From: a virus
Taxonomy: Duplodnaviria > Caudoviricetes
Length of the DNA stretch: 60,961 nt
IMG/VR virus record: IMGVR_UViG_3300032323_001252
Coordinates: 1 to 60,961 of that record
Strand: one strand, 5' to 3'
In this document: piece by piece, positions 1 through 60,961 of the stretch
Layout: the number at the start of each line of letters is the position of its first letter
How positions within the stretch are numbered: the stretch's first letter is position 1
Translations under genes and position numbers: made by a program
Notes under the pieces: model-generated
What the model was told of the DNA's origin: nothing
What the model saw: the letters and a program-made list of their open reading frames with translations, nothing else
The model's database searches: none

Positions 1-336
1 ACCATCAATACCTGGCTTGTCAAACTGTAAAGTTGTAGCAGGGATGTCAATAATTTTAGGGAATTTGTAAGGTACAGCTACCTGCCACTTCCAAGCATCA
101 CTATTGTTGTCAATGTAGTAAGGCGTTGACTTGTTGATCATGTCCAAGAAGTCATTGCTGTACAATGAGCTCTGAGTGTACAGAGAGATAATCTTCTTAT
201 CGTAATCTGCTGGCTCAGTTGAGTGAAAGCTTTCCAAGTGGTTAGAATCTGTCAACTTACCTACTGCACGCTTGTCCATAGACGCAACGCGAGCATAAGT
301 AAAGCCAGTTAAACCTGGAATTGTTTGAATTGCCAT
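1..336 (-). CDS. Major capsid protein, N-terminal part (runs off window edge)
   Basis: Open frame from ATG at 336 to the edge (MAIQTIPGLTGFTYARVASMDKRAVGKLTDSNHLESFHSTEP...WKWQVAVPYKFPKII); terminase-portal-acidic protein-MCP order typical of crAss-like phages. Confidence 0.8.
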   Translation of the reverse strand, partial: MAIQTIPGLTGFTYARVASMDKRAVGKLTDSNHLESFHSTEPADYDKKIISLYTQSSLYSNDFLDMINKSTPYYIDNNSDAWKWQVAVPYKFPKIIDIPATTLQFDKPGIDG

Positions 337-371
337 TTGTTTGTTTTGTTTAAATTAAAAAATATTACGTG

Positions 372-1622
372 TTATGAAAACCAAGATGTTGGCGTTGATG
401 ACTTGGATTTCCCTGACGAACTTTTGGAGGCTTGACGTGCAACCTCTCCAAACAGCTCATTTGACTTCTTAGAGATACCTGATTTTTGAATCGTTGATAA
501 TGTAGGATCCTTTTCTAGGATTTTTAAAAGTAGTGCCACTTTAACCTTCATCTCATGATTCTCAGGACGCTTAAGATCGAGAATGGTTCTATCAAAATCT
601 GTTAATGTTTCTCCAGATCCTGTTTTCCATTTCTCAGCCAAAAGGAAATCTTGTAGTTCACCAGCTAATTTTGGATTAAGAGGAATGCCATCAAACTCTT
701 TAGTTTTTAGCTTCTCTTGTAGAACTGCTGTTACGTTTTGCTGATACTGTTGTTTGTAGGCAGCTTGACGTTGTAACTCTACAGTTCTTTGTTCTTCTAA
801 TTTCTGTAGCTTTGCAGCTTCTTTCTTTATTAGAACTTTATGATGCTTAGCAGCTACGCTTTCTAAGTCACCATAGTTTTGAAGTCTTTCAACTTCTGTT
901 GTTATATCTTCAGGATCAAAACCTTGATCAGCTAAAGCTTGTTTAATTACTGCTATTTGATTTGATTCTTGAGATAAGTCCATCTCAGAGAATGATTCAA
1001 TAGCATTGTATGTACCGAAATATTCTTTAGGATCTACACCCTTAACAAAGATAGCATCGAATGCTTGTTGGTAGTCTTCTCCAAACTGTCCAATGAAGTT
1101 TTGTACCACTTCAATTGCACCTTTCTTTTTCTCAGCTTCAAAGCGTTCTAGGAACTCTTCTGCAGAATTGATAGAAGCATCTTCCTCATCATCTTCTTTT
1201 GTGAAAACACCAAGTTTAAAAAGATCTCGTGATAAAGCAGTGAATTGGTTTGCTGCTGTGTCATCTTCTTCTTCCTCTTCTTCATCTGCTGCAGAAGTTT
1301 CTTCTTTCTTTTCAGCTTTAGGAGCAGGTGTTTCATCCTCATTTTCATCTTCATCACCTCCTAATAGGAAATCTTGAATTGATTTAGAAGGATCGTCTTC
1401 TTTCTTATCTTCAACATCCTCATCAGCCTTTGCTGTAGATGCTTGTTTTTTAATAGGTGCTGCTGCAGGTTCTGCATCAATCTTCTGTACATCATCAGGA
1501 TCAGCAGTAGAAGTATCAGGACCCAATAAGTCATTTAATAACTCTGCGTTTCCCATTCCCATTTCCATGGTGTTCTCAATGCTAAAATTCCCAAATCCTG
1601 GGTTTTCTAAATTCTCGGCCAT
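372..1622 (-). CDS. Acidic head-assembly (scaffold-like) protein
   Basis: 416 aa, very D/E-rich N-half and helical C-half, between portal and MCP. Confidence 0.6.
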   Translation of the reverse strand: MAENLENPGFGNFSIENTMEMGMGNAELLNDLLGPDTSTADPDDVQKIDAEPAAAPIKKQASTAKADEDVEDKKEDDPSKSIQDFLLGGDEDENEDETPAPKAEKKEETSAADEEEEEEDDTAANQFTALSRDLFKLGVFTKEDDEEDASINSAEEFLERFEAEKKKGAIEVVQNFIGQFGEDYQQAFDAIFVKGVDPKEYFGTYNAIESFSEMDLSQESNQIAVIKQALADQGFDPEDITTEVERLQNYGDLESVAAKHHKVLIKKEAAKLQKLEEQRTVELQRQAAYKQQYQQNVTAVLQEKLKTKEFDGIPLNPKLAGELQDFLLAEKWKTGSGETLTDFDRTILDLKRPENHEMKVKVALLLKILEKDPTLSTIQKSGISKKSNELFGEVARQASKSSSGKSKSSTPTSWFS

Positions 1623-1762
1623 ACGTAGTTCAATTTTTATTTGGTTTTTCGATATAAAAGTATATTACATTAATTTAATAACAAAGGGTAAACTGGCTAT
1701 AGAGTTGAATATTCCGCATAATATAGCATTAATGAAATTTACTCTAATCTAATTAGTTAGAA

Positions 1763-4345
1763 TTACTTACTTTTCTTTGCCCTATTGCGTGCATTTATCT
1801 CAGCAACCTTTACATCATTAGCTTGATTTTCTCTTGCTACTTGTAATTTCTCACGCTCTAGTTGCATTTTTTCAGATGCTTGTTTAGACTTAGATTGGAT
1901 ATCTTCCATCTTAACTTGATACTCTGACTGTGCTTTAGATCTATCACTTGCTAATTTGTCTAGTTCTAGTACATCAGCAGTTCCTGAAGTATCTACATCA
2001 GATAAAGGACCAGCTTTAGATTCAGCATTAATCATTGCGATCTGTACTTTATTCAAACGATCAAGCTCTGCTTGGTAATCATCGTGAGCAATCTTTTCAG
2101 CTTGTAACTGTTTAGCTTGTTCTATTTGAGCTTGAGCAATTTGTTGTTGCTGTTCAAGTTCTTGTTGCTTTTGCTGCATTTGCTGATCTTGCATTTGTTC
2201 TTGACGATCTTTCAATGTCTTGAACACTTTCTTCATATCACGAATAGAGTTTGTGCTGTATAGTTCAATGATATCGTGTAATGATCCACCATTTTGTAGA
2301 ACAGCTTGAGACAATCCTCGGATCTCGTTAAACATCTGCTTATCTTCTGGACGATTAGTCAAGAACACCTTAAGATCACGGAACTTAAGATCTGTTCCAT
2401 TCACTTGTACAAATGCTGACTCACCCTCAGATGTAATATATGAAATAGTAGATTGTGGCTTCTTAGATTCGATATATAATGAAGCATCAATAATTGCTTG
2501 ATATAGTTGACCTAATACATACTCATGTGCCACAAATAATGGCTCAGTTTGCGAGTAAGATTGTTGAATGGCAGTGTTAGTACCTGTAGCAGTTTCAGAA
2601 GCTGTAATAGAGCCTAAACGTTGTTTAGACATACCAATCAGTTCCCAACACTCTTGCTTCAACTGCATAGCTAAATTGTAACGAGATTGAATCTCCTGTG
2701 TACGCGTAAGGTCAATATCACGGAATTGATTGAATGAGCTTGGAGACTTTAAGTTCTCTGGGCTGTCATCAATAAACATTACACCACGATTACGTGCTTC
2801 CATTTCCCAAACATCAAGAGCATCTTGTGCATCTCCATCTTTAGGAATAGGGATGTGTCTAATTGATGTTAAATACACCTTACCAACTTCTTTCTCCAAT
2901 AGTTTGTATAATTGATTCATACAAACATTATAAAGAACCTGGAATGGCTTCATTAAGTCTACAAGACTCTTTGCCTCTGTATTCTTAACCTCATGTACTA
3001 CACCAATGATTGGGCAATAGTTTAATAACTTGAATGGTTTAATATGATAGATATCTGGTCCAATCTTAATACCTTGGTACCATTGGTTAATCCATCCCCA
3101 CTCTAATGATTGTTCTGTAGGAATTGTACCCTTCTTGTAGTTTTCGTCTACAAGCATAGATTGTTCATTACCTAATTCATCAACATAGATAAGTTTACCA
3201 ATCTTCTTCTTAGAGATCCAGTAACAACGTACAACTACATACTTATAACCAAATGAAGAAACGTTGTTCGTTAGTCCTAAGAAGTCTTTCAAACCATCAT
3301 TATTCTCCTTCATCTCTGATTCAATAATCATACGTGTTTGTAACACAGCAGGATCATATGTATCATATTGTACAGAGTCTGTACCTGGAATAGCATCAGG
3401 ATTACCTAGATTAGATTCACGAACGTTAATCAAACCATAGTCTTGTAAAGATGAACGCAAGTGGTCAATCTCTTCTTTTGTAATGTCTGGAATAGATTCA
3501 ATAATCTCAGACAATTCCATCACTTGCACAGTACCAGCAGCATACGCACCTTGAGCACGTCCTGTTGGATCTGAAATGTATTTACGATCTGGTGTAGTTA
3601 AGAACCAAGTGTTCTTTGGGTTAGCTACTTCGATGTTATATCCTAGCTTAGAGTTATCCTCATAGATGTGATAGAACTCACGAGCAGAGATTAACATATC
3701 ACGGAATGCATCTTCTGATTTCTCTTTAAGAACAAAATCTGCTTTCTGACATGTAAGAACATGGTTAGCCCATTTCTCAGCTGCAGATGTATATGAATCA
3801 AGTTCATCCTTAACTTGTTCAATTGTCATCTTATCTAATTGCTCATCATCAATTTCCTCACCCTCCATAGCAACTTTTTCTAGGATTTTCTGTTTAGCTT
3901 CATTGATGATAAACTCTTGTAAAACACCTGTCTTGTATTCTAATTCCTCTGCCTTAGAATCCTCATCAAATGCCTTAACACGGAAAGCATCAGGACGCTT
4001 AGAGATCTCGCCTACAAGCTCGTTTAAAGGCGTAGTAATGATTGAATACATCTTTACATATGCTGGTAAAGCTAGATCAGCTGTAAGCATATCTGTAAAA
4101 CTTCTTACTTCTGGCTCTTGGTAGAAATCCTCTGGACGCAAGATACCCTTCACTAAGTCATAGTTCTTAACAAATGTGTCACGATTCTTAATATACTCCG
4201 AATAAGCTTTATTCGCAAAGTAATCCATCGTGTTCTTGATCCAACTTTCATCTTGCTTTTCCTTTTCAGTTTTAAATTGATCAGGGAAGATGTTTAGATA
4301 GGCATATCTAATCGTTGCATCTTTTGTATATCTAATAATTGCCAT
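1763..4345 (-). CDS. Portal protein
   Basis: 860 aa directly after terminase; ASETATGT...QQS motif and Q-rich coiled-coil C-terminus typical of podoviral portals. Confidence 0.85.
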   Translation of the reverse strand: MAIIRYTKDATIRYAYLNIFPDQFKTEKEKQDESWIKNTMDYFANKAYSEYIKNRDTFVKNYDLVKGILRPEDFYQEPEVRSFTDMLTADLALPAYVKMYSIITTPLNELVGEISKRPDAFRVKAFDEDSKAEELEYKTGVLQEFIINEAKQKILEKVAMEGEEIDDEQLDKMTIEQVKDELDSYTSAAEKWANHVLTCQKADFVLKEKSEDAFRDMLISAREFYHIYEDNSKLGYNIEVANPKNTWFLTTPDRKYISDPTGRAQGAYAAGTVQVMELSEIIESIPDITKEEIDHLRSSLQDYGLINVRESNLGNPDAIPGTDSVQYDTYDPAVLQTRMIIESEMKENNDGLKDFLGLTNNVSSFGYKYVVVRCYWISKKKIGKLIYVDELGNEQSMLVDENYKKGTIPTEQSLEWGWINQWYQGIKIGPDIYHIKPFKLLNYCPIIGVVHEVKNTEAKSLVDLMKPFQVLYNVCMNQLYKLLEKEVGKVYLTSIRHIPIPKDGDAQDALDVWEMEARNRGVMFIDDSPENLKSPSSFNQFRDIDLTRTQEIQSRYNLAMQLKQECWELIGMSKQRLGSITASETATGTNTAIQQSYSQTEPLFVAHEYVLGQLYQAIIDASLYIESKKPQSTISYITSEGESAFVQVNGTDLKFRDLKVFLTNRPEDKQMFNEIRGLSQAVLQNGGSLHDIIELYSTNSIRDMKKVFKTLKDRQEQMQDQQMQQKQQELEQQQQIAQAQIEQAKQLQAEKIAHDDYQAELDRLNKVQIAMINAESKAGPLSDVDTSGTADVLELDKLASDRSKAQSEYQVKMEDIQSKSKQASEKMQLEREKLQVARENQANDVKVAEINARNRAKKSK

Positions 4346-6369
4346 TATGTAAACAGTTTATGTTTTTTTGTTTCTGAAAATAGACCATTACTACTTCCAA
4401 ATAATTTATTACTTTTTCTTTTAGCGTGCATTGCCTGTACTCTAGCATCTCCGCCTGCACCAACTTTACCCATCAAAGGATCTAGTTTCATAGCTAATGC
4501 AATGGCTAACTCTGCTGCAATGATACGGTCAAAGTTACCTTCTTCGTTATATTGTATCATTTCTTCTAATAGTACAGGATCGAAGATCTTCACCATACCT
4601 TTCACCTCAGACTTAATCTCTCCTTCATTGTTTTTCTCTACGACTAAGGTTTCCTCTGTGTATTTCTTAAGACATCCGTGTAAGAAATCTCTAATCTTCT
4701 CTGACGATCTATGTATACCATAGTCACGTCTAACAGTAGTATTAGGTACAACTTCTTTTAACCACTCTGGTTGTCTCTCTAGATAGTGTGCTTCATTCCT
4801 AGAAATCATGTGATCAATGAAGGACATCTCATCATTCTCGACAAGAGCTCTTGCATTGTAGTATTTAATGAGGAGGCGAGCTTGTTCTTCCCACGTTTCT
4901 TTCTTATCTGGACGTGCACAATAGGATGCAACAAACATATCTTGGTACTTTTCTCCTGTAATGGCGTGCATACGTTTATATATGTACACAGAACCTAATG
5001 ACGTAGAATATGAAGCTTTACCTTGGCGGTATGGATCGACTCCTGCTACATACAATCCATAAGGAGGACTTTCTACAGGAAACTCATATATAACTATAGG
5101 AGCATCCTTCATGTCTGAATTCTTAAGAGGGAAGTTGGAGATGGGTAGCTTGTCTGTGAATTCATGCTTAACACCTTCTCCATCATCATATAGCACGACT
5201 GGTGTACCTGTACGCTCTTGAGATAAGAGTCTGGCCTTTTGTCGCTTAGCTCCCTCAATATCAAAGATGTTTGAGTCTTCATTCAAGAAGATATCATCTA
5301 CCTCTTGTGGGTAGTACATCTTTTCTTTCAAGTAGGCAATTCTATCACCTGCTTTCTTGAGTCTTTCTAAATTTTCGTTGGTTATTTGTGTGGCTAGTTC
5401 TTCATCAGACACTAGCATCTTTACGTTATGAAGGTCGTCACCTAATGGTTTATCTAGATATGCACCAAGAGTTGATTCATACTTGGCTTCCATTCTAAAC
5501 TTATGTGAAATGAATAACCCGTGTACACGAGTTTCATCTTTGGCATTGTTGTATTCTAAGAAGTTGTAGTTGCCTACATCAAACATCAAGGACTTAGCGT
5601 CCATGAATTTCTTCATATCCCCACCAGTTCCAGTAAGAATCGGTGCACAACCCCAGCCAAAGGGTGTTGTGAAACCTGGAACAGCAGCTTGGAAGCCTCT
5701 AAGGAAAGATCCCTTACCAATTTCATCTATAATTAGTCTTCTAGGCTTTGTACCAGCAATAGCCTCCTCGTTATTACCTTCGTCAAGGTTACGTATTAAT
5801 ATCTGTGAAAAGGGAATACGTTGTCCACCTCTTGTCTTTACACCTAATGTTACTTGGTTCTTCCAGTTATCTTCCACTCTTTGCCACTGCCAAGCAGCTG
5901 GGAGGTGATTAAGTCCTTTATCTATCTTATCTGTAATCAGCTTAATATCGGCTGCATTCAGACCAGCAATAATGTTCTGTGAGTTCTCATCAAATGTAGC
6001 ACCATGTGACACATATGAAGCCTCTAGAACAGACTTAGCAAAACGTCTGATTCCTAGTATAACTAGACCTTTACGTTCTCTTTGTGCTCTGTCAATCTCT
6101 GTTGACACCACCCACTCATTATCTCTTAAGGAAGGATTAGCATACTTCTGGGCTATACGTCCATATTCGTCTATAACGTCCACTTCTGTATGCCATGCAT
6201 TTAGATGCCAATATAAGAATGGGTTAATATACGTATCTCCCATCATAGCACCGTTCTTACACAGCTCCTCATGGAAGGCAAAGAACTCGTCATATTCCTC
6301 ACTGTCTGGTGTAGGAAGACGCTTCTGGTTCATTAACCAATCCTTATAATCTATCTTAAGCAGTTCCAC
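4345..6369 (-). CDS. terL: Terminase large subunit
   Basis: Walker A-like RRFAKS, Walker B LIIDEIGK, motif III TGTGG, nuclease YVAGVDP and NFDRIIA. Confidence 0.92.
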   Translation of the reverse strand: MELLKIDYKDWLMNQKRLPTPDSEEYDEFFAFHEELCKNGAMMGDTYINPFLYWHLNAWHTEVDVIDEYGRIAQKYANPSLRDNEWVVSTEIDRAQRERKGLVILGIRRFAKSVLEASYVSHGATFDENSQNIIAGLNAADIKLITDKIDKGLNHLPAAWQWQRVEDNWKNQVTLGVKTRGGQRIPFSQILIRNLDEGNNEEAIAGTKPRRLIIDEIGKGSFLRGFQAAVPGFTTPFGWGCAPILTGTGGDMKKFMDAKSLMFDVGNYNFLEYNNAKDETRVHGLFISHKFRMEAKYESTLGAYLDKPLGDDLHNVKMLVSDEELATQITNENLERLKKAGDRIAYLKEKMYYPQEVDDIFLNEDSNIFDIEGAKRQKARLLSQERTGTPVVLYDDGEGVKHEFTDKLPISNFPLKNSDMKDAPIVIYEFPVESPPYGLYVAGVDPYRQGKASYSTSLGSVYIYKRMHAITGEKYQDMFVASYCARPDKKETWEEQARLLIKYYNARALVENDEMSFIDHMISRNEAHYLERQPEWLKEVVPNTTVRRDYGIHRSSEKIRDFLHGCLKKYTEETLVVEKNNEGEIKSEVKGMVKIFDPVLLEEMIQYNEEGNFDRIIAAELAIALAMKLDPLMGKVGAGGDARVQAMHAKRKSNKLFGSSNGLFSETKKHKLFT

Positions 6370-6694
6370 TACGTTCTCTTAAAAACTTATCAGCCTTAGA
6401 TCCTAACGTTGATCCTCCTCTTACTTCCACCTTCGCTTCTTCTTTCTCACGAAGCTTATCAACCACCTCTAGTAGAGCTAGATAGTTCTTCATTGTCTCT
6501 TGAATAAACTTACCCTGAGCTTCAATAGATGCAATCACCATAGGTAACATGCCTCCTTTGCTTGTAGGTTTCCATTCAATCCTGTCTTTAAGCTCATGCA
6601 TTGGATTAGCATCAACGTATTGCTTCCATGAAGCTAATTGTTGTTCTGCCCATTCGAGCTCAGTGTTGATGTATGTAGTTTTCTTTAGTGCCAT
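6356..6694 (-). CDS. Hypothetical protein, possible terminase small subunit
   Basis: 112 aa helical ORF overlapping the terL start; call is positional only. Confidence 0.45.
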   Translation of the reverse strand: MALKKTTYINTELEWAEQQLASWKQYVDANPMHELKDRIEWKPTSKGGMLPMVIASIEAQGKFIQETMKNYLALLEVVDKLREKEEAKVEVRGGSTLGSKADKFLRERSGTA

Positions 6695-6699
6695 GTAGC

Positions 6700-6981
6700 T
6701 TAGTCGGTGAATTCTGGAAAATCTTCATCTAGTATTGTATCTAGATTCATTCCTTCCTTTATAATCTTATCTATTTCTGTATCGTCTGGATGAGGAACAT
6801 CCTGCATCAATTCTGCCTTGTACTTTGACAGTGCGTAAACTATCTCCCTATCTGTCATTCCCCATATGTCTTTGTATTCATATAGAGCTGTTGCTAAATG
6901 TCTTCCTAGATTGTATGTAGGAAATGCTTTCTGTAGATCTTCTAAGATCTTTAATGCTTGTTGATAGGAGGTTAGTTTCAT
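6700..6981 (-). CDS. Hypothetical protein
   Basis: 93 aa ORF in tightly packed operon. Confidence 0.7.
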   Translation of the reverse strand: MKLTSYQQALKILEDLQKAFPTYNLGRHLATALYEYKDIWGMTDREIVYALSKYKAELMQDVPHPDDTEIDKIIKEGMNLDTILDEDFPEFTD

Positions 6982-6987
6982 AGCTGG

Positions 6988-7257
6988 TTAAATTAAATCA
7001 TTGATGTCATCCTCAGAGAACTTACTGTCCTCTTCGTTGTAATCAATGTCTTCGATGCTATTCTGAATCAGTTCAAAATCATCTGATTCTTGCATCTCTT
7101 TGCACATATACTCTTTTGTAAAAATGACAGAAAGCTTTCCTTCCTCTTCATCCGTGTTGACCAAGTCAACGTAGTCCACTCCCTTATTATATAAGTCTAC
7201 AAAGACATCTATAATCTCGTTCAAGGAAATCTTCTTGATTAATACTTTTCTAGCCAT
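6988..7257 (-). CDS. Acidic hypothetical protein
   Basis: 89 aa ORF, packed operon. Confidence 0.7.
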   Translation of the reverse strand: MARKVLIKKISLNEIIDVFVDLYNKGVDYVDLVNTDEEEGKLSVIFTKEYMCKEMQESDDFELIQNSIEDIDYNEEDSKFSEDDINDLI

Positions 7258-7549
7258 TGTTTACGTCTTTCTTTAATTGATCTTCTTCTTCTGGGTTTGT
7301 CATTACAGCTCCCCATTTATTCTGTGGACATGAGCATGACAAACATGCTGTTTTTGCTTCTAAATTACATCCACAATCTGTACAATGTGAATCTGGACGT
7401 AATGGTGTACTGTGAAACTTAGAATGAAAAGGACATTTGCTACATATTGCTAAACGTTCTTCAGATACATCATGTATCAATACTTTCATCTCTGTAGGAG
7501 GAACTAACTTGTTTCGCCATCCCTCGTAAATTTGGCCGAAGTTAATCAT
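7250..7549 (-). CDS. Cys-rich zinc-binding protein
   Basis: RLAICSKC...CTDCGC...CSCP..KW pattern. Confidence 0.7.
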   Translation of the reverse strand: MINFGQIYEGWRNKLVPPTEMKVLIHDVSEERLAICSKCPFHSKFHSTPLRPDSHCTDCGCNLEAKTACLSCSCPQNKWGAVMTNPEEEDQLKKDVNNG

Positions 7550-7892
7550 TGTTGGTTATTTTTGGTTTTAAAAGTCTTATCTGCTTTTCCAATATCTCTA
7601 TTGCATTCTCCAATTTCTTTGGATCTGCATTGTTATTGTTAAGCTGTTTTTTTGTCCTTTCTAGCTTAGCCTCTAAAGCTGCTAGTTTCTTTATCGCCTT
7701 CTTATTATTGAACAATATACGTCCAAATCCAGAAAGCTCTAGAGAACGGTTAACATCCATAGCCTCATTAGCTGATTGAAACTGATGATTAACCACAGCT
7801 TCAACTATCTTCTCAGACATAGCCAACTTTATTGACAATGCCCTAACAAGATATTCCTTATGAGACATACTCTTAGGCTTGTTATACTCCAT
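7542..7892 (-). CDS. HU/IHF-like DNA-binding protein
   Basis: Two N-terminal helices then LELSGFGRILF (HU/IHF GFGxF motif). Confidence 0.7.
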   Translation of the reverse strand: MEYNKPKSMSHKEYLVRALSIKLAMSEKIVEAVVNHQFQSANEAMDVNRSLELSGFGRILFNNKKAIKKLAALEAKLERTKKQLNNNNADPKKLENAIEILEKQIRLLKPKITNND

Positions 7893-8244
7893 GCTCTAAC
7901 TTTATCTCTAATGTAATATTCTCTGAGAATGGGAGAATAATCAATGGATTAACTTTAATCTTTGTTCCATCCTTAACTAAGACACCAACCTTCTTAAGCT
8001 TAGAAATTATGTTATTGATTGTAGGACTTGTAGAATTATACTTACTACAAAACTCTTCTCTTATATTACTGTAGGATATATTACCATGTATAGCTGTAAA
8101 TGCTACTAATTGTATCTCTCTAGTTGTAAGGTTTAAGTTGTTCACTGTAGACAGTATAGAATAATACTTCTCAGCTAAAGCATAATTACTATCAGTAGTT
8201 CTTTTTAATCTTTGTACAATAACCTTTTTCTTAATCTCTTCCAT
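7882..8244 (-). CDS. Winged-helix-like DNA-binding protein
   Basis: NLTTREIQL...INNIISKLKKVGVLVK resembles wHTH; first gene of leftward operon. Confidence 0.5.
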   Translation of the reverse strand: MEEIKKKVIVQRLKRTTDSNYALAEKYYSILSTVNNLNLTTREIQLVAFTAIHGNISYSNIREEFCSKYNSTSPTINNIISKLKKVGVLVKDGTKIKVNPLIILPFSENITLEIKLEHGV

Positions 8245-8659
8245 ATGTAGTTGGCATTCTATAGAATTATAGACGCTATATTAAGAATTATATTTGGTAA
8301 ATACAAATGAAAGGGAAAATATTATTAGAGAGAGCTCTACAGTGTACATATTATACCACCTAATTTCCTTCACTCTAAATGAGACTCCTAGTCCAAAGTC
8401 TGTTAATGTGTTGAATCTAAAATATATCATAATAGAAGAGTTTTTAGTTATAGCCCCCCCTTCCCCCCCAAAGGTAACTGAAGTTTTTTAATTTCCAAAA
8501 TTTCGTCCTGGGTGAAAATTGGAAAAATTTTTTAGGATGGGGGTACCCACCATATGCATGAGAGAGGAGTCCATATCAGACTGCAGCCCCGTAGGGTAAT
8601 TGAGGGTATCGGTGCATCCCCCCTATCAAGCATGCACCATAACGAAAATCAATATTACC

Positions 8660-9043
8660 ATGAAAAACTTAGTGATTAACAACGGAACATTCTCAGCAGC
8701 AGGTAACTTCTCAGGCTACAACACATTGGGAACAAGAGTTCACATCTACAAACGTCAGATGGACGCAATGGGATGGTCAAGCGTGGAGGACATCGAGTTC
8801 CCATTCTACGCTATCGCAGACATCAAGACAGTGCAATCAACAGATGACGCGGGTAATCCAGTGGGAGAAGCGAGTGAGAGACTAACAGCATTGAGCGTGT
8901 TCAAGACTAAGACAGAGATGACACAGGCACACGTAGACAACGCAACACTTGACATGGAAATCAAGAAGAGCATTGCAGACGAGGCAGCCAAAGTGGGACT
9001 TGACACAGTGAGCATCGAGGCATTGATGAACGCGATTGCCTAA
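8660..9043 (+). CDS. Early hypothetical protein, paralog copy 1
   Basis: MKNLVINNGTFSAAGNFSGY...; aligns end to end with 9446-9826; ATG 8660 chosen from that alignment. Confidence 0.85.
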   Translation: MKNLVINNGTFSAAGNFSGYNTLGTRVHIYKRQMDAMGWSSVEDIEFPFYAIADIKTVQSTDDAGNPVGEASERLTALSVFKTKTEMTQAHVDNATLDMEIKKSIADEAAKVGLDTVSIEALMNAIA

Positions 9044-9090
9044 CATTAACAGGGAGAGGGTAACAACTCTCCCTTTAACCAACTAAAGAG

Positions 9091-9288
9091 ATGACAACAA
9101 AGGAAAGAGAAGACGAAGCAGGAATGCTGATGCTAATGCTAGAGCAGGACAAGGAGAACATTGCTGCACTACGCAAGTTACTAATCCATGGTGCAATCAC
9201 AACAGATGAGCACACACGAATCTTCAGTAGAATCAGAAGCAACGTGAACGAAACACTTCACCAGCTACAACAAACTGCAAGAGAGTAA
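9091..9288 (+). CDS. Small helical early protein
   Basis: 65 aa ORF between a hairpin and a terminator. Confidence 0.7.
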   Translation: MTTKEREDEAGMLMLMLEQDKENIAALRKLLIHGAITTDEHTRIFSRIRSNVNETLHQLQQTARE

Positions 9289-9293
9289 CAATC

Positions 9294-9318
9294 AAAGGGG
9301 GCTTACGCCCTCTTTTTT
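9294..9318 (+). terminator. Intrinsic terminator
   Basis: AAAGGGGGC-TTAC-GCCCTCTTTTTT. Confidence 0.8.
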
Positions 9319-9445
9319 CCCAGCCTGATCATCAGACTGCATCCCTTTAGATATATAGATATTTTTAAATAAGATATTAGGATAGTTGTGTCTCCTATTA
9401 ATAAGTACACATAAACAATTTTCACTTTTTTATTTATTCATTATT

Positions 9446-9826
9446 ATGAAAAATTACGTAATTAACAATGGTAGCTTTACTGCTGCGGGAAACTTCTCAG
9501 GTTATACAGCTTTGGGAGAACGTGTTCACATCTTTGCTCGCCAAATGGAATCATTAGGTTGGAGCAGTGTAGATGAGGTGTCATTTCCATTCTATGCTAT
9601 CGGTGATGTAAAACAAATCGATAATGTAGATGAGAATGGTGTAGTGTTATCTTCATCTTCTAGACTTACAGCTTTATCTGTATTCAAATCTAAGACAGAT
9701 ATTGTTAACGCTCACGCTGAATCAGCATTCTTAGATGTAGAGATTAAACAATCTATATCTCAACAAGCTGCTAAGGTAGGCTTATCTCAGTCTGCTATCG
9801 ATAGTTTACTTGCTGTAACTATCTAA
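9446..9826 (+). CDS. Early hypothetical protein, paralog copy 2
   Basis: MKNYVINNGSFTAAGNFSGY...; paralog of 8660-9043. Confidence 0.85.
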   Translation: MKNYVINNGSFTAAGNFSGYTALGERVHIFARQMESLGWSSVDEVSFPFYAIGDVKQIDNVDENGVVLSSSSRLTALSVFKSKTDIVNAHAESAFLDVEIKQSISQQAAKVGLSQSAIDSLLAVTI

Positions 9827-9861
9827 TTGTATTGTAATAAGGAGAGATTGGAAACTTTCTC

Positions 9862-10100
9862 TCCTTATATATAAGTAAAAAGTTTTTTTCTCTATATATA
9901 TAGAAAACTTTTTGTGTAAGTGTAAATGGTGTAGTGTAGACCTTGTATGTATATATATGTTGGTTTACACAAACTGTGAATTGGTATAGGTATAAATATA
10001 TAGCTATAACTTGTAGTCTATATAAGTTTGTTCTCTCTATATAGATAAGTTTATATATTATATATAGTTATATACTTAGTTAGTATTATAGTATTGACTA
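9862..10100. repeat. TA-rich palindromic non-coding tract (origin/promoter candidate)
   Basis: Repeated CTATATA(TA)TAG / TTATATATAA palindromes; inverted repeat AAAAAGTTTT...CTATATATATAG-AAAACTTTTT at 9877-9913. Confidence 0.55.
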
Positions 10101-10136
10101 CGGAATTTTGTTTTATCTTTTAAATATAATCCTTCT

Positions 10137-10454
10137 ATGGAAAACATTAAAGAAGAATTAATTAAACATCTTGGTAAGATATATACTAATCAAGATTGGA
10201 ACTTTGTAGTATGTGGATATATTAGTCTTGATGATGAAGATTATGATAGACATTATATAAATCTTGTTATAGATTCAAGTGTTGAAGAGTTTCTAGATAC
10301 ACTAGATTTTGAAGTTGATCCATATAGGAAAAGCCTCAAGGGCACTATATGGTATGCAGATGGTACATGGTCAGAATACCATGTTGATGTTGATCGCTGT
10401 TATGGTTATTGGGAAAGATTTGTTTGTCCTGAAATACCAGAAAATTGTCGTTAA
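10137..10454 (+). CDS. Hypothetical protein
   Basis: 105 aa, GTIWYADGTWS...W..F.CPEIP. Confidence 0.75.
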   Translation: MENIKEELIKHLGKIYTNQDWNFVVCGYISLDDEDYDRHYINLVIDSSVEEFLDTLDFEVDPYRKSLKGTIWYADGTWSEYHVDVDRCYGYWERFVCPEIPENCR

Positions 10455-10483
10455 TCTTTTAAATCCTTTAAATATTATTCTTT

Positions 10484-10720
10484 ATGAAATCAATGAGTCA
10501 AATTAAATCACAGGCTATTGTAGATAGCCACAGAAGAACTCTTGTTACAGGAGCTCTTATTATACAGTTTATATCTATGACTGTATTAGTTATATCACTA
10601 GTTGGATTGTTTGTTGATCCAGAACATAGTGAAGGATATTGTATAGTGTTTACATTCTTCAGTATTGTAGCAGCATTTGGTATATTACAATACGATAAAC
10701 ATAAGAGAGACTTTAGATAA
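10484..10720 (+). CDS. Small 2-TM membrane protein
   Basis: Two hydrophobic segments. Confidence 0.7.
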   Translation: MKSMSQIKSQAIVDSHRRTLVTGALIIQFISMTVLVISLVGLFVDPEHSEGYCIVFTFFSIVAAFGILQYDKHKRDFR

Positions 10721-10733
10721 GGTCTCTCTTTAT

Positions 10734-10858
10734 GAACAATAGGCGAGGAAGGTACACGCACTGAAAGTATGCAAATAATCCATTGATATGCAGGATGAGC
10801 TGTCGCATACTACTGAAGGCTCACATTTTCACAGGTTCGAATCCTGTATTGTTCGCTA
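10734..10858 (+). ncRNA. tRNA-like RNA with enlarged (~70 nt) anticodon/variable region
   Basis: 7 bp acceptor GAACAAT/ATTGTTC, D-arm GCG-AGGAAGGTACA-CGC, T-arm ACAGG-TTCGAAT-CCTGT; no canonical anticodon arm. Confidence 0.65.
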
Positions 10859-10940
10859 TGGAGAGAGTTAGAATGGCTACCAGTCAGTAATGGCTGTGCG
10901 TGGATAAAGCCTAATAATAAGTCCAACTACTCTCTCTATA
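10857..10940 (+). ncRNA. Candidate structured RNA (multi-stem junction, possible pseudoknot)
   Basis: 12 bp closing stem TATGGAGAGAGT/ACTCTCTCTATA; CAGTCA-GTAA-TGGCTG GNRA hairpin; TGGAT/GTCCA stem. Confidence 0.45.
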
Positions 10941-11044
10941 ATTATGTGTGCACAGTTAATAGATCTGGCTTATTAAAACTATTATTCCTCAGCATGAATT
11001 AAAACTGCTTTTTAAATTATTCGTTTAACATTTAATATAGCATT

Positions 11045-11221
11045 ATGAAGTGGATATATAAGTTCATGGAAGTATACATATGGTTAGTTTTAGCTTTCCT
11101 TATGTTAATAGCATGTGTACAGCATATTCTTGCTGATAACAAATACACAGCCTTTGGTCTGTTATTTGTAGGAGTTTTATTCTTGTATGTATATATAAGA
11201 GAAAAGAGTAGGTTTAATTGA
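11045..11221 (+). CDS. Small 2-TM membrane protein (not in ORF track)
   Basis: 58 aa MKWIYKFMEVYIWLVLAFLMLIACVQHILADNKYTAFGLLFVGVLFLYVYIREKSRFN, followed by terminator. Confidence 0.6.
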   Translation: MKWIYKFMEVYIWLVLAFLMLIACVQHILADNKYTAFGLLFVGVLFLYVYIREKSRFN

Positions 11222-11241
11222 TTTTCATAGAGGTTTAAGTG

Positions 11242-11273
11242 AAAGGGCTGATGTTATACGTCAGCTCTTTTTT
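11242..11273 (+). terminator. Intrinsic terminator
   Basis: AAAGGGCTGATG-TTATA-CGTCAGCTCTTTTTT. Confidence 0.75.
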
Positions 11274-11299
11274 GTTATTCCTCACAGACACACGTTGTA

Positions 11300-11533
11300 A
11301 TGAGAAGAGAAAATCTTATGTTATTAGTTGCACTTGCAACTGTAACATTGTTGATAACTATAGGAATGGTTAGCAACTATAGTGGTGATAAAAAATACAC
11401 CATTCAAACTAAGCATGGAATTTACCACACTGATTCATTTAGAATATATGGTAAAGGTATTGTCTTTGATGAAGATCATAGACAAGTTATAGTAATGGGA
11501 GATTTTGATATAACAAGTAAATTAAATAAATGA
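11300..11533 (+). CDS. Membrane-anchored hypothetical protein
   Basis: N-terminal hydrophobic helix, 77 aa. Confidence 0.7.
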   Translation: MRRENLMLLVALATVTLLITIGMVSNYSGDKKYTIQTKHGIYHTDSFRIYGKGIVFDEDHRQVIVMGDFDITSKLNK

Positions 11534-11889
11534 GAGGCATATTAATTGATGCATGGTCCAACGATGTAAGGGAGGTTACAATCGTTGAAGAAGCTGATAC
11601 ACTACAACAGATGTATGAGCTTATTGAATGTTCAACTGTAGAATGTGTACATCTACCAAATGGTAATGACCTATGGGTAGATGAAGAGGGATTATTATTC
11701 CTTACACAGAACAGTAGATTCTTTGTGTATAATGGTGTAATGCCAATACATGGAAGAGGATTAATTTTAGGGTTAGATCGTAATACAGGAGATTGTAAGA
11801 GCACAAAGCTGAAACTGGAAGATGTTACAGACAGTGTTGACTTCTATTCTATTGATGAAGTACGAGAACTAGTTAAAAACGAGTATTAA
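11530..11889 (+). CDS. DUF3846-like protein
   Basis: L..MY.LI.C..VE.V...DLWVDEEGLL...G..LILG pattern. Confidence 0.7.
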   Translation: MRGILIDAWSNDVREVTIVEEADTLQQMYELIECSTVECVHLPNGNDLWVDEEGLLFLTQNSRFFVYNGVMPIHGRGLILGLDRNTGDCKSTKLKLEDVTDSVDFYSIDEVRELVKNEY

Positions 11890-11907
11890 TTTTTAAATAA
11901 CACACAA

Positions 11908-12537
11908 ATGGAGAAGATTGAATTTACCCACAACTCAGGTGAAATCCATGAGTCATTTAATTTAACAAAAGAGCAGGCTCACAAATTAGAGTCTGTTATT
12001 GTATTTGAGTCAATTGTAGCACGCTCTATTATTAAGAGAGATTACAGCGGTGATGAAGATTCAGCACCTCGTGTATTGCGTACAAAGACTGGCGTACTAT
12101 CACGTTCTTTACAACATGCTAGTACAGAGATGGAGAGATTGTTCTTAACATTCTTATTCTCTACAAGAATCGAGGCTGCTAACACTGTATTGGCTGCTAT
12201 AGAAGCATTTGAAGAAGCATCTAATGATTACAAGCTAAAGTCTAAGCTAGTTGATGCTGCACGTAGACACTTTGGTGATGCTATGACTACAGAACAGATT
12301 GAACAGCATCTTGAAAACATGATGGCTAAACAATCTAGACCATTGAAGCCATTCAAAAAGCTTATTCGCCAAGTAGAGAATTCTAACTATGACTATCAAC
12401 TATTCAAAGCTATGCTTGATGAGGAAGAGTCATCGTTGTATATTGTAGAAATCATGGAAGATACTATGCATAGCCTCAAAAGACTAAAAGATGAGGGTAT
12501 GTTTAAGATTGGTTCTTCAGATGAGGACGAAGATTAA
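11908..12537 (+). CDS. Hypothetical protein
   Basis: 209 aa helical ORF. Confidence 0.75.
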   Translation: MEKIEFTHNSGEIHESFNLTKEQAHKLESVIVFESIVARSIIKRDYSGDEDSAPRVLRTKTGVLSRSLQHASTEMERLFLTFLFSTRIEAANTVLAAIEAFEEASNDYKLKSKLVDAARRHFGDAMTTEQIEQHLENMMAKQSRPLKPFKKLIRQVENSNYDYQLFKAMLDEEESSLYIVEIMEDTMHSLKRLKDEGMFKIGSSDEDED

Positions 12538-12647
12538 TTTGTGTGTGTAAAAATGAGGATAAGAGAGCAGCATTAACCTAAGTGTTGCTCTCATTCTCTA
12601 ATTAAGCACGTTATAGTTTAATAATTGAATTAATTAACAACAAAGAA

Positions 12648-14606
12648 ATGGAAAAAGTTAAATATTTTATACCTAATATACAGGTAAAGTGTATCAATGC
12701 ATATTGTAGACAAGATGCAATTGCTACCGTGATACGTAAAACAGGATCAGGCAATGGTGTACTTATTAAATATGCAGACGGTTCTGAAGATGTAGCACGT
12801 ATTGGCGAGAATGATAATTATGATCTAGAGTTTGTTAGTTCTAAAGATGAGCTATTACAAGAAGCTATGGAGCGTTATCCTAAAGGATGTTCATTTATAT
12901 CACGTGGTGGAATGACAGTAGAGAATTTTGATGCAGAGTATCCTCATTGGTCTGATGATGGTTTTATTTATATCAGCTCAGTAACTCATGGAGATCTTAT
13001 CGTTCGAGAGACAGATGGTAGATGGATGGAATTAATTACATCTAAAGATGTATCTGATATCAAGATAGGTGAAGTGATTAGAATCAAACCTCAAATTGAG
13101 CGTACATCGTTTTCATATTGTAATATGAAGCCTTCAGATGAGAGATTTGCTACTCATAGTGGTTGGGCTTCAGATAATCATGCAGAATACACTGTAATGG
13201 ATGCATATTATGCAGAACATTTGAATAAATGGTTCTATAAAATAGGTCCTGAAGCATGGTATGCATCAGATGCTGTTACACCTATTGCAAAGTCTGTACC
13301 ACAAGCTGAAGATGCATTTCCTGAAGAAGGACAATGTAAATCTGTTACGCCTGATTTAATAGCATATTTACGTAACACTAGAACTCCAGAGGGAGACCAA
13401 TCTTTAAAAGACAAAGCTAAATCTGTAGCTTGGAATACAAAAGGATATTGGTATGTATCTCGTAGTTCTGGTAAGCAAGACTATCCTATTGGTTACTTAC
13501 AACAATTTTTCACACAACAACCAAAAGAACAACCTATGGAGCAACAGCCCCAACAGCAGTTTGATTACACACCACAAGGTGGTTTTCAACTAACGCTTCC
13601 TCCTGAGATTGTAGGAGCAGCATTACAACAAGCTACACAAACACATTTCAGAGAGTCTGAGAAGAAGTTTGAGAAGCATCGTGAAGATGTTGCAGCTCTT
13701 GTAGAGAAGAAGAAGCAAATGATTGAGACAGAATTGTATCAGAAGTTTGAAAAGACTATCGGATGTGATTTTGTAGAGTTCAAGACAAAGGTTGTAGAAG
13801 ATTATTTGACTTCTAAGCAAATTGTTATTGAATTGGGACAAGAGAAGAAATATGAATTCTCTCTTGAGGACAAGCATGAGCAATTACCAAAGATGGTAAC
13901 ATTTCTACAGTTGTTTAAGCAAGCTATGATTGTAGGTCCGTCAGGATCAGGTAAATCAACTATGGCTAAGCAAGCAGCTGAAGTTATGGGACTACGCTAT
14001 GGTGCATTCTCTTGTAATCTAGAAGCATCTAAGTCAGAGTTAGTAGGTTTTGCTAACATTGACGGTTATGTAGAGTCTTCATTCTTAGATTTCTATGAGA
14101 ATGGTGGTGTATTCTTGGTTGACGAGTATGATTCTATGTCTCCATCTATTGCTGTTGTTCTAAACGCAGCATTCGACAGAACTGGTATGATCGCTGTACC
14201 AAACAGGAAAGGTAAAACTATAGCTAAGAAACACAAGGATTTCTATTGTATTCTGGCAGGTAATACCTGGGGTTCTGGTTCTGTAGAATATCAAGGGCGT
14301 GAGATGCAGGATGCTGCATTCTTAGATCGTTTCAAGATGTGTCGCATCTTCATTGATTATGATCCACAGTTGGAGAAGAACATTGCTGGTAAGTATTACA
14401 AGTTCTTCACTAAGGTAAGAAACTACATCACTAAGAAGGTAGACGGTGAGAACTTCTCAACTCGTTCTATGTATGATGCTACAATGTTACTACAAAATGG
14501 TTTTGCAGAGAAAGACATTCTTACTATGATGTCTGAACACTGGGATGATGCATTGCGTAGAGACTTATTCAAAACTGTAGGTATAGAATACCCAGTAGCA
14601 GCATGA
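12648..14606 (+). CDS. MoxR/CobS-like AAA+ ATPase with long N-terminal extension
   Basis: GPSGSGKS Walker A, FLVDEYD Walker B, AGNTWG sensor I, DAAFLDRF. Confidence 0.85.
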   Translation: MEKVKYFIPNIQVKCINAYCRQDAIATVIRKTGSGNGVLIKYADGSEDVARIGENDNYDLEFVSSKDELLQEAMERYPKGCSFISRGGMTVENFDAEYPHWSDDGFIYISSVTHGDLIVRETDGRWMELITSKDVSDIKIGEVIRIKPQIERTSFSYCNMKPSDERFATHSGWASDNHAEYTVMDAYYAEHLNKWFYKIGPEAWYASDAVTPIAKSVPQAEDAFPEEGQCKSVTPDLIAYLRNTRTPEGDQSLKDKAKSVAWNTKGYWYVSRSSGKQDYPIGYLQQFFTQQPKEQPMEQQPQQQFDYTPQGGFQLTLPPEIVGAALQQATQTHFRESEKKFEKHREDVAALVEKKKQMIETELYQKFEKTIGCDFVEFKTKVVEDYLTSKQIVIELGQEKKYEFSLEDKHEQLPKMVTFLQLFKQAMIVGPSGSGKSTMAKQAAEVMGLRYGAFSCNLEASKSELVGFANIDGYVESSFLDFYENGGVFLVDEYDSMSPSIAVVLNAAFDRTGMIAVPNRKGKTIAKKHKDFYCILAGNTWGSGSVEYQGREMQDAAFLDRFKMCRIFIDYDPQLEKNIAGKYYKFFTKVRNYITKKVDGENFSTRSMYDATMLLQNGFAEKDILTMMSEHWDDALRRDLFKTVGIEYPVAA

Positions 14607-15463
14607 GAATAGTCAAAGAGAAGAAGATCTTTCGCATGTATTTTGATTCTGTAGATGATTTCTTTCAAAACAGTGATGCTAAACTATTACAGGAAAAAGG
14701 CATAGACCATTTACCTAGTAGTAATAGAGAGCATATTAAAGAAATTGTTAAAGGATCAAGTGCAAGTTGGCGTTATGGTGATGATAGAAGTAAATCAAAG
14801 TTTGAAGAAGTAAGATTTGATCCTAAGAAAGGTAAAGACTTATGTCTAGATGCAGTTAAATCAACTATGGCTGATAAGAGCTATAAGAAGTTGATGGCTA
14901 ACGCCATGACATATCGTAGAAAACCTAAGTTTCAGGATGTAGGATCTAGACTATCTGTCCCACGAGCTATAGCTGGTGAGGATAAATACTTTGTTACTCT
15001 TAAAGCTGCCAGAAAACCAACAGTGCGAATTGCTATTAACATTTGTGGGAGTGCAAGTGTTGATAAAGCAGCGTTTGAACGTGTAGCTAAGACAGCTATT
15101 CCAACTATTTATGCGTTAGAACAAGCTGGTATTACTACAGAGGTGTATTATTGTGCATTTTCTGAAGGTACACATAATGGTTATAGTTATAGTGAACTAG
15201 CTGTAAAAGTTAAATCAGCCCAACAACGATTCTCTTGGACATTATTTGCTCCAATATTTTGTGTTGGTAGTTATAGAGATAACATCTTTACCGCGTGGAG
15301 TAACTGTGATGTAAACACTTGTAGTGGTCTAGGCAGACCAATGAGTCAATCATCTATAGAATCACTAAATAACCTTGGTTATGATTCTGTGATTGGTTTG
15401 AATGCTGTCGGTCCTGTAGAGAATGTAGGCTCTATTTTTAGTAAAATAAAGCTTAAAAAGTAG
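14603..15463 (+). CDS. VWA-like partner of the MoxR ATPase
   Basis: ATGA overlap with ATPase; RIAINICGSAS MIDAS-like strand, ALEQAG.TEVY, VKVKSA. Confidence 0.65.
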   Translation: MRIVKEKKIFRMYFDSVDDFFQNSDAKLLQEKGIDHLPSSNREHIKEIVKGSSASWRYGDDRSKSKFEEVRFDPKKGKDLCLDAVKSTMADKSYKKLMANAMTYRRKPKFQDVGSRLSVPRAIAGEDKYFVTLKAARKPTVRIAINICGSASVDKAAFERVAKTAIPTIYALEQAGITTEVYYCAFSEGTHNGYSYSELAVKVKSAQQRFSWTLFAPIFCVGSYRDNIFTAWSNCDVNTCSGLGRPMSQSSIESLNNLGYDSVIGLNAVGPVENVGSIFSKIKLKK

Positions 15464-15545
15464 AGGTTAAATAATTAATGGTTTATAGAGCTCTTAGACT
15501 TTGTCTTTGAGCTCTTTTATTTTCTCACACTTTAAATTTTTACAA

Positions 15546-15890
15546 ATGAAGATTGTCATTGAAAAAACAGGAAGATCATTCTTTCTACACGCACTACACT
15601 GGGTAGTGTTTGGTTTGTATGTGTATCAAACTATAGATCAGAGCTTGACAACAGGTCAGTTCTTAACTAGTTTGAATTGTGTCATCTGGATAAGTATTGC
15701 TTATGTACGTTTTCTGCAATTAACAGCTTCAGAAGCTAAATTGCAGATGTTAGAGACTGATATAGCAAGAGACATCATTGGTGGATTTGAGCAGTTCATG
15801 AGAGATAACAAGGATGAGCTCATTGGAGATCTTAAAGAAAACAAAGTTGTTAAAGTTAAATTAAAAGATAAAGATGAAAAAGGAAATTGA
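15546..15890 (+). CDS. Membrane hypothetical protein
   Basis: Two hydrophobic segments; ATG at 15546 after hairpin. Confidence 0.7.
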   Translation: MKIVIEKTGRSFFLHALHWVVFGLYVYQTIDQSLTTGQFLTSLNCVIWISIAYVRFLQLTASEAKLQMLETDIARDIIGGFEQFMRDNKDELIGDLKENKVVKVKLKDKDEKGN

Positions 15891-16251
15891 TTCATTGACT
15901 AGTCTAGCTGTGTATGCTAGAGATTATGTAGAGCGTGTAGGAATTAAGCCAGTTGCTAACTACATTGATTTTGGTGATGGTCTTAGAGCTTATTCTACAG
16001 ATGCATATGATTTCTTTGTTATGTATTATGATTTTGATACAAGACTAACTGTTCATACATTAGCAGGTAAGCTACATTCTTCTATTACTTTTAATACTGA
16101 TACAACAGCAATTGATTTAGAAGATATGCACAGTAAAGCATTTAAAATCATCTTTGATTATGAAAAAAATCAAGCCGATGTATTAGAAAAGCAAAAGATT
16201 GCACAAATTGCAGAATTAGAATCTAAATTAGCACGTTTAAGAGATTTATAA
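15874..16251 (+). CDS. Hypothetical protein
   Basis: 125 aa, C-terminal coiled coil. Confidence 0.7.
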   Translation: MKKEIDSLTSLAVYARDYVERVGIKPVANYIDFGDGLRAYSTDAYDFFVMYYDFDTRLTVHTLAGKLHSSITFNTDTTAIDLEDMHSKAFKIIFDYEKNQADVLEKQKIAQIAELESKLARLRDL

Positions 16252-16252
16252 C

Positions 16253-16747
16253 ATGGGCTATCAACCTGTAAAACTAATCTATAACTCATACCAGCCTTCA
16301 CAATTGGAGGTTGGGATGTTGTTTGCTATGAGTGTTACTATAAATGAGCATTCATACTTGCATTTGAGGAAGCTTGAGAAGCTACCACGGGATATTGAAG
16401 AATATCTACAGCATAACGGACTACCTGTTAAGCCTTATTTTATTAGATCTATAGATTCTAATCCAGATGTTGCACCAGAGGTGGTGGCATATCCAGATCA
16501 AATTGCATACTATGAGCAAGATGGTCAACTGTTTGATTTTACAGTTGATGACATGAACTACATATGTATGGAAGATGATGGATATATCGGATTATACTTT
16601 GATGATGAGACAAACCAACCTGCATTAGAGGATGGTCGTGTTGTAGTAACATCAATGGATAATGTATTCAATGCTGATGATGTAGAATGGGTGGAACACG
16701 ATCTAATAGAAAATGATGATTGGGATTGGGAAGAAGAACAACTATAA
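16253..16747 (+). CDS. Acidic hypothetical protein
   Basis: 164 aa, packed operon. Confidence 0.7.
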   Translation: MGYQPVKLIYNSYQPSQLEVGMLFAMSVTINEHSYLHLRKLEKLPRDIEEYLQHNGLPVKPYFIRSIDSNPDVAPEVVAYPDQIAYYEQDGQLFDFTVDDMNYICMEDDGYIGLYFDDETNQPALEDGRVVVTSMDNVFNADDVEWVEHDLIENDDWDWEEEQL

Positions 16748-16758
16748 CTTAAACTGAC

Positions 16759-17298
16759 ATGTTGAAGCACACATATATGGATGCTGCCCAGAAAAAAGCA
16801 GTGAGAGAGTTCTTAATAGAACACTTTAAGTTTAAGAATATAGTTGGACTAGCAGGTCCTGATATCAATGAGTATATTGAGTGGTGTAAAGCCAAAGGTT
16901 ACGATGAGTTTGAAATATTTGAAGCAGATCCCTCTACAATGGTGTCACAACTTACTAGATTAAATAAGAAAGTAAGAATGACATTTACGTATGGAGATGT
17001 TCTAAAAGCAGATTCATCAAAAGAAGATACATTGTATGATCTTGATTTCTGTGCTAGTGTTCGTCATTTAAAAGAACATATAGCCAAATTCAAAGAGCAT
17101 TTTATTATGACGTTTAGCACAAGAATTGGTATCCAGGAAACTATAGATACATTCTTCAGTGCAAGAAATGAGAAAATAATAAAATCAGAGGAAGTGTTCG
17201 ATCCTCTACCACATACAGTGTTTACAACAGAACAAGGTAATTATTTATTCATCAAGTATCGTGACACATCATCAATGTGTTGCTTTGCAAAAATCTAA
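16759..17298 (+). CDS. Methyltransferase-fold-like protein
   Basis: IVGLAGP, IFEAD, YGDVL, LYDLDFC spaced like class I MTase motifs. Confidence 0.45.
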   Translation: MLKHTYMDAAQKKAVREFLIEHFKFKNIVGLAGPDINEYIEWCKAKGYDEFEIFEADPSTMVSQLTRLNKKVRMTFTYGDVLKADSSKEDTLYDLDFCASVRHLKEHIAKFKEHFIMTFSTRIGIQETIDTFFSARNEKIIKSEEVFDPLPHTVFTTEQGNYLFIKYRDTSSMCCFAKI

Positions 17299-17305
17299 CA
17301 AAAAA

Positions 17306-17701
17306 ATGAAAGCAAACAAAGTAAGCAGAAAAGGTATCAAATTAAACTTCTACACAGAAGACCAAGTAAATGAGTTATTAACAGCAATTAGATCACAAGA
17401 ATACAAAGGTGATCGTGCTATTGCAAGAGAATTTGCACAGAAGTTCGAAAGACCTGTAAATAACGTATATTCAAAAATACGTTTCCTAAATGGTAAAGCT
17501 AGTTATCCAGTTTACAAGAAGAAAGTGAAAGTGGTTGCTAAAGTTGTTGAACCAAAAATAAAAACGGTTAAACAAACTCCAGTAGCTAAAATTGAAGTGA
17601 TTGAAGAAGTTAAACCTCTTACATTACCAAAAGGTATGACATACCAAGGTACAGCTAAGAAAGTAGAGCTTCATGCAGATCATTTCCGTGTATATTTTTA
17701 A
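17306..17701 (+). CDS. Basic putative DNA-binding protein
   Basis: FYTEDQVNEL...FAQKFERP..NVYSKI resembles a Myb/HTH. Confidence 0.55.
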   Translation: MKANKVSRKGIKLNFYTEDQVNELLTAIRSQEYKGDRAIAREFAQKFERPVNNVYSKIRFLNGKASYPVYKKKVKVVAKVVEPKIKTVKQTPVAKIEVIEEVKPLTLPKGMTYQGTAKKVELHADHFRVYF

Positions 17702-17718
17702 TCTAAATCAAAAAAGTT

Positions 17719-17937
17719 ATGTCTATTAAAACACGCGTAGGTAGAATGGTTGAAGTAATCAACCAAAATAAAAAGAGAAACTCTTCTGATACATATTACT
17801 CTGTAATGCTGAAAAGTGATACAGGAGTTCATGAGTTCTTATTCACAAAGGTAGAGCTAGATGTAGCATTATCTCGTGCTCGTAAGAACATTGAAGATAC
17901 ATTAGAACAGAGTTTTATTTCTAAAATTATAGATTAA
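17719..17937 (+). CDS. Hypothetical protein
   Basis: 72 aa, FLFT..EL..A..RA.KN.ED. Confidence 0.7.
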   Translation: MSIKTRVGRMVEVINQNKKRNSSDTYYSVMLKSDTGVHEFLFTKVELDVALSRARKNIEDTLEQSFISKIID

Positions 17938-17938
17938 T

Positions 17939-18205
17939 ATGTCTAGGACTGATACGGGCACACTCTACTACGAGTGTGTCCACCCAGACAAAGATCTGTG
18001 GTGTGAATTAGAAATTGATTATCGTTTCTATCGTGAAGATGGTTATAGTCACGATGCTAATGGTGATGGTATGCCCGATGATATAGAATTAGACTACGAT
18101 AGTAAAATGGTTTCCTATTGTGGAGAACCTGTACAAAGTATGTCTATACCTCATTGGGTAGATTGGGATAAGGTTAATAATTATGTATGGTCTAAAATCG
18201 ATTAA
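17939..18205 (+). CDS. Hypothetical protein
   Basis: 88 aa packed ORF. Confidence 0.7.
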   Translation: MSRTDTGTLYYECVHPDKDLWCELEIDYRFYREDGYSHDANGDGMPDDIELDYDSKMVSYCGEPVQSMSIPHWVDWDKVNNYVWSKID

Positions 18206-18207
18206 TT

Positions 18208-18366
18208 ATGTCAGAAGTAGAAAAAGCTGAGGAGCTTATGAAAACCTTCTTTGAACTTGCGTATGATGCAGCACAGCTCGCACAAGATCAGTATGATGAA
18301 CAGGAAAATCCTGCTCAATTTTTATTTTGGCACAGAGTTAAAATTTATATCAATGCACACAGCTAA
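18208..18366 (+). CDS. Small hypothetical protein (not in ORF track)
   Basis: 52 aa MSEVEKAEELMKTFFELAYDAAQ..., starts 2 nt after previous stop. Confidence 0.6.
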   Translation: MSEVEKAEELMKTFFELAYDAAQLAQDQYDEQENPAQFLFWHRVKIYINAHS

Positions 18367-18511
18367 AATTACTGTACAATCAACCTTTGAGCATATTGAC
18401 AAAGAGTTGAAAAAAGAGTATCTTCGTGAGAAAGAACGATACTTAGAAAAATGGGGCTTGCGTTCTATTAAAACTAATACACCTAAAACTGCTTTACAAG
18501 TATGGCAATAG
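18353..18511 (+). CDS. Small hypothetical protein
   Basis: MHTAKITVQ...; ATG overlaps end of previous gene. Confidence 0.55.
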   Translation: MHTAKITVQSTFEHIDKELKKEYLREKERYLEKWGLRSIKTNTPKTALQVWQ

Positions 18512-18630
18512 TAATTATTCTTCTCATCTCTGGACTGGTAGTCTGGAGATGGGTTGTAGGTATAGACTACATGCATAAACATCATGATCGTTATAACGGT
18601 GATGATTTATTTGGAGGACATGAGGAATAA
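18502..18630 (+). CDS. Small membrane peptide (not in ORF track)
   Basis: MAIVIILLISGLVVWRWVVGIDYMHKHHDRYNGDDLFGGHEE. Confidence 0.6.
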   Translation: MAIVIILLISGLVVWRWVVGIDYMHKHHDRYNGDDLFGGHEE

Positions 18631-18710
18631 ATTAGAAATGTACATAGAGAATAGACTATTTAGAATCATTCTAAAGATGTTGAAACTTGTTGTATGGTTT
18701 ATGAAAAAAC

Positions 18711-19013
18711 ATGATAGAAAAAACAATCAGATCAAGACAAGGATTTGAAGAGTCTAATATGCATTGTCCGTGGTGTGAACATGAGCACGATTTAAACACG
18801 ATGAAAAGAATGTTTGAAAGCTCAGGTAACAAACTTACAATGATGACTGTATGTGATGGCTGTACTATGCGTATAATGCTTCAGAAGCATAAGCTTGGTA
18901 ACTTTACTTTCTATAAGTATATTGATTACAAGAAAAGACGCATAAAAAAGGCAGGTTGGAAACAACAAAGATTTTATAAGATAATAGATTATTCAACAGA
19001 GTTTTCAAAATAA
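18711..19013 (+). CDS. Zinc-ribbon protein
   Basis: CPWC...CDGC. Confidence 0.65.
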   Translation: MIEKTIRSRQGFEESNMHCPWCEHEHDLNTMKRMFESSGNKLTMMTVCDGCTMRIMLQKHKLGNFTFYKYIDYKKRRIKKAGWKQQRFYKIIDYSTEFSK

Positions 19014-19019
19014 TAAAAG

Positions 19020-19208
19020 ATGGAATTATATAACTTTGTATTTCATTACAATCGCCACGAGAATTTGTGGTACGCTATCCATAGAGATAGGTATACTGAT
19101 TACTGGAACGGAGAACGTGATATCCAGGCGGGGAAACCCATATTCTTTTCTACAAGAATGCAAGATGTTGTTGGTTTAGTAATAAATAATGAACAAGATG
19201 GAGAATAG
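19020..19208 (+). CDS. Hypothetical protein
   Basis: 62 aa LYNFVFHYN....WYAI.R..Y..YWNG. Confidence 0.7.
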   Translation: MELYNFVFHYNRHENLWYAIHRDRYTDYWNGERDIQAGKPIFFSTRMQDVVGLVINNEQDGE

Positions 19209-19437
19209 AGAAAAATGTGTCATGTGTGGAGTAGATACTCCGTATGACAAATCAACACACGTTGATCATCGTTACAATTATGTAGATGGACTTGGTCAAA
19301 TGTGTACTCAGTGTTATAGAGAAGCGACTAATCCAAAAGAGCATATTCTTATTCCAAAAGAATATGTACACATGTATCCTAATGATATGGAATTAGGACA
19401 AGTAGTGAGACAGTTCTATAACCAACAGTATAATTGA
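19198..19437 (+). CDS. Zinc-binding hypothetical protein
   Basis: CVMC..TPY....H.D.R..YVDG.GQ.C.QC. Confidence 0.7.
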   Translation: MENREKCVMCGVDTPYDKSTHVDHRYNYVDGLGQMCTQCYREATNPKEHILIPKEYVHMYPNDMELGQVVRQFYNQQYN

Positions 19438-21386
19438 TGCAAGTTTTAATTTATGACATCGAGACTATGCAGGAGTTCTTCCTGATGAATGTCTGCGAAC
19501 CTGAAACAAAGGAATGTCACGAGTTTATGGTAAGCAAATGGCATAATAATCTTGATGCAATGGTTAAATTCATTGAAGATCATAAAGATTTTTATTTTGT
19601 TGGCTACAATAACTTACGATTTGATGCTCAAGTTGTAGAATGGATCTTACGTAACTACGATAACTGGCACCACAAGGACAATCTAGAGATTACTGCTATG
19701 ATTGCCCAGAAGGCTGCTGATGTGATCCATGATGCAAACTTTGAGGTGTTTCCTGAATTCAGAGAACAAGATTTATCATTCAAACAAATAGATCTTTTCA
19801 AGGTGAACCATTACGACAATAAGAATCGTATGGTGAGCTTGAAGAGACTAGAGTTCGAAATGGATCTTGAGAACATTGAAGAGATGCCTATTCACCATAG
19901 TAAGGTGGATATGACACAGGAAGAGATCAACATCACACGTGACTATTGCAAGAATGACGTGTTTGCTACTTATGAATTCTATAAGATAACTACAGGTCAA
20001 TGTGATCATCCATTATACAAGGGTAACAATCAGTTAGCATTAAGACAGGATATACAAGAGGAATTTGGTATACCATGTCTAAACTATTCTGATTCAAAGA
20101 TTGGTGATGAGATGATTAAGAAGTATTATTGCCAAGAGAAGAAGATACAATATGCAGACTTACCACGTAAAGGTTTCTTTAGAAAAGAAATCAAGGTGAA
20201 GAACTGTATTGCATCGTATGTTACATTTAAAACTACGCAGCTACAACAGTTTCTAAAGAAAATGAAAGGAACAGTGCTAGGGCTGCAAGATGATTTTAAA
20301 GAACATATAGATTTCTATGGTAATACATATTCTTTTATGAAAGGTGGTTTACACACGGAGAATAAACCAGAAATATTTGAAGCAAATGAAGAATACGAAA
20401 TCATTGATTGGGATGTTAGCAGTTACTATCCTGCTATTATTATCAATAATGGTCGCTATCCCGCTCACCTTGGTAAGGAATTTCTTGAGGGTTATAAACA
20501 AATGTTTAATAAGCGTTTGGAACTTAAACCGTTGGCTAAGAAAGACAAGAAGATAGCTGGTATTGTAGGAGCACTGAAGTTAGCTGTAAACTCTGTCTAT
20601 GGTAAAAGTTCTGATATGCAGAACTGGATCTATGATAGACAGTTAACTATGTTTACTACTATCACTGGTGAATTGTCTTTGATGATGCTTATTGAAGCAT
20701 ATGAACTAGCAGGCATACATGCTATCTCTGCTAATACAGATGGTGTAACTATTCGAATTAAGAAAACAGACATACCAAAAATGCATGAAATTAATGCATG
20801 GTGGTCACAACTAACTCAATATGAATTGGAAAGAACAGACTATACAAAGATTATCTTCTCAACAGTTAACGACTATATTGCAGTTAAACCGAATGGAGAG
20901 ATTAAAAAGAAAGGCGATTTCCTCACTGATTTTGAGTTGCATAAGAATAAGTCTGCTCGTGTTGTACCTATGGCTCTCGAACAATACTTCATTAATGGGA
21001 CATCTGTCAATGAATATATTATGAGGCATAGAAACATTTATGACTTTGCAATGCGGCAGAGAGCTAATAAGGATTTTCACTTTGAGGGCAAGTCTGAAGC
21101 GGGAACTACAATCTACAATAAGCTTATTAGATTTTATGTCTCAAACACAGGAGAAAAACTCTTAAAAGTTAAGAATGCTGATTCTACATCTGGTGCTGCA
21201 CCAATATCACAAGTGGAGGCAGGTGATTGGGTGATGACTGTATGTAATAAACTATCTAAAGATCATCCTATGGATAACATCAATAGAGAATATTATATAG
21301 AGCGTGCACAAAAAATGATAGATAAGATTTTACTTCAAGGAAGAAAGCCTATCTTTGTAGATCCAAATCAATTATCATTATTCTAA
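19437..21386 (+). CDS. DNA polymerase, family B
   Basis: Exo I YDIET, Exo II GYNN..FD, Exo III YCKND; Pol motifs DWDVSSYYP, KLAVNSVYGK, ANTDG. Confidence 0.92.
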   Translation: MQVLIYDIETMQEFFLMNVCEPETKECHEFMVSKWHNNLDAMVKFIEDHKDFYFVGYNNLRFDAQVVEWILRNYDNWHHKDNLEITAMIAQKAADVIHDANFEVFPEFREQDLSFKQIDLFKVNHYDNKNRMVSLKRLEFEMDLENIEEMPIHHSKVDMTQEEINITRDYCKNDVFATYEFYKITTGQCDHPLYKGNNQLALRQDIQEEFGIPCLNYSDSKIGDEMIKKYYCQEKKIQYADLPRKGFFRKEIKVKNCIASYVTFKTTQLQQFLKKMKGTVLGLQDDFKEHIDFYGNTYSFMKGGLHTENKPEIFEANEEYEIIDWDVSSYYPAIIINNGRYPAHLGKEFLEGYKQMFNKRLELKPLAKKDKKIAGIVGALKLAVNSVYGKSSDMQNWIYDRQLTMFTTITGELSLMMLIEAYELAGIHAISANTDGVTIRIKKTDIPKMHEINAWWSQLTQYELERTDYTKIIFSTVNDYIAVKPNGEIKKKGDFLTDFELHKNKSARVVPMALEQYFINGTSVNEYIMRHRNIYDFAMRQRANKDFHFEGKSEAGTTIYNKLIRFYVSNTGEKLLKVKNADSTSGAAPISQVEAGDWVMTVCNKLSKDHPMDNINREYYIERAQKMIDKILLQGRKPIFVDPNQLSLF

Positions 21387-21772
21387 TGGCAGGAACAGAG
21401 AAACAACGCGAAGAGATCAACAGGAAGTTGGTCTCTATGCAAATGGAGATGATAGGTCTCACGTATGAAGATGCTATGAACACAACAGAGTTCTGGCGTA
21501 TTTATAGTTTAACTACAGAACAAACAGAAGCTTGGCGTAAGAAAGCTCTACCGTTGATTAGAAAAACCTTCAAGGTTAATAAATCAAGAGGAGAGATGAT
21601 TATGGCAACTTTTGAGGTGACTTTAGGATTACGTATTTATGATCCTGTAGAAGTAGTAGAACACGATGTGTGTCCTGGTCCTCATTTAGAAGAGTTGGCT
21701 CATCTAAAACGTAAACCTAAACCTACGTTCTGGCAGAAAGTACAAAAGTTCTTTATTGGATATTATCGATGA
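21386..21772 (+). CDS. Hypothetical protein
   Basis: 128 aa, overlapping stop/start. Confidence 0.7.
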   Translation: MAGTEKQREEINRKLVSMQMEMIGLTYEDAMNTTEFWRIYSLTTEQTEAWRKKALPLIRKTFKVNKSRGEMIMATFEVTLGLRIYDPVEVVEHDVCPGPHLEELAHLKRKPKPTFWQKVQKFFIGYYR

Positions 21773-22281
21773 AGAATTGGATGCTAGTGCTAGTTGTAGT
21801 TGTAGCAATTGCAAGTAGATTTATTATTACAGCTGGACCAGCTTGGGCTAACTTCTCACCATTAGGTGCATTAGCTCTATATGCTGGCTACCATCACTTC
21901 TGGAAAGGATGGATTGCTACAGCTGTCAGTGTAGTGCTATCAAACATAGTAATAAACAATCTATTGTACTCTCAGTATTATGATGGGTTCTCTTGGGGAA
22001 TAGATGCAAACGTTATTTTGTTTGCAATGATCTCTGTTATAGGACAATGCAAATCAGAGAATGCATTTACATTGAATATTGCTAGTGTTCTGATGTTCTT
22101 TATACTATCTAATATGTTAGTGTGGTCAGGAACAATGTACACACATGATATGAAAGGACTTATAGAATGCTATACAGCAGCGTTACCATTCCTTGGTAAT
22201 ACACTATTAAGTCAGTTTATATTTGGTGGTGTGTTCTTTGGCATATATCGAACGTATGAAAAGTATATATTAGTAATATAA
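21769..22281 (+). CDS. Multi-pass membrane protein, DUF6580-like putative ECF S-component-type transporter
   Basis: ~5-6 TM; NFSPLGALALYAG, FFILSN..VW, Y.....GL..CY.AALPF..N.L motifs. Confidence 0.65.
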   Translation: MKNWMLVLVVVVAIASRFIITAGPAWANFSPLGALALYAGYHHFWKGWIATAVSVVLSNIVINNLLYSQYYDGFSWGIDANVILFAMISVIGQCKSENAFTLNIASVLMFFILSNMLVWSGTMYTHDMKGLIECYTAALPFLGNTLLSQFIFGGVFFGIYRTYEKYILVI

Positions 22282-22288
22282 ACTTAAC

Positions 22289-22322
22289 AAAAAAGCCTCA
22301 GAGAGATCTGGGGCTTTTCTTT
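22289..22322. terminator. Bidirectional terminator
   Basis: AAAAAAGCCTCAGA-GAGA-TCTGGGGCTTTTCTTT. Confidence 0.75.
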
Positions 22323-22456
22323 TACACTTCTTTATCAAGAATCAAAGGCTTCATATGTCTTCGTTCAGAACGAATGATTGTAGACTTTGAGAATTTAGAG
22401 AGTGTAGCTCCTAATGAAGAGCAAATTAACATAACAGCGAGTAGTAAGTGTATCAT
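22322..22456 (-). CDS. Lone counter-oriented small hydrophobic peptide (44 aa, not in ORF track)
   Basis: MIHLLLAVMLICSSLGATLSKFSKSTIIRSERRHMKPLILDKEV; TATCTTTG on minus strand at 22477-22484; ends at the terminator. Confidence 0.5.
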   Translation of the reverse strand: MIHLLLAVMLICSSLGATLSKFSKSTIIRSERRHMKPLILDKEV

Positions 22457-22575
22457 AGAAGTATAATTATTTTATACAAAGATACAGTATGAAGTTGTAT
22501 TATGCTAATAAGAATTGCATTTTACCAAGAACTTGATAAAAGTTCTTTATTTATTTACATTTTAAATAACACACA

Positions 22576-23310
22576 ATGAAAACATTAGTGCTAGGAGACA
22601 CACATGGTCGTCCGTATTGGAAAGATATTATAGCAAAAGAAAGTCCAGATAGAGTGATATTTATTGGAGACTATTTTGATAGCTATGATAATTATACAGC
22701 TGCTGAGCAGATGGATAATTTTAAACAGATTGTAGAATACAAACAATCAGGACAAGCTGAAGTAATAATGTTAGTTGGTAATCATGACTATCACTATATG
22801 CGAGGTGTATCTGAGCATTATTCAGGATATCAAAGCGGTGCTGCACCTGCTATACAGCAATTACTAGAAGATAACAAAGAACATCTACAGATGTGTTATC
22901 GATTAATTGATTTTATATTTAGTCATGCTGGCATTAGTCACGATTGGTTAACTATTCATGGCTATAGCATAGAACATGATCTTATAGAATGGGTTAATGA
23001 TAAGTTTAAATTCACTCCTAAAGTATTTGAGTTTGCAGGGTGGGAACCTCATGGAGATAGTCCAACATCATCTCCTATTTGGATTAGACCATTATCATTA
23101 CTAAGATCAAATGCTGACACTCACTTACAAGAACATTTTGTTCAAGTGGTGGGACACACTCAAGTTAAAGAAATAAAGTTAACTGGTAATGCTACTATTG
23201 GTGAATACTATCTTATTGATACACTAGATACATCAGGCCAATACATGGTTATTGATATCACTTTAGATGGAGATAAAATAACATTTCCTGTATACAAAAA
23301 AGAAGAATAA
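22576..23310 (+). CDS. Calcineurin-like metallophosphoesterase
   Basis: GDTHG, GDYFD, GNHD, SHAG, VVGHT. Confidence 0.9.
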   Translation: MKTLVLGDTHGRPYWKDIIAKESPDRVIFIGDYFDSYDNYTAAEQMDNFKQIVEYKQSGQAEVIMLVGNHDYHYMRGVSEHYSGYQSGAAPAIQQLLEDNKEHLQMCYRLIDFIFSHAGISHDWLTIHGYSIEHDLIEWVNDKFKFTPKVFEFAGWEPHGDSPTSSPIWIRPLSLLRSNADTHLQEHFVQVVGHTQVKEIKLTGNATIGEYYLIDTLDTSGQYMVIDITLDGDKITFPVYKKEE

Positions 23311-23373
23311 CATGGAAGATTATGAACACGCAGCAAGATTTGTTAAATTGAAAATTTATACTTATCTTTAAGT

Positions 23374-23979
23374 ATGAAAACTTACATCTATATCCTCATA
23401 GATCCAGAAACTAACCAGGTTAGGTATATTGGAAAGACCAAAAGTCTAAAAAGACGTTACAATCAACACATTAGTGAGTGTTCTAAACTCAAAAGCCATA
23501 AGAACAATTGGCTATTGTTATTAAAGAACAAGAATCTTAGACCAGAGATGGTTGTAATTGATGAAACTGATAAAGATGATTGGGTATTTTTAGAACAATG
23601 GTATATAGAATTATATAAATCTTGGGGATATAAATTAACAAATCTTACAAAAGGAGGTGAAGGAGCATATGGTTATTGCCCAACACCTGAAACTTTAGTA
23701 AAAATGTCATTAGTTCAAAAAGGTAAAATTGTTTCAGAAGAAACTAGAAAAAAACTTTCATCAGCTTTCAAAGGTAGAATATTTTCTGAAGAGACTAAAA
23801 AGAAACTTTCAGAAGCTGCTAAAAAAAGAGGAATTTCAACAGAAATAAGAGAAAAAATGATAAATTCTAAAAAGAAAAATCCTTTAAAGCATAGTGAAGA
23901 TTCAAAATTACGTATATCAGAAAAATTAAAAATTATAGCAAATGAAAGAAAGTATAAAAATAATAGATCCCCCAACTGA
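23374..23979 (+). mobile_element. Free-standing GIY-YIG homing endonuclease with NUMOD3 repeats
   Basis: YIYIL...RYIGKT...R...H; NLTKGGEG; SEETRKKLS repeats; own TTTG...TATCTTTA promoter-like site. Confidence 0.85.
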
Positions 23980-24205
23980 TTTTATCAGCAGCACAGATTG
24001 GGAGTATGCGGAGGCCAAAGATTTCGTATATTTGTTGGCTGATCAGATGCTAGATGAGCATCTACCAAGAATTGAAGTTATAGACCAGGATAAAGTATTT
24101 AAAGATGAAGATAGACATAACAGTAGAACAATTCGAAGACACCATAGCGAAAGGATACACGATGGATATGGTGTTTCTGCTCTTGATGATTCACGAACAG
24201 TATGA
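23942..24205 (+). CDS. Hypothetical protein
   Basis: 87 aa; both ends overlap neighbours. Confidence 0.55.
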   Translation: MKESIKIIDPPTDFISSTDWEYAEAKDFVYLLADQMLDEHLPRIEVIDQDKVFKDEDRHNSRTIRRHHSERIHDGYGVSALDDSRTV

Positions 24206-24728
24206 TGTTAGACTGATATCTGATGACAATCCTAAATTACAAATCTTGTGTCAGTCAATCCATAGAAAGGGATTGATAACATCAGAGTATAAGATAACAG
24301 AAACAGGAACCAAGCTGCTGGAGTATCTGAAAGCTAAAACCCGACAGAAGTTCGTGAAGCCTAAGATTTCAGCACAAGAGTTTGATGACTGGTGGGAAGC
24401 TTATCCTGGAACAGATTCCTTTGAATATCTTGGGAAGAAGTTTCAGGGAAGCCGCTCCCTTCGTTCTGGTAAAGAGGATTGTAGAATTAAGTTTAATGTA
24501 ATTCTATCAGAGAAAGAATACACAGCACAAGAATTGATTGATGCAATGAAGCATGACGTTCTATTGAAGAAAGAGGCATCTGTTAAAGAGAATAAGAATA
24601 AACTATCGTTTATGCAGAACTCTTTGACATATCTTAATCAAAGAAGTTATGAACCATTCATTGAATTGATTAGAGCAGGAGAAGTAGTTAAACAATCAGT
24701 TAAACCTGTAGGAGGAACAGACATATGA
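24105..24728 (+). CDS. Replication initiator/helicase-loader-like protein
   Basis: FDDWWEAYP...TYLNQR.YE motifs, directly upstream of DnaB. Confidence 0.6.
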   Translation: MKIDITVEQFEDTIAKGYTMDMVFLLLMIHEQYDVRLISDDNPKLQILCQSIHRKGLITSEYKITETGTKLLEYLKAKTRQKFVKPKISAQEFDDWWEAYPGTDSFEYLGKKFQGSRSLRSGKEDCRIKFNVILSEKEYTAQELIDAMKHDVLLKKEASVKENKNKLSFMQNSLTYLNQRSYEPFIELIRAGEVVKQSVKPVGGTDI

Positions 24729-25792
24729 GTTTTCAAGATTTAAAATTAGCTGTACAAGATGGCTTGAGTGGTAAGAACGGTGGTATACCCATGGGATTTG
24801 ATAGACTGAATAGATACATTGGTATTCGTAAGTCTATGTATACGCTTGTAGGTGGTCTAACAGGTTCTGGTAAAACTTCATTCATCGATGATGCATATGT
24901 ACTAAATCCATTTGATTGGTCTATTAGCCCAGAGGGACAAACGTCTGGGATTAATCTAAAGATCATCTATAGATCAATGGAGCGTAGTAGAACCTACAAG
25001 TATGCCAAGTGGATTAGTAGAAAGATCTTTCTAGATCAAGGTATTATTATTCCTGTAGGCAAGATGTTAGGTTGGACTGATAAGATGACTCATGATGAAC
25101 ATGATCTTTTCTTACAGTATGAGGAGTATGGTGAAATGATGAAAGAGAAAATCACTATCATCGATGGGCCAGAGAATCCTGTAGGTATAGCAAAGGAACT
25201 TAGAGATTATGCTATGGAACGTGGTGAAGTTATTGAAGTGGATAAGTGGAATAAGAAATATATTCCTAATGATCCTAATGAAATAACTCTTGTAGTTATT
25301 GATCACATTGGTTTGTTAAAAATCACTAAAGATCACCCTACAAAGAAAGCTTCTATAGATAAGATGTCTGATGAGCTGCGTTACGCCAGGGACTTCTATG
25401 GTTATTCACCAGTTGTAGTGTCTCAGTTCAATCGTGACATTGCTAACCCTATGCGTATTAAGAATGGTGATGTAGAACCTCAGCTAGAGGATTTTGCAGA
25501 CAGTTCAGCAACACAGAATGATGCTGATGTTGTGTTGGCACTATTTGATCCTATGCGTTACAAGGTTGAAGATCCTAGCGGATATCAACTAGATAAGCTA
25601 AAGGATGAATATGGTGCAAAGTATTATCGTTCCCTAAGATTAATTAAGAATAGTTATGGCGAGGATGATGTACGAATAGGATTAGGCTTTCTTGGTCAGA
25701 TTGGTATGTTTAAAGAACTACCAAGAAGAAAAGACATGACTGATTCTGATTATGAAGCAGTGGTTAATAAAACATATTTCTTACAACAATGA
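24725..25792 (+). CDS. Replicative DnaB-like helicase
   Basis: GGLTGSGKT, VVIDHIGL, VSQFNR, DFADSSATQNDADVV. Confidence 0.88.
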   Translation: MSFQDLKLAVQDGLSGKNGGIPMGFDRLNRYIGIRKSMYTLVGGLTGSGKTSFIDDAYVLNPFDWSISPEGQTSGINLKIIYRSMERSRTYKYAKWISRKIFLDQGIIIPVGKMLGWTDKMTHDEHDLFLQYEEYGEMMKEKITIIDGPENPVGIAKELRDYAMERGEVIEVDKWNKKYIPNDPNEITLVVIDHIGLLKITKDHPTKKASIDKMSDELRYARDFYGYSPVVVSQFNRDIANPMRIKNGDVEPQLEDFADSSATQNDADVVLALFDPMRYKVEDPSGYQLDKLKDEYGAKYYRSLRLIKNSYGEDDVRIGLGFLGQIGMFKELPRRKDMTDSDYEAVVNKTYFLQQ

Positions 25793-26883
25793 CATTAAGA
25801 GATAAACGACAGAAAGAGTTTGCTGATATCTGGATGGCAAAGGAGTGGGGAATCCTCAATCTATGTCCTAGATTTGGTAAAATCTATACAACGATTAACA
25901 TACTAGATAAGTATAATCCTGATATATCTATCTTGATTGCTTATCCAGATGCTAAGATTAAAGACTCTTGGGAAAAAGATTTTGAAACAAGAGGCTATAG
26001 TAATTCTAACATCACTTATACAACACATCTATCTATGCACAAGCATAGTAGAAACCTGTATGATATTGTGATTATAGATGAGATACATTTGTTATCTGAT
26101 GCACAGCTTGATGCTGCGTATGATTTAACATTACTCAACAATAAAGTGTTAGGATTGACAGGTACGCTGTCCTCATGGACAGAAGCAGAGCTAGATCAAA
26201 GATTACAACTACCAGTGTTAGCACACTATCCTATTGAGCAAGCTATAGAAGAAGGAGTTATTGTGGACTATCAGATCACAGTGCTTAAAGTTCCTTTAGA
26301 TAACAAAGTTATAGTGCCAATCAAAGGTAAGGATAGAACAGAGAAGAAGCATTTCGATGCTTGTAGTTGGGTGATTGATAAACTAGAAAAAGAAGGTAAG
26401 AATACAATGATGTTACGTCTGAAGAGAATGAGACTCATTCAAAACAGTGTAGCAAAACTTGCACTTACTAGACAGTTGCTACAGAAATATAATCAAGAAC
26501 GTGTTCTTGTATTCTGTGGTACAACAGACATGGCTGATAATCTAGGCATACCATCACATCATAGTAAATCAGGAGATAAGGAAGCTTTCAAAAGATTTGC
26601 AGAAGGTGAAGGTAATCACATGGCTGTAGTAAAGATTGGCAATACAGGTGTAACCTATAAGCCTCTCAACAAAGTGGTATTGAATTACTTCGATAGTAAT
26701 GCAGAGAACTTGGCTCAAAAAGTCAATAGATGTATGGCTATGGAGTATAACAATCCAGACAAGAAAGCAGACATTTACATCATCTCAACTGATGAACCTG
26801 TAGAGGAAAAATGGCTTAATAAAGCTCTAGAATTCTTTGATAAAGACAAGATTAGAGTTGTAAATGTTAGCAGAAATTCGTAA
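25789..26883 (+). CDS. SF2 (DEAD/DEAH-like) helicase
   Basis: PRFGK, IIDEIH, GLTGT, QKVNR. Confidence 0.85.
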   Translation: MTLRDKRQKEFADIWMAKEWGILNLCPRFGKIYTTINILDKYNPDISILIAYPDAKIKDSWEKDFETRGYSNSNITYTTHLSMHKHSRNLYDIVIIDEIHLLSDAQLDAAYDLTLLNNKVLGLTGTLSSWTEAELDQRLQLPVLAHYPIEQAIEEGVIVDYQITVLKVPLDNKVIVPIKGKDRTEKKHFDACSWVIDKLEKEGKNTMMLRLKRMRLIQNSVAKLALTRQLLQKYNQERVLVFCGTTDMADNLGIPSHHSKSGDKEAFKRFAEGEGNHMAVVKIGNTGVTYKPLNKVVLNYFDSNAENLAQKVNRCMAMEYNNPDKKADIYIISTDEPVEEKWLNKALEFFDKDKIRVVNVSRNS

Positions 26884-26919
26884 ATTTAAACTAAGTATAA
26901 ACTAAAACAAAAACTAAAT

Positions 26920-27591
26920 ATGAGCTCAAAGTTAATCGGTATTGTAGGGCCTACAGGAACGGGAAAATCCACATCCATCAAGCACCTAGATCCAAAAGAA
27001 ACGTACATCATTAACGTTGCAAAGAAAGAATTACCTTTCAAAGGTTCTGAAAAACTGTATAATGCAGAAAATAAGAACTACGCAGAATTAGATGACGCAA
27101 TTGATATCTCACGTAGATTACGTGCTATATCAGACAAAGCACCACACATTAAGAACATTGTGATCGAGGATTCAAACTACATCATGGGTTTCAACATGGT
27201 TGCACGTGCTACAGAGAAAGGTTACGAAAAGTTTACAATTATGGCTAGGGATATGGTTGATTTATTCCGTGAAGCTCGTAACTTGCGTGACGATTTGAAA
27301 GTGTTCTACTTTACACACCCAGAAACTGTTGAAGATGGTGGTGAGATTGTAGGATACAAGATTAAAACCGCTGGAAAGTTAATTGATAATCAAATTGTAT
27401 TAGAGGGATTGCTTACAATCTGTCTATACACAAATGTTGAGGAATCAAAAGATGGTACTATTACCTATAGCTTCGTAACTAATCGTTACAGGAAGTTCCC
27501 AGCCAAGAGTCCTGATGGAATGTTTAGTGAAATCATGATTCCTAATAACTTGCAAGAAGTTGCAAACACAATTGATGAGTATTACAAATAA
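26920..27591 (+). CDS. AAA_24/Sak4-like ATPase
   Basis: GPTGTGKS, VIED, FTH.E, KIKTAGKLID, PAKSP. Confidence 0.8.
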   Translation: MSSKLIGIVGPTGTGKSTSIKHLDPKETYIINVAKKELPFKGSEKLYNAENKNYAELDDAIDISRRLRAISDKAPHIKNIVIEDSNYIMGFNMVARATEKGYEKFTIMARDMVDLFREARNLRDDLKVFYFTHPETVEDGGEIVGYKIKTAGKLIDNQIVLEGLLTICLYTNVEESKDGTITYSFVTNRYRKFPAKSPDGMFSEIMIPNNLQEVANTIDEYYK

Positions 27592-27617
27592 AGTTAAACT
27601 ATAAACAAAGTAAAATT

Positions 27618-28478
27618 ATGGCAATCGCTGGAACAAAAAGAGAGTCCTTAGAGACAAAAGAGTACCCAAAGAAAGTAGGTTTATTTGAAGCGAAAGTAAT
27701 CGCTATCAATCCTGACAATGAGTGGTATAACGATGAGTTAGGCATTCAGTTGAAAGAAGACAGTAAGGCTACTGTTTATCTAGGAGTAACAGATGAAGGA
27801 GTTAAAACTCTACGTGTTGATGTGTGGTTACAAGACATCAAGACTTCTGACAAATTCAAAGTTACATTCTATTTGAAAGACAAAGCTATCATTAGCAAGT
27901 CTGGAAAAACACAATTTATCACAGACCAATGTACTACATCGTATGCAGAAAGTGAAGATTATTTACCAACTTGGTTCGTCAAAAGAGACTATCATGTCGC
28001 TAGAGAAGGTGAGCCAGACTTATGTACATTCTTGGCAACATGGACTAACATCAACTTCTACGAAGATCAAGACGCTAAAATTGTGTTGGAGTGGAAAGAT
28101 TTGATGAAAGGTAATGTATCTGAGTTACGTGAGCAGATTGACGCTTGTACTAAAGAAACAGTTGTAGCAATGGCTACAGTTAAGACTGTTGAAACAGCAG
28201 ATGGTGTTAAAGAATATCAGGCAGTGTTTAACAAAGCATTCATGCCAGGATATGGTTTACGTCAATTGAGACAAATTACTGTCAATAAAGATTATATCAC
28301 TCGTATTAGCAGAAAACCAGCAAAAGAATTAAAAGTGTATGATCGCTTCATTCTTAAGATTGCAGGAGAGTATGGTTGCAAAGAGTTCTATTCATTCAAT
28401 GAGTTAAAAGAATACAATGCAGCTGATAACTTCGTAGCATCTGATAAGGTTATTGCAGACGATGATGACATGTTTTAA
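27618..28478 (+). CDS. Probable ssDNA-binding protein
   Basis: Follows the Sak4-like gene; beta-rich; acidic-aromatic tail ADDDDMF. Confidence 0.65.
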   Translation: MAIAGTKRESLETKEYPKKVGLFEAKVIAINPDNEWYNDELGIQLKEDSKATVYLGVTDEGVKTLRVDVWLQDIKTSDKFKVTFYLKDKAIISKSGKTQFITDQCTTSYAESEDYLPTWFVKRDYHVAREGEPDLCTFLATWTNINFYEDQDAKIVLEWKDLMKGNVSELREQIDACTKETVVAMATVKTVETADGVKEYQAVFNKAFMPGYGLRQLRQITVNKDYITRISRKPAKELKVYDRFILKIAGEYGCKEFYSFNELKEYNAADNFVASDKVIADDDDMF

Positions 28479-28500
28479 AATCAAGCGTTATATACTGACA

Positions 28501-28537
28501 AAAGAGCCCATTCTATTTTAGTTTGGGCTCTCTTTTT
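28501..28537 (+). terminator. Intrinsic terminator
   Basis: AGAGCCCA...TGGGCTCT-CTTTTT. Confidence 0.7.
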
Positions 28538-28554
28538 CTAAACCAAACAAAGAA

Positions 28555-29559
28555 ATGATACAAGGAGAAAAAAGAGTCAGTTTATCAAAAGAAGCTATAC
28601 TTAGTAAGATAGGTCCATATGACATATTCAGGTATTATATGCCTAATACAAAATGGAGCTTAAATGTTACAACACATTCACCATTCAGACAAGATAGACG
28701 ACCATCATTTGTTATAGGTAACAGAGATGGTACAATTCTTTTCATAGATTTTGCAGATTCTACGAAGAAAGGTGATTGCTTTAAGTTTGTACAGCTATTG
28801 TATAACATTCCTTTGTCTGAAGCAATGAGACTCATCGACAGAGATTTTGGTCTTGGGATTGTACATAAGACAAACGTAGGAGAATATCAGAGGATTATAT
28901 CTGAATACAAAGCTCCTGAGCTTGTTGTAGAGAAAAAGTATTCCAAGATACAAGTAATAACCAGAGCGTTTACAAATGCAGAGCTAGAGTATTGGAATCA
29001 GTATCATCAGAGTGAAGATGATTTGAAAGCCAATTATGTTTATGCTGTTAAGAAAGTATATCTTAATAGAGAACAAGTGATCATGCAGGAGAAAGAGATG
29101 GTGTTTGGTTATCTTTATGGTGATAGATGGAAGATCTATAGACCACACGTAGATAAACAGTTTAAATGGGTTCCTAATAATGTACCCATCACTGCTATGG
29201 ATGGACTAGAAGATATCAAAGACTGTAAGGTAGCATTCATTAACAAGTCAAAGAAGGATTACATGGTAATGAAGAAGATATTTCCATGTAGTTGTGCAGT
29301 TCAGAATGAGAGTATTGGTTGTTTCTCTGAAGAGAATGTTCAGTATATCAAAGAGAACTCTAGATTCCAAGTGTTATCGTTTGATGCAGATGGACCAGGA
29401 GTAAAGAATTCTAAGCTGATCACAAAGAAGTTTGGATTTGACTATTGTAATGTACCCAGAAAGTATTTAACTGAAGGGATTAAAGATTGGGCTGACTTAG
29501 CAAAAGCACACGGTATGCAGCCTATAGAAGACTATTTAAAAAAGAGAAGATTAATTTAA
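28555..29559 (+). CDS. DNA primase (DnaG-like)
   Basis: SPFRQDRRPSF, FIDF...GDCF.FV N-domain; TOPRIM FDAD..G; KDWAD. Confidence 0.85.
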   Translation: MIQGEKRVSLSKEAILSKIGPYDIFRYYMPNTKWSLNVTTHSPFRQDRRPSFVIGNRDGTILFIDFADSTKKGDCFKFVQLLYNIPLSEAMRLIDRDFGLGIVHKTNVGEYQRIISEYKAPELVVEKKYSKIQVITRAFTNAELEYWNQYHQSEDDLKANYVYAVKKVYLNREQVIMQEKEMVFGYLYGDRWKIYRPHVDKQFKWVPNNVPITAMDGLEDIKDCKVAFINKSKKDYMVMKKIFPCSCAVQNESIGCFSEENVQYIKENSRFQVLSFDADGPGVKNSKLITKKFGFDYCNVPRKYLTEGIKDWADLAKAHGMQPIEDYLKKRRLI

Positions 29560-29569
29560 GAACAAAGAA

Positions 29570-29929
29570 ATGGGAAGATATTATTCAGGAGACATAGAAG
29601 GTAAGTTCTGGTTTGCTGTACAAAGCTCTACAGTAGGAGAACGCTTTGGATGTGTAGAACAAGAACAAAACTACATCGACTATTACATTGATGAGGATGA
29701 TAAAGATAAAATCATCGATGAACTCAAAGCAATTGAAGAAAAGCTTGGGGATGAATTAAAGAAGTTTCACGATTTCTTTAATAAGAACAATGGTTGGAAC
29801 GATCAGATGTTAAAAGATGCAGGACTAGATCCTAGGTTAGTAGGAGAGTATGCAGACTATGGTTTTGGTCAGAAGTTACTAAAGTGTGTAGAAGAAAATG
29901 GTAATTGCAGTTTTACAGCAGAATTATAA
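29570..29929 (+). CDS. Hypothetical phage protein
   Basis: MGRYYSGDIEGKFWFAVQSS...C.F.AEL. Confidence 0.75.
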   Translation: MGRYYSGDIEGKFWFAVQSSTVGERFGCVEQEQNYIDYYIDEDDKDKIIDELKAIEEKLGDELKKFHDFFNKNNGWNDQMLKDAGLDPRLVGEYADYGFGQKLLKCVEENGNCSFTAEL

Positions 29930-29931
29930 TT

Positions 29932-30651
29932 ATGAATTGGGAAAAGTTTAAAGACAAAATTCACGAGAGTTGGCATGATAAGCTTCGACCATTTATAGAA
30001 AGTGAGGAATGTGATAAGATTTATGCATTTCTGAAGTCAGAAAGTAAGAGGGGCAAGGTGATTGTCCCTCAATCTGATGATGTATGGAGATGTTTTAAAG
30101 AAACTCCACTCACTAATGTAAAGGTAGTTATTGTAGGTATGTGTCCATATCATACAATGACAAGAAAAGGAGACATCGTTGCAGATGGTCTATTGATGGG
30201 TTGTAGCCATACTAATTATCTACAGCCTACACTTGAGCAGTTCTATGGTGGTATAGAAAGAGAGTTGTACAAAGGATTAGCCCTAAGCAGGAATAAGAAT
30301 CCAGATGTAGCTTATCTAGCTAGACAGGGCGTGTTAATGTTTAACGCAGCTCTAACTACAGAACTAAACAAGGCTGGTGCTCACCAAGAGTTGTGGGAAC
30401 CATTTGTTAAATATCTATTTGAGAATGTATTTCAGTTCTCTGGCATACCATTTGTATTCTTAGGTAAGGACGCAGGTAAGACAGCTAAGCATCTTACAGG
30501 TTTTGATTGGCAGTTTCCTGTTAGTCATCCAGCTTCCGCATCATACAAGAACACAGAATGGGATACAGAAGGTACATTTGGTAAGATTAATACATTAATT
30601 AAACAAAATAACGGTTTTGAAATAGACTGGTTAGAAAAAATAGAATTATGA
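29932..30651 (+). CDS. ung: Uracil-DNA glycosylase family 1-like protein with variant active site
   Basis: TP...VKVVIVGMCPYH, LARQGVLMFN.ALT, H..LW..F, VSHPAS. Confidence 0.8.
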   Translation: MNWEKFKDKIHESWHDKLRPFIESEECDKIYAFLKSESKRGKVIVPQSDDVWRCFKETPLTNVKVVIVGMCPYHTMTRKGDIVADGLLMGCSHTNYLQPTLEQFYGGIERELYKGLALSRNKNPDVAYLARQGVLMFNAALTTELNKAGAHQELWEPFVKYLFENVFQFSGIPFVFLGKDAGKTAKHLTGFDWQFPVSHPASASYKNTEWDTEGTFGKINTLIKQNNGFEIDWLEKIEL

Positions 30652-30959
30652 CAGATTTAAGCAATGTTAGTTCTACTCTATTAATTAAAGAGTTAGAGAA
30701 TCGTGGTTTTTGGACAAGTTTTATATATGGTATTTCTGATGTTACACTAGCATTAGAACTTATTAATGATGCTCGAAATCCTGATGAATGTATTGTTTTA
30801 TCAGAGGATGATAAATTAGAGATTATCAATAACTGTTTTGAGGATAATAGCTGTTTTAATATCGATAGAGTGTTTGTAGAGTTAAACACTGCTATAGATA
30901 ATTATATTCTTAACGATTATGATAATGAACATTACTATCAAAAAAGAATAGAGATATGA
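30648..30959 (+). CDS. Hypothetical protein
   Basis: 103 aa, ATGA-type coupling. Confidence 0.65.
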   Translation: MTDLSNVSSTLLIKELENRGFWTSFIYGISDVTLALELINDARNPDECIVLSEDDKLEIINNCFEDNSCFNIDRVFVELNTAIDNYILNDYDNEHYYQKRIEI

Positions 30960-31150
30960 GTGTACTAAGAATATATGGTGTAGATATGGAATATGTATCT
31001 GGACCTCTTACAAAAGAAGCGTTTATGAACTTAGCCGAAGAGCTAGGGTATGTATGGACAATTGAAGGATTCGAAGATGAATTCAATTCAGGATTTATGA
31101 ATGATAACATGATTATTCAATTTATTGATTTAGAAGATGGAAAGTTTTAA
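30956..31150 (+). CDS. Hypothetical protein
   Basis: FM..AEE.G.VWT..GF...FN. Confidence 0.65.
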   Translation: MSVLRIYGVDMEYVSGPLTKEAFMNLAEELGYVWTIEGFEDEFNSGFMNDNMIIQFIDLEDGKF

Positions 31151-31403
31151 TTTTTATATCGATGAGAAGAAAACCATTTGGTATCGTGGTTACTTCAGCA
31201 TAGAAGCAAACACTGTAGAAGAAGCTAAAGAAAAGGCTAAACTATACATTAAGAATGATACAGATGAAGATAATTGGGATTGGGAACAATTAACTGATAC
31301 AACAGAAAGCCTAAGTATTGGAGACAATGATGGATGGCCAACTAGAGAGTTGTATGATGAAGAAGGTGAAATGATTATAGACAATTTAAACACAGAAAAA
31401 TGA
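31137..31403 (+). CDS. Acidic hypothetical protein
   Basis: IEANTVEEAKEKA motif. Confidence 0.65.
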   Translation: MESFNFYIDEKKTIWYRGYFSIEANTVEEAKEKAKLYIKNDTDEDNWDWEQLTDTTESLSIGDNDGWPTRELYDEEGEMIIDNLNTEK

Positions 31404-31738
31404 CAGATTTAAAACACTATCAAATATACGTGCAAAACACCAAGGATGGTGGTATGGATCACGATTATGATTTATTACAACTAGGTAATAGATTAAGTTT
31501 ATCTCATTCTATGGGAGAACAATGGAGCAAGAGTGGCAGAGGTGAGATAGTAGGAACTATAGAAGATGATGGTAATGGTATTATTATTCAACTAGAGGGT
31601 AAGAAGAAACCTATAGAGCTAGACTACAAACAAGCAGCTGAACTACAAATGTTATTAGTTGCTAGTCTTGAGAAAGATTATGTTACAGAGTTTAGATCAA
31701 CACAGCCTGTAATATCTTATTCAGGTTTGTCTGATTAG
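31400..31738 (+). CDS. Hypothetical protein
   Basis: 112 aa ORF. Confidence 0.65.
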   Translation: MTDLKHYQIYVQNTKDGGMDHDYDLLQLGNRLSLSHSMGEQWSKSGRGEIVGTIEDDGNGIIIQLEGKKKPIELDYKQAAELQMLLVASLEKDYVTEFRSTQPVISYSGLSD

Positions 31739-31763
31739 TTTGTTACCTTTTTATGTATATTTG
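31739..31763 (+). promoter_or_regulatory. Bacteroidota sigma70-like promoter
   Basis: TTTG upstream and TATATTTG (-7 consensus TAnnTTTG); spacer looks shorter than consensus. Confidence 0.5.
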
Positions 31764-31779
31764 TAACAAAAATATACAT

Positions 31780-32184
31780 ATGGCTAAGAGAGCGATAACT
31801 CCTAAGACTAGAAACTCTGGAACAATGACAGAATCAGCGTTCTGGAGTTTCATTAGGAGTGGATTAAGACAGAAGTCTAGATGGTGGAAGCCTATAACAG
31901 AATGTAAAGCTAAGGCTAAGCGTCCTTACAAGGGTCCACTAAAGAGACAGAAGTTTGAATATCAGTGTAATCAATGTAAAGGTTGGTTTCCAGAGAAGAA
32001 AATAAATGTAGACCATATCGTGCCAGCAGGTACACTAACTTGTGCTCAAGATCTTCCAGGATTTGTAGAACGTTTGTTCTGTGAAGTGGATAATCTACAA
32101 GTGATGTGTGAACCCTGTCATGATATTAAAACCCAAAATGAAAATGGACGGAGAAAAAGAAATCGCAAGGCTGTCAATAAATAA
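31780..32184 (+). CDS. HNH nuclease
   Basis: CNQC...NVDHIVP...NLQVMCEPCHDIKT. Confidence 0.85.
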   Translation: MAKRAITPKTRNSGTMTESAFWSFIRSGLRQKSRWWKPITECKAKAKRPYKGPLKRQKFEYQCNQCKGWFPEKKINVDHIVPAGTLTCAQDLPGFVERLFCEVDNLQVMCEPCHDIKTQNENGRRKRNRKAVNK

Positions 32185-32404
32185 GACACACTCGTTTACA
32201 GAGATTTGGTATGAGGGTAATGTAACTTTTGAAGGAAAGGAACACAGCTTCTGGGTTGTAGATCCACGAGGTAAAGATCCAGATGGTAGAGAATACGCTG
32301 TAGAAGTGAGGTGGTGGTTCAAGCAAGTACCACGAGAAGTACGTGCAATGCACGATCAAATAGTAGAGGCATATAAAGAAATGAAAGATGATAACAAGAA
32401 CTGA
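32144..32404 (+). CDS. Hypothetical protein
   Basis: Packed ORF with natural composition. Confidence 0.65.
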   Translation: MDGEKEIARLSINKTHSFTEIWYEGNVTFEGKEHSFWVVDPRGKDPDGREYAVEVRWWFKQVPREVRAMHDQIVEAYKEMKDDNKN

Positions 32405-33425
32405 GAAAGAGTATAGAGCTGTCCAAATGGATAGCTCTTCTAGTCTAAAAGAATTTTCTGTAGACAGAAAGAAGTATCACAAGAAGTATATTCTTGAGGA
32501 GAAGGTTGAAGATGATGAGAACAAAGCTGCTGTAATGGGTAGAGTTGTAGAAACATTACTACTAGAGCCAGAATTGTTTGAGAGTAGATTTCACATGTCT
32601 ACTTGTGAAGGTGCACCAACAGGATTGATGAATGATTTTGTGGAGGCGTTATACAAGAGAACACTAGAAGCTACAGATGTATTTGGTAAAGTTGCCAGAA
32701 CATTTGAAGACATCTCTAAAGATGCTTATGTAGATTCAGGATTCAAGATTAAGTATGAGGCTGTAATGAACAAGTTCGCTGGTTCTGAAGCAGAGACATA
32801 TTATGATGAAATTCGTGTTGTCAGAGCTAAAGGATTAACTGTAGTGACAGCTAATGACATGAACAATGCAGAACGTATTGTAGCTGAGCTTAGAAACAAC
32901 TTTGTCACTAGAGATATAGTTAATCTAGTTAAGAGTTCTCGCTATGATGTCTACAATCAATATCAAGTGGAAGGGTTTGATGTACTAGGTTTGCAGTGCA
33001 AAGGTATGATGGATAAGATCATTGTAGATCACGAAGCAAAAACTTTACAAATATATGATCTAAAATGTACTTGGTCTGTTGAAAATTTCTACGAAGAATA
33101 TTATCTTTATAGAAGAGCTTACATTCAGGCATATGTGTATTGGCAAGCAGGATTACAAATCTTAGAAGATCTTGGAATACCAGAATATCGTCTAGAATAT
33201 CCAAGTTTTATAGTTTGTGATTCTACAAATTACATGAATCCACTTATCTATACACTAGACTTAGAAGATCTTGAAGATGCAGCTGTAGGATTCTCACATA
33301 AAGGAAGAAACTATCCAGGTGTAAAGCAGATTATATCAGATTTGAAGTGGGCTAAAGAAACAGACACTTGGAATATTTCCAAAAGTCGTTATGAATCAGG
33401 TGGAGTTGTAAACATTAGACAATAG
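32388..33425 (+). CDS. PD-(D/E)XK exonuclease (RecE/Cas4-like)
   Basis: SSSSLK, KGMMDKI, IYDLKCT, YIQAYVY. Confidence 0.8.
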   Translation: MITRTEKEYRAVQMDSSSSLKEFSVDRKKYHKKYILEEKVEDDENKAAVMGRVVETLLLEPELFESRFHMSTCEGAPTGLMNDFVEALYKRTLEATDVFGKVARTFEDISKDAYVDSGFKIKYEAVMNKFAGSEAETYYDEIRVVRAKGLTVVTANDMNNAERIVAELRNNFVTRDIVNLVKSSRYDVYNQYQVEGFDVLGLQCKGMMDKIIVDHEAKTLQIYDLKCTWSVENFYEEYYLYRRAYIQAYVYWQAGLQILEDLGIPEYRLEYPSFIVCDSTNYMNPLIYTLDLEDLEDAAVGFSHKGRNYPGVKQIISDLKWAKETDTWNISKSRYESGGVVNIRQ

Positions 33426-33432
33426 TAACAAA

Positions 33433-33993
33433 ATGGAGATTAAGAAGACGATAACAAGTATTTTTATGGTTCCTACATTGAAGATTGATAGGGGAAACTT
33501 GCGAGATAATGGTTTTCTAAACGCATACATTGCAGATAAAAGAAAAGATGTACAGCACAAAGATGCTGTATATCTTCTCTTTAAACCTGAAGATCTAGAT
33601 AAGTTCAGAGAGTTCTTAGATAAAGAATACGAAAGAACCAAAAATGTAATGGATGATTATGATTACGAAGATGGTTATGTTGTAGTAGTGTACAAACTTA
33701 ATCCTAAATGGAAGAAAGACTTCCTGTTAGTCAGAGAAGGTTTGTATTCTCGAACAAGTGAAGAATTTCAAAAGTTATTTCCACAAGTTATCAAAGCAGA
33801 TACAAAACGCGGAATACTCAGAGATCAATTATCATTGCAATTTAGAGTTTTCACAAGATCCCCCGAACTAATTGATTATTGGGAAAAGAAACTAGATGTT
33901 GTCTTTACAGATGACATGGAGGTTTGGGATGGTTTCACTATCCAAAATGAAATATTAGATTTAGAAAAACTTAAAACAGAAGAATTAGTATGA
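33433..33993 (+). CDS. Hypothetical protein
   Basis: 186 aa ORF in replication operon. Confidence 0.75.
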   Translation: MEIKKTITSIFMVPTLKIDRGNLRDNGFLNAYIADKRKDVQHKDAVYLLFKPEDLDKFREFLDKEYERTKNVMDDYDYEDGYVVVVYKLNPKWKKDFLLVREGLYSRTSEEFQKLFPQVIKADTKRGILRDQLSLQFRVFTRSPELIDYWEKKLDVVFTDDMEVWDGFTIQNEILDLEKLKTEELV

Positions 33994-34370
33994 TAGAGAT
34001 ATTAAAAGAACATCCAAAAGCAGCTGAAGTAATGAAAGAGTATTATATCGATCTAATGATTGAATCAGCACAAGATTTACCAGCTCACTTTAGAGAATTT
34101 CTACAAGATAAAGGACTAGAGATGTCTAACATTGCAGACATGATGGAGGCAGCTCCTAGAAATCTATTCGATGTATTTGATAAATATGAAATTATTATCA
34201 GTATTACATACGATAGACATGCTAATAAGTTCTGCTATTTTGTAAATGAATATCAAGATAAAACACATTTTAATACACGTAAAGAAGCTGATAAAGATGC
34301 TGTAGCAACAGCTCTAACTTTACTAGAAGCTAAACTAAATGCGTTAGAAAAAGATAACGAAGAAAGTTAA
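33990..34370 (+). CDS. Hypothetical protein
   Basis: 126 aa, RKEA...A...AL.LLE. Confidence 0.7.
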   Translation: MIEILKEHPKAAEVMKEYYIDLMIESAQDLPAHFREFLQDKGLEMSNIADMMEAAPRNLFDVFDKYEIIISITYDRHANKFCYFVNEYQDKTHFNTRKEADKDAVATALTLLEAKLNALEKDNEES

Positions 34371-34456
34371 TAACAATTTTAAAATTTACTTGTTAATTGA
34401 GAAGGTCTGTGGTAATTTGCAGACCTTTTCTTTTAAAATTTAAACAACAAAAACAT

Positions 34457-35005
34457 ATGGATTTAGGCTTAGAAGCTCTATCAAAAATTACCTACAAGTT
34501 AGCTTGTCCAGTATGTGGAAAAGATAGGGAATTCAAGAGCAAATCTTTCTTTTACAAAGCTAGGAAACACAATAAACCTTGTATGTCTTGCTCTAATTCT
34601 ATAAAAGCTGGAGGAAAAGGGAATTTATATCATGGTGATTCTAAAACTTGTGCAATATGTGAGGTGATAAAACCATTGACTGAGTTCTTTAGTTACAAAG
34701 CTGGTAATCACCACTCATGTTGCAAAGACTGTTCTAAGTCAAAATCTCATAAGTATCACAAAAATACTTATAGGTTTGCTAAGTATGGTATAAGTAAAGA
34801 ACAGTTTGATGAAATGATGGTAAATCAAGATAATAACTGTGCAATATGTAAGAAGCAATTACATGATGAAATAGATATTGATCATGATCATACAACTGGA
34901 AAGGTCAGAGGTATTCTATGTGGAAAGTGTAATAAAGGATTAGGTCAATTTGATGACAATGTGGAGTTTTTGAAGAACGCAATAAATTATTTAAACAATG
35001 AGTAA
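34457..35005 (+). mobile_element. Endonuclease VII-type HNH homing endonuclease starting with an nrdJ-like N-terminus
   Basis: KYGIS..QF..M...Q...CAIC...IDHDH.TGKVRGILC.KCN.GLG.F.D; starts MDLGLEALSKIT. Confidence 0.85.
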
Positions 35006-35342
35006 TATAGAAGACTTAATCAAGACACAATACATTAGTCTCGACTCAGCACAGTTAAGAGTGTTTGTAGATGATGTAGATAAATTTGAACCTGTATTCA
35101 ATCTGCATAAATATGACCATATAGAATATACTGGAGGTTCTGTTGAGGATATTATACCAGTATTTGTTCCTGACAAAGAAAAGAGAGCAAAGTATAATAT
35201 ACCAAGTTTTGTAGAGGATATAGCAATTTCAAGTGATAAAACATTTGGCCATTGTCTTATCATATCAGTAAACAGTTGGTATGATATTAATTTACTTCAT
35301 GATTGGATTAGTAACTATTTAAAACAAGATAATAATGAATAA
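34998..35342 (+). CDS. Hypothetical protein (possible cargo of HEG cassette)
   Basis: 114 aa, overlaps HEG stop and nrdJ start. Confidence 0.6.
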   Translation: MSNIEDLIKTQYISLDSAQLRVFVDDVDKFEPVFNLHKYDHIEYTGGSVEDIIPVFVPDKEKRAKYNIPSFVEDIAISSDKTFGHCLIISVNSWYDINLLHDWISNYLKQDNNE

Positions 35343-37203
35343 TACAAGTACAGATTTAGGACTCCAGGCATTAAGTTCTATCACGGTTTTTAGTAAGTAT
35401 GCCAAGTATATTCCTAGCAAGCAGCGTAGGGAAACTTGGGATGAAATTGTCAATCGTTATGAGGACATGATGATTGCAAAATACCCACTGATGTCACAAG
35501 CAATTGTGGAAACAGCAAAGATGATTCGTGAGAAAAAGATCTTACCATCTATGCGTGCTCTACAGTTTGCTGGGCCAGCAGCAGAGGTGAACAACGCCAG
35601 AATCTATAACTGTTGTTATCTTCCTATTGATAGCATTCATAGCTTCTCTGAGTCTATGTTTCTATTGTTAGGTGGTACAGGTGTAGGTTATTCTGTACAA
35701 ACACATCACGTTAGTCAACTGCCAGAGATCAAGCGTCCTACAAAGTCTCGCAACTATCTTATAGAAGATTCTATTATGGGATGGGCTGATGCAGTGAAGA
35801 TGTTAGTGAAAGCTTATTTAGCTGGAGGAACAATGCCTAAGTTTGACTTCCGTGCTATTCGTGAGAAAGGTGCAACATTGGTAACAGCAGGTGGTAAAGC
35901 ACCAGGTCCTGAGCCATTAAAGCTATGCCTAGCACACGTTCAAGCTATCCTTGATAGAAAGCATGATGGAGAGAAATTAACAAGCTTAGAGTGTCACGAT
36001 ATCATGTGTCACATTGCTAACTCTGTATTAGCTGGTGGTATCCGTAGAAGTGCTATGATTTGTTTGTTTGATCATGACGATGAGTCTATGATTACATCTA
36101 AGTATGGTAACTGGTGGGAAACTAATGAGCAACGTGGACGTGCTAATAACTCTGCTGTATTAAAGCGTGGAGAGATTAGTGAAGAACAATTCAAAGCTCT
36201 ATGGAAACGTGTAGAAGCTTCAGGATCAGGAGAACCAGGATTGTATTGGACTAACAACTTAGACTGGGGAACTAACCCATGTTGTGAGATTGCTTTACGT
36301 CCTTATCAGTTCTGTAACTTATGTGAAGTGAATGTATCTGATGTAACAGACCAAGAAGATCTAAATGCTCGTGTAGCAGCAGCTGCTTTCTTTGGTACTC
36401 TACAAGCAGGATTCTTTGACTTTCATTACTTACGTCCTATCTGGGCAAAAACTACACAGAAAGATGCTCTATTGGGTATTGGTATGACAGGTATTGGTTC
36501 AGGAGAAATCTTGAAATATGACTTAGCAGTTGCTGCTGAAGTAGCAAAAGCTGTAAACAGAATGATTTCTGAGAAGATTGGCACAAACGAGGCAGCTCGT
36601 GTAACTTGTATCAAACCATCAGGTACTACATCATTGGTATTAGGAACAGCTTCTGGTATTCACGCATGGCACAATGATTTCTATTTACGTACAATGCGTT
36701 TCAACAAGAACGAAGATATTGCTGTGTATCTAATGAACAATCATCCTGAACTATGTGAAGATGATGTATTACGTCCTAATGATACAGTTTGTGTACGTAT
36801 TCCAGTTAAAGCACCAGAAGGTTCTATCTTACGTACAGAAACACCTATAGATACGCTTGAGCGTGTTAAGCTATTCTCTACAGATTGGATTAGAACAGGA
36901 CACGTTAATGGTGATAACACTCACAACGTATCAGCTACTATTTCTATTAGAGATGACGAATGGGAATCTGTAGGAGATTGGATGTGGGAAAATCGTAACA
37001 CTTATAATGGTCTATCTGTATTGAACTACTGGGGTGGTTCATATCAGCAAGCACCGTTTGAAGACATTACAGAAGAAGAATATAATAAACGAATTGTTAC
37101 ACTTAAAGAACTAGATTTAACCAATGTCAAAGAAGCAAACGACAATGTTGAATTCGGACAAGTTGCAGCTTGTAGTGGGGGTGCATGCGAAACTAATATC
37201 TAA
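35335..37203 (+). CDS. nrdJ: Class II (adenosylcobalamin-dependent) ribonucleotide reductase
   Basis: YNCC, GGTGVG, GGIRRSA, TNPCCEI, FCNL, TCIKPSGT, C-terminal ACSGGAC; no NrdB nearby. Confidence 0.92.
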   Translation: MNNTSTDLGLQALSSITVFSKYAKYIPSKQRRETWDEIVNRYEDMMIAKYPLMSQAIVETAKMIREKKILPSMRALQFAGPAAEVNNARIYNCCYLPIDSIHSFSESMFLLLGGTGVGYSVQTHHVSQLPEIKRPTKSRNYLIEDSIMGWADAVKMLVKAYLAGGTMPKFDFRAIREKGATLVTAGGKAPGPEPLKLCLAHVQAILDRKHDGEKLTSLECHDIMCHIANSVLAGGIRRSAMICLFDHDDESMITSKYGNWWETNEQRGRANNSAVLKRGEISEEQFKALWKRVEASGSGEPGLYWTNNLDWGTNPCCEIALRPYQFCNLCEVNVSDVTDQEDLNARVAAAAFFGTLQAGFFDFHYLRPIWAKTTQKDALLGIGMTGIGSGEILKYDLAVAAEVAKAVNRMISEKIGTNEAARVTCIKPSGTTSLVLGTASGIHAWHNDFYLRTMRFNKNEDIAVYLMNNHPELCEDDVLRPNDTVCVRIPVKAPEGSILRTETPIDTLERVKLFSTDWIRTGHVNGDNTHNVSATISIRDDEWESVGDWMWENRNTYNGLSVLNYWGGSYQQAPFEDITEEEYNKRIVTLKELDLTNVKEANDNVEFGQVAACSGGACETNI

Positions 37204-37207
37204 ATAA

Positions 37208-37239
37208 TTTGGTAATCTGACATTTTATACATATCTTTG
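37208..37239 (+). promoter_or_regulatory. Bacteroidota sigma70-like promoter upstream of the HNH gene
   Basis: TTTG-(~20 nt)-TATCTTTG. Confidence 0.65.
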
Positions 37240-37256
37240 GATAAATAAAATGTCTT

Positions 37257-37808
37257 ATGAAAAGTCAAAATGAAATAGGTAAAAAGTTTGGTAAATTAAC
37301 ACCAATAGCAACAGAAAAAGATAAGAATGGGTATAACTCAAGATACATTTGTAAATGTGATTGTGGTAATACCCATTCTGTTGCTAAAACTCACTTAAGA
37401 AGAGGACTAATTACTCATTGCGGATGTGTTCGTAAAGTAGGAGCTAGTCATCATCAGTGGACTGGGGTTGGTGAAATATCATCTGGTTTTTGGTATGATC
37501 ATATAGTAAGAAGTGCTAATGGTTCTAAAGGTAATAGAAATGAAAAAGAACTTACATTAACTATTCAACAAGCTTGGGATTTATTTCTTAAACAAGATGG
37601 AAGATGTGCGTTGTCTGGTACAAAGTTACAATTTCCAAAAAGAGCTAAAGATGAATCATGGACCGCGTCATTAGATAGAATTGATTCTTCTAAAGGATAT
37701 ATACCTGGTAATGTACAATGGGTACATAAAGATATTAATATCATGAAAAATAAGTTTGATAATGATTATTTTATACATGTATGCAAACAGATAAGTCAAA
37801 AAAATTAA
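37257..37808 (+). mobile_element. Free-standing HNH-type homing endonuclease
   Basis: GKKFGKLT...CKCDCG...HCGC; CALSG; SLDRIDSSKGY..GNVQWV...N.MK. Confidence 0.85.
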
Positions 37809-37846
37809 AGGTGCAGGCGGAGCATGTGCCACTGAATAAAGTAGTG

Positions 37847-37960
37847 ATGTCACGCGAGTTTCTCTCTAGTAGAGGAACTTGCTGTGGCAACATGTGTAGA
37901 GAATGTCCATACAATCCGAGACACACTGCGGGGACAACTCAAAAATATTTTTTTCCATAG
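37847..37960 (+). CDS. Small Cys-rich protein, DUF5522-like (not in ORF track)
   Basis: MSREFLSSRGTCCGNMCRECPYNPRHTAGTTQKYFFP; RGxCCGxxCRxCPY signature; alternative GTG start at 37826. Confidence 0.7.
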   Translation: MSREFLSSRGTCCGNMCRECPYNPRHTAGTTQKYFFP

Positions 37961-37991
37961 TGAATTAAATTAAAGTGAAAAAATTAGTACA

Positions 37992-38024
37992 AATAGCCTA
38001 GGTGTTTTACGTCTAGGCTATTTT
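37992..38024 (+). terminator. Intrinsic terminator
   Basis: AATAGCCTAGG...TCTAGGCTATTTT. Confidence 0.75.
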
Positions 38025-38074
38025 ATTTTTAATGAATATTTCGTAAATTTACATATAACAAAAAGAACTAAATC

Positions 38075-39154
38075 ATGGCAAAAAAGCAAGCAAGTGAAGC
38101 TTCGGGTAAATCGAAGCTAGAGGACGCATTGGACTCTTTAAACAAAAAGTATGGTGTAGGTACAGTGCTTACATTAAATACAAAAGCGTATGGAGAATAC
38201 GATCTTATCTCAACAGGATCTATAGGATTTGATCATGTTGTATTAGGCGTAGGAGGTTTTGTAAAGGGTAAACTTTACGAACTTATGGGATGGGAAGGCT
38301 CAGGTAAGTCTACAATTTGTGGACATGCTGTAGCTAACTGTCAAAAGAATGGAGGGAAAGTTTTATATATCGATGGCGAACATGCTGTAGATAAGAAATA
38401 CTTCCAAGCATTAGGAGTAGATGTAGATTCAATGTTACTAGCTCAGCCATCTTGTGGTGAGGAAGGTTTCAACATTGCACTAGACTTGATCAACACTGGA
38501 GAGATTGATCTTGTTATTATTGACTCAGATTCATCATTGATTCCTAAGAAGATATTAGATGGTGATGTAGGTGATTCTAACATTGGTCGTAAGGCTAAGT
38601 TGAACAGTGATACATATCCTAAGATGAAAACTGCATTAGCTAGAAATAACACCTGTGCTATTATAGTTTCTCAGTATCGTGAGAAGATTGGTGTAATGTT
38701 TGGTAATCCTACTACAACTCAAGGCGGTCATGCATTAAAGTATGGTGCTGATGTTCGTATAGAAGTTACCAAGTCAGCAGCTAAGGATGGTGATTTCCAA
38801 TATGGTAATGTTACTAAACTTAAGTCTGTAAAGAACAAGATGTCTCCTCCTTATAGACTAGCTCAGTTCGAGGTGGTATATGGTGAAGGTATTGATCGCA
38901 TTGGTGAGATCTTAGTATTAGCTAATGAGTTTGAAATCTTGCGTAAGTATGGTAAGACTATCACTTATAACGATGCTAAGTATGACATTGATGAATTTAG
39001 AACTCTATTAGAGGATAACGAAGAATTCTTTGACAAACTACGTCAAGATATTATTAATAAAATTAATCAAACAGAACTTCCTACAGAGGAATTAAACCAA
39101 GAAGAAAATGAAAGTGAACTTCAAGAAATTAGTGCCGACAGCACAGAAGCCTAA
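38075..39154 (+). CDS. recA: RecA recombinase
   Basis: ISTGS..D..LG.GG, GWEGSGKST, IDGEHA, QYREKIGVMFGNPTTTQGGHALKY, KNK. Confidence 0.93.
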   Translation: MAKKQASEASGKSKLEDALDSLNKKYGVGTVLTLNTKAYGEYDLISTGSIGFDHVVLGVGGFVKGKLYELMGWEGSGKSTICGHAVANCQKNGGKVLYIDGEHAVDKKYFQALGVDVDSMLLAQPSCGEEGFNIALDLINTGEIDLVIIDSDSSLIPKKILDGDVGDSNIGRKAKLNSDTYPKMKTALARNNTCAIIVSQYREKIGVMFGNPTTTQGGHALKYGADVRIEVTKSAAKDGDFQYGNVTKLKSVKNKMSPPYRLAQFEVVYGEGIDRIGEILVLANEFEILRKYGKTITYNDAKYDIDEFRTLLEDNEEFFDKLRQDIINKINQTELPTEELNQEENESELQEISADSTEA

Positions 39155-39608
39155 ATTTGGCAAACCAGGAGATGCAGGTGCAGATCTTGTAGCTACAACA
39201 GTAGAAGCTGTTGAGCGATTTAAAAATGGTCAAATTGTATATGGTACAGGTATTGCAGTAGAGATACCTGAAGGAATGGTGGGATTAATTTTCCCACGTT
39301 CCTCTATACGCAACTACGATTTAGTAATGGCTAACTCAGTAGGAGTTATTGACAGTGGATACCGTGGAGAAATCTTTGTTACTTTTAATGTAAGAGCTGA
39401 TCATAAAATACTTGATGCAACTGAACATGTAGATACTGTTGAGGACATTCTTGTACACGTTGAGGACGAAGATTTTAAAGTATACAAAGAAGGTGATCGT
39501 ATTGCTCAGTTAGTAATTGTACCTGTACCATTGATTACTTATTCAGAAGTAGATGAGTTATCAGAAACATCTAGAGGAGATAAAGGACATGGAAGTACGG
39601 GTAATTAA
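39108..39608 (+). CDS. dut: Trimeric dUTPase
   Basis: AGADL, PRSS, GVIDSGYRGE, RIAQL, RG..G.GSTG. Confidence 0.92.
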   Translation: MKVNFKKLVPTAQKPKFGKPGDAGADLVATTVEAVERFKNGQIVYGTGIAVEIPEGMVGLIFPRSSIRNYDLVMANSVGVIDSGYRGEIFVTFNVRADHKILDATEHVDTVEDILVHVEDEDFKVYKEGDRIAQLVIVPVPLITYSEVDELSETSRGDKGHGSTGN

Positions 39609-39897
39609 AACTTTAACAGAAGCTATAGCAGAATCTGAAATACAAAAAGTTACAGATCCATACGGAGCACATAAAGTTATGAAAGAAATACAAGAACGAG
39701 AGATGGTCAATCACCCTGATCACTACCAGGGAAACAAGACAGAAGTTATAGACATCATAGAAGACTATAACTTAGGGTTTTCATTAGGCAACGCTGTTAA
39801 ATACATTCTTAGAGCTGATAAGAAAGGCAATAAGAAACAGGATCTTGAGAAAGCTATCTGGTATATTAATAGAGAACTTGATAAATTTAGAGGATGA
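39589..39897 (+). CDS. DUF3310 (T7 gp1.7-like) protein
   Basis: VNHPDHY...EVIDII...GNAVKYI.RA.KK...DLEKA.WY. Confidence 0.85.
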   Translation: MEVRVIKTLTEAIAESEIQKVTDPYGAHKVMKEIQEREMVNHPDHYQGNKTEVIDIIEDYNLGFSLGNAVKYILRADKKGNKKQDLEKAIWYINRELDKFRG

Positions 39898-40304
39898 AAA
39901 CATGCAGCGTAGAAGGCTGCGAGAATAGAATCTGGTCAAAGGGTTTATGTCTTAATCATATTAAGCGTAAACCCTTACCTGCTTCTAGGCAGCTAGGAAT
40001 AACTACAAAAGTTAAAGCCTTTGTAGACAAAGAGAAGATTAATAAGATGCGATCTTTCTTTATGGAGATATGGAATAAGAGAAAACATTATTCTGAGGTG
40101 AGTGGAACTTACTTAGGAAGTGAACCAATGTCAACTTACTTTCATCATATTATGCCAAAAGAAAAATATCCAGAACTTGCATACGAAGAATCTAACATTA
40201 TTTTATTAACTTTGGATGAACATACTGCTGTAGAAGGTGATATGTACAAATATGAAGAAGTTAATAAACGTAGAGAACAACTTTTAAACAAAATAAACCA
40301 ATGA
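39894..40304 (+). CDS. HNH-like nuclease with N-terminal zinc finger
   Basis: CSVEGC...GLC..H; FHHIMPK.KYPE.....NIILLT..EH. Confidence 0.7.
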   Translation: MKTCSVEGCENRIWSKGLCLNHIKRKPLPASRQLGITTKVKAFVDKEKINKMRSFFMEIWNKRKHYSEVSGTYLGSEPMSTYFHHIMPKEKYPELAYEESNIILLTLDEHTAVEGDMYKYEEVNKRREQLLNKINQ

Positions 40305-40576
40305 CAAACCAATTCTTTTACACTCGCACAGAGGGAGACAAGGAGTACACAGACTCTTTCAATGTAAACAAAGTAATTCGCAGCATCGCATTTGATGATG
40401 AACTAGTTATTCTACTAGATGATATTCATGAGCGTGTTGAGGAAGTTCCTACACTTAATCCTAAGACTGGTAAAGTAATAGGCGTACAGCGTAAGCGTGA
40501 CATCTTCCAATCAGATATTCATTTGAAAGGTGATGATATTGCAAGATTTAAAAAACTAACAAACATTCAATTCTAA
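40301..40576 (+). CDS. Hypothetical protein
   Basis: 91 aa packed ORF. Confidence 0.7.
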   Translation: MTNQFFYTRTEGDKEYTDSFNVNKVIRSIAFDDELVILLDDIHERVEEVPTLNPKTGKVIGVQRKRDIFQSDIHLKGDDIARFKKLTNIQF

Positions 40577-40863
40577 TGGCAGATTTCAAACTATTACGCG
40601 GTAACAGATTGTTACTAGACCTTCCTAAGAAAGAAGAAGGTAAACTTATTGTGGACGAGAACACAAAAGAAGCTCTTGAGAAAGAGATGATGCAGAAGCT
40701 AAACAAGCTTACAGTGTATTCTGTAGGTGATCTTGTTACAGACATTAAAGCAGGTGATGAGATCCTAGTAGATCCAGCAGCGTTAAGTAAATCTCCTGTG
40801 ATTCCTATCGGTGGAGAGAACAAGTTATTGGTATCACCATTTGACGTTATTCTTGTTTGGTAA
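40576..40863 (+). CDS. GroES-like co-chaperonin
   Basis: LRGNRLLL...V.SVG..V..IKAGDEILV...LLV...DVI. Confidence 0.75.
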   Translation: MADFKLLRGNRLLLDLPKKEEGKLIVDENTKEALEKEMMQKLNKLTVYSVGDLVTDIKAGDEILVDPAALSKSPVIPIGGENKLLVSPFDVILVW

Positions 40864-41456
40864 TGAGAGATATCATAAAACAAATTACAGAGGCTAAGCC
40901 TGACTCCATACATGATGTAATCCCATCAGAATTTTTTACTAAATATGATAGTTATGATTATGTATGGAGTGGTAATTGCTTCGAGTGGTATTGGGCACTA
41001 GGAAAGGTGCTTAAGCCAGAGAGCTTTATGGAGATTGGTGTTAGGTTTGGATTTAGTTTTCTACCTACCATTGCCTCCTCTCCTAACATGAAATATGCAT
41101 TAGGTTGGGATCTTGAAACATATGGTAATAATCAGATAGCTAATGAAAACATTGGTGAATACTACAAAGGAGATGCCAAGTGGGAGATCCAACACGTAGA
41201 TTCACAGTTAGAAACTGAATTACCTCAGTTCTTTGATCTTATTTCTATAGATGGATGCCATGATTTTGATTGTAAAATTCATGATCTTAAATTATGTATT
41301 GGTAAATGCCATTATGTAATCTTAGATGATTATGATTATCATCAAGATGTCCGTAACTCTACTGATAAATTCTTACAAGATTATGCTGAACACATTGAAT
41401 GGCACGAATATCTTCCTACGTTCAGAGGAAGTCAACTTATTAAATTCAAATCATGA
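40863..41456 (+). CDS. Class I SAM methyltransferase (Methyltransf_24-like)
   Basis: MEIGVRFGFS, FDLISIDGCH, VILDDY. Confidence 0.8.
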   Translation: MRDIIKQITEAKPDSIHDVIPSEFFTKYDSYDYVWSGNCFEWYWALGKVLKPESFMEIGVRFGFSFLPTIASSPNMKYALGWDLETYGNNQIANENIGEYYKGDAKWEIQHVDSQLETELPQFFDLISIDGCHDFDCKIHDLKLCIGKCHYVILDDYDYHQDVRNSTDKFLQDYAEHIEWHEYLPTFRGSQLIKFKS

Positions 41457-42136
41457 TAAATAAAATCATCCACCAAATTTGGGTTGGGAATTACCCTATT
41501 CCAGAAAGAGAAACTGCTCTCTATAAAGAAATTAGAGAAAAGCATCCTGATTACGAATATCATTTATGGACAGATGCAAATCTTCCTATCATACCTGATA
41601 AATTAAAACCAATGTACGATGAGATGTACAGACAACAAGACTTTGTCTATTGTGCTGATATGCTTCGTTGGTTAGTAGTTTATGAATATGGTGGATGGTA
41701 TCTTGATATTGATTGGGAATACAGAAAACATTTAGATGGATTAAACATTGATCATAGAGATGGTATTGTATTTGGTCATTGGGGAGAAGGTTGGCAGCAT
41801 TGTGACTACACTATAACTAATAACATTTTTGGTTTTGCTAAACATCATCCCATGGTTAAACACATGATTGATACTATGCCAGTTCAATTAGGATATGGAA
41901 ATGCTCCTTATTCACCAGGTTGGTGTGGTATAGAATGTAAAGCCTATCTTGGTTTAGAAAATGAATTCAGTAATGAGATATGGGAATACCATAGAATCAT
42001 GAGAGAACATTTAGATCAACATAACATAGAGTATGGAGACTACAATACTTTTCAAAATGAATACTTCAAACATCATGCATTATATTCATGGTCTTTAGAA
42101 AACAAAAAGCTTTGGCAACAAGGATTAGTTAAATAA
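41453..42136 (+). CDS. Glycosyltransferase, GT32/OCH1-like
   Basis: KIIHQIWVG, HPDYEY.LWTD, ADMLR...YEYGG.YLDID. Confidence 0.85.
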   Translation: MINKIIHQIWVGNYPIPERETALYKEIREKHPDYEYHLWTDANLPIIPDKLKPMYDEMYRQQDFVYCADMLRWLVVYEYGGWYLDIDWEYRKHLDGLNIDHRDGIVFGHWGEGWQHCDYTITNNIFGFAKHHPMVKHMIDTMPVQLGYGNAPYSPGWCGIECKAYLGLENEFSNEIWEYHRIMREHLDQHNIEYGDYNTFQNEYFKHHALYSWSLENKKLWQQGLVK

Positions 42137-42140
42137 CATC

Positions 42141-42947
42141 ATGAATATACTCTTACTTACTTCTTGTAATAGAATTAAACAAACTCTATTATCTCTATCA
42201 CTAAATGCCCAGACTATTAAAGGGCCCTTTAGTATAGTTATTGTAGACAACTCTACGCCTGGTGTAGAAGCTAATCAAGCATGTGAACGCCATCAGGGAG
42301 AAGATCCTTATAATGTTGTAAAACCTCACAACTATTGTTCTGATATATCATTACTTTATGATATGGAACAATACTTACCTAATAATGTTGAGCAATATAA
42401 AGTGATTCACACTTCTCCAAGACTAGTTAAGCAACGTGGAGAGTCTACTTCTGTTGCTATGGGGCTTATGCAAGCAGCACTGATGGGAGAAAGACACTAC
42501 GGTAGAGAAAACTACTGTTTGAAAATAACAGGAACGTCTATTCTTAAATATGATCTACTTAGTGAAATGCCTAGTAGATTAGAAAATGCAGGAGTGGTGA
42601 CATGGCATAGAGCTAATATTGGTGGATATGAACGTTCAACTCGTGTATTTGGATGTAGACCAGATGAACTAGTTCCTCACATTGCTAAAGAAGGATGGAG
42701 TGCTTGGTGTGATGACACTAGTGGTATATTTGAACAACGCTTTGCTAGAATGATCATTAGAACATTAGGCGAAGAAAGAGTTAACTATACAAAAGATGAT
42801 GAAAACGGGTTGTTATTAGAAGGCGGTATGGCTATGCAAGATAGTTATGCAAGACAAAGAATAACTCAGTTCATAGAAGAAAACGGTATAGATGTAAATG
42901 CTACACCATATTTAAGAGAATTTACAGAAGGTAAAATTTGGCCATGA
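42141..42947 (+). CDS. Probable glycosyltransferase-like protein
   Basis: ILLLTSC.R...IVIVDNS GT-A-like start; LKITG; lies within GT cluster. Confidence 0.55.
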   Translation: MNILLLTSCNRIKQTLLSLSLNAQTIKGPFSIVIVDNSTPGVEANQACERHQGEDPYNVVKPHNYCSDISLLYDMEQYLPNNVEQYKVIHTSPRLVKQRGESTSVAMGLMQAALMGERHYGRENYCLKITGTSILKYDLLSEMPSRLENAGVVTWHRANIGGYERSTRVFGCRPDELVPHIAKEGWSAWCDDTSGIFEQRFARMIIRTLGEERVNYTKDDENGLLLEGGMAMQDSYARQRITQFIEENGIDVNATPYLREFTEGKIWP

Positions 42948-43738
42948 AAGTTATAACTGCAAGTTACGGACCTTTGGATGTTACAGATGTAATTAATGAA
43001 AATTACATTAACGATGGTGCTATTTCATTTTCTGTAAGTAACGATGTCTTTGGAGATTCTATGCCAGGAGGCGTAAAAGAATTAAAGATTTCTATAGAAG
43101 ATGAAGGTGTAATAAACAACTACGTATATAAAGAAGGTGAGCTGTTTATATATCCTATATCTGAAGAAGAAGAAACTCGTAAAAAGTTTCTTAGAACTAT
43201 TGATAGAAGAGACCTATTACAATTGTATAACATCAAAGGTTTAGGTATAGAAGTTGGTGTACAGTCAGGACAATTCTCAAAAGATATTCTTAATAGAACT
43301 ACAGACTTTCATCTAATAGCTTTAGATTCTTGGAGAAACATTCCAGAAGGTTATGAAGAAGGAGGTAATACAGAAATGGAAGTTCACATAAAAAACCTCA
43401 TTAATACACTACGTATATTAAGTGAAGATTATGAAGGTAGATTTACAATTATGCGAGAGCTATGTGAAACAGCTTGTCACTTCTTTAAAGATGAGTTATT
43501 TGATTTCATATATTTAGATGCTAATCACTCTGAAGTTTTTGTAACTGAAGAACTAAAACGATGGTATCCTAAACTTAAGCCAGGAGGATTGATTGCGGGA
43601 CACGATTATGTAACTAGACCAAATAATACTGCGTTCGGAGTGAAAGATGCAGTAGATAAATTTTTTAAAGAAAAAAACCTAAAGTTTGAGGTGTGTGATT
43701 TTGGTTGCTGCCCAACTTGGTTTCATATAAAACAATAA
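42944..43738 (+). CDS. Lectin-like N-domain fused to class I SAM methyltransferase
   Basis: ASYG..DVT...FGD.MPG..K.L.I; IEVGV..G.FS; FDFIYLDANH; LKPGG.IAGHDY. Confidence 0.8.
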   Translation: MKVITASYGPLDVTDVINENYINDGAISFSVSNDVFGDSMPGGVKELKISIEDEGVINNYVYKEGELFIYPISEEEETRKKFLRTIDRRDLLQLYNIKGLGIEVGVQSGQFSKDILNRTTDFHLIALDSWRNIPEGYEEGGNTEMEVHIKNLINTLRILSEDYEGRFTIMRELCETACHFFKDELFDFIYLDANHSEVFVTEELKRWYPKLKPGGLIAGHDYVTRPNNTAFGVKDAVDKFFKEKNLKFEVCDFGCCPTWFHIKQ

Positions 43739-43744
43739 ACCAAC

Positions 43745-44533
43745 ATGAAAAAAGTAAGCTTTGTATGTACATCATACAGAAGATTCTATTGTGTAAGAAG
43801 AATTCTTTCACAGTTTTACGCACAGACATATCCTAACATTGAATTAATACTATTCAATACAGATATGGAATATCCATTTGAGTTAGCAAATCCTGATACT
43901 AATATTGTTGTAGTGAATAACGCAACTGATTATCTTACAGGTGAACCATACAAGAATAGAGGACAAATCTGTAGAGATGCGGTTACGCACGCCACAGGTG
44001 ACTATTTCATGTTAGCAGATGATGATGATGTGTATTTACCATGGCATATACAGCAAGCTGTAGAAGGTATAGAAGAATGTGGAAGAGATGCTTGGAAACC
44101 AGAAAGAAGTTTCTTTGCTGCTCCAGGAAAGGTAGAGCTAAGTATGAATACTATGGAAGCTTCTGTTATTGTAAAGATGGAAAGAATCCGTGAGATTGGA
44201 TTCCGTAGTGATCTTACAGGATTTGAAGGGCTTAGTTGGTATATGCAACTTCGTGATGAGAAAGAGTTAGATGAACATACTCCAGGTTATTTACCATCGT
44301 ATTGTTTTAATTGGGATGATCCAGCAGAAATATCAGGACATAAGCAATCAGGAGATATCAACAACCCTGAAAACTTTGAGAATCACAAGAAAGCATCTGG
44401 AGACTATGCTAAAGGTCCAATAGAAACTGTTAGTTATAATGAACTATATAATTTCTATAAACCATATTACGACTTTATTAGTAACAATCCAGAACAGATT
44501 AATCAAGAGTATAAAGAACGTTACTTTAAGTAA
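43745..44533 (+). CDS. Glycosyltransferase family 2
   Basis: VSFVCTSY.R...QTYPN.ELI; A.GDY...ADDDD.Y.P..I. Confidence 0.85.
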   Translation: MKKVSFVCTSYRRFYCVRRILSQFYAQTYPNIELILFNTDMEYPFELANPDTNIVVVNNATDYLTGEPYKNRGQICRDAVTHATGDYFMLADDDDVYLPWHIQQAVEGIEECGRDAWKPERSFFAAPGKVELSMNTMEASVIVKMERIREIGFRSDLTGFEGLSWYMQLRDEKELDEHTPGYLPSYCFNWDDPAEISGHKQSGDINNPENFENHKKASGDYAKGPIETVSYNELYNFYKPYYDFISNNPEQINQEYKERYFK

Positions 44534-44537
44534 AAAG

Positions 44538-44564
44538 AAAAAGGAGGCCAATGGTCTCCTTTTT
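44538..44564. terminator. Bidirectional terminator at convergent strand switch
   Basis: AAAAAGGAGGCC-AAT-GGTCTCCTTTTT. Confidence 0.8.
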
Positions 44565-44600
44565 ACTTATATTAAAAACACAAAAATGAAAAACAAATTA

Positions 44601-44756
44601 CTATTTTGATAGTCGCTTTTGCTTCATAGGAGCCATAGGACTTTTTAATCGTTTTATATTATCAGCCTCTCTCATGAAAGGCTTATCAGGTGCAGGGTTC
44701 TTTACCTTTGGTGCTTTACGTGGCTTGCCAGATTTCTTAGCTTTACCAGCAGTCAT
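44601..44756 (-). CDS. Small basic protein (not in ORF track)
   Basis: MTAGKAKKSGKPRKAPKVKNPAPDKPFMREADNIKRLKSPMAPMKQKRLSK. Confidence 0.65.
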   Translation of the reverse strand: MTAGKAKKSGKPRKAPKVKNPAPDKPFMREADNIKRLKSPMAPMKQKRLSK

Positions 44757-44757
44757 A

Positions 44758-45120
44758 TTACTTGCAGCCATATTTGCATTTCTTCATAGAACCACCCTTC
44801 TTCATCATAGCAGGAGCAGAAGTTACAGTTGCACCCATTTGAGCTTTCTTAACAGAAGCACCTTTCTTAGCAATTACACCACGACCTTTTAAGATATCGG
44901 CCTTAGTTACCTTACCATCTTTATTAAGATCAGGGAATGAACCACCAGACTTAGCTTTAGGCTTAGGAGCAGGTTTTTTAGTTTTATCTATAGAAGGACC
45001 TGAACCTGGACCATCGCCAAACTTCTTGTAGTTATCTAGTTCTTTCTTTTTTGCAGCACCTTTGAGCTTACTGAAAGCACCAATTTCGCCACCCATTTGC
45101 ATTTTTTTCTTAATAGCCAT
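44758..45120 (-). CDS. Small basic protein with xxGG repeats and EF-hand-like loop
   Basis: KKMQMGG, KAKSGG, MKKGG; FPDLNKDGKVTKADIL. Confidence 0.75.
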   Translation of the reverse strand: MAIKKKMQMGGEIGAFSKLKGAAKKKELDNYKKFGDGPGSGPSIDKTKKPAPKPKAKSGGSFPDLNKDGKVTKADILKGRGVIAKKGASVKKAQMGATVTSAPAMMKKGGSMKKCKYGCK

Positions 45121-45122
45121 GA

Positions 45123-45311
45123 TTATTTCTTTTTAGACATTTTAGTTGCACCTAATTGTTTGTCTTTCTTCAAGACAGCTTTACCCTTAGCACCTGCTAA
45201 AGTTTTCTCTTGTACCTTAGTGTAAGCACCTTTAGGATCTACAGGTCCTACACGTTTTGTAGAAGCTTTTAATCCTGAAAGACTGCCGCCTGATTGCATT
45301 TTCTTTTTCAT
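45123..45311 (-). CDS. Small basic protein
   Basis: KKKMQSGG. Confidence 0.7.
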   Translation of the reverse strand: MKKKMQSGGSLSGLKASTKRVGPVDPKGAYTKVQEKTLAGAKGKAVLKKDKQLGATKMSKKK

Positions 45312-45313
45312 TA

Positions 45314-45874
45314 TTATTTCTTTTTAGTTTGAGCCTTAATCTTTTTCTCCTGCTTTAACATAGCAGCTGTAGGTTTCTTACCAGAACCCTTATTTGCACG
45401 GATGTTATCCCATAAGCCACGCTTAGAGTATGAACCATCAGCACGTTTAATCATACCACCCATCTTTTTCTTAGAACCAGCTGATGTACTATCTGCTTTG
45501 AGTTTTGGTGCATAAACATTAACATTTTCCATCACTCTAGTTGGTGGTGTTCTAAGATCATTCTTATTAAGAGCATTTTTAGGATCTGCTTCTGCAATCT
45601 TTTTAAGAGCAATTCCTCCTTGAGCTTTTTTCATCATACCACCCATTTTGTTTTTAGGTAGTAATGTTGATTCATCAGTAGATTGTGCAGATTGTCTTTT
45701 TATTCTTTGTTGATTTAATTCATATCTACTTACAGTAGATTTTGGCATTGGATTAACAGTAGGTCTTTGTCCAGCAAATCTTTGTGCAGCAGGAGATTTA
45801 CCACCAGGTTTGAGAGGTCGTACAGCATTCACTGAAGAACCATCTTGAGCTTTCTTTAATATTTTTTTTGCCAT
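45314..45874 (-). CDS. Basic protein with KKAQxG/KMGG repeats
   Basis: KKAQDG, KNKMGG, KKAQGG, KKKMGG; GLWDNIRA. Confidence 0.75.
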   Translation of the reverse strand: MAKKILKKAQDGSSVNAVRPLKPGGKSPAAQRFAGQRPTVNPMPKSTVSRYELNQQRIKRQSAQSTDESTLLPKNKMGGMMKKAQGGIALKKIAEADPKNALNKNDLRTPPTRVMENVNVYAPKLKADSTSAGSKKKMGGMIKRADGSYSKRGLWDNIRANKGSGKKPTAAMLKQEKKIKAQTKKK

Positions 45875-45885
45875 AATATATTATG

Positions 45886-46158
45886 TTAACAGTTCCACTT
45901 TCTTAATGCTAATGCTTTCCTTGTAGGTTTACCATTAGGTTTCTTCATAGGTCCTTGTACACCAGACATTCTAGCACAGAAAGACTTACGTCTGTTAGCA
46001 GCTTTACTTCCTTTCTTCAACTTAGAAGGAGGAGTAGTAACAGCCATCTTTAATTTACTACCAGGATTCTCACGTCTATAAGACGCTACACCTTTTCTAT
46101 TCAGTCCACCTTTAGGATCTTTTCCTTCGGACCTTTGCCATGCTGCGGTCTTTGCCAT
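45886..46158 (-). CDS. DUF6321-like basic protein
   Basis: AWQR.EGKDPKGGLN.KG...RRKSFCARM...ALRKWNC. Confidence 0.75.
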   Translation of the reverse strand: MAKTAAWQRSEGKDPKGGLNRKGVASYRRENPGSKLKMAVTTPPSKLKKGSKAANRRKSFCARMSGVQGPMKKPNGKPTRKALALRKWNC

Positions 46159-46381
46159 AATCAGGATTGTCTTTGTGCCACTTCTTTACAGATGCAACAC
46201 CTTGTTTAACAGTTTTAGCTTTAGATTTGTTAGTGAGATTAATCTTATCCCACTTACCAGCAGGGATACCAGCTGTATGATCTACAACGATGTCTCCCTT
46301 ATCGCCTATGCCCTTATCAGTTTTCTTTTTGAAAACTTTATGTGTTTGACCACCAGCCTTAACAATAGCTTTATTTGCCAT
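46112..46381 (-). CDS. Basic protein, paralog of the C-domain of 46381-46794
   Basis: WD.I.LT.K..AKT.KQGVA...KWHKDNPDY shared. Confidence 0.75.
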   Translation of the reverse strand: MANKAIVKAGGQTHKVFKKKTDKGIGDKGDIVVDHTAGIPAGKWDKINLTNKSKAKTVKQGVASVKKWHKDNPDYGKDRSMAKVRRKRS

Positions 46382-46794
46382 TACTTTTTCTTGCGTTTAT
46401 ACTTATAATCAGGGTTATCTTTATGCCACTTCTCAGTAGCAGCTACACCTTGTTTTATAGTTTTAGCTCCTACTTTCTTTGTAAGATCTATAGTATCCCA
46501 TACACCATTATAAGTAGTAGGATAATTTACCATAATATTACCTGGCTTACCCTCACCTCTCTTAGTACTCTTCTTATAAATGACATATTTCTTACCACCA
46601 GTAGCAGTACCTTTAACTTTCTTAGCTACCTTACCACCACTCTTTAATGTAGATCCCTTGAACTCTCCTTTCTTCTTGATTAGAGGTCCGTTAGGAACAG
46701 GAGTGATGTTTCCTCCTTGCTTAAGAACACCTTTACCTACATAGGCAGAAGCCTTCTGTGGATTGTATGGACCAGGTTTTCTTATAGAAGCCAT
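46381..46794 (-). CDS. Basic protein with xxGG motifs
   Basis: LKQGG, LKSGG; C-domain duplicated in next gene. Confidence 0.75.
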   Translation of the reverse strand: MASIRKPGPYNPQKASAYVGKGVLKQGGNITPVPNGPLIKKKGEFKGSTLKSGGKVAKKVKGTATGGKKYVIYKKSTKRGEGKPGNIMVNYPTTYNGVWDTIDLTKKVGAKTIKQGVAATEKWHKDNPDYKYKRKKK

Positions 46795-47159
46795 TATTTC
46801 TTTTTCTTAATTGCTACTTTAGTTACCTTCTTAGCTACTACTTTACCTCCTGCTTTCATTTTAGTTTTTCCACCATTTCTCCATGGAGTAGGTGTTCCTG
46901 TCATAGGAGCTGATAATGCTTTTTCTTTAGATAAATATTCTTTATCATTTAACATCTTACGAATTGTTGCAGAATGTTCCTTAAGCTTAGCTTGATTAAT
47001 ACCTTTAGGAGTAAATGTAGAATCAATAATTTGATTTCTACGAGTAGGCTCATAAAATTGACCAGAAGGATTCCATCTTTCTTTAGATTTTGATGGAGCT
47101 TCCATCATTCCATTTTGAGCTTTCTTTACAGGAACTTTCTTTAATACTTTCTTTGCCAT
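46794..47159 (-). CDS. Basic protein with KKAQNG/KAGG motifs
   Basis: 121 aa, Lys-rich termini. Confidence 0.7.
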   Translation of the reverse strand: MAKKVLKKVPVKKAQNGMMEAPSKSKERWNPSGQFYEPTRRNQIIDSTFTPKGINQAKLKEHSATIRKMLNDKEYLSKEKALSAPMTGTPTPWRNGGKTKMKAGGKVVAKKVTKVAIKKKK

Positions 47160-47161
47160 TG

Positions 47162-47317
47162 TTATTTAGATTTACGGGCTCTGCCCATTGCTTTGAATGT
47201 CTTAGCTAATGCTTTTCTCTTAGGAGTACATGTTGCTTTAGTCATAGGAGTACAATATCCTTTATGTTTAGGATTGACTGCCTTCTGAATCCAGTTCTTT
47301 TTTGATGCTGTTGCCAT
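47162..47317 (-). CDS. Small basic protein (not in ORF track)
   Basis: MATASKKNWIQKAVNPKHKGYCTPMTKATCTPKRKALAKTFKAMGRARKSK. Confidence 0.7.
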   Translation of the reverse strand: MATASKKNWIQKAVNPKHKGYCTPMTKATCTPKRKALAKTFKAMGRARKSK

Positions 47318-47344
47318 ACCTGTGATAGGTTAAATTGGGTTTTA

Positions 47345-47977
47345 CTATAATATCTTTATAGGTGTATTATTCTTTCTACTACCAGAAAGTTTCTCATGTA
47401 ACTTTTTATAACTTGTGTTTTTCTCACAGTCTGTAATAGACTCATATATAATATTAGTTTGAGTATCTATTACTCTCTTACTTATAGGAGTAGATTTACC
47501 AAACCAAGCATTCTTACAACCTGTAGAAGTCAATCTTAGTTTTTCTCTAGTTTGTTCAGAAGGCGATTTACCTTTCTTAGAATCACTCATTTTTCTTATT
47601 GTTTCTTCTGAGTGTTTCTTTCCAAACATGTGAGCTTTTTCTCCCTTCTGTCTTTCAGATAACTTTAGTATATACTCTTGCGATCTTTTTATACCAGGAG
47701 TACCTTCCCCACCGTTAGTCATATTAACTAAGCTTCCTGTACCTAGATCTTTTCTTCCATATAGCAAAATGAATTCCATCTCCTTTTCACAAGCCTCTTC
47801 CCAAGTTAAGTCATCTAATAAAATTTCTACCCTATAAGGTATTTTATTAGTAATATTCTTCCAATAAATACTTCTGTTAGCTTTTATATTAGATCTTTTA
47901 TAAGTTTCATCATTACCAATTCCTATATAGAATGGTTCGTTCTTATCTAATCTAATATGTCTGTATAGGTAAGCCAC
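47345..47977 (-). mobile_element. GIY-YIG-like homing endonuclease with NUMOD3
   Basis: YLYRHIRLD..EPFYIGIG; LVNMTNGGEG; GKKHSEET.RKMS. Confidence 0.85.
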
Positions 47978-48178
47978 TTATTTCTCAATATGTCTACCAA
48001 ACGTAATGTTTGGTTTAACTTTTATTTGACGATGAGTAAATTGCCAGAGCTCCCCAGTGGCATTGATGATAATCGTATAGAGGGTATCGGTCTCATGACC
48101 ATAATCTAAAACCAACCAAACGATTCCATCACCTTTTGGTGTAGTGACTTCTAATCGATTGGCTGGTTCGTAGATCAT
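47978..48178 (-). CDS. Small hypothetical protein
   Basis: V.TPKGDG....V.DYG.E...L......TGE.W.F. Confidence 0.7.
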   Translation of the reverse strand: MIYEPANRLEVTTPKGDGIVWLVLDYGHETDTLYTIIINATGELWQFTHRQIKVKPNITFGRHIEK

Positions 48179-48182
48179 TTAA

Positions 48183-48440
48183 TTATTGTTCTGGAACTTC
48201 TACAACAGCACCGTTTTCAACAGCTTTTGCTAATGTAGCTTCCATAATTTGACTAGCTTTATCAGCTAACAAAATGCGTTGTGCTTCTTCTGTAGACAAA
48301 ATAGCACGTAATGAGTTTAAAAGAATACCAAAGTCATTACCTGACAATGTAAATTCTGAATCGATTGCCCAAGTATATTTCTTATTTGGATCAAATGTTG
48401 GCACTTCTTGTGCAGATGGTTCGTCTTGTACAACTTTCAT
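48183..48440 (-). CDS. Hypothetical protein
   Basis: 85 aa ORF after promoter-like gap. Confidence 0.7.
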   Translation of the reverse strand: MKVVQDEPSAQEVPTFDPNKKYTWAIDSEFTLSGNDFGILLNSLRAILSTEEAQRILLADKASQIMEATLAKAVENGAVVEVPEQ

Positions 48441-48501
48441 GTTTGTATTTTATTTTAGTTTGTGTAAATGTAAATGTAATAATTTAAAATTGCAAATTTA
48501 T

Positions 48502-48783
48502 TTACAATGTTATTTCAAATGCGATAATAGCATTAGTTTTAATGCTCTTAGACATATTTAGTTTAATCTGAAACTGATTATGAAACTTAAACAGCTCTTC
48601 TATAATAGCATTGGTATACTTTGGTAGAGAAGGAGCCAGTCTAAATGTATATGATCTAGGATGTTTTATAATCTCCATAGTAGATAGCTCATCTACAGAA
48701 TCGATAATGCCCTCAAGATGTGCAAAATATAACTCATCGTTATAAGGCATTACTTTAGGAAAGAACTTTTTACTAATTTGCAT
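48502..48783 (-). CDS. Hypothetical protein
   Basis: 93 aa, TAATG coupled. Confidence 0.7.
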   Translation of the reverse strand: MQISKKFFPKVMPYNDELYFAHLEGIIDSVDELSTMEIIKHPRSYTFRLAPSLPKYTNAIIEELFKFHNQFQIKLNMSKSIKTNAIIAFEITL

Positions 48784-49190
48784 TAGCTCAATGTTAATAA
48801 GTATTTAGTTTTAGCTGCTTCTCCAGACAATGCATCAGCTAAGTTACATACATCATGATATGCATTTCTTTCTCCGTAAGCTTTCAATGATGATGCAAAT
48901 GACATTATGTTTGATACGCATTTTTCAGATGTACAATCTGTAAGAGGTTCAATTTTATAAACTCCAGGTCTTTGACCTGTATAGCCCATAATCTTCTCAA
49001 TCAATCCATCTTTGAAATCATGTACATAATCGTACAATCCTCCTAGAGCTTGATGTTCAGCATAACTCTTTGTCTGCCAATGTAACAGATGTAATTGCTC
49101 ATGAAAATACGTAAGCTTCCCAGCTATTGTTTCCAAGTTTAATTCTCCTGATTTCATCATCTCATCAGGGAATATTGATTTAAGTGCCAT
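48783..49190 (-). CDS. Ferritin/Dps-like protein (DUF5856-like)
   Basis: HLLHWQTKSYAEHQALGGLYD......D.LIE..MG; K.KYLLTL. Confidence 0.75.
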   Translation of the reverse strand: MALKSIFPDEMMKSGELNLETIAGKLTYFHEQLHLLHWQTKSYAEHQALGGLYDYVHDFKDGLIEKIMGYTGQRPGVYKIEPLTDCTSEKCVSNIMSFASSLKAYGERNAYHDVCNLADALSGEAAKTKYLLTLS

Positions 49191-49201
49191 TTTATTTTAT
49201 T

Positions 49202-49855
49202 TTAAATTATTGTTGATGCATTACCTACTAAGTTACAATTAGTAATTGTTACTGCAGTACCACCTAAATTACAATTAGTAATTTCTGTAACATTGCCTCC
49301 TAAATTACAAGCACTGATTGACGTTGCAATGCCTGCTAACGCACAAGGAGAAATAGTGGTAGTAGTAGTTGTAGTAGGTGCTATTGTTGTGGTAGTACTA
49401 GTCGTAGGTAATCCAGTTGTAGTTGTCGTTGTTGTTGATGCTACCACCATTGTAGTGGTCGTAGTGGTTGATCCTACTATTGTAGTAGTTGTAGTTGTTG
49501 TACTACTACTACTAGTGGTTGTAGTGGTACTGATAGGAATAGTGGTTGTAGTAGTAGTTGTAGGAACATACGGCCTGTATGTTGCATTAATCTCTAACCA
49601 ATACGTACCAGAATCAGCATCTGATGGAGCACCTGATAGTAATAACAAACTACTAGGAACAACTCTACCGTATGCATCAAGTCTAACAAAAGCTCTTAAT
49701 GAATTAGAGGTGAGTACACTATTGCCGATAGCTTTGCTTACGGGTTGCCAATTGCCAACCTTTGGTCTATAAGGACTAATGATAGGACCCCCAGGAACAA
49801 TACGTCCCTGAGAGTTATATCTTACATAAGCTATATTACCGTTTCTTCCTAGCAT
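49202..49855 (-). CDS. Thr-rich mucin-like putative virion decoration protein
   Basis: Two A[FY]VR..GR[IV]V modules, ~70-residue poly-Thr tract, four C[AN]L.G repeats. Confidence 0.7.
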   Translation of the reverse strand: MLGRNGNIAYVRYNSQGRIVPGGPIISPYRPKVGNWQPVSKAIGNSVLTSNSLRAFVRLDAYGRVVPSSLLLLSGAPSDADSGTYWLEINATYRPYVPTTTTTTTIPISTTTTTSSSSTTTTTTTIVGSTTTTTTMVVASTTTTTTTGLPTTSTTTTIAPTTTTTTTISPCALAGIATSISACNLGGNVTEITNCNLGGTAVTITNCNLVGNASTII

Positions 49856-49857
49856 TA

Positions 49858-50076
49858 TTATGCCACTGTTGTGGTAGTAGTTGTAGTAGAAGGAGCAATT
49901 GTTGTAGTTGATGTCGTAGTAGTATTAGCATTAGTTCCTCTATAATATGTAGGAATTTCTCTCCATGTACCTGATTTAGGTTTCGAGGCTCTGAAGACAG
50001 GTGTTCCTGATACTACACGACCTGTAGAATCAATTTGAACAAATGCTTTTAATTTTGGGGTTGCGTTATTTGCCAT
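49858..50076 (-). CDS. Short anchor-module protein with poly-Thr tail
   Basis: LKAFVQIDSTGRVV...W.EIPTY then TTTTSTTTIAPSTTTTTTTVA. Confidence 0.75.
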   Translation of the reverse strand: MANNATPKLKAFVQIDSTGRVVSGTPVFRASKPKSGTWREIPTYYRGTNANTTTTSTTTIAPSTTTTTTTVA

Positions 50077-50078
50077 GA

Positions 50079-50510
50079 TTAATCTGGGTAAACTGTGAAT
50101 GCTAATTCTCCATTAGGACATAATAAATCTTTAACAGATGATGGTACACTTAATTGAATATTACCATCTCCTGCATTTGAATATGTTCCAAATTGACGAG
50201 TGTATTCAGATGTATTAAGTGCATCTACAAGTTCGTCTACAGTTGTAAGTGATGTATCATCATGTACATACTGATAAGCTACATTTGCCTCACCACAATA
50301 GATTGTAACAGCAGGATAACTTTGAGGTAATGATTCTCCTACATTAAATAATAATAGAGTAGGAACATTATTACAACATTCATATGTAGGAATTTCAAAC
50401 CAACGACCAACTCGTGGTTTATTCTTTCTCAGAATAAGGCTGCTTGCGACAACCCTTCCGCTACCATCGTAGCGAACAAATGCTTTTAATTTCTTCTGAT
50501 TATTAGCCAT
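50079..50510 (-). CDS. Anchor-module protein with globular passenger domain
   Basis: LKAFVRYDGSGRVV...W.EIPTY; C-domain similar to 52156-52563. Confidence 0.75.
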   Translation of the reverse strand: MANNQKKLKAFVRYDGSGRVVASSLILRKNKPRVGRWFEIPTYECCNNVPTLLLFNVGESLPQSYPAVTIYCGEANVAYQYVHDDTSLTTVDELVDALNTSEYTRQFGTYSNAGDGNIQLSVPSSVKDLLCPNGELAFTVYPD

Positions 50511-50515
50511 GTTAA

Positions 50516-51538
50516 TTAATAAGTTAAATTGTATTTTTCTTTAAGTTCAAGAAGTCTACTTACATAATAATGTGTACCAAGCAATTTGCTCTTCTCATTG
50601 TTATATACGTATTCTAAATGCGAGTCAGTGAAAGGATCTATACCATTGTGGTATTTACCTTTATAGAATGTAGGGATGTCACCCATAGTGTCTCCTACCA
50701 TTCCAGCATTATGAAAGATCCCAAGTCTGTGTACTTTTTCTATCTGATCAGAAGCCCAAGCAAATTCCATTTCTGGAACAACTTTAGTTTCATCACCTCT
50801 ACGCCATAGATTCCATAGAACAGCCCACATATCTGCACACCAACTTTGAAAACCTCTATCCTCACTTTCAAAGAACTCTCTATTAACTTCCATTAAGAAC
50901 AAGCGAATAGAAATACAATCACTCATTACATGTTCCCAGAACTCTGCATCAATGTTCTTTAATAGATATTGAGCCCCTCCTGAATGTAAATTGTAATGCT
51001 CTGCAATTTCTCTATTAACATTACAAATAGCTGTAGTTTCTTGTAGAATATCACGTTCTTTGTATGCTTCTAGCTTGTGTGGTAGAACATCTCTATCCTT
51101 ACTATCAAAGTAACTAGCATTGATATAGCTGTTAGTATCTGATAAGTAATGTACATCATCGTTTATGTACTGATCAATGTTGAACTTGTCTGTAAATACT
51201 ACATCACAATCACAATACAGTAATGTTTTTTCTTTCATCTCAGGATGATCCTGGAAGTAACGCATCAATGTGTACGGACGTAGCACAGAAATATAGATTC
51301 CTAATAACGAGCTAACTCTGTTCTCATCATCCTTATAGAAAGCAAACTCTGCTTCTGGATATAAGTCAACAAGTTTTTGCCATTTGTCATTAGGCTCTCT
51401 GAAGTTTGGACAAAACACTAATATAATTGCTTTGTCTGAATGTCCAAGCTTTCTCAAGCTCTCTAGCCATAAATGCACTTGCCATGTAAAATATACATCG
51501 TCAGGTTGGGCACACACGAATTTTAGTTCTTTGTTCAT
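50516..51538 (-). CDS. GT-A fold glycosyltransferase, resembling peptide O-glycosyltransferases (HPAT/SERGT1-like)
   Basis: RPY....F, YCDCDVVF (DxD), GGAQY.L, WCADMWA, FHNAG. Confidence 0.65.
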   Translation of the reverse strand: MNKELKFVCAQPDDVYFTWQVHLWLESLRKLGHSDKAIILVFCPNFREPNDKWQKLVDLYPEAEFAFYKDDENRVSSLLGIYISVLRPYTLMRYFQDHPEMKEKTLLYCDCDVVFTDKFNIDQYINDDVHYLSDTNSYINASYFDSKDRDVLPHKLEAYKERDILQETTAICNVNREIAEHYNLHSGGAQYLLKNIDAEFWEHVMSDCISIRLFLMEVNREFFESEDRGFQSWCADMWAVLWNLWRRGDETKVVPEMEFAWASDQIEKVHRLGIFHNAGMVGDTMGDIPTFYKGKYHNGIDPFTDSHLEYVYNNEKSKLLGTHYYVSRLLELKEKYNLTY

Positions 51539-52128
51539 ATAGTAGTTGGTTTAAGTCTATCATCTCTTTTAATAATTGGTGTTGTATTAGATTTCCAAGA
51601 TATGCCATAAATAATTTGTCTAGCTGAAGCTAAACTTATATTCATGATTTTAGAAACTTCTATAATACTTTTACCAGAGTTGTATAGTTGTTTTAGTAAA
51701 GTTACATCTTTATCTGTAATTTTTGCTTTACTATTCTTTTCACCAGCTCTACTAGGTTGTAATCCTAATTCGTAAGCATGTTTTTGATTCTCAGAATTAT
51801 TCATCCATTCTAAGTTATCTGAAACATTGTTAAACTTGTTACCATCTTTGTGATTAACTTGTGGTAAACTGTTTGGATTATCTATAAAAGCTTTAGCAAC
51901 TAATCTGTGAACTACTCTTGGTAAAGAAGATGATTGTGTAAAAAGTCTTACTTCTAAATAACCTCTTCTATTAATGTAAGGTTTAAGTATTTTACTTTTA
52001 ACAATGCCTCTTCTTTTACCAGCAATTCTATCAATGCTTCTGACAGAGCCAAGACTACTTACTTCATACGAAGTTTCATATCCTGGACAAGGTCTCCACA
52101 TCTCACAGATAAATTTAAGATCCCTCAT
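51535..52128 (-). mobile_element. NUMOD4-HNH homing endonuclease
   Basis: W....GYE..YEVS.LG.VRS; VHRLVA.AFI.NP..LPQVNHKDGNK.NN...NLEW...SEN..HA. Confidence 0.9.
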
Positions 52129-52155
52129 GTAGTTAGTTGGTTTGTTTTATTTATT

Positions 52156-52563
52156 CTAGTCGTTAAATACATTAATTGCTAATGTTCCATCAGGACAATA
52201 TATGTTTTTAATTATTGTTTGCGTGGTAGTTAATTGTAATGTTGTACTATCAAAAGCAGAGAATGTTCCGTATACAGCTATTGATAGAGTAGAATTAAAT
52301 AAACTAACTAGCTCATTTATATCATTTACAGTTTGACTTGTATATAGATTGTTACCAACAGGGGTATCATCACAAGTGAAATTCATACTAGTGTAATTTA
52401 TAGGAAACGATAGTGATTGACTATATACAGTTATTGTTTGTGGAGATGGAGTGGGTAATGTAACATTACCTGCTACTTTAGTCAGGTTCTCTAACTGCTT
52501 AGAAATATTCCAAAGCAATTTAGCTCTTTGACTCCATCCTATTTGTTGACTTGGTATTGCCAT
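52156..52563 (-). CDS. MAIPS-QIGW anchor protein with passenger domain
   Basis: MAIPSQQIGW...LLWNISKQLE.LT.V shared with 53811-54182. Confidence 0.75.
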   Translation of the reverse strand: MAIPSQQIGWSQRAKLLWNISKQLENLTKVAGNVTLPTPSPQTITVYSQSLSFPINYTSMNFTCDDTPVGNNLYTSQTVNDINELVSLFNSTLSIAVYGTFSAFDSTTLQLTTTQTIIKNIYCPDGTLAINVFND

Positions 52564-52575
52564 TGTTTTATATTT

Positions 52576-53799
52576 TTAAACGTTACCCATTTGTAATGAT
52601 CCTTCTGTTCCTGCAAATGGATTAAGTGCAGAGTAAGTTGCTCCAGTATTTGTAGCGTTATGTCCGTTACCACTGTTATCAGTTAATTGTGCACTTAAGT
52701 TTGTTCCTTGGAAGATCAATAGTCTAGTAGCAGCTAAATCAGTAAGAGGAGATATTGGAACTGTAAATCCAGTTGGATCATAAACATAAGAGTTAGTCCA
52801 TCTAAAGTTACTAATCAATCCATTAAATCCTGAGTTAGGCTCATTACCATATCCAATTGTTACTGGTAAGTTCTGACTAAAGATAGCTCCATCATATGGA
52901 CCACTTGCTACTTGAACACCATCAATTAAAATATAAAGTGAGCCCCCAACTCCTGTTACACATAAGTGATACCATTGTCCTAGTGTAGGATTAAATGAAC
53001 CACTTAGTAAATTTGTATTATCTCCCCAGAAATATAGCGAACCTCCTTCAATTGAAATAGCATTAGCAGCTGGATAAACACCAAGGCTATATGGACGTGG
53101 GAAGTTACTATTGTTGTTCATGTTTACAAACATCTCAATAGTAAAGTCTCCTACAATATCAAAGTCTGAACTAGCAGCAATACCTACATAACCTGGAGGA
53201 GCTTGATTTACAGTAATATTCCATCCTCTATCTTGTAAGATTGCTCTAGCTGCAGCACTATTTTCTGTAGGAATAGCATTTGTACCACCAGCTAAATTTA
53301 CAGTTCCATTCTCTACACTACTGCCAGCTAACCATTGTAATGTATAATCTACAGCTGTTGCTGTAAGAGCATTATTATTAAGGTTAACATTGTTAAGAGA
53401 TGCTTCAGGTAATGTGATTGATGTAATATCATTACCAGAAAGATCAAAACCTGTAAGATTATTAAATGACGAGCCTGATATATCTATAGTTCCTGATATA
53501 CTACATTGATCCATATCGATCCATTGTAAAGCATTAAGTCCTGAAATGTCAGGAATACCAGCTGAGAAATTACTATCATCAAGACGTAGTTCTTGAAGAG
53601 CTGTACATCCTGATAAGTTAATACCAGTTAATGATGGATTACCACTACCATCAAGTAATTCGGTATCGCTTACATCTACGTTTACTAATTGTGTAAGTCC
53701 AGATAGATTCACTGTAGTTAATGAGTTCCAATCTGCATGAAAGGTTTGCAGATTGGTTAAGTTTTGTAAACTTGTTATTGATGTTATTACTGTTGCCAT
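52576..53799 (-). CDS. Leucine-rich repeat plus LamG/ConA-like domain protein
   Basis: LxxLxxL repeats (LSGLTQL, LSGCTALQELRLDDS); GDFTIEM, GQWYH, F.G.ISNFR. Confidence 0.8.
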   Translation of the reverse strand: MATVITSITSLQNLTNLQTFHADWNSLTTVNLSGLTQLVNVDVSDTELLDGSGNPSLTGINLSGCTALQELRLDDSNFSAGIPDISGLNALQWIDMDQCSISGTIDISGSSFNNLTGFDLSGNDITSITLPEASLNNVNLNNNALTATAVDYTLQWLAGSSVENGTVNLAGGTNAIPTENSAAARAILQDRGWNITVNQAPPGYVGIAASSDFDIVGDFTIEMFVNMNNNSNFPRPYSLGVYPAANAISIEGGSLYFWGDNTNLLSGSFNPTLGQWYHLCVTGVGGSLYILIDGVQVASGPYDGAIFSQNLPVTIGYGNEPNSGFNGLISNFRWTNSYVYDPTGFTVPISPLTDLAATRLLIFQGTNLSAQLTDNSGNGHNATNTGATYSALNPFAGTEGSLQMGNV

Positions 53800-53810
53800 G
53801 TTTGTTAAGA

Positions 53811-54182
53811 TTAATCAGTACCCCAGAAAGATATGTATGTTACTTTTGTTGCATCACTAAAACATAGTTGAACAGTGTGTGCAGTGTTTTCAGCAGTGTA
53901 TAGATGTTCTATATCTACAGTAGCACCAGTAGCAATAGTACCATTACTTGTAGTACCATCACCCCATGTAGCAGTGTATGTTATATCTGCTGATGATTCA
54001 GCAGTCATTCCAAAACCAAGTCCTCCTAATGTAGTATCAGCTACAAAGCTAATGCAGTTTGGATCAGCCTGTGGTTGACCAATATTATATACAACTCTGG
54101 TCAAATACTCTAACTGCTTAGAGATTTGCCACAACAGATTTTCTTCTGTTCCCCAACCTATTTGTCTAGATGGTATAGCCAT
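53811..54182 (-). CDS. MAIPS-QIGW anchor protein with PKD-like domain
   Basis: Shared N-terminus; TWGDGT...H.Y PKD signature. Confidence 0.75.
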   Translation of the reverse strand: MAIPSRQIGWGTEENLLWQISKQLEYLTRVVYNIGQPQADPNCISFVADTTLGGLGFGMTAESSADITYTATWGDGTTSNGTIATGATVDIEHLYTAENTAHTVQLCFSDATKVTYISFWGTD

Positions 54183-54194
54183 GTTATTATTATT

Positions 54195-55529
54195 TTAATA
54201 TATTTTATTCAATACGAACGTGTCGCTGTATATATTGTTTCCTGTACTAGCAGATCCCCATTGAATTGTTACATCTAATGTATTACCGATTGTTGTATTG
54301 AATGTTGTGTTATTCACTACATTAAATCCAAATCCTTGAACAGAAGCGTTGTTAGTCTTTGTGTAATGAAATGATCCTAATGACACAATAGATGCTACAC
54401 CAGCAGTTCCAAGTTGTCTAATTGTAAAATCAACATTCAAAGACCATACATCATTTGTAACAGCACTTCCAAGATTTTGAATACCGCTATCTAAAAGAAT
54501 AACAGATCCTGTTTTTAATTTAATTCTAATAGTTTGATTATTATTAGCATTCATAAGACCTCCTAGAATTGCTCTAAAAGAATCACCAACAGCAAATCCA
54601 TTAGCAGGTACACTCAATGTACCAACTCCTGCACCAATGATAGTTGTTTCTGCAGTGGTGTTAGTAACAGTAGCACTATTAGCTGTTTGAGCATATAAAC
54701 CAGGTGTGCCTGCTGGTCCTTGTGCACCTGTATCTCCTTTAGGACCAACTTCTCCCTGAATACCTTGTATACCCTGAATACCCTGAATTCCTTGAATACC
54801 CTGAGCACCAGTGTTACCTGTATCACCTTTAGGTCCTTGTGGACCTGGATCTCCTTGTGGTCCTTTTATATCACCAGCATCAAACCATGCTGTTCCATTC
54901 CAAGTCATTAAAGAACCATCAGATAATAAAATCCAAGAATCTCCTATGTTAGCACCAGGTTGAGAACCTGCACCAGCTTCAAACGCAGCTAAATCAGCAT
55001 AAGATCCAAGAAGAGTTACAGAATTACCTGCACTTCCTTGAGCTCCTGTCTCACCTTGTATACCTTGAGGACCTATATCTCCTTGATCACCTTTAACCCC
55101 TTGGATACCTTGAATACCTTGTTCTCCTTGAACACCTTGTATTCCCTGGATTCCTTGTACTCCTTGAGGTCCTTGTAGATCGCCTACATCTTCCCAAGCA
55201 TTAGTTACTGTATTCCAAACATATAAAGAACCATCAGACTCAATTATCCATGCTGTACCAGGCTCACCAGGATCTCCACCAGCACCTGCTTGAAATGCAG
55301 CTAAGTCAGGATAAGATCCTAACACTGTTAAAGCAGCACCTGTTTCTCCTTGAGGACCTTGTATACCCTGTACTCCTTGGATTCCTTGTGGACCTTGTAC
55401 ACCCTGTGGGCCTGGAGGACCTACTAATCCTTCACTTTGAATTAGTTCATCTAGGTTTAACCAACCCTTATACCCATTACAATCTCTGCAAGATTTTTCC
55501 CAGAAGCCTGTCTTTATAAACGTAGGCAT
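54195..55529 (-). CDS. Collagen-like fibre protein
   Basis: Three Gly-X-Y tracts separated by two copies of LGSY.DLAAF.AGAG...DGSL..WN...W.D.GD. Confidence 0.85.
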   Translation of the reverse strand: MPTFIKTGFWEKSCRDCNGYKGWLNLDELIQSEGLVGPPGPQGVQGPQGIQGVQGIQGPQGETGAALTVLGSYPDLAAFQAGAGGDPGEPGTAWIIESDGSLYVWNTVTNAWEDVGDLQGPQGVQGIQGIQGVQGEQGIQGIQGVKGDQGDIGPQGIQGETGAQGSAGNSVTLLGSYADLAAFEAGAGSQPGANIGDSWILLSDGSLMTWNGTAWFDAGDIKGPQGDPGPQGPKGDTGNTGAQGIQGIQGIQGIQGIQGEVGPKGDTGAQGPAGTPGLYAQTANSATVTNTTAETTIIGAGVGTLSVPANGFAVGDSFRAILGGLMNANNNQTIRIKLKTGSVILLDSGIQNLGSAVTNDVWSLNVDFTIRQLGTAGVASIVSLGSFHYTKTNNASVQGFGFNVVNNTTFNTTIGNTLDVTIQWGSASTGNNIYSDTFVLNKIY

Positions 55530-55638
55530 GATAAATTTTTGTTAAATATTACAAATATATATTAGTTAAAACAATATACAATAGATTGTTACAAATTGAC
55601 AATAACCAAATTAGTTACATCAACTCTAATTAAATCGA

Positions 55639-56856
55639 TTAGAGATTGATCTTTGTACCTATCATTCCAAAATATGTTGGAGGAACTATAGGATTTGTAT
55701 TCAATGATGTCTTTAAAGCAAAGTTGAACTTGAATCTTTTAGTCAAAGCTATATCAAATGATGCTCCTGTTAGTATCCCTACATCATTAGATGTAATAAA
55801 CTTTTGTTGTGCTGTGAGATAACCAGTGGATGATCCAGACAAATAGATGTCAGGAGAGATGGTTAGTTTCTTATTGATTGGTACAGGGACAGTGTAGAAT
55901 AGTAGAATGTTGTTGGATAGATTCATTCCTTTGTCTGCACCAGCTACACTAAATGTATAGTTAACACCTGTAGTTCCCCACTTACCAAACGGGAATATAC
56001 TAGCAGCTGTGACAAAACCTAATGTTGTACCAGCTAGATACACTCCTGTAATACCAAAGTTAGATATGTTATCTAGTTTACCATCATTGAAATTCATGAT
56101 AGTGTATCTACCAGATACAGCAAACTGATTCAGTGTGCTCCATATCATTGAGCTTAATCCCCAAGATGTGTTCCCCATAAGAGAACTTTGAGACATTCCT
56201 AACGAAGCAATAACACTAAGCTGGCTATCATTTGCAGGAGCGACAGTAAAATCAGAACTATAAATGATGGGATTAATACGTGCCTGAGATTTACCAGAGC
56301 CCTTAGACTCCTTCTTTGACTCAGACTTAGATTCTGATTTCTCTTCCTTACTTTCGCTTTTACTTTCACTACTGGACTCACTTTTGGTTTCTGTTTTGGT
56401 TTCTGATGATGAACTACTACTGCTACTAGATCCACTGGCTGCTGGAGCAGGTGTACTAGCTACAGGAGGAGGGCTACTAACAGCAGCAGAGGTAGCAGCA
56501 CTTGCTGCTGCAGCTGTGGCAGAACTAGTAGCTTGTGCTGTAGCTTGACTTGTAGCAGTGGCTACAGCTTGTTGTACAGCATTAGCAATGGTTTGTTGCA
56601 CAGCTAACGTAGCTTGTGGACATGGAAAGTTGATTGTTAAATCATTTATCCACGCCTGAAGAGCTCCTGTAGTTATATCATTTGCTGTTACAACTCTGAA
56701 TCTTCCTCTATAGACAACTGTAGTTTTACCATTAGCTATTGGAACAGTGACCGTTGTCACACTTCCTGAACAGGGATCAACAAATACCTGTGTTAATACC
56801 TGACCTTTAACACCAAAGAATGTCAGTATTAGTATTAATAGCCATATCCATTTCAC
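55639..56856 (-). CDS. Exported protein with Ala/Ser/Glu linker and beta-barrel-like C-domain
   Basis: Signal peptide MKWIWLLILILTFFGVKG/Q; alternating beta pattern ending YFGMIGTKINL. Confidence 0.65.
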   Translation of the reverse strand: MKWIWLLILILTFFGVKGQVLTQVFVDPCSGSVTTVTVPIANGKTTVVYRGRFRVVTANDITTGALQAWINDLTINFPCPQATLAVQQTIANAVQQAVATATSQATAQATSSATAAAASAATSAAVSSPPPVASTPAPAASGSSSSSSSSSETKTETKSESSSESKSESKEEKSESKSESKKESKGSGKSQARINPIIYSSDFTVAPANDSQLSVIASLGMSQSSLMGNTSWGLSSMIWSTLNQFAVSGRYTIMNFNDGKLDNISNFGITGVYLAGTTLGFVTAASIFPFGKWGTTGVNYTFSVAGADKGMNLSNNILLFYTVPVPINKKLTISPDIYLSGSSTGYLTAQQKFITSNDVGILTGASFDIALTKRFKFNFALKTSLNTNPIVPPTYFGMIGTKINL

Positions 56857-57578
56857 TACTTGAATAGATTCTTTTTAATCATTCTTACAATAATCTTAGC
56901 ACTAGCTGTTTCAAGTGCTTTCTTAGTCGTTGTACCAATCGTGGATTGGTTAAACTTAATATCAGTAAAGTTAGCATCGTTCATTAGTGTTGCTTCTCTT
57001 GTTGTCTTAGCTTCACCAAGTCCTGATCCTGTAAACAATGTACCAGTCTCAGCATCAACAAACTTAACTTGCATACCTAGTCTTGTGACTACAATCTGCT
57101 TAACACCATCTTTCATAGAGATGGATTCATCTTCTGATACAGAGAAGTCATATACCTCAATGTAAACAAAGTAGCGAGCTAATCTAATTTTGCCCCTACC
57201 ATCTAGCTTATCTTCTGTAATGCCTTTCTGACTAGCCTGAAACTGTTTCACCATACGGTTTTTAATCTCAGCTTTGTCCTCAGTAAATAGGAATCTGTTT
57301 GTCTCTTCTAGGAATTCAATCACTATGTTAGTAACACCAAGACCCACTCTTTTGTCTTTGAGTTCTGGATAAGCAGCATAGAGCTCTTCGTTAATACCAA
57401 GAGATAGCAATTGGATAGGGATTTTGGGACCATCGTAATCCATTAAAGAGTCAATGTTAATCTTCTTCTCAAAAGATGCCTGATAGGCTTCCGTTTTTAC
57501 TGTAGCACTTTGAGCACTAACCTTGAACGTTAGTAATGAGCTCAATAATAAAACGAATAATAAGCTTAACTTCTTCAT
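56856..57578 (-). CDS. CsgG-like exported protein
   Basis: Signal peptide; G..NI..E.L..T.RF...E; QVKFVDAETG....G.G.GEA. Confidence 0.65.
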   Translation of the reverse strand: MKKLSLLFVLLLSSLLTFKVSAQSATVKTEAYQASFEKKINIDSLMDYDGPKIPIQLLSLGINEELYAAYPELKDKRVGLGVTNIVIEFLEETNRFLFTEDKAEIKNRMVKQFQASQKGITEDKLDGRGKIRLARYFVYIEVYDFSVSEDESISMKDGVKQIVVTRLGMQVKFVDAETGTLFTGSGLGEAKTTREATLMNDANFTDIKFNQSTIGTTTKKALETASAKIIVRMIKKNLFK

Positions 57579-57606
57579 ATAGTTTTCTCATTAAGAGGGG
57601 GTTTCG

Positions 57607-57912
57607 TTACCACTGTGGCTCGTCTTTCAAAGCCTCTTTTTCTGTTTTCTTAGCAGGTGCAGCTGGCTTAGCAGCTTCCTTCTCCTTGATGATAACAGTT
57701 TTGCCACCAGCAGATTGTTGTTGCTGTTGTGCATTTGAGTTAGTGATGTTGATCACTGGAGCAGGTGCTGTAACTGCTGCTGGTGTAGCTGCTGCTTCTT
57801 CTTCACCTGTTAATTGTTTAGTCACAAAACCACCTACACCTAGTGCGATAGTACTTGCTAGTCCGATAAGGATGCTCTTTAATGAGCCTCCACCTTCTTG
57901 TTCTTCTGCCAT
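57607..57912 (-). CDS. Small membrane-anchored low-complexity protein
   Basis: N-terminal TM, PVINIT, Q-run. Confidence 0.7.
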   Translation of the reverse strand: MAEEQEGGGSLKSILIGLASTIALGVGGFVTKQLTGEEEAAATPAAVTAPAPVINITNSNAQQQQQSAGGKTVIIKEKEAAKPAAPAKKTEKEALKDEPQW

Positions 57913-57913
57913 A

Positions 57914-58267
57914 TTAATTAAGGATTAAGGGTTTTTTAATAATAGTTCCTGAGATATCGATAAGATGTAAATCATACATACCTGTAGGTAATTCGTTTAA
58001 GTTAATAGTTTTAATTGTAGCTTCTGATTCAGCTGTAAATCCAACTGTCTTAACAGGTTCTGTTTTTCCAAATGTATACACTTGAAGTGAATACTTAGCT
58101 CCTGCTGTAGTGTTAGCTACTATTGTAGTAGATTTGTTAGATACAGTAATAGATGTAATGTCTGTGCCCTTTGCTGTAGCACCAAGATCAATTTCTCTCT
58201 CCAAGACTTCAATGTCTTGACAAGAAACTAATATCATTAAAAATATAAATACGATTGCGTGTCTCAT
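57914..58267 (-). CDS. Lipoprotein with Ig/T9SS-CTD-like domain
   Basis: MRHAIVFIFLMILVS/C lipobox; LNELPTGMYDLHL.D..G..IKKPLI. Confidence 0.65.
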   Translation of the reverse strand: MRHAIVFIFLMILVSCQDIEVLEREIDLGATAKGTDITSITVSNKSTTIVANTTAGAKYSLQVYTFGKTEPVKTVGFTAESEATIKTINLNELPTGMYDLHLIDISGTIIKKPLILN

Positions 58268-58268
58268 G

Positions 58269-58868
58269 TTAGAAGTTGTTAAGTTTTTTATTTGCAAGTA
58301 AAGATTTCATATAGGTACTGTGGTTTTGTTTCCATTCCTCTGTTTTTCTATAATTTGCTTTAGGTCTTGGTTTACGCATTATTTCTATCCACTCTGCTGT
58401 CTTTTCTCTAGGAACCCTATCAGGATTACTTTTGCAACATTTCTGATGTATACTTAAGTTACCTTTTCCACCTAATTCTTTATTACAATATTCACAATTA
58501 AACTTAGGAGGCACAAATCCTTTATTTGCCTTAGACATATTATCAATCCAAGTCTGAGATCTTTTTGCCCCTTTTCGTAACAAGCTAAGTTTTTGCTTAA
58601 CTTCTTCAGTGTGATTTTTTAATCCACCACCACCTTCGTTTTTATTTAATACATTGTATCCCCAATGTCTAAACTGTTCTATCCAATATGATTCTAACGG
58701 TTTCCAATCTTTTTTATCTTCTGACTCTATTTCATCTATATAGTCAAAATTAATTTGAGATCCGAACTTTAATTTATGACCAGATTTTCTAGTTTTAATT
58801 GATGTCTTACCTACATAAACTGTATAAGGGTTATCATCAATGTTAGTAACTATATATATTTTTGCCAT
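58269..58868 (-). mobile_element. GIY-YIG-like homing endonuclease
   Basis: IYIVTN...YVGKT...R...H; LE.YWIEQF..WG...LNKN.GGGG; HTEE.K.KLS; CEYC..H..C. Confidence 0.8.
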
Positions 58869-58870
58869 AA

Positions 58871-60640
58871 TTAATTGAACATTGAATAGCCTGTTAACTT
58901 GATTGTGTCTGTAGATAAATTGATTCCTAGTTGATAACCTGTCTTAGAAGCAGCGTCCATTACTGGGCTCACTCTAATAGATGTATTAAGATCTAGAGGA
59001 TTACCTACAGAAGAGAAGCGTAACTTGAATGGTGTAAACTTACCTGTTACAGGGTTCTTTACATCTTTATCAATAGATCCAAACTTAACCTTGCCCTCTT
59101 TGTTATCTACGAATGTATACCATGTGTTAGGTAGATCATTGAAGATTTGCTCAAACTTGATCTTAGTAGGATCGTATGTAAACTCAAACTGCAGTGCTGC
59201 CACATTACCTGTGTTAGCATCTACCTCTACAGGAATATCAATTGTACTAGCTGTAGTAACAATGTTCTTTAAGTTTACATTAATAGAAGGAATGTTCTGT
59301 GTAGTGTTAATTAATAAGTGAGCTGTAGATGATGCTGCTAAGTTCTTTCTTAAACTAGGAACAGCATTTGTAGCTACAGAGTTACCAATCATCACTTGTG
59401 AACTGTGTGATCTATTAATGTCACCAGGGATAACAAAACGTAACTTCAATGGAAGATTCTCACCAATGTTTCCTGTCTTGAAGCGTACATAGTTGTTATT
59501 TAAGTTTTTCCAAGAACTAGATGTAGCTGCATTAAATGTAGCAACATCAAATGTAGGTACACTCATATACATATCTGTACCAGCAGTATAGTTTTGTGGT
59601 AATGTAACTAAGTTTTCTACGCCTGTTACTTGAGAGAACAGTCGGACTAAGTCACCACCATCAAATAGTTTATTCCTATTTACATCAGCAGCATAGTAAC
59701 CCATGCCTGTGATGATGTTCTGGTTTTTGAATGTACCATCTAAGTTCTGTGTAACAAACTCAGCTTGTGCTGTGGTGTAGTCAGAGACAGTAACAGCAGC
59801 AGAAGATAAGTCTTTCACTGAGTCCATGTTAAATAGAACACGAACATGATATACTCTATTAGGTTGGAATCTAGTTTGATCTACAGGTATTGTACCATCA
59901 GACAAAGCATCTACTAAGTATGTAGTGTTAGCTACAGAGTCTGTGAATGCCACACGATGTAATGAAAAAGCGTTTACATTAGCGTTTATATCTAATGTAG
60001 GGTTAACATATCTACTAGCTGTAGGATCTAGCATGATTACACTAGTTAAAGGTGTAGTCATGATTGTAGAACCATTGGTGCCATTCTGATTGAAGGCAGC
60101 AGCAAAGTTCATTCTAATTGGATCCCATGCAAATCCAGGAGCTGTAGGTCTTAGTCTGTATCTAAGATTAATAAGTTTACCTACCCCTAGCCCCCCTTGA
60201 TTAACTGACCAGTTTATATATACACGAAGGATCGATTTAGATCCTCCTTGTGTGTAGTTGTATGCACTGTTAAAATATCTAACAGTACCATCAGCAACAT
60301 TATTAGCTTGTGTAGATACCCAATTGTATCCAGGGTAATCTTGATGACTCAAACTAACCTGAGAATTTGCAGGAAGAACACTACCTACTGGAGTGTTAGT
60401 TACACCTAACAACTGTAGAGCTGTATTAGTGTATTCAAAATCAAAATATAAAGAACGAGTGGAAGTGTTTCCATTGCCATCAGCATGTATTTCTACATCT
60501 AATGTATCCCCTTTGTTAATAACAGATCCGCGTGTGTTTATGTTATTAGTGTCGTTAGGGAAGTAAAGTTTAACCGTTTGACCATACAAATGTCCAGTTA
60601 ATAAACAAATAAACTGGACAATCAATAAGAGTTTTTTCAT
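58871..60640 (-). CDS. Exported cohesin- and dockerin-like domain protein
   Basis: Signal peptide; cohesin-like ..FDFEY and ALQFEFTYDP.KIKF; dockerin-like AADVNRNKLFDGGDL and GDINRSHS. Confidence 0.7.
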   Translation of the reverse strand: MKKLLLIVQFICLLTGHLYGQTVKLYFPNDTNNINTRGSVINKGDTLDVEIHADGNGNTSTRSLYFDFEYTNTALQLLGVTNTPVGSVLPANSQVSLSHQDYPGYNWVSTQANNVADGTVRYFNSAYNYTQGGSKSILRVYINWSVNQGGLGVGKLINLRYRLRPTAPGFAWDPIRMNFAAAFNQNGTNGSTIMTTPLTSVIMLDPTASRYVNPTLDINANVNAFSLHRVAFTDSVANTTYLVDALSDGTIPVDQTRFQPNRVYHVRVLFNMDSVKDLSSAAVTVSDYTTAQAEFVTQNLDGTFKNQNIITGMGYYAADVNRNKLFDGGDLVRLFSQVTGVENLVTLPQNYTAGTDMYMSVPTFDVATFNAATSSSWKNLNNNYVRFKTGNIGENLPLKLRFVIPGDINRSHSSQVMIGNSVATNAVPSLRKNLAASSTAHLLINTTQNIPSINVNLKNIVTTASTIDIPVEVDANTGNVAALQFEFTYDPTKIKFEQIFNDLPNTWYTFVDNKEGKVKFGSIDKDVKNPVTGKFTPFKLRFSSVGNPLDLNTSIRVSPVMDAASKTGYQLGINLSTDTIKLTGYSMFN

Positions 60641-60961
60641 TATAATAGTTTATTAATCAGAGAGTTACAAGACTTTTTGATTGCACTACTTAGGTTAGTT
60701 TGGTTAAATTTTCCACCTTCGTCAATGAGTAACGTAGACATAGACACTTCTTCTGCAGACTCTTCTACAATAGCAGTCTTAATCACCTTACCTTTATCTA
60801 ATAATTTACCTCTCATCCTAATCACCACAGCATCTGTGTTCTTGTGAAAGACTGATAGGTTTGATTGAGTTTTTAATACATCTAAGTATAAGATCTCCAC
60901 CTCTACAGTTTTAGTAGCATAGGGATTAAGTGTAAGATCTTTCTCTTCCACTATAAATTCC
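60640..60961 (-). CDS. Hypothetical protein, C-terminal part (start outside window)
   Basis: Frame open to window edge; ends FNQTNLSSAIKKSC, like FNQSTIGTTTKKAL of the CsgG-like gene. Confidence 0.65.
   Translation of the reverse strand, partial: EFIVEEKDLTLNPYATKTVEVEILYLDVLKTQSNLSVFHKNTDAVVIRMRGKLLDKGKVIKTAIVEESAEEVSMSTLLIDEGGKFNQTNLSSAIKKSCNSLINKLL

Follow-up and report, generated by a model that had tools for sequence, protein, structure and literature searches.

How a free-standing homing endonuclease gene (HEG) can settle in conserved coding sequence without destroying the gene it enters is a question raised sharply by the viral record IMGVR_UViG_3300032323_001252, an uncultured phage whose 60,961 bp form the window analyzed here. 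We studied positions 23312–58868, where a first-pass annotation had described six HEGs of several families, five of them lying between two diverged copies of a neighboring gene's terminus. This region contains eight nuclease-like genes (A–H), six of which are sporadic among relatives and two conserved. The sporadic genes are as follows:

23374–23979, + strand: HEG A, GIY-YIG with NUMOD3 (PF01541, 1.3e-8; PF07460, 6.4e-6; phrog_314 homing endonuclease, 4.8e-23)
34457–35005, + strand: HEG C, endonuclease VII-type HNH, read from the reductase gene's own start (PF02945, 2.8e-24; phrog_2633, 5e-37)
37257–37808, + strand: HEG D, HNH-type (phrog_3322, 1.4e-20; phrog_374 HNH, 1.5e-18)
47345–47977, − strand: HEG F, GIY-YIG-like with NUMOD3 (PF07460, 3.4e-18; phrog_314, 2.7e-22)
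51535–52128, − strand: HEG G, NUMOD4 and HNH_3 (PF07463, 1.2e-14; PF13392, 5.9e-6; phrog_59, 4.8e-46)
58269–58868, − strand: HEG H, weakly GIY-YIG-like (phrog_314, 6.4e-7; GIY-YIG and NUMOD3 matches below the Pfam cut-offs)

The Pfam and PHROG matches, strong for A, C, F, and G, agree with the annotated GIY-YIG-like, EndoVII-HNH, NUMOD4-HNH, and HNH assignments and amount to at least three families; that of HEG D comes from PHROG only, a Pfam search having returned no match. Two further HNH genes were considered as sporadic HEGs and rejected: B (31753–32184) is syntenic in most of the 58 relatives covering its site, and E (39894–40304) is present in all 26 loci holding both flanks. Both are conserved core genes that stand outside the arrangement described below.

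Comparison with relatives at all six loci confirms that each sporadic HEG is flanked by an orphan copy (the remnant) and a working copy (the substitute) of its neighbor's terminus. The annotated layout is therefore real, but the number of HEGs displaying it is six; the earlier figure of five was either an undercount or the result of counting in a conserved HNH gene. The insertion sites fall in conserved coding sequence directly at gene ends, with A, C, and G occupying 5′ ends and D, F, and H occupying 3′ ends.

HEG-free relatives were found for all six loci and show that, without exception, the orphan piece next to the HEG corresponds to the end of the ancestral gene. We scored the remnant, the substitute, and the adjoining 90 nt of gene body against such a relative, which gave the following nucleotide differences in that order:

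A (against L163): 4/24, 6/30, 3/90
C (against L004): 1/33, 15/33, 4/90
D (against L004): 0/27, 9/30, 0/90
F (against L086): 1/42, 18/42, 5/90
G (against L082): 0/24, 7/21, 14/90
H: remnant 0/12

Divergence is thus localized to the substitutes, whose differences from the ancestral sequence range from 6/30 to 18/42 nt over five scored cases (that of H is too short to score), whereas the adjoining gene body differs at just 0–14/90. The remnants of C, D, F, G, and H carry 0–1 differences, and that of A has decayed. Remnant plus gene body rebuilds the HEG-free gene at 6/6 loci, the diverged copies being those that the genes currently use. This supports the annotation's proposal that the elements insert inside conserved termini and bring a replacement that repairs the gene without splicing; HEG-free relatives matching the current termini instead were looked for and not seen.

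Presence at these loci is sporadic: HEGs occupy the site in 2/44 relatives for C, 10/80 for G, 8/80 for D (directly after the reductase gene), 2/35 for F, 0/2 for A, and 0/15 of those listed for H. The same layout recurs in independent assemblies, namely L006, L007, L083, L095, ten G loci, and contigs from the metagenome runs X2, X4, and X5. When the 93 genes of the window alone are ranked by flank-to-flank similarity, F places 3rd, C 5th, A 6th, and G 12th; D comes in at 45th place and H at 58th, and tandem paralogue families occupy the highest positions. Because D and H rank low and paralogues rank highest, the window by itself hints at the layout in just four cases. What decides all six is the comparison with relatives, to which C and D add exact skip joints.

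Two cassettes in a ribonucleotide reductase gene

Cassettes C and D occupy opposite ends of one host gene, a class II ribonucleotide reductase (RNR), for which 80 related loci at 59–93% identity were available:

34412–34491, + strand: C remnant, comprising the ancestral RNR leader, start codon, and first 11–12 codons, fused in frame to HEG C
34998–35342, + strand: orf114, a cargo gene in the C cassette
35335–35385, + strand: C substitute RNR start, six new codons plus an 11-codon diverged block (35353–35385)
35335–37203, + strand: class II RNR, host of C (5′) and D (3′) (PF02867, PF21995)
37174–37203, + strand: D substitute RNR 3′ terminus with its own stop
37811–37839, + strand: D remnant, the ancestral RNR 3′ end and stop codon
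37847–37960, + strand: small Cys-rich DUF5522 gene (PF17653, 7.5e-8)

The C remnant is the same as HEG-free L004 from the leader through 34491, with the single difference noted above in the scored block. Among the 44 relatives with a readable 5′ end, 42 are HEG-free; the other two, L006 and L007, share both the layout and the fusion of HEG C to the remnant. They also encode an orf114 protein 100% identical to that of the window, for which searches of Pfam, PHROG, and Atlas returned no match. The substitute block differs from L004 in 9/11 codons and 2/11 amino acids. The window and L006/L007 share 33/33 nt of this block but only 46/63 of the nucleotides that follow; L004, the nearest HEG-free relative, displays the reverse pattern toward the window (18/33, then 60/63). 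Along the alignment with L006, identity is about 55–75% in the flanks, rises to about 100% from roughly 34970 to 35390, and drops right after the substitute block. This distribution of identity indicates that the substitute terminus at C is carried along by the element. Since the HEG C protein of L006 is just 65% identical to the window's and orf114 is 100% identical, the recent exchange tract is limited to the cassette's 3′ portion.

At the other end of the gene, the D substitute was scored over 37165–37194, and the 90 nt preceding it are identical to L004. HEG D homologs lie directly 3′ of RNR in the eight relatives counted above, and a recognizable remnant is found in only 2/8 of the D-type HEGs examined; in L020 and L034, the D-type HEG runs in frame into the RNR remnant. 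The DUF5522 gene follows RNR, or overlaps its end, in most relatives, and its leader is preserved by the D remnant.

Contigs from public metagenome runs (X2, X4, X5, and X9) were also compared with the window. X2 and X9 both contain a joint, 34491 to 35388, that skips exactly 896 nt (HEG C, orf114, and substitute) and another, 37171 to 37811, that skips exactly 639 nt (HEG D and substitute). These joints rebuild remnant plus gene body. The allele with HEG C is present in X2 too (935 nt, 0 differences), and one sample thus contains both alleles. HEG D is found in contigs of X4 and X5; the HEG C contigs of these runs end at, or diverge from the window after, about 35000, and none matches 35028–35590.

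Cassettes at four further genes

The remaining cassettes are distributed over four other host genes:

23312–23371, + strand: A remnant, the ancestral start of the small gene that follows HEG A, present today as a mini-ORF of 19 codons whose end lies 2 nt ahead of HEG A
23942–24205, + strand: host of A, an 87-aa gene whose new, longer start overlaps the 3′ end of HEG A (substitute block 23996–24025)
47316–47357, − strand: F remnant of the ancestral 3′ terminus
47978–48031, − strand: F substitute 3′ terminus of a 66-aa gene, its stop overlapping the GTG start of HEG F
50516–51538, − strand: host of G, a conserved 340-aa gene (phrog_4417, function unknown)
51512–51538, − strand: G substitute start, one codon longer and overlapping the HEG G stop
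52105–52128, − strand: G remnant, the 340-aa gene's ancestral start plus seven codons, joined in frame with HEG G
58269–58280, − strand: H remnant, the ancestral last three codons plus stop, in frame as the end of HEG H
58871–58885, − strand: H substitute 3′ terminus of a 589-aa gene, four codons plus stop

The first eight codons of the A remnant differ from HEG-free L163 in 1/8 amino acids, with indel decay beyond, and HEG A is absent from both L163 and L164. At G, 70/80 relatives are HEG-free, and the in-frame fusion of remnant and HEG recurs in 9/9 of the HEG-bearing relatives listed. A longer, 14-residue form of the start occurs in 10/10 HEG G-bearing relatives and in 12/69 readable HEG-free ones, so it is not exclusive to HEG-bearing alleles; the 12 form one clade in the target-gene tree. 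HEG G itself is scattered over that tree (81 rows, 11 of them HEG G-bearing, built from the gene body with the terminus left out), its distribution requiring at least 8 changes, 7 of which are forced by well-supported branches.

The F substitute differs from L086 in 7/14 amino acids, and the HEG-bearing relatives L083 and L095 have a near-identical terminus. The F remnant contains the last codons and stop of HEG F, in another frame, together with the start region of a 51-aa gene. The duplication at H spans just 3–4 codons. Here the remnant matches L082 and lies 1 nt before the start of the downstream gene (58267). L244, which is identical to the window on both sides of the insertion point, carries the ancestral three codons plus stop and matches both the remnant and that start region. 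HEG H is absent from all 15 relatives listed and, in a second count, from 11/11; a relative of HEG H was looked for and not found.

Origin and spread of the cassettes

We assign a probability of roughly 0.78 to the reading that these are six free-standing homing endonuclease cassettes, inserted inside extreme gene ends with a diverged substitute terminus and spreading by break repair. Each cassette comprises a nuclease ORF and a diverged substitute copy of the displaced terminus, adjoining the gene body. Because the substitute has its own start or stop and adjoins the body, the host gene is complete without splicing. The displaced ancestral terminus is retained on the far side as the remnant, which serves in two ways. 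It supplies translation signals to the HEG, as a start and first codons (C and G), as a coupled mini-ORF (A), or as last codons and a stop (F, H, and the relatives of D), and it preserves the leader that the following gene needs (D, F, and H).

Spread would proceed by ordinary double-strand-break repair. The nuclease would cut the HEG-free allele at or near the ancestral junction. Remnant and gene body, one to each side, would serve as homology arms, and all the intervening DNA, with the substitute terminus and any cargo (orf114, for example), would be copied in. The HEG-bearing allele would be protected by the splitting of its site and by the altered spelling of the rebuilt junction, and the divergence between substitute and remnant would also lower recombination between the copies that would delete the HEG. 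The cut could instead lie at a distance, as described for the T4 Seg and Mob enzymes in part of PMC2988022, and the metagenome contigs cannot tell which allele converts which. Cut position, immunity, and direction of conversion are all presumed here. The term recoded would likewise imply that the divergence was selected, as opposed to being that of a plain foreign allele from the donor lineage.

That distinction is central to an unlikely alternative, in which the layout is a passive scar: the HEG would have arrived from a diverged donor together with the donor's gene end, by co-conversion on the body side and an illegitimate join on the other, with its target elsewhere and no immunity conferred. 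The C substitute falls within natural variation, being identical to natural alleles at 17–27 of 33 nt, and HEG-free L029 encodes the same residues with 27/33 of its nucleotides. Since L029 is a natural HEG-free allele resembling the substitute, the divergence need not be selected, and the blocks may be donor-lineage alleles. The 7/14 residues that differ at F are as expected of a foreign allele. The same origin has been proposed for Allomyces atp6, the mitochondrial cases being read as horizontal transfer of a foreign C-terminal portion (PMC3630166, in part), and T4 free-standing enzymes cut away from their own genes (PMC2988022, in part). Against this, the same geometry appears in 6/6 cassettes from at least three nuclease families, divergence is limited to exactly the duplicated stretch, and in two lineages the exchange tract stops precisely where the substitute block does. 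A passive scar also leaves unexplained the near-pristine remnants of five cases and the dependence of HEG starts and stops on them. The two accounts overlap on origin and differ on present function only.

Self-splicing introns or inteins, the classic homes of HEGs, would make the duplications exon or extein ends, and one relative (L032) does carry an HNH intein in its RecA P-loop. This is scarcely credible for the cassettes described here: beside the cassette, every host gene is an intact ORF that has a start or stop of its own, the remnants duplicate sequence already in the working gene and do not complete it, and the HEG ORFs are set off from host ORFs by stops and starts. An Rfam scan of the whole window gave 0 matches at gathering score, with no ribozyme core around the HEGs, and Pfam detected no Hint/intein domain in any HEG or host gene, as the first-pass annotation had anticipated. 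It is also highly improbable that the HEG-bearing state is ancestral, with HEG-free alleles arising by deletion between the copies, or that the layout is an assembly artefact. Direct repeats can recombine, and the 12 HEG-free G loci with the longer start could be loss products. However, HEG-free alleles of the remnant type dominate across 59–93% identity (42/44 at C and 57/69 readable at G), whereas deletion between diverged repeats would usually leave hybrid or substitute-type ends. The recurrence of the layout in independent assemblies and in contigs of X2, X4, and X5 argues against an artefact.

We give an even chance to the broader proposal that homing by terminus swap is a general, convergent third way, besides introns or inteins and intergenic sites, by which phage HEGs of unrelated families persist within conserved coding sequence, with the substitute as a selected immunity-and-rescue module, nature's equivalent of a home-and-rescue drive, and the junction giving the target site. 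If so, the N-terminal form also captures the host gene's translation start, and the recognition sites of very many uncharacterized HEGs could be predicted from metagenomes alone. The layout would explain how free-standing HEGs can target the most highly conserved sequence on offer, that of coding regions, while sparing essential genes and dispensing with introns and inteins. It yields a sequence-only rule, by which remnant and gene body joined together give the uninvaded allele; the rule returns elements, exact boundaries, and likely target sites and opens nuclease specificity to testing in phages that have not been cultured. Annotators should take short orphan ORFs, unusual N-terminal extensions, and HEG ORFs seeming to start or end with a neighbor's residues as warning signs of the layout. 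The window is unusually clean in this respect, offering six independent examples from at least three nuclease families at both gene ends with uninvaded alleles for all six, to which the coexistence of both alleles in one public sample adds.

Relation to known systems

Other mobile endonucleases alter a coding region while its product is preserved without RNA splicing. In T4, the mobile cassette of mobA and the gene 60 ribosomal-bypass insert introduces sequence that changes the target site, and the product is rescued by translational bypassing of a 50-nt gap, with no duplicated terminus, unlike here. In phage Aeh1, the free-standing HEG mobE lies inside nrdA, a ribonucleotide reductase gene left as "genes in pieces" that retains function without splicing, like RNR here; unlike here, nrdA is split into two reassembling polypeptides and has no duplicated terminus. 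Synthetic cleave-and-rescue and home-and-rescue drives link a nuclease against the wild-type allele of a required gene to a recoded, cleavage-resistant rescue copy. Their logic is the same, but they are engineered, CRISPR-based, and made for diploid animals, a likeness of design and not of descent.

The six genes have the marks of free-standing HEGs: nucleases of HEG families (weakly so for H), sporadic presence, and a location outside introns and inteins. They resemble T4 Seg (GIY-YIG) and Mob (HNH) in being free-standing, sporadic among related phages, and expressed with overlap or coupling, and spread of the T4 genes by break repair with flank co-conversion has been inferred (PMC2988022, in part). 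According to the same portion of that review, Seg and Mob genes are intergenic, some overlapping the upstream ORF by 11–24 bp, whereas those described here lie inside a coding end and bring a substitute terminus; the words "duplication" and "duplicated" are absent from the review (PMC2988022). A phage description of this layout was not found in the literature searched.

The closest known case is the mORF "gene hybrid" of fungal mitochondria, a likeness of design and not of membership, reported for Allomyces macrogynus atp6, Glomus atp6, atp9, cox2, and nad3, Rhizopus atp9, and Mortierella cox2. In the portion of PMC3630166 that describes these hybrids, an endonuclease ORF lies in the gene's 3′ end and the terminus is duplicated, which is read as transfer of the ORF with a foreign terminus. 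The inserted copy is diverged in nucleotides with its protein conserved, and the native copy, retained downstream, matches close relatives. All six cassettes likewise have an endonuclease ORF inside a gene end, a diverged inserted terminus, and a native copy that matches relatives. The hybrids are mitochondrial and C-terminal in the cases covered there, with the mORF frequently in phase with the host, unlike the cassettes of this phage genome, whose duplications are far shorter (3–18 codons). Their endonucleases are of LAGLIDADG or GIY-YIG lineage, whereas several families, including EndoVII and HNH, share one genome here (PMC3630166, in part). D, F, and H fit the C-terminal geometry, with the ORF downstream of the inserted terminus, and A, C, and G are its N-terminal mirror images, in which, unlike in the hybrids described in that portion of PMC3630166, the HEG takes over the start of its host gene and provides a replacement.

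Nuclease genes in the window and their distribution

The window, a complete viral record in IMG/VR (60,961 bp), probably represents about half a genome by the estimate given there; its GC content is 31-39%, and its replication and structural modules are typical of phage. Searching the GenBank phage collection in distant mode with positions 33000-40500 gave no close relative, and the best-placed match covered 20% of the query. Relatives are numerous in IMG/VR, and the contigs of several measure 110-119 kb. The RNA runs contain just 5-8% of the words sampled. Pfam and PHROG matches identify eight nuclease-like genes within 23312-58868.

Nuclease-like genes in 23312-58868
HEG A, 23374-23979, GIY-YIG with NUMOD3
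B, 31753-32184, HNH
HEG C, 34457-35005, endonuclease VII-type HNH
HEG D, 37257-37808, HNH, with PHROGs as the sole basis
E, 39894-40304, HNH
HEG F, 47345-47977, NUMOD3, GIY-YIG-like
HEG G, 51535-52128, NUMOD4 with HNH_3
HEG H, 58269-58868, GIY-YIG-like, weak match

Six of these, the homing endonuclease genes (HEGs) A, C, D, F, G, and H, are sporadic among relatives. The Pfam and PHROG assignments bear out the first-pass annotation in placing them in several families (GIY-YIG, endonuclease VII-type HNH, NUMOD4-HNH_3, and HNH), with HEG H the weak member. As a query against viral contigs, HEG H returned ten pattern matches and no confirmed relatives, so the case for its mobility is its absence from related loci only. 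Distant homologs of HEG D (28-36% identity) occur elsewhere in the relatives L005 (~9640-10176), L022 (~9714-10250), and L033 (~4005-4526), either after RecA or before the ribonucleotide reductase gene, and it appears that the HEG D family has settled at several targets within this phage group.

Among relatives covering the respective sites, E is syntenic in all 26 loci with both flanks and B in most of 58. We considered both as further cases of terminus replacement and set them aside, as nearly all of these relatives retain them in synteny and no HEG-free allele was sampled. We therefore place B and E among the conserved core genes and leave them out of the finding; domestication or a core role is more likely for these nucleases than mobility. 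An additional 0.7-1 kb separates the E homolog from the next gene in L003, L017, L029, and L095, possibly representing other insertions.

Divided gene termini at six insertion sites

Class II ribonucleotide reductase (RNR) is flanked by HEG C at its 5′ end and HEG D at its 3′ end. RNR starts right after a conserved leader in 42 of the 44 relatives with a readable 5′ end. In the window, positions 34412-34491 preserve this leader together with the start codon and opening 11-12 codons of RNR, intact and identical to the HEG-free relative L004, and the reading frame then continues as the endonuclease VII body of HEG C. We refer to such a stranded ancestral terminus as the remnant and to the diverged terminus now used by the host gene as the substitute. 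RNR restarts at 35335, past HEG C and a 114-codon cargo ORF (orf114), with six new codons followed by an 11-codon substitute block that differs from L004 at 15 of 33 nucleotides but only 2 of 11 residues; the following 90 nucleotides contain four differences. The relatives L006 and L007 share this arrangement.

At the other end of the gene, the window is identical to L004 over 90 nucleotides before the last RNR codons diverge (9/30 nt). These codons lead to a new stop, which a 53-nt spacer separates from HEG D; the remnant and a small DUF5522 gene come next, in that order. The remnant (37811-37839) is the ancestral RNR end including its stop, with none of 27 nucleotides different from L004; an in-frame remnant is recognizable for only two of the eight D-type HEGs of relatives. 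The Cys-rich DUF5522 gene (37847-37960) is conserved right after the class II RNR 3′ end, overlaps it in some relatives, and is longer (~75 aa) in L019 and L023; it may be connected with the Cys pair at the C-terminus of RNR.

The other four loci display both orientations of this arrangement. At HEG A, the remnant is a 19-codon mini-ORF (23312-23371) corresponding to the decayed start of a small downstream gene of 87 aa, which restarts inside the 3′ end of HEG A; its diverged block differs from the HEG-free L163 at 6 of 30 nucleotides, compared with 3 of 90 beyond the block. The first codons of HEG G are the ancestral start codon and next seven codons of a 340-aa gene (0/24 nt different from the HEG-free L082), and the substitute start of that gene has one extra codon and differs at 7 of 21 nucleotides. 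The last 14 compared codons of the 66-aa gene next to HEG F differ from the HEG-free L086 at 18 of 42 nucleotides. Past HEG F, the remnant retains the ancestral version (1/42 different) and also contains the last codons and stop of HEG F, in another frame, together with the region in which the next gene begins. The HEG F-bearing relatives L083 and L095 carry a substitute end near-identical to that of the window. At HEG H, the HEG-free L244, whose protein is 86% identical, has the same sequence as the window on both sides of a point three codons short of the stop in the 589-aa gene. At that point the window contains a four-codon substitute end and HEG H, followed by the ancestral three codons and stop, which are read in frame as HEG H's own end. 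The product of the gene after HEG H (57914-58297) has a lipoprotein-like signal peptide and matches the type IX secretion C-terminal sorting domain weakly, below the cut-off, a hint that the host belongs to Bacteroidota.

At all six loci the remnants are near-identical to the uninvaded alleles, that of A being decayed, and divergence is limited to the duplicated stretch. The first-pass annotation had placed five HEGs between two diverged copies of a neighboring gene's terminus; the HEG-free relatives extend this to all six. It had further predicted that remnant plus gene body would rebuild the ancestral gene, and this agrees with the HEG-free relatives and, for C and D, with independent contigs from public metagenome runs. 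Contigs in runs X2 and X9 join 34491 to 35388, skipping 896 nt at C, and 37171 to 37811, skipping 639 nt at D. These joints consist of remnant and gene body without HEG or substitute. As X2 also contains the HEG C-bearing form (0 differences over 935 nt), both alleles are present in one sample. Only contigs joining across a stretch were counted, and uncovered stretches, such as HEG D in X2 and X9, were not read as absence. Further short joints inside RNR in X9 and X4 (side under 40) were disregarded as likely derived from other organisms.

Chance similarity and the origin of the substitute termini

In a flank-to-flank similarity test confined to the window, in which 93 genes were ranked, F placed 3rd, C 5th, A 6th, G 12th, D 45th, and H 58th. 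Within-window similarity thus does not separate D and H from chance and is not counted as support for them, and tandem paralog families score above every HEG. The decisive evidence is the comparison with relatives and independent contigs. Several paralog groups are visible in the window. Eight small, very lysine-rich genes in a row (44758-47317, minus strand), several with similar starts, resemble a tandem family and score high in this control; two of the eight were scanned against Pfam, with no significant match. Adjacent paralogs of ~146 aa each (8600-9043 and 9386-9826) have similar upstream sequences and constitute a tandem duplication. Tail or fiber-like tandem paralogs (49202-50510 and 52156-54182, minus strand) have N-termini and poly-threonine tracts in common, and the adjoining 444-aa protein (54195-55529) contains collagen-like Gly-X-Y repeats.

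Comparison of HEG-bearing relatives indicates that the substitute terminus belongs to the element. The window and L006 are ~55-75% identical through the flanking genes and RNR body and ~100% identical over ~34970-35390, a tract running from the 3′ portion of HEG C through orf114 to the end of the substitute block, where identity falls at once. Across the C block itself, the window matches L006 at 33 of 33 nucleotides and at 46 of the next 63, whereas the HEG-free L004 gives the reverse pattern, 18/33 and 60/63. The cargo ORF (34998-35342) is 100% identical in L006 and L007, while HEG C is 65% and RNR 83% identical; Pfam, PHROG, and Atlas gave no lead to its function. Runs X4 and X5 hold both HEG C and HEG D, and because their HEG C contigs diverge from the window after ~35000 and do not extend into orf114, this ORF is optional cargo.

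The longer substitute start at G is found in 10 of 10 HEG-bearing relatives, compared with 12 of the 69 HEG-free relatives that could be read. When the tree is restricted to the gene body, its 81 rows, of which 11 are HEG-bearing, require at least eight gains or losses, against a shuffled mean of 10.5. In the HEG-free long-start clade (L121, L122, L125, L127, L133, L136, L137, L139-L142, and L161), the one-codon-longer form sits behind an ordinary ancestral-type leader. This clade could either carry a natural allele of the donor type or have kept the substitute after losing the HEG. At C, the natural HEG-free allele of L029 encodes the same block residues as the substitute and shares 27 of 33 nucleotides with it, which makes a foreign donor allele, as proposed for mitochondrial cases, at least as likely a source of the substitute blocks as stepwise recoding.

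Proposed mechanism and relation to known systems

Consistent with the earlier view that these HEGs lack intron or intein features, Rfam yielded no match at gathering score across the window, Pfam detected no Hint domain there, and every host gene is supplied with a start or stop of its own immediately beside the cassette. Stop and start codons of cassette and host overlap or are closely spaced, an arrangement typical of coupled translation. The structural claims of this interpretation are supported by the sequence comparisons, and we infer cleavage, immunity, and conversion as the most likely mechanism. Each cassette would consist of a nuclease gene and a spare terminus. During break repair, the remnant and the gene body would serve as two homology arms, and the heterologous stretch between them would be copied into the cut uninvaded allele. 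Splitting of the site and the altered spelling of the rebuilt junction would protect the invaded allele, and the same divergence would suppress deletion of the HEG through repeat recombination. The substitute blocks measure ~15-54 nt and the insertion sites are conserved coding sequence at gene ends, both of which fit the dimensions of homing sites.

The closest described system among the sources consulted is a fungal mitochondrial mobile endonuclease ORF that forms gene hybrids, in which a foreign C-terminal portion is duplicated and the native one stranded (PMC3630166). Relative to these hybrids, the new features here are the phage setting, the very short duplications, an N-terminal mirror image in which the host gene's start is taken over by the HEG, and the occurrence within a single 61-kb record of six cases that involve several nuclease families, an uninvaded allele being available for every one. 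A T4 review places free-standing phage HEGs in intergenic regions, some overlapping the upstream ORF, and does not contain the words "duplication" or "duplicated" (PMC2988022). The available portions of phage HEG and pangenome papers likewise do not describe duplicated gene termini around HEGs (PMC10448857, PMC12724721, and PMC8351571). The literature searched, which excluded subscription journals and supplements, yielded no phage account of such termini, though a published case may exist.

RecA in the window (38075-39154) is without an intein. The relative L032 (3746-5566), in contrast, encodes a RecA with an in-frame insertion of ~275 codons in the P-loop that begins with Cys, contains an internal HNH motif, and ends with His-Asn followed by Ser, and is thus a classical HNH intein. 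This phage group therefore hosts both solutions.
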